The translations under genes and the position numbers were made by a program. The notes below the pieces were generated by a model. That model worked only from the letters and a program-made list of their open reading frames with translations, was not told the DNA's origin and did no database searches. Below are positions 1 to 64,000 of a stretch of 64,000 nt of DNA, piece by piece. The stretch is from Camelus dromedarius (taxonomy: Eukaryota), in the NCBI RefSeq assembly GCF_036321535.1, contig NC_087436.1, positions 496,001 to 560,000 on the forward strand, written 5' to 3'. The number at the start of each line of letters is the position of its first letter. Positions within the stretch are counted from its first letter, which is position 1.

Positions 1-1973
1 CATTAGGGACTAATTTTAAATCCTTCACATCCCCCGGTTTAACACATATCAAGAATGTTACCATTTCTAGATATTTTATTTAGGAAAGCCTTTGGTATAC
101 ATGTGGCACAGAGCACGGCAAATTGTCAGTATCACTCAGGATAGGAAAACCATGTTGGATACCCGAAATTGAGGACATGAAGAAGATGCCTGACATGTCC
201 CACTGACCTTTCAAGCTATTCTTTTTCAAACACTTGTTTCTTCTTGGTCCAGAACAGACACGCATTTGTTGATGTGAGACCCTTTAAGTGAAAAGGTCAA
301 CCCATCATTGACACTTTAGAGAATGAAATCTTACCCTCCTCATCCATGTGGACATAGCATCCTTACTGATTCCGAACATAAAAAATGACAATTGATGACA
401 TCTCAGGATGCTCCAATGCAGAGGTCCTCTGCTGCAGTGAGGAGGAAAGAGTCGTGTGCTTCAAGATGTACTTACTGTATTTAGCTCACTTGGCAAGACA
501 CGGCAACTTGTCTAAGCTAAAGCTTAAAAGTGGCGAATAGAGAAAACATCCATGGCAAAGGGCATTCGGAGGCTAATTCCTTGGCCTCACTTCATCGCTT
601 CTCAAGAGCCGTCGGCAATACCTTGAGAAAGGCAGCAACGTGGTACCCAAGACTTCAAAAAGCTGCACCTCCACTAGTTGACAGTAAAGCAAGTGTCATC
701 TGGCTCAACAGATCTCCCTGTGTCTCTACAGTGTATGGCTACATTTTCTTAATTTTCTCGGTTGGGGGACACTCCATTTTTGAAAATCCCCCTCCCTGCA
801 GTAGAAGTTCTTAGTTTCCCAATCAAAATGCAGGCTTGAAGGGGGGATAACAGAGCTGATAAAACATATATCACTATTTATTCCTTGATATATTATTGGC
901 ACATGGACTAAAAATCTTTGGGTCAGTTGGACATCAAGATCATATCTAATTTACACAATTGTCAACTGTCATTTTACTACCAGCTCCTGAAACAGTCACG
1001 TGGTCACTAGGTTTTTTTTTTCCTTCCCTTGACACTGGATTTGATGATTTCTAACAAGACACAATAGATTTTTGAAAAGAAATCTGGTTCACCTTTTGTT
1101 TTTAAACTAATTTTGTGTACCTGACCCTGACTTCACTCTAACATTCACAAAAAGCTATCCAAGGACACCCACTTTTGACATCATCTCTAGATGTCTCGAA
1201 TAGACTGCTGAGCTGATTCTTCCAGATCATTAAAATATATATGCACATTATGCTGTGGTCCTCTTCAATTTGTGGTGTTTTCAGTAATCATTACCTCTTT
1301 GGATGCTTTATTACACATTTAACATTTCTTTATCCAATTCAGTTACATTAGTATATAAGATTTCAAAAGTACTGGTTTCTCAAAATGATGATATGTAAAA
1401 TCTATGGCCTTTTCTTAATCAAGTAATTCTATAAGGCTATCAAGGACAGCAGTGGAAGTTGTGTGTGGTGATTGCTGCTTCAGAGTCTCCGGTCCTGCCC
1501 CATGATCTTGCAGGTGTTTACGCATCCTTGTGAATGTCAACACATCAGTCTATTAGGAGCTGAAATTAAACTACCTGGATGTTAATTTTTCTTTTAAAAA
1601 CAATAAACTCAATTTCCCCTACTAATTCTTTATTGTTTCTCATACTGAGGCTCACCACTTTTCCTAATATATATGTTTGGTGGGGAGGGGGCACAGCCCT
1701 GAAAGCCTGCAGACAGCACCCACTCTATAAGATTAACCAGAGGTGGCCGTGGATGTTGTGTGACTTCAGCCACTGAGCACGAGCACCTGCTGTCCCTCCA
1801 ACTGTTCTGCCTCCATTGCTGACAGTCCTGAAGGTCACTGCCTCTTGTAAAATTCTACAACATTACAGTTCATATATTTTTAAAAGGTATCAAATTGTGA
1901 AAGTCGTCTATTGATTGTGTAAAATGGGGGGTACTTGCCTTTGCTCATTTCAGGCTAAACTAAGTCCAGAAGG

Positions 1974-2029
<56 letters not shown>
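1974..2029 (+). repeat. (CA)n microsatellite, ~28 units with one interruption
   Basis: Directly visible acacacac... run, interrupted once by 'aa' near 1990. Confidence 0.97.
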
Positions 2030-2031
<2 letters not shown>

Positions 2032-2299
2032 AGTTCTGAGTGCCCCCAAAGAAAAGTTTGAAAGTCTTCGGGACAGAGGTGACACGCAAACCTTTGGAAT
2101 TTTGAGCTCTGTGAAAGTATCACTTATTCAGAAATTAAGCATTATAGTTCTAGACCAACAGAATCAGGGTCCTCCGCAAGTTACTTACCAGAGATTTTTT
2201 AAAGAAACTATCTTCCCTAAAATCCAATGATAAATCAAATATCCATGGAAAGAATATAGATCAGTAATATCAAGCAACAATTTCTACACTAATGCTGAT

Positions 2300-2590
2300 T
2301 AGCCATCAGCCCAAACCAAAGGACATAGAAATAAGACACCTGGAGATAAAGAGATGGAAGAGAGGTATTAAAAAGCAAGAATATAAAAGAAGTAATGGCC
2401 ATATGGAAACCTGCTCATTTTTTTGAAATAATTACTTGGTTAAAGGAACTCACTCTTGAGGATTGGTAATGCACCAAGAGGAAATCTAGCAGGGAAAAGA
2501 AGCAGAAGCAGGTCTCAGTTTTCTCCGAGGCTGATCCTAAATGAAAAAAAATTTCCTTGGCTTCCACAATACACAACCTGCATTGATGTC
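2300..2590 (+). mobile_element. Possible highly decayed LINE-1 ORF1-like fragment
   Basis: A-rich, purine-biased stretch. 'ataaaagaagtaatggcc' and 'aaaaaaatttccttggcttcca' loosely recall old L1 ORF1 motifs (EEIMAE; KEKILKAS). Judged by eye only. Confidence 0.2.
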
Positions 2591-2619
2591 TAAGCAGAAG
2601 AATGAGGATGAGAGAAAAC

Positions 2620-5255
2620 TGAATATGTGTGGAAGCCACCCTTCACCAACACTGCTGGAAAACAGAATTGTGGTGTTGGGGCACTGCCCGAACCGATATA
2701 TATAACAGCAGGAATAAGCTCTAACTAGGTATCTGAGCGAAAAATGCTTTTAGCTTTAAATCTACTCAAGTAAACATGCAGAGAAATCATGGTAAGTGCT
2801 TGAGATTTAGCCTTGCTGTTTAGGTGAGACAAAGGAATTCTTCTACACTTGTTCCATTTTGGAAACATATGTGAGTGGAAGCCAACTTTCACCTAGGTTT
2901 TTGAGAACCCAGTTTCTGGTCTCGGGGAATTACGGTACTTACTTATATAAGGTGAGGCACAAGCTCCAGTTGGCTTTTCCATTCCAAAGAGCTTTTACTT
3001 GAAACCAGCTTTCAGAATCATGCTGAGAAATCAGAGTTAGTGTTTCTATATGTCACTCCACCTTTTATGCTGTATGAAAGAACTCCACAACACATGCTCA
3101 ATTTTTAGATAATGTATGAGTTTGGAAGCTGTCCTTCAACTAGCTAATTGGGAACCCACAGTTTCTGGGGTAGGGAAACTACGCTACATACATATCTATG
3201 GGGATGCATTAGTACCAAAACGGTTTTTCACTGCAAACCATGTTTACTTGCAACCGGCTCTGAAAAAAACACTGAGAAATCAGAGTAAGTGTTTCTGTAT
3301 GTCACTTAACCGTCAATGCTGGACGAAAGAACGCCTCTCCACATGATAACTTCTGACATTTGAATGTGTGTTGGAGGTGTCCTTCACCTTACTTGTTGGA
3401 AGCCCAGAGTTTCTGGTCTAGGGGAACTAAGCTACTTACAAATGTAACCGGAGGCAGTCGCTCCAACGCGGTTTTCCTAAGCAAACCACTTTTACTTTGA
3501 AACCAGCGTTAGTAAACACGCTGAGAAATCAGAGAATGTGTTTCTACATGTCACTCTGCCTTTTATGATGGATGAAAGAACGCCACTCCAAATGCTCTAT
3601 TTTCAAATCTGTATATGTATGGAAGCCTTCTTTCACCTATTTGTTGGGAACCATAATTTCAGGACTAGGGGAACTACGCTGCTTTCTTATATTTGGGGAC
3701 GTCCTAGCACCAACCCTCATTTCCACTGCAAACTGCTTTACTTGAAACCGGCTTTGAGAAACATGCTGAGAAATCAGAGATAGTGTTTCAGTATGTCACT
3801 TAACCTTCAATGCAGGATGAAAGAACGCCTCTCCACATGCTCACTTATGACAGCTGGATGAGTGTTGGAGACGTCCTTCACTTAAAATGTTGGAAAACAA
3901 GATTTTCTGGTCTAGGGGTACTACGCTGCTTACATATCTAAGGGGAGGCACTCTCTCCAATGCAGTTTTCCACACAAACAGCTTTTACTTTTAAATCGGC
4001 GTTAGTAAACATGCTGAGAAATCAGAGAATGTGTTTCTGCATGTCACTCTGCCTTTTATGCTGGATGAAAGAACATCACTCCACATGCTCTATTTTCAGA
4101 TCTGTATAAGTGTGGAGGCCGTCCTTCACCAAGCTTGTTGGGAACACAGAATTTCTGGACTAGGGAAACTACGCAGCTTTCATATATATGGCAATGTACT
4201 AACACCAACTCGGTTTTCCTATGCAAACTGCTTTTACTTGAAACCGGCTTTGCGAAACATTCTGAGAAATCAGAGTAAATGTTTCTGTATGTCACTTTAC
4301 CTTCAATGCTGGATGAAAGAACGCATCTCCACATGCTCACGTCTGACAGCTGAATGTGTGTTGGAACTGTCCTTCACCTAACTTGCAGTAAACCCATTGT
4401 TTCTGGTCTAGGGGAACTACGCTACTAACATGTCTAAGGGGAGGCACTCGCTTCAACGTGGATTTCCACAGCTAACTACTTTTACTTTGAAATCGGCTTT
4501 AGTAAACATGCTGAGAAATCAGAGAATGTGTTTCTATATGTCACTCTGCCTTTTATGCTGGGTGAAATAAGGCCTCTACACATGCTCTATTTTCAAACCT
4601 GTATATGTATGGAAGCCGTCCTTCACCTAGCTCGTTGGGAACCAACAGTTTCTGGACTAGGGAAACAACGCTGCTTTCATATATATGCGAACGAACTAGC
4701 ACCAACTCTCATTTCCACTGCAAGACGTTTTTACTTGAAACGGATTTCAGAAACATGCTAAGAAATCAGAGTGAGTGTTTCAGTATGTCACTTAACCTTC
4801 AATGGTGGAAGAAGGAACGCCTCCCAACATGCTCACTTCTGACATCTAAATGTGAGTTGGAGCCATTCACATAACTTCTTCGAAAACAAGGGTTTCTGGT
4901 CTAGGGGAACTACGCTGCTTACATATCTAAGCAGAGGCTCTCGCTCCAAAGTGGTTTTCCACAGCAAACCACTCTTCCTTAGAAACTGGCATTAGGAAAC
5001 ATGCTGAGAATTCAGAGTAAGTATTTCTGTATGTCACTTAACCTTCAATGCTGGATGAAAGAACACCTTTCCACAAGATCACTTCTGACACTTGAATTTG
5101 TGTTGGAGACGTCCTTCTCCTAACCTGTTGGAAAACCAGAGCTTCTGGAAAACGGGAACTACCCAATTTACATATCAAAGCGGAGGAACTCGATTCAAAG
5201 CAGTTTACCAAAGCAAAGTGATTTTTCTTTCAAACCACCGTTTCACAGTAAACAT
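2620..5255 (-). repeat. Diverged satellite layer in inverted orientation, ~10-11 monomers of ~246-249 bp, mostly alternating A/B (~495-bp dimer)
   Basis: 4117-4150 gccgtccttcaccaagcttgttgggaacacaga is the reverse complement of the main-array tgtgttcccaacaagctaggtgaaggacggc. 'ctgagaaatcagag' recurs every ~247 bp. Paralogous ORFs start at 3538, 4031 and 4528. Confidence 0.93.
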
Positions 5256-6960
5256 AAAAGGCAGAGTGAGATGTACAAACACGTTCTCTGATTTCTCAGT
5301 ATATTTCTTAAACCCGGTTTCAAGTAAAAGCGGTTTGCAGTGAAAAACTGAGTTCGTGCTACTACGTCCCCATATATATGAAAGCAGCGAAGTTTACCTT
5401 GGACTGAAAATCTGGGTTTCCAACAAGCTAGGTGAAAGGTGGCTTCCACACTCCTATATTCCTGAAAATTGAGCATGTGGAGAGGCGTTCCTTCATCCAG
5501 CATAAAAGGCAGAGGGACTTCTAGACACACATTCTCTGATTTCTGACCGTGTTTCTTATGCCGGTTTCAATGTAAAAGCGGTTTGATCTGGAAAACGAAG
5601 TTGGAGCGAAAGCCCCCCCTTACAAATGTAAGTAGCGTAGTTACCCTATACAAGAAACTCTGGGGTTCCAACAAGTTAGGTGAAGGACGGCTCCAAGAGA
5701 AATTCAGATGTCAAAAGTGAGCTTGTGGAGAGGCTTCTTTCATCCAGCCTTGAAGGTTAAGTTACATACAGAAACAAGTACTCTGATTTCTCAGCATGTT
5801 TCTCAAAGCCGGTTTCAAGTAAAAGCCGATTGCAGTGAAAAATCGAGTTCATGCTAGTACATCCCCATATATTGGAAAGCAGAGTAGTTTACCCTGGACT
5901 GAAACACTGGTTTTCCAAAAACTTAGGTGAAGAACGGCTTTCACACTCGTACAGATCTGATAATTGAGCATGTTGAGAGGCGTTCCTTCATGCAGCATAA
6001 AAGGCAGAGGTATTCTAGACACAAATTCTCTGATTTGTAAGCATGTTTCCTAACGCCTTTTTCAATGTAAAAGCGATTTAGTGTGGAAAACCACGTTGGA
6101 GCGAGTGTCTCCCCTTAGATATGTAAGTAGCGTAGTTCCCCTGTACCAGAAACTATGGATTTCCAACAAGTTAGCTGAAGGACGGCTCCAACGCAAACTC
6201 AGATATCAGAATTGAGCTTGTGGAGAGACGTTCTTTCATCCAGCATTGAAGGTTAAGTGACATACAGAAATAATTACTCTGATTTCTCAGCATGTTTCTC
6301 AAAGCCGATTTCAAGTAAAGGCGATTTGCAGTTTAAAATTGAGTTAGTACTATTACGTCCCGATATATATGGAAGCAGCTTAGTTTGCCTTGGACTGAAA
6401 CTCTGGGTTTCCAACAAGCTAGGTGAATTAAAGCTTCCAAACTCATAGAGTTATGAAAATTGAGCATGTTGAGAGGAGTTCCTTCATGCAGAATAAAATG
6501 CAGAGGTATTACAGACACACATTCTCTAAAATTTCAGCATGTTTCCTAACGCCGTTTTCAATGTAAAAGCGATTTAGTGTGGAAAACCACGTTGGAGTGA
6601 GCGCCTGCCCTTAGATACGTAAGTAGCTTAGTTCCCCTACAACAGAACCTCTGGTTTTCAAACAAGTTAAGTGAAGGTCGTCTCCAAAACAAATTCAGAT
6701 GTCAGAAGTAAGCCTGTGGAGAGGAGTTTTTTCATCCAGCATTGAAGGTTAAGTGATATACAGAAACAGATTCTATGAGTTGTCAGCATGTTTCTCAAAG
6801 CTGGTTTCAAATAAAAGAAGTTTACAGTATAAAACCGAGTCCATGCTAGAAAGTTCCTATATATATGAAAGAAAAGTAATTTCCATTGGACTGAAACTCT
6901 GGGTTATCAACAAGGTAGATGAAGGATGGCTTCAACACTCATCCAGTTTTGAATATTGAG
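5253..6960 (+). repeat. Diverged dimeric satellite layer, same orientation as the main array, ~7 monomers
   Basis: A-type 'cataaaaggcagag' at ~5253, 5501, 5996 and 6492. B-type 'cattgaaggttaagtgac' at ~5748, 6244 and 6740. Dimer period is 495-496 bp. Confidence 0.93.
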
Positions 6961-7780
6961 AATGTGGAGAGATATTCATTTGTCTAGCATAAAGGGAATG
7001 GTGTGCAGGAGAAACACCTACACTGGATTCTGACTATGCTTCCTAGTGCTGGTTTGAAGTTCATGCAGTTTTCATTGTAAATACGAGTTGTAACTAGTAT
7101 CTCCACATTTATACAAATGTAGTGAATTATAACACTCATAAGAAACTGTGTGTTCCCAAGAAATTTAATTGAAGACTTTCACACACACTTAACACTCAGA
7201 ATTGTGCAAGTGGAGAGAAGTTCGTTCATATATAAAAAGGAAAAGGGTTGAAATAGAATCACATACCCTGGACTCACAGTATGATTCAGAGTGACACTTT
7301 GAAGGTCACGCAGTTTTCACTGTAAAATCGACTTGGAGCTAGTACTTTCCCATATATATGCATGTAGTGTACTTACCCACTGAAAAGAAACGGTTTTTCC
7401 AACAATTAAGCTTTCTGATGCCATGCACAAATATTTATCTGTCAGAATTGAGAATGAGAAGAGAAGTTCTATTATCCAGTATAAATGGAATGGACTGTAG
7501 TAGAAAAAATTACTCTGGTTTATCAGTATCTTATCCTAGATCCGGGCAAATATCATGAAGTTTTTCTGTAAAGCTGAGTTGGAGCTAGTAATCACCATAT
7601 ATATGTATGTAGTGCAGATTACAACAGAAAAAAAATGTGTTCAAAACAATTTAGAACATTGAAGACTTACCAAAAACTTAACACTCAATATTCGACATAT
7701 AGAGAGACATTTGTTCAACTAACAAAAGGGAGTGGGTTCAGTAGAAAGACTTATAATGGATTCTTATTCGGTTACCTAGT
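6960..7780 (+). repeat. Transition layer of ~3 heavily decayed main-type monomers
   Basis: Main-array motifs (ggtttgaagttc, ttggagctagta, ccatatatatg, tgtgttccc) recur at ~247-bp spacing with many substitutions, AT drift and CpG loss. Confidence 0.88.
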
Positions 7781-8929
7781 GCTGGTTTGAAGTTCTTGCA
7801 GTTTTCACTGTGAAACCGAGTTGGAGCTAGTAGATCCCCACATATATGTATGGAGTGGAGTTACAACTGAAAAGAAACTTTGTGTTCCCAACAAGCTAGG
7901 TGAAGGACGGCTTTCACACACACTTATCTCTCAGAACTGAGCAAGTGGAGAGACGTTCGTTCATCTAGCACCAAGGGAACGGGTTGCAGGAGACACTTTT
8001 TCTCTGCTTTCTCAGTCTGTTTCCTAGTGCCGGTTTGAAGTTCCTGCAGTTTTCACTGTCAAACCGAGTTGGAGCTAGTACCTCCCCATATATATGTATG
8101 GAGTGGAGTTTGCAACTGAAAAGAAACTTTGTGTTCCCAACAAGCTAGGTAAAGGACGGCTTTCACACACACTTATCTCTCAGAACTGAGCAAGAGGAGA
8201 GATGTTCGTTCATCTAGCACAAAGGAAACGGGTTGCAGGAGACACTTTTCTCTGCTTTCTCAGTCTGTTTCCTAGTGCCGGTTTGAAGTTCCTGCAGTTT
8301 TCACTGTAAAACCGAGTTGGAGCCAGTACCTCCCCATATATATGTATGGAATGGAGTTTGCAACTGAAAAGAAACTTTGTGTTCCCAACAAGCTAGGTGA
8401 AGGACGGCTTTCACACACACTTAGATCTCGGAATTGAGCAAGAGGAGAGATGTTCGTTCATCTAGCACAAAGGGAACGGGTTGCAGGAGACACTTTTTCT
8501 CTGCCTTCTCAGTCTGTTTCTTAGTGCCGGTTTGAAGTTCTTGCAGTTTTCACTGTAAAACAGAGTTGGAGCAAGTACCTCCCCATATATATGTATGGAA
8601 TGGAGTTTGCAACTGAAATGAAACTTTGTGTTCCCAACAAGCTAGGTGAAGGACGGCTTTCACACACACTTATCTCTCGGAACTGAGCAAGTGAAGAGAC
8701 GTTCGTTCATCTAGAACAAAGGGAACGGGTTGCAGGAGACACTTTTTCTCTGCTTTCTCAGTCTGTTTCCTAGTGCCGGTTTGAAGTTCCTGCAGTTTTC
8801 ACTGTCAAACCGAGTTGGAGCTAGTACCTCCCCATATATATGTATGGAATGGAGTTTGCAACTGAAAAGAAACTTTGTGTTCCCAACAAGCTAGGTGAAG
8901 GACGGCTTTCACACACACTTATCTCTCGG

Positions 8930-11900
8930 AACTGAGCAAGTGGAGAGACGTTCGTTCATCTAGCACCAAGTGAACGGGTTGCAGGAGACACTTTTTCTCT
9001 GATTTCTCAGTCTGTTTCCTAGTGCCGGTTTGAAGTTCCTGCAGTTTTCACTGTCAAACCGAATTGGAGCTAGTACCTCCCCATATATATGTATGGAATG
9101 GAGTTTGCAACTGAAAAGAAACTTTGTTTTCCCAACAAGCTAGGTGAAGGACGGCTTTCACACACACTTATCTCTCGGAACTGAGCAAGTGGAGAGACGT
9201 TCGTTCATCTAGCACCAATGGAACGGGTTGCAGGAGACACTTTTTCTCTGCTTTCTCAGTCTGTTTCCTAGTGCCGGTTGGAACTTCCTGCAGTTTTCAC
9301 TGTAAAACCGAGTTGGAGATTGTACCTCCCCATATATATGTATGGAATGGTGTTTGCAACTGAAAAGAATCTTTGTGTTCCCAACAAGCTAGGTGAAGGA
9401 CGGCTTTCACACACACTTATCACTCAGAACTGAGCAAGTGGAGAGACGTTCGTTCATCTAGCACCAAGGGAACGGGTTGCAGGAGACACTTTTTCTCTGA
9501 TTTCTCAGTCTGTTTCCTAGTGCCGGTTTGAAGTTCCTGCAGATTTCACTGTAAAACCGAGTTGGAGCTAGTACCTCCCCATTTATATGTATGGAGTGGA
9601 GTTAGCAACTGAAAAGAAACTATGTGTTCCCAACAAGATATATGAAGGAAGTCTTTCACACACACTTATCTCTCAGAACTGAACAAGTGGAGAGACATTC
9701 GTTCATCAAGCTCCAAGGGAACGGGTTGCAGGAGACACTTTTTCTCTGCTTTCTCAGTCTGATTCCTAGTGCCGGTTTGAAGTTCCTGCAGTTTTCACTG
9801 TAAAACCGAGTTGGAGCTAGTACCTCCCCATATATATGTATGGAATGGAGTTTGCAACTGAAAAGAAACTTTGTGTTCCCAACAAGCTAGGTGAAGGACG
9901 GCTTTCACACACACTTATTTCTCAGAACTGAGCGTGTACAGAGACGTTCGTTCATCTAGCACCAAGGGAACGGGTTGCAGGAGACACTTTACCCTGGATT
10001 CTCAGTGTGTTTCCTGGTGCCGGTTTGAAGTTCCTGCAGTTTTCACTGTCAAACCGAGTTGGAGCTAGTACCTCCCCATATATATGTATGGAATTGAGTT
10101 GGCAACTGAAAAGAAACTTTGTGTTCCCAACAAGCTAGGTGAAAGACGGCTTTCACACACACTTATCTCTCAGAACTGAGCAAGTGGAGAGATGTTCTTT
10201 CATGTAGCACCAAGGGAACGGGTTGCAGGAGACACTTTTTCTCTGCTTCCTCAGTCTGTTTCCTATTGCCGGTTTGAAGTTCCTGCAGTTTTCACTGTAA
10301 AATCGAGTTGGAGCTTGTACCTCCCCATATATATGTATGGAATGGAGTTTGCAACTGAAAAGAAACTTTGTGTTCCCAACAAGCTAGGTGAAGGACGGCT
10401 TTCACACACACTTATCTCTCAGAACTGAGCAAGTGGAGAGACGTTCGTTCATCTAGCACCAAGGGAACGGGTTGCAGGAGACACTTTTCCTCTGCTTTCT
10501 CAGTCTGTTTCCTAGTGCCGGTTTGAAGTTCCTGCAGTTTTCACTGTAAAACCGAGTTGGAGCTTCTACCTCCCCATATATATGTATGGAATGGAGTTTG
10601 CAACTGAAAAGAAACTTTGTGTTCCCAACAAGCTAGGTGAAGGACGGCTTTCACACGCACATATCTCTCAGAACTGAGCAAGTGGAGAGACGTTCGTTCA
10701 TCTAGCACCAAGGGAACGGGTTGCAGGAGACACTTTTTCTCTGCTTCCTCAGTCTGATTCCTAGTGCCGGTTTGAAGTTCCTGCAGTTTTCACTGTAAAA
10801 CCGAGTTGGAGCTTGTACCTCCCCATATATATGTATGGAATGGAGTTTGAAACTGAAATGAAACTTTGTGTTCCCAACAAGCTAGGTGAAGGACGGCTTT
10901 CACACACACTTATCTCTCAGAACTGAGTAAGTGGAGAGACGTTCGTTCATCTAGCACCAAGGGAACGGGTTGCAGGGGACACTTTTTCTCTGTTTTCTCA
11001 GTCTGTTTCCTAGTGCCGGTTTGAAGTTCCTGCAGTTTTCACTGTAAAACCGAGTTGGAGCTTCTACCTCCCCATATATATGTATGGAATGGAGTTTGCA
11101 ACTGAAAAGAAACTTTGTGTTCCCAACAAGCTAGGTGAAGGGCGGCTTTCACACACACTTATCTCTCGGAACTGAGCAAGTGGAGAGACGTTCGTTCATC
11201 TAGCACCAAGTGAACGGTTTGCAGGAGACACTTTTTCTCTGATTTCTCAGGCTGTTTCCTAGTGCCGGTTTGAAGTTCCTGCAGTTTTCACTCTCAAACC
11301 GAGTTGGAGCTAGTACCTCCCCATATATATGTATGGAATGGAGTTTGCAACTGAAAAGAAACTTTGTTTTCTCAACAAGCTAGGTGAAGGACGGCTTTCA
11401 CACACACTTATCTCTCGGAACTGAGCAAGTGGAGAGACGGTAGTTCATCTAGCACCAATGGAACGGGTTGCAGGAGACACTTTTTCTCTGCTTTCTCAGT
11501 CTGTTTCCTAGTGCCGGTTGGAAGTTCCTGCAGTTTTCACTGTAAAACCGAGTTGGAGATTGTACCTCCCCATATATATGTATGGAATGGTGTTTGCAAC
11601 TGAAAAGAAACTTTGTGTTCCCAACAAGCTAGGTGAAGGACGGCTTTCACACACACTTATCACTCAGAACTGAGCAAGTGGAGAGACGTTCGTTCATCTA
11701 GCACCAAGGGAACGGGTTGCAGGAGACACTTTTTCTCTGCTTTCTCAGTCTGTTTCCTAGTGCCGATTTGAAGTTCCTGCAGTTTTCACTGTAAAACCGA
11801 GTTGGAGCTAGTACCTCCCCATTTATATGTATGGAGTGGAGTTAGCAACTGAAAAGAAACTATGTGTTCCCAACAAGATATATGAAGGAAGTCTTTCACA

Positions 11901-14660
11901 CACACTTATCTCTCAGAACTGAACAAGTGGAGAGACATTCGTTCATCAAGCTCCAAGGGAACGGGTTGCAGGAGACACTTTTTCTCTGCTTTCTCAGTCT
12001 GATTCTTAGTGCCGGTTTGAAGTTCCTGCAGTTTTCACTGTCAAACCGAGTTGGAGCTAGTACCTCCCCATATATATGTATGGAATGGAGTTTGCAACTG
12101 AAAAGAAACTTTGTGTTCCCAACAAGCTAGGTGAAGGACGGCTTTCACACACACTTATCTCTCAGAACTGAGCGTGTACAGAGACGTTCGTTCATCTAGC
12201 ACCAAGGGAACGGGTTGCAGGAGACACTTTACTCTGGTTTCTCAGTGTGTTTCCTGGTGCCGGTTTGAAGTTCCTGCAGTTTTCACTGTCAAACCGAGTT
12301 GGAGCTAGTACCTCCCCATATATATGTATGGAATTGAGTTGGCAACTGAAAAGAAACTTTGTGTTCCCAACAAGCTAGGTGAAAGACGGCTTTCACACAC
12401 ACTTATCTCTCAGAACTGAGCAAGTGGAGAGACGTTCTTTCATGTAGCACCAAGGGAACGGGTTGCAGGAGACACTTTTTCTCTGCTTCCTCAGTCTGTT
12501 TCCTAGTGCCGGTTTGAAGTTCCTGCAGTTTTCACTGTAAAATCGAGTTGGAGCTTGTACCTCCCCATATATATGTATGGAATGGAGTTTGCAACTGAAA
12601 AGAAACTTTGTGTTCCCAACAAGCTAGGTGAAGGACGGCTTTCACACACACTTATCTCTCAGAACTGAGCAAGTGGAGAGATGTTCTTTCATGTAGCACC
12701 AAGGGAACGGGTTGCAGGAGACACTTTTTCTCTGCTTCCTCAGTCTGTTTCCTAGTGCCGGTTTGAAGTTCCTGCAGTTTTCACTGTAAAACCGAGTTGG
12801 AGATTGTACCTCCCCATATATATGTATGGAATGGTGTTTGCAACTGAAAAGAAACTTTGTGTTCCCAACAAGCTAGGTGAAGGACGGCTTTCACACACAC
12901 TTATCACTCAGAACTGAGCAAGTGGAGAGACGTTCGTTCATCTAGCACCAAGGGAACGGGTTGCAGGAGACACTTTTTCTATGCTTCCTCAGTCTGATTC
13001 CTAGTGCCGGTTTGAAGTTCCTGCAGTTTTCACTGTAAAACCGAGTTGGAGCTTGTACCTCCCCATATATATGTATGGAATTGAGTTGGCAACTGAAAAG
13101 AAACTTTGTGTTCCCAACAAGCTAGGTGAAAGACGGCTTTCACACACACTTATCTCTCAGAACTGAGCAAGTGGAGAGATGTTCTTTCATGTAGCACCAA
13201 GGGAACGGGTTGCAGGAGACACTTTTTCTCTGCTTCCTCAGTCTGTTTCCTATTGCCGGTTTGAAGTTCCTGCAGTTTTCACTGTAAAATCGAGTTGGAG
13301 CTTGTACCTCCCCATATATATGTATGGAATGGAGTTTGCAACTGAAAAGAAACTTTGTGTTCCCAACAAGCTAGGTGAAGGACGGCTTTCACACACACTT
13401 ATCTCTCAGAACTGAGCAAGTGGAGAGACGTTCGTTCATCTAGCACCAAGGGAACGGGTTGCAGGAGACACTTTTTCTCTGCTTTCTCAGTCTGTTTCCT
13501 AGTGCCGGTTTGAAGTTCCTGCAGTTTTCACTGTAAAACCGAGTTGGAGCTTCTACCTCCCCATATATATGTATGGAATGGAATTTGCAACTGAAAAGAA
13601 ACTTTGTGTTCCCAACAAGCTATGTGAAGGACGGCTTTCACACGCACATATCTCTCAGAACTGAGCAAGTGGAGAGACGTTCGTTCATCTAGCACCAAGG
13701 GAACGGGTTGCAGGAGACACTTTTTCTCTGCTTCCTCAGTCTGATTCCTAGTGCCGGTTTGAAGTTCCTGCAGTTTTCACTGTAAAACCGAGTTGGAGCT
13801 TGTACCTCCCCATATATATGTATGGAATGGAGTTTGAAACTGAAATGAAACTTTGTGTTCCCAACAAGCTAGGTGAAGGACGGCTTTCACACACACTTAT
13901 CTCTCAGAACTGAGTAAGTGGAGAGACGTTCGTTCATCTAGCACCAAGGGAACGGGTTGCAGGGGACACTTTTTCTCTGTTTTCTCAGTCTGTTTCCTAG
14001 TGCCGGTTTGAAGTTCCTGCAGTTTTCACTGTAAAACCGAGTTGGAGCTTCTACCTCCCCATATATATGTATGGAATGGAGTTTGCAACTGAAAAGAAAC
14101 TTTGTGTTCCCAACAAGCTAGGTGAAGGGCGGCTTTCACACACACTTATCTCTCGGAACTGAGCAAGTGGAGAGACGTTCGTTCATCTAGCACCAAGTGA
14201 ACGGTTTGCAGGAGACACTTTTTCTCTGATTTCTCAGGCTGTTTCCTAGTGCCGGTTTGAAGTTCCTGCAGTTTTCACTCTCAAACCGAGTTGGAGCTAG
14301 TACCTCCCCATATATATGTATGGAATGGAGTTTGCAACTGAAAAGAAACTTTGTTTTCTCAACAAGCTAGGTGAAGGTCGGCTTTCACACACACTTATCT
14401 CTCGGAACTGAGCAAGTGGAGAGACGTTAGTTCATCTAGCACCAATGGAACGGGTTGCAGGAGACACTTTTTCTCTGCTTTCTCAGTCTGTTTCCTAGTG
14501 CCGGTTGGAAGTTCCTGCAGTTTTCACTGTAAAACCGAGTTGGAGATTGTACCTCCCCATATATATGTATGGAATGGTGTTTGCAACTGAAAAGAAACTT
14601 TGTGTTCCCAACAAGCTAGGTGAAGGACGGCTTTCACACACACTTATCTCTCAGAACTGA
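8930..14660 (+). repeat. Higher-order block 1: 9-mer (2240 bp) and 12-mer (2987 bp) duplications
   Basis: 'tatgaaggaagtc' at 9641 and 11881, and 'agcgtgtaca' at 9931 and 12171, are offset by 2240. Identical ORFs at 10192 and 13179, and 'tgagtaag' at 10924 and 13911, are offset by 2987. Confidence 0.88.
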
Positions 14661-17600
14661 GCAAGTGGAGAGACGTTCGTTCATCTAGCACCAAGGGAAC
14701 GGGTTGCAGGAGACACTTTTTCTCTGCTTTCTCAGTCTGTTTCCTAGTGCCGGTTTGAAGTTCCTGCAGTTTTCACTGTAAAACCGAGTTTGAGCTTCCA
14801 CCTCCCCATATATATGTATGGAATGGAGTTTGCAACTGTAAAGAAACTTTGTGTTCCCAACAAGCAAGGTGAAGGACGGCTTTCACACACACTTATCTCT
14901 CAGAACTGAGCAAGTGGAGAGACGTTCGTTCATCTAGCACCAAGGGAACGGGTTGCAGGAGACACTTTTTCTCTGCTTTCTCAGTCTGTTTCCTAGTGCC
15001 GGTTTGAAGTTCCTGCAGTTTTCACTGTCAATCCGAGTTGGAGCTAGTACCTCCCCATATATATGTATGGAATTGAGTTGGCAACTGAAAAGAAACTTTG
15101 TGTTCCGAACAAGCTAGGTGAAGGACGGCTTTCACACACACTTATCTCTCAGAACTGAGCAAGTGGAGAGACGTTCTTTCATGTAGCACCAAGGGAACGG
15201 GTTGAAGGAGACACTTTTTCTCTGCTTCCTCAACCTGTTTCCTAGTGCCGGTTTGAAGTTCCTGCAGTTTTCACTGTAAAATCGAGTTGGAGCTTGTACC
15301 TCCACATATATATGTATGGAATGGAGTTTGCAACTGAAAAGAAACTTTGTGATCCCAACAAGCTAGGTGAAGGACGGCTTTCACACACACTTATCTCTCA
15401 GAACTGATCAAGTGGAGAGACGTTCGTTCATGTAGCACAAAGGGAACGGGTTGCAGGAGACACTTTTTCTCTGCTTTCTCAGTCTGTTTCCTAGTGCCGG
15501 TTTGAAGTTCCTGCAGTTTTCACTGTCAAACCAAGTTGGAGCTAGTACCTCCCCATATATATGTATGAAATTGAGTTGGCAACTGAAAAGAAACTTTGTG
15601 TTCCCAACAAGCTAGGTGAAGGACGGCATTCACACACATTAATCTCTCAGAAATGAGCAAGTGGAGAGACGTTCTTTCATGTAGCAACAAGGGAACTGGT
15701 TGCAGGAGACACTTTTTATCTGCTTCCTCAGTCTGTTTCCTAGTGCCGGTTTGAAGTTCCTGCAGTTTTCACTGTAAAACCGATTTGGAGTTTGTACCCC
15801 CCCATATATATGTATGGAATGGAGTTTGCAACTGAAAAGAAATTTTGTGTTCCAAACAAGCTAGGTGAAGGACGGCTTTCACACACACTTATCTCTCAGA
15901 ACTGAGCAAGTGGAGAGACGTTCGTTCATCTAGAACCCAGGGAACGGGTTGCAGGAGACACTTTTTCTCTGCTTCTCAGTCTGTTTCCTAGTGCCGGTTT
16001 GAAGTTCCTGCATTTATCACTGTAAAACCGAGTTGGAGCTTCTACCTCCCCATATATATGTATGGAATTGAGTTGGCACCTGAAAAGAAACTTTGTGTTC
16101 CCAACAAGCTAGGTGAAGGACCGCTTTCACACACACATATCTCTCAGAAATGAGCAATTTGAGAGACGTTCGTTATTCTAGCTCCAAGGGAACGGGTTGC
16201 AGGAGACACTTTTTCTCTGCTTTCTCAGTCTGTTTCCTAGTGCCGGTTTGAAGTTCCTGCAGTTTTCACTGTAAAACCGAGTTGGAGCTTCTACCACCCC
16301 ATATATATGTATGGAATGGAGTTTGCAACTGAAAAGAAACTTTGTGTTCCCAACAAGCTAGGTGAAGGACGGCTTTCACACACACTTATCTCTCAGAACC
16401 GAGCAAGTGGAGAGACGTTCGTTCATGTAGCACAAAGGGAACGGGTTGCAGGAGACACTTATTCTCTGCATTTTCAGTCTGTTTCCTAGTGCCGGTTTGA
16501 AGTTCCTGCAGTTTTCACTGTCAAACCGAGTTGGAGCTAGTACCTCCCCATATATATGTATGGAATTGAGTTGGCAACTGAAAAGAAACTTTGTGTTCCC
16601 AACAAGCTAGGTGAAGGACGGCTTTCACACACACATTTCTCTCAGAACTGAGCAAGTGGAGAGACGTTTTTTCATGTAGCACCAAGGGAACGGGTTGCAG
16701 GAGACACTTTTTCTCTGCTTCCTCAGTCTGTTTCCTAGTGCCGGTTTGAAGTTCCTGCAGTTTTCACTGTAAAACCGAGTTGGAGCTTGTACCTCCCCAT
16801 ATATATGTATGGAATGGAGTTTGAAACTGAAAAGAAACTTTGTGTTCCCAACAAGCTAGGTGAAGGACGGCTTTCACACACACTTATCTCTCAGAACTGA
16901 GCAAGTGGAGAGACGTTCGTTCATCTAGAACCAAGGGAACGGTTTGCAGGAGACACTTTTTCTCTGCTTTCTCAGTCTGTTTCCTAGTGCCGGTTTGAAG
17001 TTCCTGCACTTTTCACTGTGAAACCCAGTTGGAGCTTCTACCTCCCCATATATATGTATGGAATGGAGTTTGCAACTGAAAAGAAACTTTGAGTTCCCAA
17101 CAAGCAAGGTGAAGGACGGCTTTCACACACACTTATCTCTCAGAACTGAGCAAGTGGAGAGACGTTCGTTCATCTAGCACCAAGGGAACGGTTTGCAGGA
17201 GACACTTTTTCTCTGCTTTCTCAGTCTGTTTCCTAGTGCCGGTTTGAAGTTCCTGCAGTTTTCACTCTCAAACCGAGTTGGAGCTAGTACCTCCCAATAT
17301 ATATGTATGGAATTGAGTTGGCAACTGAAAAGAAACTTTGTGTTCCCAACAAGCTAGGTGAAGGACGGCTTTCACACACACATATCTCTCAGAACTGAGC
17401 AAGTGGAGAGACGTTCGTTCATCTAGCACCAAGGGAACGGGTTGCAGGAGACACTTTTTCTCTGCTTTCTCAGGCTGTTTCCTAGTGCCGGTTTGAAGTT
17501 CCTGCAGTTTTCACTGTGAAACCGAGTTGGAGCTTCTACCTCCCCATATATATGTATGGAATGGAGTTTGCAACTGAAAAGAAACTTTGTGTTCCCAACA

Positions 17601-20600
17601 AGCTAGGTGAAGGACGGCTTTCACACACACTTATCTCTCAGAACAGAGCAATTGGAGAGACGTTCGTTCATCTAGCAACAAGGGAACGCGTTGCAGGGGA
17701 CAATTTTTCTCTGCTTTCTCAGTCTGTTTCCTACTGCCGGTTTGAAGTTCCTGCAGTTTTCACTGTCAACCCGAGTTGGAGCTAGTACCTCCCCATATAT
17801 ATTTATGGAATGGAGTTTGCAACTGAAAAGAAACTTTGTGTTCCCAACAAGCAAGGTGAAGGACGGCTTTCACACGCACATATCTCTCAGAACTGAGCAA
17901 GTGGAGAGATGTTCGTTCATCTAGCACCAAGGGAACGGGTTGCAGGAGTCACTTTTTCTCTGCTTTCTCAGTCTGTTTCCTAGTGCCGTTTTGAAGTTCC
18001 TGCAGTTTTCATTGTCAAACCGATTTGGAGCTAGTATCTCCCCATATATATGTATGGAATGGAGTTTACAACTGAAAAGAAATTTTGTGTTCCCAACAGG
18101 CTTGGTGAAGAGCGGCTTTCACACACACTTATCTCTCAGAACGGAGCAAGTGGAGAGACGTTCGTTCATCTAGCACCAAGGGAACGGGTTGCAGGAGACA
18201 CTTTTTCTCTGTTTTCTCAGTCTGTTTCCTAGTGCCGGTTTGAAGTTCCTGCAGTTTTCACTGTGAAACCCAGTTGGAGCTTCTACCTCCCCATATATAT
18301 GTATGGAATGGAGTTTGCAACTGAAAAGAAACTTTGTGTTCCCAACAAGCAAGGTGAAGGACGGCTTTCACACACACTTATCTCTCAGAACTGAGCAAGT
18401 GGAGAGACGTTCGTTCATGTAGCACAAAGGGAACGGGTTGCAGGAGACACTTTTTCTCTGCTTTCTCAGTCTGTTTCCTAGTGCCGGTTTGAAGTTCCTG
18501 CAATTTTCACTCTCAAACCGAGTTGGAGCTAGTACCTCCCAATATATATGTATGGAATTGAGTTGGCAACTGAAAAGAAACTTTGTGTTCCCAACAAGCT
18601 AGGTGAAGGACGGCTTTCACACACACTTATCTCTCAGAACTGAGCAAGTGGAGAGACGTTCTTTCATGTAGCACCAAGGGAACGGGTTGCAGGAGACACT
18701 TTTTCTCTGCTTCCTCAGTCTGTTTCCTAGTGCCGGTTTGAAGTTCCTGCAGTTTTCACTGTAAAACAGAGTTGGAGCTTGTACCTCCCCATATATATGT
18801 ATGGAATGGAGTTTGCAACTGAAAAGAAACTTTGTGTTCCCAACAAGCTAGGTGAAGGACGGCTTTCACACACACATATCTCTCAGAACTGAGCAAGTGG
18901 AGAGACGTTCGTTCATCTAGCACCAAGGGAACGGGTTGCAGGAGACACTTTTTCTCTGCTTTCTCAGTCTGTTTCCTAGTGCCGGTTTGAAGTTCCTGCA
19001 GTTTTCACTGTGAAACCGAGTTGGAGCTTCTACCTCCCCATATATATGTATGGAATGGAGTTTGCAACTGAAAAGAAACTTTGTGTTCCCAACAAGCAAG
19101 GTGAAGGACGGCTTTCACACACACTTATCTCTCAGAACAGAGCAATTGGAGAGACGTTCGTTCATCTAGCAACAAGGGAACGCGTTGCAGGGGACACATT
19201 TTCTCTGCTTTCTCAGTCTGTTTCCTACTGCCTGTTTGAAGTTCCTGCAGTTTTCACTGTCAACCCGAGTTGGAGCTAGTACCTCCCCATATATATGTAT
19301 GGAATGGAGTTTGCAACTGAAAAGAAACTTTGTGTTCCCAACAAGCAAGGTGAAGGACGGCTTTCACACGCACATATCTCTCAGAACTGAGCAAGTGGAG
19401 AGATGTTCGTTCATCTAGCACCAAGGGAACGGGTTGCAGGAGACACTTTTTCTCTGCTTTCTCAGTCTGTTTCCTAGTGCCGTTTTGAAGTTCCTGCAGT
19501 TTTCATTGTCAAACCGATTTGGAGCTAGTATCTCCCCATATATATGTATGGAATGGAGTTTACAACTGAAAAGAAACTTTGTGTTCCCAACAAGCTTGGT
19601 GAAGAGCGGCTTTCACACACACTTATCTCTCAGAACGGAGCAAGTGGAGAGACGTTCGTTCATCTAGCACCAAGGGAACGGGTTGCAGGAGACACTTTTT
19701 CTCTGTTTTCTCAGTCTGTTTCCTAGTGCCGGTTTGAAGTTCCTGCAGTTTTCACTGTGAAACCCAGTTGGAGCTTCTACCTCCCCATATATATGTATGG
19801 AATGGAGTTTGCAACTGAAAAGAAACTTTGTGTTCCCAACAAGCAAGGTGAAGGACGGCTTTCACACACACTTATCTCTCAGAACTGAGCAAGTGGAGAG
19901 ACGTTCGTTCATCTAGCACCAAGGGAACGGGTTGCAGGAGACACTTTTTCTCTGCTTTCTCAGTCTGTTTCCTAGTGAGGGTTTGAAGTTCCTGCAGTTT
20001 TCACTGTAAATCCGTGTTGGAGCTTGTACCTCCCCGTATATATGTATGGAATGGAGTTTGCAACTGAAAAGGAACTTTGTGTTCCCAACAAGCTAGGTGA
20101 AGGACGGCTTTCGCACACACTTATCTCTCAGAACTGAGCAAGTGGAGAGACGTTCGTTCATCTAGCACCAAGGGAACGGGTTGCAGGAGACACTTTTTCT
20201 CTGTTTTCTCAGTCTGTTTCCTAGTGCCGGTTTGAAGTTCCTGCAGTTTTCACTGTGAATTCGAGTTGGAGCTTCTACCTCCCCATATATATGTATGGAA
20301 TGGAGTTTGCAACTGAAAAATAACTTTGTGTTCCCTACAAGCAAGGTGAAGGACGGCTTTCACACACACTTATCTTTCAGAACTGAGCAAGTGGAGAGAC
20401 GTTCGTTCATCTAGCACCAAGGGAACGGGTTGCAGGAGACACTTTTTCTCTGCTTCCTCAGTCTGTTTCCTAGTGCCGGTTTGAAGTTCCTGCAGTTTTC
20501 ACTGTAAAACCGAGTTGGAGCTTCTACCTCCCTATATATATGTATGGAATGGAGTTTGCAACTGAAAAGAAACTTTGTGTTCCCAACAAGCTAGGTGAAG

Positions 20601-23600
20601 TACGGCTTTCACACACACTTATCTCTCAGAACAGAGCAAGTGGAGAGACGTTCGTTCATCTAGCACCAAGGGAACGGGTTGTAGGAGACACTTTTTCTCT
20701 GCTTTCTCAGTCTGTTTCCTAGTGCCGGTTTGAAATTCCTGCAGTTTTCACTGTCAAACCGAGTTGGAGCTAGTACCTCCCCATATATATGTATGGAATG
20801 GAGTTTGCAACTGAAAAGAAACTTTGTGTTCCCAACAATCTAGGTGAAGGACGGCTTTCACACACACTTATCTCTCAGAACTGAGCAAGTGGAGAGACGT
20901 TCGTTCATCTAGCACCAATGGAACGGGTTGCAGGAGACACTTTTTCTCTGCCTTCTCAGTCTGTTTCCTAGTGCCGGTTTGAAGTTCCTGCAGTTTTCAC
21001 TGTAAAACCGAGTTGGAGCTTCTACCTCCCCATATATATGTATGGAATGGAGTTTGCAACTGAAAAGAAACTTTGTGTTCCCAACAAGCAAGGTGAAGGA
21101 CTGCTTTCACACACACTTATCTCTCAGAACTGAGCAAGTGGAGAGACGTTCGTTCATCTAGCACCAAGGGAACGGGTTGCAGGAGACACTTTTTCTCTGC
21201 TTTCTCAGTCTGTTTCCTAGTGCCGGTTTGAAGTTCCTGCAGTTTTCACTGTAAAACCGAGTTTGAGCTTCCACCTCCCCATATATATGTATGGAATGGA
21301 GTTTGCAACTGTAAAGAAACTTTGTGTTCCCAACAAGCAAGGTGAAGGACGGCTTTCACACACACTTATCTCTCAGAACTGAGCAAGTGGAGAGACGTTC
21401 GTTCATCTAGCACCAAGGGAACGGGTTGCAGGAGACACTTTTTCTCTGCTTTCTCAGTCTGTTTCCTAGTGCCGGTTTGAAGTTCCTGCAGTTTTCACTG
21501 TCAATCCGAGTTGGAGCTAGTACCTCCCCATATATATGTATGGAATTGAGTTGGCAACTGAAAAGAAACTTTGTGTTCCGAACAAGCTTGGTGAAGGACG
21601 GCTTTCACACACACATATCTCTCAGAACTGAGCAAGTGGAGAGACGTTCTTTCATGTAGCACCAAGGGAACGGGTTGCAGGAGACACTTTTTCTCTGCTT
21701 CCTCAACCTGTTTCCTAGTGCCGGTTTGAAGTTCCTGCAGTTTTCACTGTAAAACCGAGTTGGAGCTTGTACCTCCACATATATATGTATGGAATGGAGT
21801 TTGCAACTGAAAAGAAACTTTGTGATCCCAACAAGCTAGGTGAAGGACGGCTTTCACACACACTTATCTCTCAGAACTGATCAAGTGGAGAGACGTTCGT
21901 TCATGTAGCACAAAGGGAACGGGTTGCAGGAGACACTTTTTCTCTGCTTTCTCAGTCTGTTTCCTAGTGCCGGTTTGAAGTTCCTGCAGTTTTCACTGTC
22001 AAACCAAGTTGGAGCTAGTACCTCCCCATATATATGTATGAAATTGAGTTGGCAACTGAAAAGAAACTTTGTGTTCCCAACAAGCTAGGTGAAGGACGGC
22101 ATTCACACACATTAATCTCTCAGAAATGAGCAAGTGGAGAGACGTTCTTTCATGTAGCAACAAGGGAACTGGTTGCAGGAGACACTTTTTATCTGCTTCC
22201 TCAGTCTGTTTCCTAGTGCCGGTTTGAAGTTCCTGCAGTTTTCACTGTAAAACCGAGTTGGAGCTTGTACCTCCCCATATATATGTATGGAATGGAGTTT
22301 GCAACTGAAAAGAAATTTTGTGTTCCAAACAAGCTAGGTGAAGGACGGCTTTCACACACACTTATCTCTCAGAACTGAGCAAGTGGAGAGACGTTCGTTC
22401 ATCTAGAACCAAGGGAACGGGTTGCAGGAGACACTTTTTCTCTGCTTCTCAGTCTGTTTCATAGTGCCGGTTTGAAGTTCCTGCATTTATCACTGTAAAA
22501 CCGAGTTGGAGCTTCTACCTCCCCATATATATGTATGGAATTGAGTTGGCACCTGAAAAGAAACTTTGTGTTCCCAACAAGCTAGGTGAAGGACCGCTTT
22601 CACACACACATATCTCTCAGAAATGAGCAATTTGAGAGACGTTCGTTCATCTAGCTCCAAGGGAACGGGTTGCAGGAGACACTTTTTGTCTGCTTTCTCA
22701 GTCTGTTTCCTAGTGCCGGTTTGAAGTTCCTGCAGTTTTCACTGTAAAACCGAGTTGGAGCTTCTACCACCCCATATATATGTATGGAATGGAGTTTGCA
22801 ACTGAAAAGAAACTTTGTGTTCCCAACAAGCTAGGTGAAGGACGGCTTTCACACACACTTATCTCTCAGAACTGAGCAAGTGGAGAGACGTTCGTTCATG
22901 TAGCACAAAGGGAACGGGTTGCAGGAGACACTTATTCTCTGCATTTTCAGTCTGTTTCCTAGTGCCGGTTTGAAGTTCCTGCAGTTTTCACTGTCAAACC
23001 GAGTTGGAGCTAGTACCTCCCCATATATATGTATGGAATTGAGTTGGCAACTGAAAAGAAACTTTGTGTTCCCAACAAGCTAGGTGAAGGACGGCTTTCA
23101 CACACACTTTTCTCTCAGAACTGAGCAAGTGGAGAGACGTTTTTTCATGTAGCACCAAGGGAACGGGTTGCAGGAGACACTTTTTCTCTGATTCCTCAGT
23201 ATTTTTCCTAGTGCCGGTTTGAAGTTCCTGCAGTTTTCACTGTAAAACCGAGTTGGAGCTTGTACCTCCCCATATATATGTATGGAATGGAGTTTGAAAC
23301 TGAAAAGAAACTTTGTGTTCCCAACAAGCTAGGTGAAGGACGGCTTTCACACACACTTATCTCTCAGAACTGAGCAAGTGGAGAGACGTTCGTTCATCTA
23401 GAACCAAGGGAACGGTTTGCAGGAGACACTTTTTCTCTGCTTTCTCAGTCTGTTTCCTAGTGCCGGTTTGAAGTTCCTGCAGTTTTCACTGTGAAACCCA
23501 GTTGGAGCTTCTACCTCCCCATATATATGTATGGAATGGAGTTTGCAACTGAAAAGAAACTTTGTGTTCCCAACAAGCAAGGTGAAGGACGGCTTTCACA

Positions 23601-26600
23601 CACACTTATCTCTCAGAACTGAGCAAGTGGAGAGACGTTCGTTCATCTAGCACCAAGGGAACGGTTTGCAGGAGACACTTTTTCTCTGCTTTCTCAGTCT
23701 GTTTCCTAGTGCCGGTTTGAAGTTCCTGCAGTTTTCACTCTCAAACCGAGTTGGAGCTAGTACCTCCCAATATATATGTATGGAAGTGAGTTGGCAACTG
23801 AAAAGAAACTTTGTGTTCCCAACAAGCTAGGTGAAGGACGGCTTTCACACACACATATCTCTCAGAACTGAGCAAGTGGAGAGACGTTCGTTCATCTAGC
23901 ACCAAGGGAACGGGTTGCAGGAGACACTTTTTCTCTGCTTTCTCAGTCTGTTTCCTAGTGCCGGTTTGAAGTTCCTGCAGTTTTCACTGTGAAACCGAGT
24001 TGGAGCTTCTACCTCCCCATATATATGTATGGAATGGAGTTTGCAACTGAAAAGAAACTTTGTGTTCCCAACAAGCTAGGTGAAGGACGGCTTTCACACA
24101 CACTTATCTCTCAGAACAGAGCAATTGGAGAGACGTTCGTTCATCTAGCACCAAGGGAACGGGTTGCAGGGGACACTTTTTCTCTGCTTTCTCAGTCTGT
24201 TTCCTACTGCCGGTTTGAAGTTCCTGCAGTTTTCACAGTCAACCCGAGTTGGAGCTAGTACCTCCCCATATATATGTATGGAATGGAGTTTGCAACTGAA
24301 AAGAAACTTTGTGTTCCCAACAAGCAAGGTGAAGGACGGCTTTCACACGCACATATCTCTCAGAACTGAGCAAGTGGAGAGATGTTCGTTCATCTAGCAC
24401 CAAGGGAACGGGTTGCAGGAGTCACTTTTTCTCTGCTTTCTCAGTCTGTTTCCTAGTGCCGTTTTGAAGTTCCTGCAGTTTTCATTGTCAAACCGATTTG
24501 GAGCTAGTATCTCCCCATATATATGTATGGAATGGTGTTTACAACTGAAAAGAAACTTTGTGTTCCCAACAAGCTTGGTGAAGAGCGGCTTTCACACACA
24601 CTTATCTCTCAGAACGGAGCAAGTGGAGAGACGTTCGTTCATCTAGCACCAAGGGAACGGGTTGCAGGAGACACTTTTTCTCTGTTTTCTCAGTCTGTTT
24701 CCTAGTGCCGGTTTGAAGTTCCTGCAGTTTTCACTGTGAAACACAGTTGGAGCTTCTACCTCCCCATATATATGTATGGAATGGAGTTTGCAACTGAAAA
24801 GAAACTTTGTGTTCCCAACAAGCAAGGTGAAGGACGGCTTTCACACACACTTATCTCTCAGAACTGAGCAAGTGGAGAGACGTTCGTTCATGTAGCACAA
24901 AGGGAACGGGTTGCAGGAGACACTTTTTCTCTGCTTTCTCAGTCTGTTTCCTAGTGCCGGTTTGAAGTTCCTGCAGTTTTCACTCTCAAACCGAGTTGGA
25001 GCTAGTACCTCCCAATATATATGTATGGAATTGAGTTGGCAACTGAAAAGAAACTTTGTGTTCCCAACAAGCTAGGTGAAGGACGGCTTTCACACACACT
25101 TATCTCTCAGAACTGAGCAAGTGGAGAGACGTTCTTTCATGTAGCACCAAGGGAACGGGTTGCAGGAGACACTTTTTCTCTGCTTCTTCAGTCTGTTTCC
25201 TAGTGCCGGTTTGAAGTTCCTGCAGTTTTCACTGTAAAACAGAGTTGGAGCTTGTACCTCCCCATATATATGTATGGAATGGTGTTTGCAACTGAAAAGA
25301 AACTTTGTGTTCCCAACAAGCTAGGTGAAGGACGGCTTTCACACACACATATCTCTCAGAACTGAGCAAGTGGAGAGACGTTCGTTCATCTAGCACCAAG
25401 GGAACGGTTTGCAGGAGACACTTTTTCTCTGCTTTCTCAGTCTGTTTCCTAGTGCCGGTTTGAAGTTCCTGCAGTTTTCACTGTGAAACCGAGTTGGAGC
25501 TTCTACCTCCCCATATATATGTATGGAATGGAGTTTGCAACTGAAAAGAAACTTTGTGTTCCCAACAAGCAAGGTGAAGGACGGCTTTCACACACACTTA
25601 TCTCTCAGAACAGAGCAATTGGAGAGACGTTCGTTCATCTAGCAACAAGGGAACGCGTTGCAGGGGACACTTTTTCTCTGCTTTCTCAGTCTGTTTCCTA
25701 GTGCCGGTTTGAAGTTCCTGCAGTTTTCACTGTCAACCCGAGTTGGAGCTAGTACCTCCCCATATATATGTATGGAATGGAGTTTGCAACTGAAAAGAAA
25801 CTTTGTGTTCCCAACAAGCAAGATGAAGGACGGCTTTCACACGCACATATCTCTCAGAACTGATCAAGTGGAGAGATGTTCGTTCATCTAGCACCAAGGG
25901 AACGGGTTGCAGGAGACACTTTTTCTCTGCTTTCTCAGTCTGTTTCCTAGTGCCGTTTTGAAGTTCCTGCAGTTTTCATTGTCAAACCGATTTGGAGCTA
26001 GTATCTCCCCATATATATGTATGGAATGGAGTTTACAACTGAAAAGAAACTTTGTGTTCCCAACAAGCTTGGTGAAGAGCGGCTTTCACACACACTTATC
26101 TCTCAGAACGGAGCAAGTGGAGAGACGTTCGTTCATCTAGCACCAAGGGAACGGGTTGCAGGAGACACTTTTTCTCTGTTTTCTCAGTCTGTTTCCTAGT
26201 GCCGGTTTGAAGTTCCTGCAGTTTTCACTGTGAAACCCAGTTGGAGCTTCTAACTCCCCATATATATGTATGGAATGGAGTTTGCAACTGAAAAGAAACT
26301 TTGTGTTCCCAACAAGCAAGGTGAAGGACGGCTTTCACACACACTTATCTCTCAGAACTGAGCAAGTGGAGAGACGTTCGTTCATCTAGCACCAAGGGAA
26401 CGGGTTGCAGGAGTCACTTTTTCTCTGCTTTCTCAGTCTGTTTCCTAGTGCCGGTTTGAAGTTCCTGCAGTTTTCACTGTAAATCCGAGTTGGAGCTTGT
26501 ACCTCCCCGTATATATGTATGGAATGGAGTTTGCAACTGAAAAGGAACTTTGTGTTCCCAACAAGCTAGGTGAAGGACGGCTTTCGCACACACTTATCTC

Positions 26601-26950
26601 TCAGAACTGAGCAAGTGGGGAGACGTTCGTTCATCTAGCACCAAGGGAACGGGTTGCAGGAGACACTTTTTCTCTGTTTTCTCAGTCTGTTTCCTAGTGC
26701 CGGTTTGAAGTTCCTGCAGTTTTCACTGTGAATTCGAGTTGGAGCTTCTACCTCCCCATATATATGTATGGAATGGAGTTTGCAACTGAAAAATAACTTT
26801 GTGTTCCCTACAAGCAAGGTGAAGGACGGCTTTCACACACACTTATCTTTCAGAACTGAGCAAGTGGAGAGACGTTCGTTCATCTAGCACCAAGGGAACG
26901 GGTTGCAGGAGACACTTTTTCTCTGCTTCCTCAGTCTGTTTCCTAGTGCC
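14660..26950 (+). repeat. Higher-order block 2: tandem duplication with a 26-mer offset (6473 bp), containing a nested 6-mer (1494 bp) duplication
   Basis: ORF pairs 14685/21158, 16925/23398, 17516/23989, 18170/24643, 18917/25390 and 20162/26635 are all offset by 6473. Pairs 17516/19010, 17672/19166, 17940/19434 and 18170/19664 are offset by 1494. Confidence 0.93.
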
Positions 26951-29900
26951 GGTTTGAAGTTCCTGCAGTTTTCATTGTCAAACCGATTTGGAGCTAGTAT
27001 CTCCCCTTATATATGTATGGAATGGAGTTTACAACTGAAAAGAAACTTTGTGTTCCCAACAAGCTTGGTGAAGAGCGGCTTTCACACACACTTATCTCTC
27101 AGAACTGAGCAAGTGGAGAGACGTTCGTTCATCCAGCACCAAGGGAACGGGTTGCAGGAGACACTTTTTCTCTGCTTTCTCAGTCTGTTTCCTAGTGCCG
27201 GTTTGAAGTTCCTGCAGTTATCACTGTCAAACCGTGTTGGAGCTAGTACCTCCCCATATATATGTATGGAATGGAGTTTGCAACTGAAAAGAAACTTTGT
27301 GTTCCCAACAAGCTAGGTGAAGGACGGCTTTCACACACACTTATCTCTCAGAACTGAGCAAGTGGAGAGACGTTCGTTCATCTAGCACCAAGGGAACGGT
27401 TTGCAGGAGACACTTTTTCTCTGTTTTCTCAGTCTGTTTCCTAGTGCCGGTTTGAAGTTCCTGCAGATTTCACTGTGAAACCCAGTTGGAGCTTCTACCT
27501 CCCCATATATATGTATGGAATGGAGTTTGCAACTGAAAAGAAACTTTGTGTTCCCAACAAGCAAGGTGAAGGACGGCTTTCACACACACTTATCTTTCAG
27601 AACTGAGCAAGTGGAGAGACGTTCGTTCATCTAGCACCAAGGGAACGGGTTGCAGGAGACACTTTTTCTCTGCTTTCTCAGTCTGTTTCCTAGTGCCGGT
27701 TTGAAGTTCCTGCAGTTTTCACTGTCAATCCGAGTTGGAGCTAGTACCTCCCCGTATATATGTATGGAATGGAGTTTGCAACTGAAAAGAAACTTTGTGT
27801 TCCCAACAAGCTAGGTGAAGGACGGCTTTCACACACATTTATCTCTCAGAACTGAGCAAGTGGAGAGACGTTCGTTCATGTAGCACCAAGGGAACGGGTA
27901 GCAGGAGACACTATTTCTCTGCTTTCTCAGTCTGTTTCCTTGTGCCGGTTAGAAGTTCCTGCAGTTTTCACTGTCAAACCGTGTTGGAGCTAGTACCTCC
28001 CCATATATATGTATGGAATGGAGTTTGCAACTGAAAAGAAACTTTGTGTTCCCAACAAGCTAGGTGAAGGACGGCTTTCACACACACTTATCTCTCAGAA
28101 CTGAGCAAGTGGAGAGACGTTCGTTCATCTAGCACCAAGGGAACGGGTTGCAGGAGACACTTTTTCTCTGCTTTCTCAGTCTGTTTCCTAGTGCCGGTTT
28201 GAAGTTCCTGCAGTTTTCACTGTCAAACCGAGTTGGAGCTAGTACCTCCCCATATATATGTATGGATTGGAGTTGGCAACTGAAAAGAAACTTTGTGTTC
28301 CAAACAAGCTAGTTGAAGGACGGCTTTCACACACACATATCTCTCAGAACTGAGCAAGTGGAGAGACGTTCGTTCATCTAGCACCAAGGGAACGGGTTGC
28401 AGGAGACATTTTTTCTCTGCTTTCTCAGTCTGTTTCCTAGTGCCGGTTTGAAGTTCCTGCAGTTTTCACTGTCAAACCGAGTTGGAGCTAGTACCTCCCC
28501 ATATATATGTATGGATTGGAGTTGGCAACTGAAAAGAAACTTTGTGTTCCAAACAAGCTAGTTGAAGGACGGCTTTCACACACACATATCTCTCAGAACT
28601 GAGGAAGTGGAGAGACGTTCGTTCATCTAGCACCAAGGGAACGGGTTGCAGGAGACACTTTTTCTCTGCTTCCTCAGTCTGTTTCCTAGTGCCGGTTTGA
28701 AGTTCCTGCAGTTTTCACTGTAAAACCGAGTTGGAGCTTGTACCTACCCATATATATGTATGGAATGGAGTTTGCAACTGAAAAGAAACTCTGTGTTCCC
28801 AACAAGCTAGGTGAAGGACGGCTTTCACACACACTTATCTCTCAGAACTGAGCAAGTGGAGAGACGTTCGTTCATCTAGCACCAAGGGAACGGGTTGCAG
28901 GAGACACTTTTTCTCTGTTTTCTCAGTCTGTTTCCTAGTGCCCGTTTGAAGTTCCTGCAGTTTTCACTGTGAATTCGAGTTGGAGCTTCTACCTCCCCAT
29001 ATATATGTATGGAATGGAGTTTGCAACTGAAAAGTAACTTTGTGTTCCCTACAAGCAAGGTGAAGGACGGCTTTCACACACACTTATCTTTCAGAACTGA
29101 GCAAGTGGAGAGACGTTCGTTCATCTAGCACCAAGTGAACGGGTTGCAGGAGACACTTTTTCTCTGCTTTCTCAGTCTGTTTCCTAGTGCCGGTTTTAAG
29201 TTCCTGCAGTTTTCACTGTAAAACCGTGTTGGAGTTTCTACCGCCCCATATATATGTATGGAATGGAGTTTGCAACTGAAAAGAAACTTTGTGTTCCCAA
29301 CAAGCAAGGTGAAGGACGGTTTTCACACACACTTATCTCTCAGAACTGAGCAAGTGGAGAGACGTTCGTTCATCTAGCACCAAGGGAACGGGTTGGAGGA
29401 GACACTTTTTCTCTGCTTTCTCAGTCTTTTTCCTAGTGCCGGTTTGAAGTTCCTGCAGTTTTCACTGTAAAACAGAGTTGGAGCTAGTAATTCCCCATAT
29501 ATATGTATGGAATGGAGTTTGCAACTGAAAAGAAACTTTGTGTTCCCAACAAGCTAGTTGAAGGACGGCTTTCACACACACTTATCTCTCAGAACTGAGC
29601 AAGTGGAGAGACGTTCGTTCATGTAGCACAAAGGGAACGGGTTGCAGGAGACACTTTTTCTCTGCTTTCTCAGTCTGTTTCCTAGTGCCGGTTTGAAGTT
29701 CCTGCAGTTTTCACTGTCAAACCGTGTTGGAGCTAGTACCTCCCCATATATATGTATGGAATGGAGTTGGCAACAGAAAAGAAACTTTGTGTTCCAAACA
29801 AGCTAGTTGAAGGACGGCTTTCACACACACTTATCTCTCAGAACTGAGCAAGTGGAGAGACGTTCGTTCATCTAGCACCAAGGGAACGGGTTGGAGGAGA

Positions 29901-30349
29901 CACTTTTTCTCTGCTTTCTCAGTCTTTTTCCTAGTGCCGGTTTGAAGTTCCTGCAGTTTTCACTGTAAAACAGACTTGGAGCTAGTAATTCCCCATATAT
30001 ATGTATGGAATGGAGTTTGCAACTGAAAAGAAACTTTGTGTTCCCAACAAGCTAGTTGAAGGACGGCTTTCACACACACTTATCTCTCAGAACTGAGCAA
30101 GTGGAGAGACGTTCGTTCATGTAGCACAAAGGGAACGGGTTGCAGGATACACTTTTTCTCTGCTTTCTCAGTCTGTTTCCTAGTGCCGGTTTGAAGTTCC
30201 TGCAGTTTTCACTGTCAAACCGTGTTGGAGCTAGTACCTCCCCATATATATGTATGGAATGGAGTTGGCAACAGAAAAGAAACTTTGTGTTCCAAACAAG
30301 CTAGTTGAAGGACGGCTTTCACACACACATATATCTCAGAACTGAGCAA

Positions 30350-33300
30350 GTGGAGAGACGTTCGTTCATCTAGCACCAAGGGAACGGGTTGCAGGAGACA
30401 CTTTTTCTCTGCTTCCTCAGTCTGTTTCCTAGTGCCGGTTTGAAGTTCCTGCAGTTTTCACTGTAAAACCGAGTTGGAGCTTGTACCTCCCCATATATAT
30501 GTATGGAATGGAGTTTGCAACTGAAAAGAAACTTTGTGTTCCCAACAAGCTAGGTGAAGGACGGCTTTCACACACACGTATCTCTCAGAACTGAGCAAGT
30601 GTAGAGACGTTCGTTCATCCAGCACCAAGGGAACGGGTTGCAGGAGACACTTTTTCTCTGCTTTCTCAGTCTGTTTCCTAGTGCCGGTTTGAAGTTCCTG
30701 CAGTTATCACTGTAAAACAGAGTTGGAGCTTGTACCTCCCCATATATACGTATGGAATGGAGTTTGCAACTGAAAAGAAACTTTGTGTTCCCAAAAAGCT
30801 AGGTGAAGGACGGCTTTCACACACACTTATCTCTCAGAACTGAGCAAGTGGAGAGACGTTCGTTCATCTAGCACCAAGGGAACGGGTTGCAGGAGACACT
30901 TTTTCTCTGTTTTCTCAGTCTGTTTCCTAGTGCCGGTTTGAAGTTCCTGCAGTTTTCACTGTGAAATCGAGTTGGAGCTTCTACCTCCCCTTATATATGT
31001 ATGGAATGGAGATTGCAACTGAAAAGAAACTTTGTGTTCCCAACAAGCTTGGTGAAGAGCGGCTTTCACACACACTTATCTCTCCGAACTGAGCAAGTGG
31101 AGAGACGTTCGTTCATCTAGCACCAAGTGAACGGGTTGCAGGAGACACTTTTTCTCTGCTTTCTCAGTCTGTTTCCTAGTGCCGGTTTGATGTTCCTGCA
31201 GTTTTCACTGTCAAACCGAGTTGGAGCTAGTACCTCCCATATATATGTATGGAATGGAGTTTGCAACTGAAAAGAAACTTTGTGTTCCCAACAAGCTAGG
31301 TGAAGGACGGCTTTCACACACACTTATCTCTCAGAACTGAGCAAGTGGAGAGACGTTCTTTCATGTAGCACCAAGGGAACGGGTTGCAGGAGACACTTTT
31401 TCTCTGCTTTCTCAGTCTGTTTCCTAGTGCCGATTTGAAGTTCCTGCAGTTTTCACTGTAAAACCGAGTTGGAGCTAGTACCTCCCCATATATATGTATG
31501 GAATGGAGTTTGCAACTGAAAAGAAACTTTGTGTTCCCAACAAGCTAGGTGAAGGACGGCTTTCACACACACTTATTTCCCAGAACTGAGCAAGTGGAGA
31601 GACGTTCGTTCATCTAGCACCAAGGAAACGGGTTGCAGGAGACACTTTTTCTCTGCTTTCTCTGTCTGTTTCCTAGTGCCGGTATGAAGTTCCTGCAGTT
31701 TTCACTGTAAAACCGAGTTGGAGCTTGTACCTCCCCATATATATGTATGGAATGGAGTTTGCAACTGAAAAGAAACTTTGTGTTCCCAACAAGCTAGGTG
31801 AAGGACGGCTTTCACACACACTTATCTCTCAGAACTGAGCAAGTGGAGAGACGTTCGTTCATCTAGCACCAAGGGAACGGGTTGCAGGGGACACTTTTTC
31901 TCTGCTTTCTCAGTCTGTTTCCTAGTGCCGGTTTGAAGTTCCTGCAGTTTTCACTGTCAAACCGAGTTGGAGCTTCTACCTCCCCATATATATGTATGGA
32001 ATGGAGATTGCAACTGAAAAGAAACTTTGTGTTCCCAACAAGATAGGTGAAGGACGGCTTTCACACACACTTATCTCTCAGAAATGAGCAAGTGGAGAGA
32101 CGTTCGTTCATCTAGCACCAAGGGAACGGGTTGCAGGAGACACTTTTTCTCTGCTTTCTCAGTCTGTTTCCTAGTGCCGGTTTGAAGTTCCTGCAGTTTT
32201 CACTGTCAAACCGAGTTGGAGCTAGTACCTCCCCATATATATGTATGGAATGGAGTTTGCAACTGAAAAGAAACTTTGTGTTCCCAACAAGCTAGGTGAA
32301 GGACGGCTTTCACACACACTTATCTCTCAGAACAGAGCAAGTGGAGAGACGTTCGTTCATCTAGCACCAAGGGAACGGGTTGCAGGAGTCACTTTTTCTC
32401 TGCTTTCTCAGTCTGTTTCCTAGTGCCGTTTTGAAGTTCCTGCAGTTTTCACTGTCAAACCGAGTTGGAGCTAGTACCTCCCCATATATATGTATGGAAT
32501 GGAGTTTGCAACTGAAAAGAAACTGTGTTCCCAACAAGCTAGGTGAAGGACGGCTTTCACACGCACATATCTCTCAGAACTGAGCAAGTGGAGAGACGTT
32601 CGTTCATCTAGCACCAAGGGAACGGGTTGCAGGAGACACTTTTTCTCTGCTTCCTCAGTCTGTTTCCTAGTGCCGGTTTGAAGTTCCTGCAGTTTTCACT
32701 GTCAAACCGAGTTGGAGCTTCTACCTCCCCATATATATGTATGGAATGGAGTTTGCAACTGAAAAGAAACTTTGTGTTCCCAACAAGCTAGGTGAAGGAC
32801 GGCTTTCACACGCACTTATCTCTCAGAACTGAGCAAGTGGAGAGACGTTCGTTCATCTAGCACCAAGGGAACGGGTTGCAGGAGACACTTTTTCTCTGCT
32901 TTCTCAGTCTGTTTCCTAGTGCCGGTTTGAAGTTCCTGCAGTTTTCACTGTCAAACCGTGTTGGAGCTAGTACCTCCCCATATATATGTATGGAATGGAG
33001 TTGGCAACAGAAAAGAAACTTTGTGTTCCAAACAAGCTAGTTGAAGGACGGCTTTCACACACACATATCTCTCAGAACTGAGCAAGTGGAGAGACGTTCG
33101 TTCATCTAGCACCAAAGGAACGGGTTGCAGGAGACACTTTTTCTCTGCTTCCTCAGTCTGTTTCCTAGTGCCGGTTTGAAGTTCCTGCAGTTTTCACTGT
33201 CAAACCGTGTTGGAGCTAGTACCTCCCCATATATATGTATGGAATGGAGTTGGCAACAGAAAAGAAACTTTGTGTTCCAAACAAGCTAGTTGAAGGACGG

Positions 33301-36300
33301 CTTTCACACACACATATATCTCAGAACTGAGCAAGTGGAGAGACGTTCGTTCATCTAGCACCAAGGGAACGGGTTGCAGGAGACACTTTTTCTCTGCTTC
33401 CTCAGTCTGTTTCCTAGTGCCGGTTTGAAGTTCCTGCAGTTTTCACTGTAAAACCGAGTTGGAGCTTGTACCTCCCCATATATATGTATGGAATGGAGTT
33501 TGCAACTGAAAAGAAACTTTGTGTTCCCAACAAGCTAGGTGAAGGACGGCTTTCACACACACGTATCTCTCAGAACTGAGCAAGTGTAGAGACGTTCGTT
33601 CATCCAGCACCAAGGGAACGGGTTGCAGGAGACACTTTTTCTCTGCTTTCTCAGTCTGTTTCCTAGTGCCGGTTTGAAGTTCCTGCAGTTATCACTGTAA
33701 AACAGAGTTGGAGCTTGTACCTCCCCATATATACGTATGGAATGGAGTTTGCAACTGAAAAGAAACTTTGTGTTCCCAAAAAGCTAGGTGAAGGACGGCT
33801 TTCACACACACTTATCTCTCAGAACTGAGCAAGTGGAGAGACGTTCGTTCATCTAGCACCAAGGGAACGGGTTGCAGGAGACACTTTTTCTCTGTTTTCT
33901 CAGTCTGTTTCCTAGTGCCGGTTTGAAGTTCCTGCAGTTTTCACTGTCAAATCGAGTTGGAGCTTCTACCTCCCCATATATATGTATGGAATGGAGTTTG
34001 CAACTGAAAAGAAACTTTGTGTTCCCAACAAGCTAGGTGAAGGACGGCTTTCACACACACTTATCTCTCCGAACCGAGCAAGTGGAGAGACGTTCGTTCA
34101 TCTAGCACCAAGTAAACGGGTTGCAGGAGACACTTTTTCTCTGCTTTCTCAGTCTGTTTCCTAGTGCTGGTTTGATGTTCCTGCAGTTTTCACTGTCAAA
34201 CCGAGTTGGAGCTAGTACCTCCCATATATATGTATGGAATGGAGTTTGCAACTGAAAAGAAACTTTGTGTTCCCAACAAGCTAGGTGAAGGACGGCTTTC
34301 ACACACACTTATCTCTCAGAACTGAGCAAGTGGAGAGACGTTCGTTCATGTAGCACCAAGGGAACGGGTTGCAGGAGACACTTTTTCTCTGCTTTCTCAG
34401 TCTGTTTCCTAGTGCCGATTTGAAGTTCCTGCAGTTTTCACTGTAAAACCGTGTTGGAGCTAGTACCTCCCCATATATATGTATGGAATGGAGTTTGCAA
34501 CTGAAAAGAAACTTTGTGTTCCCAACAAGCTAGGTGAAGGACGACTTTCACACACACTTATTTCCCAGAACTGAGCAAGTGGAGAGACGTTCGTTCATCT
34601 AGCACCAAGGAAACGGGTTGCAGGAGACACTTTTTCTCTGCTTTCTCTGTCTGTTTCCTAGTGCCGGTATGAAGTTCCTGCAGTTTTCACTGTAAAACCG
34701 AGTTGGAGCTTCTACCTCCCCATATATATGTATGGAATGGAGATTGCAACTGAAAAGAAACTTTGTGTTCCCAACAAGATAGGTGAAGGACGGCTTTCTC
34801 ACACACTTATCTCTCAGAAATGAGCAAGTGGAGAGACGTTCGTTCATCTAGCACCAAGGGAACGGGTTGCAGGAGACACTTTTTCTCTGCTTTCTCAGTC
34901 TGTTTCCTAGTGCCGGTTTGAAGTTCCTGCAGTTTTCACTGTCAAACCGAGTTGGAGCTAGTACCTCCCCATATATATGTATGGAATGGAGTTTGCAACT
35001 GAAAAGAAACTTTGTGTTCCCAACAAGCTAGGTGAAGGACGGCTTTCACACACACTTATCTCTCAGAACAGAGCAAGTGGAGAGACGTTCGTTCATCTAG
35101 CACCAAGGGAACGGGTTGCAGGAGTCACTTTTTCTCTGCTTTCTCAGTCTGTTTCCTAGTGCCGTTTTGAAGTTCCTGCAGTTTTCACTGTCAAACCGAG
35201 TTGGAGCTAGTACCTCCCCATATATATGTATGGAATGGAGTTTGCAACTGAAAAGAAACTGTGTTCCCAACAAACTAGGTGAAGGACGGCTTTCACACGC
35301 ACATATCTCTCAGAACTGAGCAAGTGGAGAGACGTTCGTTCATCTAGCACCAAGGGAACGGGTTGCAGGAGACACTTTTTCTCTGCTTTCTCTGTCTGTT
35401 TCCTAGTGCCGGTATGAAGTTCCTGCAGTTTTCACTGTAAAACCGAGTTGGAGCTTGTACCTCCCCATATATATGTATGGAATGGAGTTTGCAACTGAAA
35501 AGAAACTTTGTGTTCCCAACAAGCTAGGTGAAGGACGGCTTTCACACACACTTATCTCTCAGAACTGAGCAAGTGGAGAGACGTTCGTTCATCTAGCACC
35601 AAGGGAACGGGTTGCAGGGGACACTTTTTCTCTGCTTTCTCAGTCTGTTTCCTAGTGCCGGTTTGAAGTTCCTGCAGTTTTCACTGTCAAACCGAGTTGG
35701 AGCTTCTACCTCCCCATATATATGTAAGGAATGGAGATTGCAACTGAAAAGAAACTTTGTGTTCCCAACAAGATAGGTGAAGGACGGCTTTCACACACAC
35801 TTATCTCTCAGAAATGAGCAAGTGGAGAGACGTTCGTTCATCTAGCACCAAGGGAACGGGTTGCAGGAGACACTTTTTCTCTGCTTTCTCAGTCTGTTTC
35901 CTAGTGCCGGTTTGAAGTTCCTGCAGTTTTCACTGTCAAACCGAGTTGGAGCTAGTACCTCCCCATATATATGTATGGAATGGAGTTTGCAACTGAAAAG
36001 AAACTTTGTGTTCCCAACAAGCTAGGTGAAGGACGGCTTTCACACACACTTATCTCTCAGAACAGAGCAAGTGGAGAGACGTTCGTTCATCTAGCACCAA
36101 GGGAACGGGTTGCAGGAGTCACTTTTTCTCTGCTTTCTCAGTCTGTTTCCTAGTGCCGTTTTGAAGTTCCTGCAGTTTTCACTGTCAAACCGAGTTGGAG
36201 CTAGTACCTCCCCATATATATGTATGGAATGGAGTTTGCAACTGAAAAGAAACTGTGTTCCCAACAAGCTAGGTGAAGGACGGCTTTCACACGCACATAT

Positions 36301-39300
36301 CTCTCAGAACTGAGCAAGTGGAGAGACGTTCGTTCATCTAGCACCAAGGGAACGGGTTGCAGGAGACACTTTTTCTCTGCTTCCTCAGTCTGTTTCCTAG
36401 TGCCGGTTTGAAGTTCCTGCAGTTTTCACTGTCAAACCGAGTTGGAGCTTCTACCTCCCCATATATATGTATGGAATGGAGTTTGCAACTGAAAAGAAAC
36501 TTTGTGTTCCCAACAAGCTAGGTGAAGGACGGCTTTCACACGCACTTATCTCTCAGAACTGAGCAAGTGGAGAGACGTTCGTTCATCTAGCACCAAGGGA
36601 ACGGGTTGCAGGAGACACTTTTTCTCTGCTTTCTCAGTCTGTTTCCTAGTGCCGGTTTGAAGTTCCTGCAGTTTTCACTGTCAAACCGTGTTGGAGCTAG
36701 TACCTCCCCATATATATGTATGGAATGGAGTTGGCAACAGAAAAGAAACTTTGTGTTCCAAACAAGCTAGTTGAAGGACGGCTTTCACACACACATATCT
36801 CTCAGAACTGAGCAAGTGGAGAGACGTTCGTTCATCTAGCACCAAGGGAACGGGTTGCAGGAGACACTTTTTCTCTGCTTCCTCAGTCTGTTTCCTAGTG
36901 CCGGTTTGAAGTTCCTGCAGTTTTCACTGTCAAACCGTGTTGGAGCTAGTACCTCCCCATATATATGTATGGAATGGAGTTGGCAATAGAAAAGAAACTT
37001 TGTGTTCCAAACAAGCTAGTTGAAGGACGGCTTTCACACACACATATATCTCAGAACTGAGCAAGTGGAGAGACGTTCGTTCATCTAGCACCAAGGGAAC
37101 GGGTTGCAGGAGACACTTTTTCTCTGCTTCCTCAGTCTGTTTCCTAGTGCCGGTTTGAAGTTCCTGCAGTTTTCACTGTAAAACCGAGTTGGAGCTTGTA
37201 CCTCCCCATATATATGTATGGAATGGAGTTTGCAACTGAAAAGAAACTTTGTGTTCCCAACAAGCTAGGTGAGGACGGCTTTCACACACACGTATCTCTC
37301 AGAACTGAGCAAGTGTAGAGACGTTCGTTCATCCAGCACCAAGGGAACGGGTTGCAGGAGACACTTTTTCTCTGCTTTCTCAGTCTGTTTCCTAGTGCCG
37401 GTTTGAAGTTCCTGCAGTTATCACTGTAAAACAGAGTTGGAGCTTGTACCTCCCCATATATACGTATGGAATGGAGTTTGCAACTGAAAAGAAACTTTGT
37501 GTTCCCAAAAAGCTAGGTGAAGGACGGCTTTCACACACACTTATCTCTCAGAACTGAGCAAGTGGAGAGACGTTCGTTCATCTAGCACCAAGGGAACGGG
37601 TTGCAGGAGACACTTTTTCTCTGTTTTCTCAGTCTGTTTCCTAGTGCCGGTTTGAAGTTCCTGCAGTTTTCACTGTCAAATCGAGTTGGAGCTTCTACCT
37701 CCCCATATATATGTATGGAATGGAGTTTGCAACTGAAAAGAAACTTTGTGTTCCCAACAAGCTAGGTGAAGGACGGCTTTCACACACACTTATCTCTCCG
37801 AACCGAGCAAGTGGAGAGACGTTCGTTCATCTAGCACCAAGTAAACGGGTTGCAGGAGACACTTTTTCTCTGCTTTCTCAGTCTGTTTCCTAGTGCTGGT
37901 TTGATGTTCCTGCAGTTTTCACTGTCAAACCGAGTTGGAGCTAGTACCTCCCATATATATGTATGGAATGGAGTTTGCAACTGAAAAGAAACTTTGTGTT
38001 CCCAACAAGCTAGGTGAAAGACGGCTTTCACACACACTTATCTCTCAGAACTGAGCAAGTGGAGAGACGTTCGTTCATGTAGCACCAAGGGAACGGGTTG
38101 CAGGAGACACTTTTTCTCTGCTTTCTCAGTCTGTTTCCTAGTGCCGATTTGAAGTTCCTGCAGTTTTCACTGTAAAACCGTGTTGGAGCTAGTACCTCCC
38201 CATATATATGTATGGAATGGAGTTTGCAACTGAAAAGAAACTTTGTGTTCCCAACAAGCTAGGTGAAGGACGTCTTTCACACACACTTATTTCCCAGAAC
38301 TGAGCAAGTGGAGAGACGTTCGTTCATCTAGCACCAAGGAAACGGGTTGCAGGAGAAACTTTTTCTCTGCTTTCTCTGTCTGTTTCCTAGTGCCGGTATG
38401 AAGTTCCTGCAGTTTTCACTGTAAAACCGAGTTGGAGCTTGTACCTCCCCATATATATGTATGGAATGGAGTTTGCAACTGAAAAGAAACTTTGTGTTCC
38501 CAACAAGCTAGGTGAAGGACGGCTTTCACACACACTTATCTCTCAGAACTGAGCAAGTGGAGAGACGTTCGTTCATCTAGCACCAAGGGAACGGGTTGCA
38601 TGGTACACTTTTTCTCTGCTTTCTCAGTCTGTTTCCTAGTGCCGGTTTGAAGTTCCTGCAGTTTTCACTGTCAAACCGAGTTGGAGCTTCTACCTCCCCA
38701 TATATATGTATGGAATGGAGATTGCAACTGAAAAGAAACTTTGTGTTCCCAACAAGATAGGTGAAGGACGGCTTTCACACACACTTATCTCTCAGAAATG
38801 AGCAAGTGGAGAGACGTTCGTTCATCTAGCACCAAGGGAACGGGTTGCAGGAGACACTTTTTCTCTGCTTTCTCAGTCTGTTTCCTAGTGCCGGTTTGAA
38901 GTTCCTGCAGTTTTCACTGTCAAACCGAGTTGGAGCTAGTACCTCCCCATATATATGTATGGAATGGAGTTTGCAACTGAAAAGAAACTTTGTGTTCCCA
39001 ACAAGCTAGGTGAAGGACGGCTTTCACACACACTTATCTCTCAGAACAGAGCAAGTGGAGAGACGTTCGTTCATCTAGCACCAAGGGAACGGGTTGCAGG
39101 AGTCACTTTTTCTCTGCTTTCTCAGTCTGTTTCCTAGTGCCGTTTTGAAGTTCCTGCAGTTTTCACTGTCAAACCGAGTTGGAGCTAGTACCTCCCCATA
39201 TATATGTATGGAATGGAGTTTGCAACTGAAAAGAAACTGTGTTCCCAACAAGCTAGGTGAAGGACGGCTTTCACACGCACATATCTCTCAGAACTGAGCA

Positions 39301-42300
39301 AGTGGAGAGACGTTCGTTCATCTAGCACCAAGGGAACGTGTTGCAGGAGACACTTTTTCTCTGCTTCCTCAGTCTGTTTCCTAGTGCCGGTTAGAATTTC
39401 CTGCAGTTTTCACTGCAAAACCGAGTTGGAGCTTGTACCTCCCCATATATATGTATGGAATGGAGTTGGCAACTGGAAAGAAACTTTGTGTTCCCAACAA
39501 GCTAGGTGAAGGACGGCTTTCACACACACTTATCTCTCAGAAAAGAGCAAGTGGAGAGACGTTCGTTCATCTAGCACCAAGGGAACGGGTTGCAGGAGTC
39601 ACTTTTTCTCTGCTTTCTCAGTCTGTTTCCTAGTGCCGTTTTGAAGTTCCTGCAGATTTCACTGTCAAACCGAGTTGGAGCTAGTACCTCCCCATATATA
39701 TGTATGGAATGGAGTTTGCAACTGAAAAGAAACTGTGTTCCCAACAAGCTAGTTGAAGGACGGCTTTCACACGCACATATCTCTCAGAACTGAGCAAGTG
39801 GAGAGACGTTCGTTCATCTAGCACCAAGGGAACGGGTTGCAGGAGACACTTTTTCTCTGCTTCCTCAGTCTGTTTCCTAGTGCCGGTTTGAAGTTCCTGC
39901 AGTTTTCACTGTCAAACCGAGTTGGAGCTTCTACCTCCCCATATATATGTATGGAATGGAGTTTGCAACTGAAAAGAAACTTTGTGTTCCCAACAAGCTA
40001 GGTGAAGGACGGCTTTCACACACACTTATCTCTCAGAACTGAGCAAGTGGAGAGACGTTCGTTCATCTAGCACCAAGGGAACGGGTTGCAGGAGACACTT
40101 TTTCTCTGCTTTCTCAGTCTGTTTCCTAGTGCCGGTTTGAAGTTCCTGCAGTTTTCACTGTCAAACCGTGTTGGAGCTAGTACCTCCCCATATATATGTA
40201 TGGAATGGAGTTGGCAACAGAAAAGAAACTTTGTGTTCCAAACAAGCTAGTTGAAGGACGGCTTTCACACACACATATCTCTCAGAACTGAGCAAGTGGA
40301 GAGACGTTCGTTCATCTAGCACCAAGGGAACGGGTTGCAGGAGACACTTTTTCTCTGCTTCCTCAGTCTGTTTCCTAGTGCCGGTTTGAAGTTCCTGCAG
40401 TTTTCACTGTCAAACCGTGTTGGAGCTAGTACCTCCCCATATATATGTATGGAATGGAGTTGGCAACAGAAAAGAAACTTTGTGTTCCAAACAAGCTAGT
40501 TGAAGGACGGCTTTCACACACACATATATCTCAGAACTGAGCAAGTGGAGAGACGTTCGTTCATCTAGCACCAAGGGAACGGGTTGCAGGAGACACTTTT
40601 TCTCTGCTTCCTCAGTCTGTTTCCTAGTGCCGGTTTGAAGTTCCTGCAGTTTTCACTGTAAAACCGAGTTGGAGCTTGTACCTCCCCATATATATGTATG
40701 GAATGGAGTTTGCAACTGAAAAGAAACTTTGTGTTCCCAACAAGCTAGGTGAAGGACGGCTTTCACACACACGTATCTCTCAGAACTGAGCAAGTGTAGA
40801 GACGTTCGTTCATCCAGCACCAAGGGAACGGGTTGCAGGAGACACTTTTTCTCTGCTTTCTCAGTCTGTTTCCTAGTGCCGGTTTGAAGTTCCTGCAGTT
40901 ATCACTGTAAAACAGAGTTGGAGCTTGTACCTACCCATATATACGTATGGAATGGAGTTTGCAACTGAAAAGAAACTTTGTGTTCCCAAAAAGCTAGGTG
41001 AAGAACGGCTTTCACACACACTTATCTCTCAGAACTGAGCAAGTGGAGAGACGTTCGTTCATCTAGCACCAAGGGAACGGGTTGCAGGAGACACTTTTTC
41101 TCTGTTTTCTCAGTCTGTTTCCTAGTGCCGGTTTGAAGTTCCTGCAGTTTTCACTGTGAAATCGAGTTGGAGCTTCTACCTCCCCATATATATGTATGGA
41201 ATGGAGTTTGCAACTGAAAAGAAACTTTGTGTTCCCAACAAGCTAGGTGAAGGACGGCTTTCACACACACTTATCTCTCCGAACCGAGCAAGTGGAGAGA
41301 CGTTCGTTCATCTAGCACCAAGTGAACGGGTTGCAGGAGACACTTTTTCTCTGCTTTCTCAGTCTGTTTCCTAGTGCCGGTTTGATGTTCCTGCAGTTTT
41401 CACTGTCAAACCGAGTTGGAGCTAGTTCCTCCCATATATATGTATGGAATGGAGTTTGCAACTGAAAAGAAACTTTGTGTTCCCAACAAGCTAGGTGAAG
41501 GACGGCTTTCACACACACTTATCTCTCAGAACTGAGCAAGTGGAGAGACGTTCGTTCATGTAGCACCAAGGGAACGGGTTGCAGGAGACACTTTTTCTCT
41601 GCTTTCTCAGTCTGTTTCCTAGTGCCGTTTTGAAGTTCCTGCAGTTTTCACTGTAAAACCGTGTTGGAGCTAGTACCTCCCCATATATATGTATGGAATG
41701 GAGTTTGCAACTGAAAAGAAACTTTGTGTTCCCAACAAGCTAGGTGAAGGTCGGCTTTCACACACACTTATTTCCCAGAACTGAGCAAGTGGAGAGACGT
41801 TCGTTCATCTAGCACCAAGGAAACGGGTTGCAGGAGACACTTTTTCTCTGCTTTCTCTGTCTGTTTCCTAGTGCCGGTATGAAGTTCCTGCAGTTTTCAC
41901 TGTCAAACCGAGTTGGAGCTTCTACCTCCCCATATATATGTATGGAATGGAGATTGCAACTGAAAAGAAACTTTGTGTTCCCAACAAGATAGGTGAAGGA
42001 CCCCTTTCACACACACTTATCTCTCAGAAATGAGCAAGTGGAGAGACGTTCGTTCATCTAGCACCAAGGGAACGGGTTGCAGGAGACACTTTTTCTCTAC
42101 TTTCTCAGTCTGTTTCCTAGTGCCGGTTTGAAGTTCCTGCAGTTTTCACTGTCAAACAGAGTTGGAGCTAGTACCTCCCCATATATATGTATGGAATGGA
42201 GTTTGCAACTGAAAAGAAACTTTGTGTTCCCAACAAGCTAGGTGAAGGACGGCTTTCACACACACTTATCTCTCAGAACAGAGCAAGTGGAGAGACGTTC

Positions 42301-42780
42301 GTTCATCTAGCACCAAGGGAACGGGTTGCAGGAGTCACTTTTCTCTGCTTTCTCAGTCTGTTTCCTAGTGCCGTTTTGAAGTTCCTGCAGTTTTCACTGT
42401 CAAACCGAGTTGGAGCTAGTACCTCCCCATATATACGTATGGAATGGAGTTTGCAACTGAAAAGAAACTGTGTTCCCAACAAGCTAGGTGAAGGACGGCT
42501 TTCACACGCACATATCTCTCAGAACTGAGCAAGTGGAGAGACGTTCGTTCATCTAGCACCAAGGGAACGTGTTGCAGGAGACACTTTTTCTCTGCTTCCT
42601 CAGTCTGTTTCCTAGTGCCGGTTTGATGTTCCTGCAGTTTTCACTGTCAAACCGAGTTGGAGCTAGTACCTCCCATATATATGTATGGAATGGAGTTTGC
42701 AACTGAAAAGAAACTTTGTGTTCCCAACAAGCTAGGTGAAGGACGGCTTTCACACACACTTATCTCTCAGAACTGAGCAA
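30350..42780 (+). repeat. Higher-order block 3: variable-length repeat with a 12-mer core and 15- and 14-mer variants
   Basis: ORFs at 31117, 34102, 37831 and 41312 are offset by 2985, 3729 and 3481. The marker 'cacgtatc...aagtgtagag...catccagc' occurs at ~30577, 33561, 37290 and 40771. Confidence 0.88.
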
Positions 42781-45700
42781 GTGGAGAGACGTTCGTTCAT
42801 GTAGCACCAAGGGAACGGGTTGCAGGAGACACTTTTTCTCTGCTTTCTCAGTCTGTTTCCTAGTGCCGATTTGAAGTTCCTGCAGTTTTCACTGTAAAAC
42901 CGAGTTGGAGCTAGTACCTCCCCATATATATGTATGGAATGGAGTTTGAAACTGAAAAGAAACTTTGTGTTCCCAACAAGCTAGGTGAAGGACGGCTTTC
43001 ACACGCACTTATTTCCCAGAACTGAGCAAGTGGAGAGACGTTCGTTCATCTAGCACCAAGGAAACGGGTTGCAGGAGACACTTTTTCTCTGCTTTCTCTG
43101 TCTGTTTCCTAGTGCCGGTATGAAGTTCCTGCAGTTTTCAATGTAAAACCGAGTTGGAGCTTGTACCTCCCCATATATATGTATGGAATGGAGTTTGCAA
43201 CTGAAAAGAAACTTTGTGTTCCCAACAAGCTAGGTGAAGAACGGCTTTCACACACACTTATCTCTCAGAACTGAGCAAGTGGAGAGACGTTCGTTCATCT
43301 AGCACCAAGGGAACGGGTTGCAGGGGACACTTTTTCTCTGCTTTCTCAGTCTGTTTCCTAGTGCCGGTTTGAAGTTCCTGCAGTTTTCACTGTCAAACCG
43401 AGTTGGAGCTTCACCTCCCCATATATATGTATGGAATGGAGATTGCAACTGAAAAGAAACTTTGTGTTCCCAACAAGATAGGTGAAGGACGGCTTTCACA
43501 CACACTTATCTCTCAGAAATGAGCAAGTGGAGAGACGTTCGTTCATCTAGCACCAAGGGAACGGGTTGCAGGAGACACTTTTTCTCTGCTTTCTCAGTCT
43601 GTTTCCTAGTGCCGGTTTGAAGTTCCTGCAGTTTTCACTGTCAAACCGAGTTGGAGCTAGTACCTAGCCATATATATGTATGGAATGGAGTTTGCAACTG
43701 AAAAGAAACTTTGTGTTCCCAACAAGCTAGGTGAAGGACGGCTTTCACACACACTTATCTCTCAGAACAGAGCAAGTGGAGAGACGTTCGTTCATCTAGC
43801 ACCAAGGGAACGGGTTGCAGGAGTCACTTTTTCTCTGCTTTCTCAGTCTGTTTCCTAGTGCCGGTTTGAAGTTCCTGCAGTTTTCACTGTGAAATCGAGT
43901 TGGAGCTAGTACCTCCCCGTATATATGTATGGAATGGAGTTTGCAACTGAAAAGAAACTTTGTGTTCCCAACAAGCTAGGTGAAGGACGGCTTTCACACA
44001 CACTTATCTCTCAGAACCGAGCAAGTGGAGAGACGTTCGTTCATCTAGCACCAAGGGAACGGGTTGCAGGAGACACTTTTTCTCTGCTTCCTCAGTCTGT
44101 TTCCTAGTGCCGGTTTGAAGTTCCTGCAGTTTTCACTGTCAATCCGAGTTGGAGCTAGTACCTCCCCATATATATGTATGGAATGGAGTTTGCAACTGAA
44201 AAGAAACTTTGTGTTCCCAACAAGCTAGGTGAAGGACGGCTTTCACACACACTTATCTCTCAGAACTGAGCAAGTGGAGAGACGTTCGTTCATGTAGCAC
44301 CAAGGGAACGGGTTGCAGGAGACACTTTTTCTCTGCTTTCTCAGTCTGTTTCCTAGTGCCGATTTGAAGTTCCTGCAGTTTTCACTGTAAAACCGTGTTG
44401 GAGCTAGTACCTCCCCATATATATGTATGGAATGGAGTTTGCAACTGAAAAGAAACTTTGTGTTCCCAACAAGCTAGGTGAAGGACGGTTTTCACACACA
44501 CTTATTTCCCAGAACTGAGCAAGTGGAGAGACGTTCGTTCATCTAGCACCAAGGAAACGGGTTGCAGGAGACACTTTTTCTCTGCTTTCTCTGTCTGTTT
44601 CCTAGTGCCGGTATGAAGTTCCTGCAGTTTTCACTGTAAAACCGAGTTGGAGCTTGTACCTCCCCATATATATGTATGGAATGGAGTTTGCAACTGAAAA
44701 GAAACTTTGTGTTCCCAACAAGCTAGGTGAAGGACGGCTTTCACACACACTTATCTCTCAGAACTGAGCAAGTGGAGAGACGTTCGTTCATCTAGCACCA
44801 AGGGAACGGGTTGCAGGGGACACTTTTTCTCTGCTTTCTCAGTCTGTTTCCTAGTGCCGGTTTGAAGTTCCTGCAGTTTTCACTGTCAAACCGAGTTGGA
44901 GCTTCTACCTCCCCATATATATGTATGGAATGGAGATTGCAACTGAAAAGAAACTTTGTGTTCCCAACAAGATAGGTGAAGGACGGCTTTCACACACACT
45001 TATCTCTCAGAAATGAGCAAGTGGAGAGACGTTCGTTCATCTAGCACCAAGGGAACGGGTTGCAGGAGACACTTTTTCTCTGCTTTCTCAGTCTGTTTCC
45101 TAGTGCCGGTTTGAAGTTCCTGCAGTTTTCACTGTCAAACCGAGTTGGAGCTAGTACCTCCCCATATATATGTATGGAATGGAGTTTGCAACTGAAAAGA
45201 AACTTTGTGTTCCCAACAAGCTAGGTGAAGGACGGCTTTCACACACACTTATCTCTCAGAACAGAGCAAGTGGAGAGACGTTCGTTCATCTAGCACCAAG
45301 GGAACGGGTTGCAGGAGACACTTTTTCTCTGCTTTCTCAGTCTGTTTCCTAGTGCCGGTTTGAAGTTCCTGCAGTTTTCACTGTCAAACCGAGTTGGAGC
45401 TAGTACCTCCCCATATATATGTATGGAATGGAGTTTGCAACTGAAAAGAAACTTTGTGTTCCCAACAAGCTAGGTGAAGGACGGCTTTCACACACACTTA
45501 TCTCTCAGAACAGAGCAAGTGGAGAGACGTTCGTTCATCTAGCACCAAGGGAACGGGTTGCAGGAGTCACTTTTTCTCTGCTTTCTCAGTCTGTTTCCTA
45601 GTGCCGTTTTGAAGTTCCTGCAGTTTTCACTGTCAAACCGAGTTGGAGCTAGTACCTCCCCATATATATGTATGGAATGGAGTTTGCAACTGAAAAGAAA

Positions 45701-48700
45701 CTGTGTTCCCAACAAGCTAGGTGAAGGACGGCTTTCACACGCACATATCTCTCAGAACTGAGCAAGTGGAGAGACGTTCGTTCATGTAGCACCAAGGGAA
45801 CGTGTTGCAGGAGACACTTTTTCTCTGCTTCCTCAGTCTGTTTCCTAGTGCCGGTTTGATGTTCCTGCAGTTTTCACTGTCAAACCGAGTTGGAGCTAGT
45901 ACCTCCCATATATATGTATGGAATGGAGTTTGCAACTGAAAAGAAACTTTGTGTTCCCAACAAGCTAGGTGAAGGACGGCTTTCACACACACTTATCTCT
46001 CAGAACTGAGCAAGTGGAGAGACGTTCGTTCATGTAGCACCAAGGGATCGGGTTGCAGGAGACACTTTTTCTCTGCTTTCTCAGTCTGTTTCCTAGTGCC
46101 GATTTGAAGTTCCTGCAGTTTTCACTGTAAAACCGAGTTGGAGCTAGTACCTCCCCATATATATGTATGGAATGGAGTTTGAAACTGAAAAGAAACTTTG
46201 TGTTCCCAACAAGCTAGGTGAAGGACGGCTTTCACACGCACTTATTTCCCAGAACTGAGCAAGTGGAGAGACGTTCGTTCATCTAGCACCAAGGAAACGG
46301 GTTGCAGGAGACACTTTTTCTCTGCTTTCTCTGTCTGTTTCCTAGTGCCGGTATGAAGTTCCTGCAGTTTTCACTGTAAAACCGAGTTGGAGCTTGTACC
46401 TCCCCATATATATGTATGGAATGGAGTTTGCAACTGAAAAGAAACTTTGTGTTCCCAACAAGCTAGGTGAAGAACGGCTTTCACACACACTTATCTCTCA
46501 GAACTGAGCAAGTGGAGAGACGTTCGTTCATCTAGCACCAAGGGAACGGGTTGCAGGGGACACTTTTTCTCTGCTTTCTCAGTCTGTTTCCTAGTGCCGG
46601 TTTGAAGTTCCTGCAGTTTTCACTGTCAAACCGAGTTGGAGCTTCTACCTCCCCATATATATGTATGGAATGGAGATTGCAACTGAAAAGAAACTTTGTG
46701 TTCCCAACAAGATAGGTGAAGGACGGCTTTCACACACACTTATCTCTCAGAAATGAGCAAGTGGAGAGACGTTCGTTCATGTAGCACCAAGGGAACGGGT
46801 TGCAGGAGACACTTTTTCTCTGCTTTCTCAGTCTGTTTCCTAGTGCCGATTTGAAGTTCCTGCAGTTTTCACTGTAAAACCGAGTTGGAGCTAGTACCTC
46901 CCCATATATATGTATGGAATGGAGTTTGAAACTGAAAAGAAACTTTGTGTTCCCAACAAGCTAGGTGAAGGACGGCTTTCACACGCACTTATTTCCCAAA
47001 ACTGAGCAAGTGGAGAGACGTTCGTTCATCTAGCACCAAGGAAACGGGTTGCAGGAGACACTTTTTCTCTGCTTTCTCTGTCTGTTTCCTAGTGCCGGTA
47101 TGAAGTTCCTGCAGTTTTCAATGTAAAACCGAGTTGGAGCTTGTACCTCCCCATATATATGTATGGAATGGAGTTTGCAACTGAAAAGAAACTTTGTGTT
47201 CCCAACAAGCTAGGTGAAGAACGGCTTTCACACACACTTATCTCTCAGAACTGAGCAAGTGGAGAGACGTTCGTTCATCTAGCACCAAGGGAACGGGTTG
47301 CAGGGGACACTTTTTCTCTGCTTTCTCAGTCTGTTTCCTAGTGCCGGTTTGAAGTTCCTGCAGTTTTCACTGTCAAACCGAGTTGGAGCTTCACCTCCCC
47401 ATATATATGTATGGAATGGAGATTGCAACTGAAAAGAAACTTTGTGTTCCCAACAAGATAGGTGAAGGACGGCTTTCACACACACTTATCTCTCAGAAAT
47501 GAGCAAGTGGAGAGACGTTCGTTCATCTAGCACCAAGGGAACGGGTTGCAGGAGACACTTTTTCTCTGCTTTCTCAGTCTGTTTCCTAGTGCCGGTTTGA
47601 AGTTCCTGCAGTTTTCACTGTCAAACCGAGTTGGAGCTAGTACCTAGCCATATATATGTATGGAATGGAGTTTGCAACTGAAAAGAAACTTTGTGTTCCC
47701 AACAAGCTAGGTGAAGGACGGCTTTCACACACACTTATCTCTCAGAACAGAGCAAGTGGAGAGACGTTCGTTCATCTAGCACCAAGGGAACGGGTTGCAG
47801 GAGTCACTTTTTCTCTGCTTTCTCAGTCTGTTTCCTAGTGCCGGTTTGAAGTTCCTGCAGTTTTCACTGTGAAATCGAGTTGGAGCTAGTACCTCCCCGT
47901 ATATATGTATGGAATGGAGTTTGCAACTGAAAAGAAACTTTGTGTTCCCAACAAGCTAGGTGAAGGACGGCTTTCACACACACTTATCTCTCAGAACCGA
48001 GCAAGTGGAGAGACGTTCGTTCATCTAGCACCAAGGGAACGGGTTGCAGGAGACACTTTTTCTCTGCTTCCTCAGTCTGTTTCCTAGTGCCGGTTTGAAG
48101 TTCCTGCAGTTTTCACTGTCAATCCGAGTTGGAGCTAGTACCTCCCCATATATATGTATGGAATGGAGTTTGCAACTGAAAAGAAACTTTGTGTTCCCAA
48201 CAAGCTAGGTGAAGGACGGCTTTCACACACACTTATCTCTCAGAACTGAGCAAGTGGAGAGACGTTCGTTCATGTAGCACCAAGGGAACGGGTTGCAGGA
48301 GACACTTTTTCTCTGCTTTCTCAGTCTGTTTCCTAGTGCCGATTTGAAGTTCCTGCAGTTTTCACTGTAAAACCGTGTTGGAGCTAGTACCTCCCCATAT
48401 ATATGTATGGAATGGAGTTTGCAACTGAAAAGAAACTTTGTGTTCCCAACAAGCTAGGTGAAGGACGGTTTTCACACACACTTATTTCCCAGAACTGAGC
48501 AAGTGGAGAGACGTTCGTTCATCTAGCACCAAGGAAACGGGTTGCAGGAGACACTTTTTCTCTGCTTTCTCTGTCTGTTTCCTAGTGCCGGTATGAAGTT
48601 CCTGCAGTTTTCACTGTAAAACCGAGTTGGAGCTTGTACCTCCCCATATATATGTATGGAATGGAGTTTGCAACTGAAAAGAAACTTTGTGTTCCCAACA

Positions 48701-50740
48701 AGCTAGGTGAAGGACGGCTTTCACACACACTTATCTCTCAGAACTGAGCAAGTGGAGAGACGTTCGTTCATCTAGCACCAAGGGAACGGGTTGCAGGGGA
48801 CACTTTTTCTCTGCTTTCTCAGTCTGTTTCCTAGTGCCGGTTTGAAGTTCCTGCAGTTTTCACTGTCAAACCGAGTTGGAGCTTCTACCTCCCCATATAT
48901 ATGTATGGAATGGAGATTGCAACTGAAAAGAAACTTTGTGTTCCCAACAAGATAGGTGAAGGACGGCTTTCACACACACTTATCTCTCAGAAATGAGCAA
49001 GTGGAGAGACGTTCGTTCATCTAGCACCAAGGGAACGGGTTGCAGGAGACACTTTTTCTCTGCTTTCTCAGTCTGTTTCCTAGTGCCGGTTTGAAGTTCC
49101 TGCAGTTTTCACTGTCAAACCGAGTTGGAGCTAGTACCTCCCCATATATATGTATGGAATGGAGTTTGCAACTGAAAAGAAACTTTGTGTTCCCAACAAG
49201 CTAGGTGAAGGACGGCTTTCACACACACTTATCTCTCAGAACAGAGCAAGTGGAGAGACGTTCGTTCATCTAGCACCAAGGGAACGGGTTGCAGGAGACA
49301 CTTTTTCTCTGCTTTCTCAGTCTGTTTCCTAGTGCCGGTTTGAAGTTCCTGCAGTTTTCACTGTCAAACCGAGTTGGAGCTAGTACCTCCCCATATATAT
49401 GTATGGAATGGAGTTTGCAACTGAAAAGAAACTTTGTGTTCCCAACAAGCTAGGTGAAGGACGGCTTTCACACACACTTATCTCTCAGAACAGAGCAAGT
49501 GGAGAGACGTTCGTTCATCTAGCACCAAGGGAACGGGTTGCAGGAGTCACTTTTTCTCTGCTTTCTCAGTCTGTTTCCTAGTGCCGTTTTGAAGTTCCTG
49601 CAGTTTTCACTGTCAAACCGAGTTGGAGCTAGTACCTCCCCATATATATGTATGGAATGGAGTTTGCAACTGAAAAGAAACTGTGTTCCCAACAAGCTAG
49701 GTGAAGGACGGCTTTCACACGCACATATCTCTCAGAACTGAGCAAGTGGAGAGACGTTCGTTCATGTAGCACCAAGGGAACGTGTTGCAGGAGACACTTT
49801 TTCTCTGCTTCCTCAGTCTGTTTCCTAGTGCCGGTTTGATGTTCCTGCAGTTTTCACTGTCAAACCGAGTTGGAGCTAGTACCTCCCATATATATGTATG
49901 GAATGGAGTTTGCAACTGAAAAGAAACTTTGTGTTCCCAACAAGCTAGGTGAAGGACGGCTTTCACACACACTTATCTCTCAGAACTGAGCAAGTGGAGA
50001 GACGTTCGTTCATGTAGCACCAAGGGATCGGGTTGCAGGAGACACTTTTTCTCTGCTTTCTCAGTCTGTTTCCTAGTGCCGATTTGAAGTTCCTGCAGTT
50101 TTCACTGTAAAACCGAGTTGGAGCTAGTACCTCCCCATATATATGTATGGAATGGAGTTTGAAACTGAAAAGAAACTTTGTGTTCCCAACAAGCTAGGTG
50201 AAGGACGGCTTTCACACGCACTTATTTCCCAGAACTGAGCAAGTGGAGAGACGTTCGTTCATCTAGCACCAAGGAAACGGGTTGCAGGAGACACTTTTTC
50301 TCTGCTTTCTCTGTCTGTTTCCTAGTGCCGGTATGAAGTTCCTGCAGTTTTCACTGTAAAACCGAGTTGGAGCTTGTACCTCCCCATATATATGTATGGA
50401 ATGGAGTTTGCAACTGAAAAGAAACTTTGTGTTCCCAACAAGCTAGGTGAAGAACGGCTTTCACACACACTTATCTCTCAGAACTGAGCAAGTGGAGAGA
50501 CGTTCGTTCATCTAGCACCAAGGGAACGGGTTGCAGGGGACACTTTTTCTCTGCTTTCTCAGTCTGTTTCCTAGTGCCGGTTTGAAGTTCCTGCAGTTTT
50601 CACTGTCAAACCGAGTTGGAGCTTCTACCTCCCCATATATATGTATGGAATGGAGATTGCAACTGAAAAGAAACTTTGTGTTCCCAACAAGATAGGTGAA
50701 GGACGGCTTTCACACACACTTATCTCTCAGAAATGAGCAA
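42780..50740 (+). repeat. Higher-order block 4: near-perfect 16-mer tandem duplication (3980 bp x 2)
   Basis: ORF pairs 43299/47279, 43676/47656, 43925/47905, 45170/49150, 45558/49538 and 45735/49715 are offset by 3980. Private markers 'tacctagcca' (43661/47641) and 'gggatcgg' (~46044/50024) share that offset. Confidence 0.94.
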
Positions 50741-51099
50741 GTGGAGAGACGTTCGTTCATCTAGCACCAAGGGAACGGGTTGCAGGAGACACTTTTTCTC
50801 TGCTTTCTCAGTCTGTTTCCTAGTGCCGGTTTGAAGTTCCTGCAGTTTTCACTGTCAAACCGAGTTGGAGCTAGTACCTCCCCATATATATGTATGGAAT
50901 GGAGTTTGCAACTGAAAAGAAACTTTGTGTTCCCAACAAGCTAGGTGAAGGACGGCTTTCACACACACTTATCTCTCAGAACAGAGCAAGTGGAGAGACG
51001 TTCGTTCATCTAGCACCAAGGGAACGGGTTGCAGGAGTCACTTTTTCTCTGCTTTCTCAGTCTGTTTCCTAGTGCCGGTTTGAAGTTCCTGCAGTTTTC

Positions 51100-54000
51100 A
51101 CTGTCAATCCGAGTTGGAGCTAGTACCTCCCCGTATATATGTATGGAATGGAGTTTGCAACTGAAAAGAAACTTTGTGTTCCCAACAAGCTAGGTGAAGG
51201 ACGGCTTTCACACACATTTATCTCTCAGAACTGAGCAAGTGGAGAGACGTTCGTTCATGTAGCACCAAGGGAACGGGTAGCAGGAGACACTATTTCTCTG
51301 CTTTCTCAGTCTGTTTCCTTGTGCCGGTTAGAAGTTCCTGCAGTTTTCACTGTCAAACCGTGTTGGAGCTAGTACCTCCCCATATATATGTATGGAATGG
51401 AGTTTGCAACTGAAAAGAAACTTTGTGTTCCCAACAAGCTAGGTGAAGGACGGCTTTCACACACACATATCTCTCAGAACTGAGCAAGTGGAGAGACGTT
51501 CGTTCATCTAGCACCAAGGGAACGGGTTGCAGGAGACACTTTTTCTCTGCTTTCTCAGTCTGTTTCCTAGTGCCGGTTTGAAGTTCCTGCAGTTTTCACT
51601 GTCAAACCGAGTTGGAGCTAGTACCTCCCCATATATATGTATGGATTGGAGTTGGCAACTGAAAAGAAACTTTGTGTTCCAAACAAGCTAGTTGAAGGAC
51701 GGCTTTCACACACACATATCTCTCAGAACTGAGCAAGTGGAGAGACGTTCGTTCATCTAGCACCAAGGGAACGGGTTGCAGGAGACACTTTTTCTCTGCT
51801 TTCTCAGTCTGTTTCCTAGTGCCGGTTTGAAGTTCCTGCAGTTTTCACTGTAAAACCGAGTTGGAGCTAGTACCTCCCCATATATATGTATGGATTGGAG
51901 TTGGCAACTGAAAAGAAACTCTGTGTTCCCAACAAGCTAGGTGAAGGACGGCTTTCACACACACTTATCTCTCAGAACTGAGCAAGTGGAGAGACGTTCG
52001 TTCATCTAGCACCAAGGGAACGGGTTGCAGGAGACACTTTTTCTCTGCTTCCTCAGTCTGTTTCCTAGTGCCGGTTTGAAGTTCCTGCAGTTTTCACTGT
52101 GAATTCGAGTTGGAGCTTCTACCTACCCATATATATGTATGGAATGGAGTTTGCAACTGAAAAGAAACTCTGTGTTCCCAACAAGCTAGGTGAAGGACGG
52201 CTTTCACACACACTTATCTCTCAGAACTGAGCAAGTGGAGAGACGTTCGTTCATCTAGCACCAAGGGAACGGGTTGCAGGAGACACTTTTTCTCTGTTTT
52301 CTCAGTCTGTTTCCTAGTGCCGGTTTGAAGTTCCTGCAGTTTTCACTGTGAATTCGAGTTGGAGTTTCTACCGCCCCATATATATGTATGGAATGGAGTT
52401 TGCAACTGAAAAGTAACTTTGTGTTCCCTACAAGCAAGGTGAAGGACGGCTTTCACACACACTTATCTTTCAGAACTGAGCAAGTGGAGAGACGTTCGTT
52501 CATCTAGCACCAAGTGAACGGGTTGCAGGAGACACTTTTTCTCTGCTTTCTCAGTCTGTTTCCTAGTGCCGGTTTTAAGTTCCTGCAGTTTTCACTGTAA
52601 AACCGTGTTGGAGTTTCTACCGCCCCATATATATGTATGGAATGGAGTTTGCAACTGAAAAGAAACTTTGTGTTCCCAACAAGCAAGGTGAAAGACGGCT
52701 TTCACACACACTTATCTCTCAGAACTGAGCAAGTGGAGAGACGTTCGTTCATGTAGCACCAAGGGAACGGGTTGGAGGAGACACTTTTTCTCTGCTTTCT
52801 CAGTCTTTTTCCTAGTGCCGGTTTGAAGTTCCTGCAGTTTTCACTGTCAAACCGTGTTGGAGCTAGTACCTCCCCGTATATATGTATGGAATGGAGTTGG
52901 CAACAGAAAAGAAACTTTGTGTTCCAAACAAGCTAGTTGAAGGACGGCTTTCACACACACATATATCTCAGAACTGAGCAAGTGGAGAGACGTTCGTTCA
53001 TCTAGCACCAAGGGAACGGGTTGCAGGAGACACTTTTTCTCTGTTTTCTCAGTCTGTTTCCTAGTGCCGGTTTGAAGTTCCTGCAGTTTTCACTGTGAAT
53101 TCGAGTTGGAGCTTCTACCTCCCCATAGATATGTATGGAATGGAGTTTGCAACTGAAAAGTAACTTTGTGTTCCCTACAAGCAAGGTGAAAGACGGCTTT
53201 CACACACACTTATCTTTCAGAACTGAGCAAGTGGAGAGACGTTCGTTCATCTAGCACCAAGGGAACGGGTTGCAGGAGACACTTTTTCTCTGCTTTCTCA
53301 GTCTGTTTCCTACTGCCGGTTTGAAGTTCCTGCAGTTTTCACTGTAAAACCGTGTTGGAGTTTCTACCGCCCCATATATATGTATGGAATGGAGTTTGCA
53401 ACTGAAAAGTAACTTTGTGTTCCCAACAAGCAAGGTGAAGGACGGTTTTCACACACACTTATCTCTCAGAACTGAGCAAGTGGAGAGACGTTCGTTCATC
53501 TAGCACCAAGTGAACGGGTTGGAGGAGACACTTTTTCTCAGCTTTCTCAGTCTGTTTCCTAGTGCCGGTTTTAAGTTCCTGCAGTTTTCACTGTAAAACA
53601 GAGTTGGAGCTAGTAATTCCCCATATATATGTATGGAATGGAGTTTGCAACTGAAAAGAAACTTTGTGTTTCCAACAAGCTAGTTGAAGGACGGCTTTCA
53701 CACACACTTATCTCTCAGAACTGAGCAAGTGGAGAGACGTTCGTTCATCTAGCACCAAGGGAACGGGTTGGAGGAGACACTTTTTCTCTGCTTTCTCAGT
53801 CTGTTTCCTAGTGCCGGTTTGAAGTTCCTGCAGTTTTCACTGTAAAACCGAGTTGGAGCTAGTACCTCCCCATATATATGTATGGATTGGAGTTGGCAAC
53901 TGAAAAGAAACTTTGTGTTCCAATCAAGCTAGTTGAAGGACGGCTTTCACACACACATATCTCTCAGAACTGAGCAAGTGGAGAGACGTTCGTTCATCTA

Positions 54001-57000
54001 GCACCAAGGGAACGGGTTGCAGGAGACACTTTTTCTCTGCTTCCTCAGTCTGTTTCCTAGTGCCGGTTTGAAGTTCCTGCAGTTTTCACTGTAAAACCGA
54101 GTTGGAGCTTGTACCTACCCATATATATGTATGGAATGGAGTTTGCAACTGAAAAGAAACTCTGTGTTCCCAACAAGCTAGGTGAAGGACGGCTTTCACA
54201 CACACTTATCTCTCAGAACTGAGCAAGTGGAGAGACGTTCGTTCATCTAGCACCAAGGGAACGGGTTGCAGGAGACACTTTTTCTCTGTTTTCTCAGTCT
54301 GTTTCCTAGTGCCGGTTTGAAGTTCCTGCAGTTTTCACTGTGAATTCGAGTTGGAGCTTCTACCTCCCCATATATATGTATGGAATGGAGTTTGCAACTG
54401 AAAAGTAACTTTGTGTTCCCTACAAGCAAGGTGAAGGACGGCTTTCACACACACTTATCTTTCAGAACTGAGCAAGTGGAGAGACGTTCGTTCATCTAGC
54501 ACCAAGGGAACGGGTTGCAGGAGACACTTTTTCTCTGCTTTCTCAGTCTGTTTCCTAGTGCCGGTTTTAAGTTCCTGCAGTTTTCACTGTAAAACCGTGT
54601 TGGAGTTTCTACCGCCCCATATATATGTATGGAATGGAGTTTGCAACTGAAAAGAAACTTTGTGTTCCCAACAAGCAAGGTGAAGGACGGCTTTCACACA
54701 CACTTATCTCTCAGAACTGAGCAAGTGGAGAGACGTTCGTTCATCTAGCACCAAGGGAACGGGTTGGAGGAGACACTTTTTCTCTGCTTCCTCAGTCTGT
54801 TTCCTAGTGCCGGTTTGAAGTTCCTGCAGTTTTCACTGTAAAACAGAGTTGGAGCTAGTAATTCCCCATATATATGTATGGAATGGAGTTTGCAACTGAA
54901 AAGAAACTTTGTGTTCCCAACAAGCTAGGTGAAGGACGGCTTTCACACACACTTATCTCTCAGAACTGAGCAAGTGGAGAGACGTTCGTTCATCTAGCAC
55001 CAAGGGAACGGGTTGCAGGAGACACTTTTTCTCTGCTTTCTCAGTCTCTTTCCTAGTGCCGGTTTGAAGTTCCTGCAGTTTTCACTGTCAAACCGTGTTG
55101 GAGCTAGTAATTCCCCATATATATGTATGGAATGGAGTTTGCAACTGAAAAGAAACTTTGTGTTCCCAACAAGCTAGGTGAAGGACGGCTTTCACACACA
55201 CTTATCTCTCAGAACTGAGCAAGTGGAGAGACGTTCGTTCATGTAGCACCAAGGGAACGGGTTGCAGGAGACACTTTTTCTCTGCTTTCTCAGTCTGTTT
55301 CCTAGTGCCGGTTTGAAGTTCCTGCAGTTTTCACTGTGAATTCGAGTTGGAGCTTCTACCTCCCCATATATATGTATGGAATGGAGTTGGCAACAGAAAA
55401 GAAACTTTGTGTTCCCTACAAGCAAGGTGAAGGACGGCTTTCACACACACATATATCTCAGAACTGAGCAAGTGGAGAGACGTTCGTTCATCTAGCACCA
55501 AGGGAACGGGTTGCAGGAGACACTTTTTCTCTGCTTTCTCAGTCTGTTTCCTAGTGCCGGTTTGAAGTTCCTGCAGTTTTCACTGTAAAACCGTGTTGGA
55601 GTTTCTACCGCCCCATATATATGTATGGAATGGAGTTTGCAACTGAAAAGTAACTTTGTGTTCCCTACAAGCAAGGTGAAGGACGGCTTTCACACACACT
55701 TATCTTTCAGAACTGAGCAAGTGGAGAGACGTTCGTTCATCTAGCACCAAGGGAACGGGTTGCAGGAGACACTTTTTCTCTGCTTTCTCAGTCTGTTTCC
55801 TAGTGCCGGTTTAAAGTTCCTGCAGTTTTCACTGTAAAACCGTGTTGGAGTTTCTACCGCCCCATATATATGTATGGAATGGAGTTTGCAACTGAAAAGA
55901 AACTTTGTGTTCCCAACAAGCTAGTTGAAGGACGGTTTTCACACACACTTATCTCTCAGAACTGAGCAAGTGGAGAGACGTTCGTTCATCTAGCACCAAG
56001 GGAACGGGTTGCAGGAGACACTTTTTCTCTGCTTTCTCAGTCTGTTTCCTAGTGCCGGTTTAAAGTTCCTGCAGTTTTCACTGTAAAACAGAGTTGGAGC
56101 TAGTAATTCCCCATATATATGTATGGAATGGAGTTTGCAACTGAAAAGAAACTTTGTGTTCCCAACAAGCTAGTTGAAGGACAGCTTTCACACACACTTA
56201 TCTCTCAGAACTGAGCAAGTGGAGAGACGTTCGTTCATGTAGCACAAAGGGAACGGGTTGCAGGAGACACTTTTTCTCTGCTTTCTCAGTCTGTTTCCTA
56301 GTGCCGGTTTGAAGTTCCTGCAGTTTTCACTGTGAATTCGAGTTGGAGCTTCTACCTCCCCATATATATGTATGGAATGGAGTTGGCAACTGAAAAGAAA
56401 CTTTGTGTTCCCTACAAGCAAGGTGAAGGACGGCTTTCACACACACTTATCTTTCAGAACTGAGCAAGTGGAGAGACGTTCGTTCATCTAGCACCAAGGG
56501 AACGGGTTGCAGGAGACACTTTTTCTCTGTTTTCTCAGTCTGTTTCCTAGTGCCGGTTTGAAGTTCCTGCAGTTTTCACTGTGAATTCGAGTTGGAGCTT
56601 CTACCTCCCCATATATATGTATGGAATGGAGTTTGCAACTGAAAAGAAACTTTGTGTTCCCAACAAGCAAGGTGAAGGACGGCTTTCACACACACTTATC
56701 TCTCAGAACTGAGCAAGTGGAGAGACGTTCGTTCATCTAGCACCAAGTGAACGGGTTGCAGGAGACACTTTTTCTCTGCTTTCTCAGTCTGTTTCCTAGT
56801 GCCGGTTTTAAGTTCCTGCAGTTTTCACTGTAAAACCGTGTTGGAGTTTCTACCGCCCCATATATATGTATGGAATGGAGTTTGCAACTGAAAAGAAACT
56901 TTGTGTTCCCAACAAGCAAGGTGAAGGACGGTTTTCACACACACTTATCTCTCAGAACTGAGCAAGTGGAGAGACGTTCGTTCATCTAGCACCAAGGGAA

Positions 57001-60000
57001 CGGGTTGGAGGAGACACTATTTCTCTGCTTTCTCAGTCTTTTTCCTAGTGCCGGTTTGAAGTTCCTGCAGTTTTCACTGTAAAACAGAGTTGGAGCTAGT
57101 AATTCCCCATATATATGTATGGAATGGAGTTTGCAACTGAAAAGAAACTTTGTGTTCCCAACAAGCTAGTTGAAGGACGGCTTTCACACACACTTATCTC
57201 TCAGAACTGAGCAAGTGGAGAGACGTTCGTTTATGTAGCACCAAGGGAACGGGTTGCAGGAGACACTTTTTCTCTGCTTTCTCAGTCTGTTTCCTAGTGC
57301 CGGTTTGAAGTTCCTGCAGTTTTCAATGTCAAACCGTGTTGGAGCTAGTACCTCCCCATATATATGTATGGAATGGAGTTGGCAACAGAAAAGAAACTTT
57401 GTGTTCCAAACAAGCTAGTTGAAGGACGGCTTTCACACACACATATATCTCAGAACTGAGCAAGTGGAGAGACGTTCGTTCATCTAGCACCAAGGGAACG
57501 GGTTGCAGGAGACACTTTTTCTCTGCTTCCTCAGTCTGTTTCCTAGTGCCGGTTTGAAGTTCCTGCAGTTTTCACTGTAAAACCGAGTTGGAGCTTGTAC
57601 CTCCCCATATATATGTATGGAATGGAGTTTGCAACTGAAAAGAAACTTTGTGTTCCCAACAAGCTAGGTGAAGGACGGCTTTCACACACACGTATCTCTC
57701 AGAACTGAGCAAGTGTAGAGACGTTCGTTCATCCAGCACCAAGGGAACGGGTTGCAGGAGACACTTTTTCTCTGCTTTCTCAGTCTGTTTCCTAGTGCCG
57801 GTTTGAAGTTCCTGCAGTTATCACTGTAAAACAGAGTTGGAGCTTGTACCTCCCCATATATACGTATGGAATGGAGTTTGCAACTGAAAAGAAACTTTGT
57901 GTTCCCAAAAAGCTAGGTGAAGGACGGCTTTCACACACACTTATCTCTCCGAACTGAGCAAGTGGAGAGACGTTCGTTCATCTAGCACCAAGGGAACGGG
58001 TTGCAGGAGACACTTTTTCTCTGTTTTCTCAGTCTGTTTCCTAGTGCCGGTTTGAAGTTCCTGCAGTTTTCACTGTGAAATCGAGTTGGAGCTTCTACCT
58101 CCCCATATATATGTATGGAATGGAGTTTGCAACTGAAAAGAAACTTTGTGTTCCCAACAAGCTAGGTGAAGGACGGCTTTCACACACACTTATCTCTCCG
58201 AACTGAGCAAGTGGAGAGACGTTCGTTCATCTAGCACCAAGTGAACGGGTTGCAGGAGACACTTTTTCTCTGCTTTCTCAGTCTGTTTCCTAGTGCCGGT
58301 TTGAAGTTCCTGCAGTTTTCACTGTCAAACCGAGTTGGAGCTAGTACCTCCCCATATATATGTATGGAATGGAGTTTGCAACTGAAAAGAAACTTTGTGT
58401 TCCCAACAAGCTAGGTGAAGGACGGCTTTCACACACACTTATCTCTCAGAACAGAGCAAGTGGAGAGACGTTCGTTCATCTAGCACCAAGGGAACGGGTT
58501 GCAGGAGTCACTTTTTCTCTGCTTTCTCAGTCTGTTTCCTAGTGCCGGTTTGAAGTTCCTGCAGTTTTCACTGTCAATCCGAGTTGGAGCTAGTACCTCC
58601 CCGTATATATGTATGGAATGGAGTTTGCAACTGAAAAGAAACTTTGTGTTCCCAACAAGCTAGGTGAAGGACGGCTTTCACACACATTTATCTCTCAGAA
58701 CTGAGCAAGTGGAGAGACGTTCGTTCATCTAGCACCAAGGGAACGGGTTGCAGGAGACACTTTTTCTCTGCTTTCTCAGTCTGTTTCCTAGTGCCGGTTT
58801 GAAGTTCCTGCAGTTTTCACTGTCAAACCGAGTTGGAGCTAGTACCTCCCCATATATATGTATGGATTGGAGTTGGCAACTGAAAAGAAACTTTCTGTTC
58901 CAAACAAGCTAGTTGAAGGACGGCTTTCACACACACATATCTTTCAGAACTGAGCAAGTGGAGAGACGTTCGTTCATCTAGCACCAAGGGAACGGGTTGC
59001 AGGAGACACTTTTTCTCTGCTTTCTCAGTCTGTTTCCTAGTGCCGGTTTGAAGTTCCTGCAGTTTTCACTGTAAAACCGAGTTGGAGCTAGTACCTCCCC
59101 ATATATATGTATGGATTGGAGTTGGCAACTGAAAAGAAACTTTGTGTTCCAAACAAGCTAGTTGAAGGACGGCTTTCACACACACATATCTCTCAGAACT
59201 GAGCAAGTGGAGAGACGTTCGTTCATCTAGCACCAAGGGAACGGGTTGCAGGAGACACTTTTTCTCTGCTTCCTCAGTCTGTTTCCTAGTGCCGGTTTGA
59301 AGTTCCTGCAGTTTTCACTGTAAAACCGAGTTGGAGCTTGTACCTACCCATATATATGTATGGAATGGAGTTTGCAACTGAAAAGAAACTCTGTGTTCCC
59401 AACAAGCTAGGTGAAGGACGGCTTTCACACACACTTATCTCTCAGAACTGATCAAGTGGAGAGACGTTCGTTCATCTAGCACCAAGGGAACGGGTTGCAG
59501 GAGACACTTTTTCTCTGTTTTCTCAGTCTGTTTCCTAGTGCCGGTTTGAAGTTCCTGCAGTTTTCACTGTGAATTCGAGTTGGAGCTTCTACCTCCCCAT
59601 ATATATGTATGGAATGGAGTTTGCAACTGAAAAGTAACTTTGTGTTCCCTACAAGCAAGGTGAAGGACGGCTTTCACACACACTAATCTTTCAGAACTGA
59701 GCAAGTGGAGAGACGTTCGTTCATCTAGCACCAAGTGAACGGGTTGCAGGAGACACTTTTTCTCTGCTTTCTCAGTCTGTTTCCTAGTGCCGGTTTTAAG
59801 TTCCTGCAGTTTTCACTGTAAAACCGTGTTGGAGTTTCTACCGCCCCATATATATGTATGGAATGGAGTTTGCAACTGAAAAGAAACTTTGTGTTCCCAA
59901 CAAGCAAGATGAAGGACGGTTTTCACACACACTTATCTCTCAGAACTGAGCAAGTGGAGAGACGTTCGTTCATCTAGCACCAAGGGAACGGGTTGGAGGA

Positions 60001-63000
60001 GACACTTTTTCTCTGCTTTCTCAGTCTTTTTCCTAGTGCCGGTTTGAAGTTCCTGCAGTTTTCACTGTAAAACAGAGTTGGAGCTAGTAATTCCCCATAT
60101 ATATGTATGGAATGGAGTTTGCAACTGAAAAGAAACTTTGTGTTCCCAACAAGCTAGTTGAAGGACGGCTTTCACACACACTTATCTCTCAGAACTGAGC
60201 AAGTGGAGAGACGTTCGTTCATGTAGCACAAAGGGAACGGGTTGCAGGAGACACTTTTTCTCTGCTTTCTCAGTCTGTTTCCTAGTGCCGGTTTGAAGTT
60301 CCTGCAGTTTTCACTGTCAAACCGTGTTGGAGCTAGTACCTCCCCATATATATGTATGGAATGGAGTTGGCAACAGAAAAGAAACTTTGTGTTCCAAACA
60401 AGCTAGTTGAAGGACGGCTTTCACACACACATATATCTCAGAACTGAGCAAGTGGAGAGACGTTCGTTCATCTAGCACCAAGGGAACGGGTTGCAGGAGA
60501 CACTTTTTCTCTGTTTTCTCAGTCTGTTTCCTAGTGCCGGTTTGAAGTTCCTGCAGTTTTCACTGTGAATTCGAGTTGGAGCTTCTACCTCCCCATATAT
60601 ATGTATGGAATGGAGTTTGCAACTGAAAAGTAACTTTGTGTTCCCTACAAGCAAGGTGAAGGACGGCTTTCACACACACTTATCTTTCAGAACTGAGCAA
60701 GTGGAGAGACGTTCGTTCATCTAGCACCAAGTGAACGGGTTGCAGGAGACACTTTTTCTCTGCTTTCTCAGTCTGTTTCCTAGTGCCGGTTTTAAGTTCC
60801 TGCAGTTTTCACTGTAAAACCGTGTTGGAGTTTCTACCGCCCCATATATATGTATGGAATGGAGTTTGCAACTGAAAAGAAACTTTGTGTTCCCAACAAG
60901 CAAGGTGAAGGACGGTTTTCACACACACATATCTCTCAGAACTGAGCAAGTGGAGAGACGTTCGTTCATCTAGCACCAAGGGAACGGGTTGGAGGAGACA
61001 CTTTTTCTCTGCTTTCTCAGTCTTTTTCCTAGTGCCGGTTTGAAGTTCCTGCAGTTTTCACTGTAAAACAGAGTTGGAGCTAGTAATTCCCCATATATAT
61101 GTATGGAATGGAGTTTGCAACTGAAAAGAAACTTTGTGTTCCCAACAAGCTAGTTGAAGGACGGCTTTCACACACACTTATCTCTCAGAACTGAGCAAGT
61201 GGAGAGACGTTCGTTCATGTAGCACAAAGGGAACGGGTTGCAGGAGACACTTTTTCTCTGCTTTCTCAGTCTGTTTCCTAGTGCCGGTTTGAAGTTCCTG
61301 CAGTTTTCACTGTCAAACCGTGTTGGAGCTAGTACCTCCCCATATATATGTATGGAATGGAGTTGGCAACAGAAAAGAAACTTTGTGTTCCAAACAAGCT
61401 AGTTGAAGGACGGCTTTCACACACACATATATCTCAGAACTGAGCAAGTGGAGAGACGTTCGTTCATCTAGCACCAAGGGAACGGGTTGCAGGAGACACT
61501 TTTTCTCTGCTTCCTCAGTCTGTTTCCTAGTGCCGGTTTGAAGTTCCTGCAGTTTTCACTGTAAAACCGAGTTGGAGCTTGTACCTCCCCATATATATGT
61601 ATGGAATGGAGTTTGCAACTGAAAAGAAACTTTGTGTTCCCAACAAGCTAGGTGAAGGACGGCTTTCACACACACGTATCTCTCAGAACTGAGCAAGTGT
61701 AGAGACGTTCGTTCATCCAGCACCAAGGGAACGGGTTGCAGGAGACACTTTTTCTCTGCTTTCTCAGTCTGTTTCCTAGTGCCGGTTTGAAGTTCCTGCA
61801 GTTATCACTGTAAAACAGAGTTGGAGCTTGTACCTCCCCATATATACGTATGGAATGGAGTTTGCAACTGAAAAGAAACTTTGTGTTCCCAAAAAGCTAG
61901 GTGAAGGACGGCTTTCACACACACTTATCTCTCAGAACTGAGCAAGTGGAGAGACGTTCGTTCATCTAGCACCAAGGGAACGGGTTGCAGGAGACACTTT
62001 TTCTCTGTTTTCTCAGTCTGTTTCCTAGTGCCGGTTTGAAGTTCCTGCAGTTTTCACTGTGAAATCGAGTTGGAGCTTGTACCTCCCCATATATATGTAT
62101 GGAATGGAGTTTGCAACTGAAAAGAAACTTTGTGTTCCCAACAAGCTAGGTGAAGGACGGCTTTCACACACACTTATCTCTCCGAACTGAGCAAGTGGAG
62201 AGACGTTCGTTCATCTAGCACCAAGTGAACGGGTTGCAGGAGACACTTTTTCTCTGCTTTCTCAGTCTGTTTCCTAGTGCCGGTTTGATGTTCCTGCAGT
62301 TTTCACTGTCAAACCGAGTTGGAGCTAGTACCTCCCATATATATGTATGGAATGGAGTTTGCAACTGAAAAGAAACTTTGTGTTCCCAACAAGCTAGGTG
62401 AAGGACGGCTTTCACACACACTTATCTCTCAGAACTGAGCAAGTGGAGAGACGTTCGTTCATGTAGCACCAAGGGAACGGGTTGCAGGAGACACTTTTTC
62501 TCTGCTTTCTCAGTCTGTTTCCTAGTGCCGATTTGAAGTTCCTGCAGTTTTCACTGTAAAACCGAGTTGGAGCTAGTACCTCCCCATATATATGTATGGA
62601 ATGGAGTTTGCAACTGAAAAGAAACTTTGTGTTCCCAACAAGCTAGGTGAAGGACGGCTTTCACACACACTTATTTCCCAGAACTGAGCAAGTGGAGAGA
62701 CGTTCGTTCATCTAGCACCAAGGAAACGGGTTGCAGGAGACACTTTTTCTCTGCTTTCTCTGTCTGTTTCCTAGTGCCGGTATGAAGTTCCTGCAGTTTT
62801 CACTGTAAAACCGAGTTGGAGCTTGTACCTCCCCATATATATGTATGGAATGGAGTTTGCAACTGAAAGGAAACTTTGTGTTCCCAACAAGATAGGTGAA
62901 GGACGGCTTTCACACACACTTATCTCTCAGAACTGAGCAAGTGGAGAGACGTTCGTTCATCTAGCACCAAGGGAACGGGTTGCAGGGGACACTTTTTCTC

Positions 63001-64000
63001 TGCTTTCTCAGTCTGTTTCCTAGTGCCGGTTTGAAGTTCCTGCAGTTTTCACTGTCAAACCGAGTTGGAGCTTCTACCACCCCATATATATGTAAGGAAT
63101 GGAGATTGCAACTGAAAAGAAACTTTGTGTTCCCAACAAGATAGGTGAAGGACGGCTTTCACACACACTTATCTCTCAGAAATGAGCAAGTGGAGAGACG
63201 TTCGTTCATCTAGCACCAAGGGAACGGGTTGCAGGAGACACTTTTTCTCTGCTTTCTCAGTCTGTTTCCTAGTGCCGGTTTGAAGTTCCTGCAGTTTTCA
63301 CTGTCAAACCGAGTTGGAGCTAGTACCTCCCCATATATATGTATGGAATGGAGTTTGCAACTGAAAAGAAACTTTGTGTTCCCAACAAGCTAGGTGAAGG
63401 ACGGCTTTCACACACACTTATCTCTCAGAACAGAGCAAGTGGAGAGACGTTCGTTCATCTAGCACCAAGGGAACGGGTTGCAGGAGTCACTTTTTCTCTG
63501 CTTTCTCAGTCTGTTTCCTAGTGCCGTTTTGAAGTTCCTGCAGTTTTCACTGTCAAACCGAGTTGGAGCTAGTACCTCCCCATATATATGTATGGAATGG
63601 AGTTTGCAACTGAAAAGAAACTGTGTTCCCAACAAGCTAGGTGAAGGACGGCTTTCACACGCACATATCTCTCAGAACTGAGCAAGTGGAGAGACGTTCG
63701 TTCATCTAGCACCAAGGGAACGGGTTGCAGGAGACACTTTTTCTCTGCTTCCTCAGTCTGTTTCCTAGTGCCGGTTTGAAGTTCCTGCAGTTTTCACTGT
63801 CAAACCGAGTTGGAGCTTCTACCTCCCCATATATATGTATGGAATGGAGTTTGCAACTGAAAAGAAACTTTGTGTTCCCAACAAGCTAGGTGAAGGACGG
63901 CTTTCACACGCACTTATCTCTCAGAACTGAGCAAGTGGAGAGACGTTCGTTCATCTAGCACCAAGGGACCGGTTTGCAGGAGACACTTTTTCTCTGCTTC
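51100..64000 (+). repeat. Higher-order block 5: recurrence and expansion of the 27.6-33 kb monomer series (EcoRI-bearing subfamily)
   Basis: Variants tgtgaattcgag, gtttctaccgcccc, ctagtaattcccc and gggttggagg are shared with 28.9-30 kb. ORF offsets are 30600 (28876/59476, 29125/59725) and 31098 (31117/62215, 32241/63339, 32380/63478). Confidence 0.88.

What the first reader, a model, noticed from the sequence alone, without database searches (positions are those of the whole stretch)
2620..64000. Layered edge of a candidate centromere built from a 249-bp satellite I do not recognise
Seen in the sequence: unique DNA, then diverged dimeric satellite, then decayed monomers, then more than 56 kb of homogeneous, insertion-free array with local higher-order repeats. 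Established: primate alpha-satellite centromeres show this layered expansion, with old layers pushed outward. Inference: this is a (peri)centromeric array boundary. The 249-bp unit matches no family I can confidently name, so it may be undescribed.
Basis: partly seen in the sequence, partly recalled or inferred. Interest (0 to 1): 0.75.

Follow-up and report, generated by a model that had tools for sequence, protein, structure and literature searches.

The report
Camelid centromere satellite, layered array edge
This is the edge of a large block of the main camel-family satellite DNA, a repeat already listed for the llama as its likely centromere sequence; its older, partly inverted fringe and the DNA next to it appear to exist in many copies rather than once.

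Summary
The array is real: 226 head-to-tail monomers of 247-249 bp from 7792, averaging 97.1% to their consensus, with no insertions. It is preceded by about 21 old monomers.

The repeat is not undescribed. It is about 92% identical (by-eye alignment) to the 248-bp Lama glama candidate centromere repeat in Melters et al. 2013, which makes up 2.9% of the llama genome.

- The old dimeric layer is split by a head-to-head inversion at 5253-5255.
- The 'unique' flank looks multi-copy. Single contigs from three independent DNA runs have word depths of hundreds to over a thousand across flank, old layer and junction; no single-copy control was laid.
- The 'HORs' are local duplications of about two copies, not an amplified higher-order unit.

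The monomer has no CENP-B box. A centromeric role is likely but untested (no CENP-A data).

Most novel open reading: one shared boundary cassette (flank plus inverted fossil dimer) sits beside many camelid centromeres. Verdict: known kind of structure, catalogued repeat, poorly studied lineage.

The parts
1..2619 (.). Non-satellite flank; apparently multi-copy, not unique; no gene found
   Evidence: No satellite hit. Single contigs of depth 1248-1640 (X2) and 820-990 (X8), many variant sites. 0 of 9 frames tested reach a Pfam cut-off.
1974..2029 (+). (AC)28 microsatellite in the flank
2620..5255 (-). Old A/B dimeric satellite block, inverted relative to the main array: 10 full monomers (2755-5228), a partial at 2620-2754 and a stub to 5255; one B-B phase break at 4735-5228; the two outermost monomers are more decayed
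   Evidence: Minus-strand blastn and nhmmer hits, 63-72% to the young consensus; classes from the identity matrix and tree
5253..5255 (.). Head-to-head inversion junction with a 3-base overlap; the arms are not mirror copies
   Evidence: Left-type alignment ends at 5254-5255 and right-type begins at 5253 in 3 of 3 comparisons with left-block stretches. Bridged by X15 record 14 (5175-5436); X2 record 24 (depth 812) runs about 15 bases past it.
5253..6810 (+). Old A/B dimeric block in the array's orientation: one partial and 6 monomers
   Evidence: within-arm identity 82-85%
6811..7058 (+). A-like monomer, intermediate between the dimer class and the young lineage
   Evidence: 67-72% to class A, about 69% to young; branches between them in the tree
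7059..7791 (+). Three strongly decayed monomers of the young lineage
   Evidence: 70% to young, 62% to each other; tree branches 0.25-0.32
7792..64000 (+). Homogeneous 249-bp satellite array, 226 monomers, runs off the window; homologue of the llama 248-bp candidate centromere repeat
   Evidence: llama entry
10030..14759 (+). Local duplication at lag 12 monomers (10030-11772 against 13017-14759)
   Evidence: 1.3 differences per monomer
14760..26958 (+). Local 26-mer duplication, about 1.9 copies
31689..41883 (+). Related blocks at lags 14, 15 and 29 (up to three partial copies)
42876..50835 (+). Very recent 16-mer tandem duplication, two copies
   Evidence: 0.19 differences per monomer

Best explanation
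This is the outer edge of an array of the major camelid 248/249-bp satellite, most likely the array that carries this chromosome's centromere. Shown: the young array grows and is homogenised by repeated local duplications of 4-29 monomers, which give two-copy blocks rather than a fixed higher-order unit. Shown: outside it lie remnants of older variants of the same family, namely three decayed monomers and an A/B dimer array broken once by an inversion. Inferred: these are relic arrays displaced when the present variant expanded, as in primate alpha-satellite layers. Inferred: the flank, old layers and junction were later copied as a block, so many centromere edges (or one many-copy pericentromeric duplication) share them. 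Inferred: with no CENP-B box, the centromere would be kept epigenetically by CENP-A somewhere inside the array, probably beyond this window.
For: Family. The llama entry is 248 nt, 45% GC, 2.9% of the genome, about 2.55 Mb per chromosome, HOR 'not found'. The young array is 45% GC. A 39-base window word occurs once in the three supplement files, in the llama entry. By-eye alignment of the two consensuses gives 20 substitutions and one gap, 228 of 249. [quoted passage not shown] Dynamics. 145 of 225 monomers lie in duplicated runs of 6 or more; order shuffles give none. Private variants fall from 0.72 per monomer at the edge to 0.04-0.3 inside; nearest-neighbour distance falls inward (rho -0.28, monomers not independent). 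Layers. Young, decayed and dimer monomers form separate clades (support 99 for the young clade; 99 for young plus the three decayed monomers). Multi-copy. 2182-3390 short contigs were laid on 7.8 kb in three DNA runs, with single-contig depths of 10^2 to 10^3 across flank and dimer layer; a contig of depth 419 spans the flank/satellite boundary at 2620. Position (unchecked earlier notes). Pseudogene duplication units lie 370 kb before the window, and the noted ordinary genes 12-70 Mb after it.
Against: No CENP-A, methylation or FISH data are available for this repeat; Melters' label rests on abundance alone. Decay is not ordered outward: the inner monomers are more decayed than the outer dimers. 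The inward rise in homogeneity is not monotonic, since divergence returns to 8.4 differences per monomer at 51-57 kb. Contig depth is not a copy number, and no single-copy control was laid. The llama comparison was not computed. The species is not established.
Confidence: 0.72

Rival explanations
1. The array is pericentromeric or short-arm heterochromatin of the same family, and CENP-A sits on a different variant or a different repeat, like major versus minor satellite in mouse (recalled analogy).
For: Camelids have large, variable C-band blocks (PMC9547437 passages) and several satellite families above and below the centromere (PMC13751797). Bins of the old layer with summed depth 1-2.7e5 point to other very abundant variants of the family elsewhere. 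There is no CENP-B box.
Against: [quoted passage not shown] The array is homogeneous, free of insertions and holds very recent duplications, as expected of an actively maintained array.
Confidence: 0.2
2. The many copies of the flank and old layer come from one local pericentromeric amplicon on this or a few chromosomes, not from a boundary shared among many centromeres. This sub-question is compatible with the best explanation.
For: Depth cannot place the copies. Camelid genomes hold local pseudogene-rich amplified blocks. The three decayed monomers next to the young array show lower single-contig depth (263 against 540-1030 in X8), so not every copy need abut a young array.
Against: The 64-kb window holds no second copy of the flank. 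Alpaca Y paint lights most autosomal centromeres and short arms, and 5.3-kb families occur above the centromere on 16-20 pairs, so cross-chromosome sharing is common in this family.
Confidence: 0.4
3. The inversion and the sharp edge are assembly artefacts.
For: Satellite edges are hard to assemble. No listed contig spans the whole stretch, and the 7771-7792 step lay at the end of the laid region.
Against: An independent run's contig bridges the junction with 78 and 181 bases on either side and no gap. An X2 contig passes it by about 15 bases, and an X8 contig reaches equally far. All 30 bins are covered in three DNA runs. The arms are 77-81% alike, not the mirror copies a fold-back artefact would give.
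Confidence: 0.04

Closest known systems
Lama glama 248-bp candidate centromere repeat (Melters et al. 2013, PMC4053949, supplement file 1 and Table S1 row 140)
   Same: Collinear over the whole monomer, about 92% identical by eye; same GC (45%); an exact shared 39-base word; no amplified HOR in either.
   Different: One base longer. The llama consensus lacks the PstI site that 220 of 226 monomers here carry. The 8% gap exceeds the 2.9% spread within this array, so this is another species or another subfamily. Melters give only a consensus: the word llama does not occur in their main text, and there is no name, mapping, layers or CENP-A test.
Layered primate alpha-satellite pericentromeres (Shepelev et al. 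2009, PMC2729386, passages)
   Same: A homogeneous core flanked by discrete older clades, including monomeric-dimeric-monomeric succession; dead layers more diverged than a normal mutation rate explains.
   Different: No homology claimed. No CENP-B boxes, no multi-copy HOR, and no transposon insertions in the old layers here. The old zone is only 5 kb, and decay is not ordered outward. Symmetry on the far side cannot be seen.
Cichlid centromere 'centroids' (PMC13652916, abstract only)
   Same: Satellite blocks in opposite orientation with a non-satellite element shared among chromosomes (sharing is only inferred here).
   Different: Centroids are an inverted pair of about 15-kb elements inside the array, framing the methylation dip. 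Here the inversion is a 3-base junction in a dead 5-kb fringe with no element at the junction.
Alpaca VpaSat01-20 and SAC-SAT (PMC13751797)
   Same: Same animal family; some map near centromeres on many chromosomes.
   Different: VpaSat units are 1.8-8.5 kb, and the study set centromeric satellites aside. 0 of 4 primers tried match the window within 3 mismatches. SAC-SAT is described as NOR-associated; its sequence was not seen.

Membership tests
Camelid 248/249-bp satellite (llama repeat of Melters 2013) | Full-length sequence homology to the llama consensus | tested here: met
   228 of 249 positions by eye between the consensus and the entry; exact 39-mer found by tool
Camelid 248/249-bp satellite (llama repeat of Melters 2013) | Monomer about 248 bp, GC about 45%, long tandem array | tested here: met
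   247-249 bp, GC 0.44-0.46, more than 56 kb
Functional centromeric satellite | CENP-A enrichment or methylation dip in the array | not testable with these tools
   No such data served; search returned no camelid CENP-A study
Functional centromeric satellite | Located at the primary constriction | tested here: inconclusive
   No genome held. Unchecked notes put duplication blocks before the window and genes 12-70 Mb after it.
Functional centromeric satellite | Most abundant tandem repeat of the genome | tested here: inconclusive
   True for the llama homologue; not measured for this genome
CENP-B-box satellite | Nine-base CENP-B core consensus | tested here: not met
   0 exact matches; best 6 of 9 in the consensus; none at 8 of 9 in 64 kb on either strand
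Canonical higher-order repeat array (human type) | A multimer of strongly diverged monomers repeated many times | tested here: not met
   Monomers differ by 4.9%; no period from 2 to 30 exceeds about 2 tandem copies. The old A/B dimer does meet the dimer definition (77-86% within class against 70% between).
Alpha-satellite-type layered expansion | Discrete flanking layers that form separate clades | tested here: met
Alpha-satellite-type layered expansion | Intra-layer divergence rises outward | tested here: not met
   Inner monomers 62% to each other, outer dimers 77-86%; only three inner monomers
Alpha-satellite-type layered expansion | Layers symmetric on both arms and shared among chromosomes | tested here: inconclusive
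   Far side not in the window; multi-copy signal but no locations

The most novel reading that the evidence does not exclude
Many camelid chromosomes share one centromere-edge cassette: at least 2.6 kb of non-satellite DNA, a head-to-head inverted fossil dimer array and decayed monomers. It was spread and kept about 97-99% alike by exchange between non-homologous chromosomes, and the 249-bp array abuts it on each. The fixed inversion would mark a single ancestral centromere edge copied across an unusually stable 2n=74 karyotype.
Probability: 0.4. Interest if true: 0.58.

Novelty: new member of a known kind. Interest (0 to 1): 0.33.

Why it matters
Camelid centromeric DNA is barely characterised: the 2026 alpaca satellite survey says no comprehensive study existed, and it set centromeric repeats aside. 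This window ties the catalogued llama repeat to an assembled array edge and shows alpha-satellite-like relic layers outside primates, which Shepelev et al. proposed as a phylogenetic record. It also gives specific probes: the PstI monomer, A/B dimer variants and the junction. If the edge is shared among chromosomes, it shows exchange between non-homologous centromere edges in a lineage with a frozen karyotype. It would also warn that variants called in such 'unique-looking' flanks are paralogous.

Tried and rejected
- Whole genome: not held, so copy positions and the far side of the array could not be examined.
- Rfam on 1-10000: one chance hit, E 0.67.
- Pfam on 9 of the 30 stop-to-stop frames in 1-2700: three hits at E 0.018-0.077, all far below cut-off.
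- Fold-back origin of the inversion: rejected, because cross-arm identity (A 77%, B 81%) is not above within-arm identity (A 82-86%, B 80-85%).
- Origin of the monomer from a shorter unit of about 83 bp: not supported (autocorrelation p 0.13, direct self-alignment p 0.06).
- CENP-B box: absent.
- Four alpaca VpaSat primers (one each for 06, 07, 09, 12, of 26 listed): no match; a weak negative.
- Pattern scans of microbial and viral collections for the junction and a monomer word: 0 matches, uninformative.
- Earlier-finding look-ups by sequence, by 'near' and by two word sets: nothing.
- RNA runs: six hold 0.07-0.32 of the words. X15 covers flank and satellite alike, so it may be host DNA and is not evidence of transcription.
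- Uncovered bins in X15 are not interpreted.
- Dating the layers from divergence: rejected, since branch lengths of 0.25-0.32 would imply implausible ages if mutation is elevated in satellites.
- The VicPac4 paper is not held. One search returned an unrelated paper and was not used.
Full report
OBSERVATION. TRF reports a 249-bp array at 7771-63999 (226 copies, 95% matches) and weaker 249/497-bp arrays at 2911-5190 and 5284-6971. Cutting against a consensus built from 191 monomers gives 225 full monomers and one end piece from 7792. Lengths are 247-249 and mean identity is 97.1%. There are 170 distinct sequences among the 225, with 4.9% mean pairwise difference. No inserted bases occur. PstI cuts 220 of 226 monomers and none in 2620-7791. 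A profile search finds the first satellite trace at 2620-2747 (E 8e-8) and none further left. The step from 70% to 97% happens within one monomer.

Monomers in 2620-5255 lie on the minus strand and those from 5253 on the plus strand. Alignments place the switch at 5253-5255 with a three-base overlap, head to head. Both arms are A/B dimers (70% between classes). They are not mirror images: class A is 86% within the left arm, 82% within the right and 77% across; class B is 80, 85 and 81%. The right-arm monomers of each class group together in the tree. So this is an old rearrangement between two parts of a dimer array, not a fold-back.

Between the dimers and the young array lie one A-like intermediate (6811-7058) and three monomers (7059-7791). 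These three are closer to the young lineage (70%, against 63-67% for the dimers) but only 62% alike among themselves, with branches of 0.25-0.32. Lineage order fits layered expansion; degree of decay does not. Only three monomers carry this point.

HIGHER-ORDER STRUCTURE. Near-identical runs are real: the longest is 16 monomers, and 145 of 225 monomers lie in runs of six or more, against a longest run of 3 in 100 order shuffles. But the lags vary (4, 7, 9, 12, 14, 15, 16, 26, 29) and no period from 2 to 30 exceeds about two tandem copies. These are local duplications, the youngest at 42876-50835 (0.19 differences per monomer). Private variants are commonest near the edge (0.72 per monomer, against 0.04-0.3 further in), though 51-57 kb is again more diverged.

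IDENTITY. Earlier notes on this genome called it camelid (unchecked), which I tested against the literature. The supplement of Melters et al. 2013 lists a Lama glama repeat: 248 nt, 45% GC, 2.9% of the genome, about 2.55 Mb per chromosome, HOR not found. A 39-base window word occurs once in those files, in that entry. By eye, the two consensuses differ by 20 substitutions and one gap (228 of 249, about 92%); this figure was not computed. The llama consensus lacks the PstI site. The family is therefore catalogued, and the host is a camelid. The species is not established: 8% from the llama consensus could mean another species or another subfamily. Melters chose candidates by abundance alone, a rule that held for most species with known centromeres.

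THE FLANK LOOKS MULTI-COPY. Fourteen of 24 listed runs, all of one coded organism, hold 0.62-0.67 of the words of 1-10000. I laid 4 of the 24 on 1-7800: three DNA-type runs of different studies and one RNA run.
- The DNA runs gave 2182-3390 short contigs.
- Listed single contigs have word depth 1248-1640 in the flank and 812-1362 in the left dimer arm (X2). In X8 they are 820-990 in the flank, 530-1030 in the left arm and 263 in the decayed monomers. In X10 they are 126-302.
- At many sites all covering contigs differ from the window (40 rows shown, 74 hidden).
- A contig of depth 419 spans the flank/satellite boundary.
- The inversion junction is bridged by X15 record 14 (depth 4), and passed by about 15 bases by a contig of depth 812 in X2.

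The tool warns that depth is not a copy number, and I laid no single-copy control, so I give no number. Depths near a thousand with dense variant breaks in three runs are hard to reconcile with one locus. Where the copies lie is unknown. Context from papers: alpaca Y paint hybridises to most autosomal centromeres and many short arms (PMC7830431), and four 5.3-kb families map above the centromere on 16-20 pairs (PMC13751797).

HOW IT MOST LIKELY WORKS. Shown: a homogeneous array renewed by local multi-monomer duplication, flanked by older clades of the same family. Inferred: it is the centromere-bearing array (about 0.72), the fringe is a relic of earlier arrays, and the edge was duplicated as a block. 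There is no CENP-B box, so CENP-B-independent maintenance is expected.

The young monomer has an imperfect inverted repeat at positions 94-190 (3 of 200 shuffles as good; DNA fold z -2.2). It folds at z below -1.1 in 11 of 12 young monomers but in 3 of 20 old ones; the segment was chosen after the fact. Kasinathan and Henikoff (PMC5889037, passages) link short dyads to centromeres without CENP-B boxes, but theirs are under 10 bp, so this is only a loose lead.

Transitions are not favoured: Ts/Tv is 0.52 for distinct alleles in the young array (about 1.5 expected if the true ratio were 2) and 0.57 in the dimers. This would fit error-prone repair, as Shepelev et al. proposed for hypermutable alpha-satellite layers, but it is unexplained here.

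LITERATURE SEEN. PMC4053949: passages and two supplement entries. PMC13751797: abstract, parts 1-4 of 8 and the spreadsheet with cells cut at 400 characters; the slide supplement was unreadable. PMC2729386, PMC5889037, PMC7830431, PMC9547437 and PMC13477059: passages only. PMC13652916: abstract only. Not seen: the VicPac4/SAC-SAT paper and Vidal-Rioja 1987 and 1994, known only from citing sentences; either may already describe this repeat. Ten searches found no paper that names, maps or CENP-A-tests this satellite or describes its layers. The library lacks most subscription journals, and Dfam, Repbase and nt could not be searched.

VERDICT. A real feature of a known kind, built from a catalogued but little-studied repeat. 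The novelty claimed for the unit falls. The inverted fossil dimer and the apparently many-copy edge are the parts worth following. Interest 0.33.

Noticed in passing
window 1-7791: Flank, old layers and inversion junction all show high single-contig depth in three DNA runs, so the edge looks like a many-copy duplication.
   Followed up: partly
window 3901-4160, 4421-4680, 5981-6240, 7021-7540: Summed depth in X2 and X8 jumps to 5e4-2.7e5 in these bins. Short stretches of old monomers match very abundant contigs, which suggests other high-copy variants of the family elsewhere in the genome.
   Followed up: no
window 7792-64000 and 2620-6810: No transition bias: Ts/Tv 0.52-0.57, with C>A and T>A the commonest classes in the young array.
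   Followed up: partly
monomer positions 94-190, e.g. window 7885-7981: Imperfect inverted repeat, stronger in young than in old monomers.
   Followed up: partly
window 7059-7791: The three monomers next to the young array are the most decayed and the most AT-rich (GC 0.37 in 7001-8000).
   Followed up: partly
window 7792-64000: Linked variants at monomer positions 21, 38 and 39 suggest two interspersed subtypes; variants at 107 and 110 are confined to blocks (about 14.7-28 kb and after 52 kb for position 107).
   Followed up: no
window 5226 (loose end in run X15): A second, diverged version of the sequence just left of the junction occurs in the same run, consistent with paralogous junction copies.
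   Followed up: no
window 2620-64000: CpG observed/expected is 0.48 in both old and young satellite against 0.24 in the flank.
   Followed up: no
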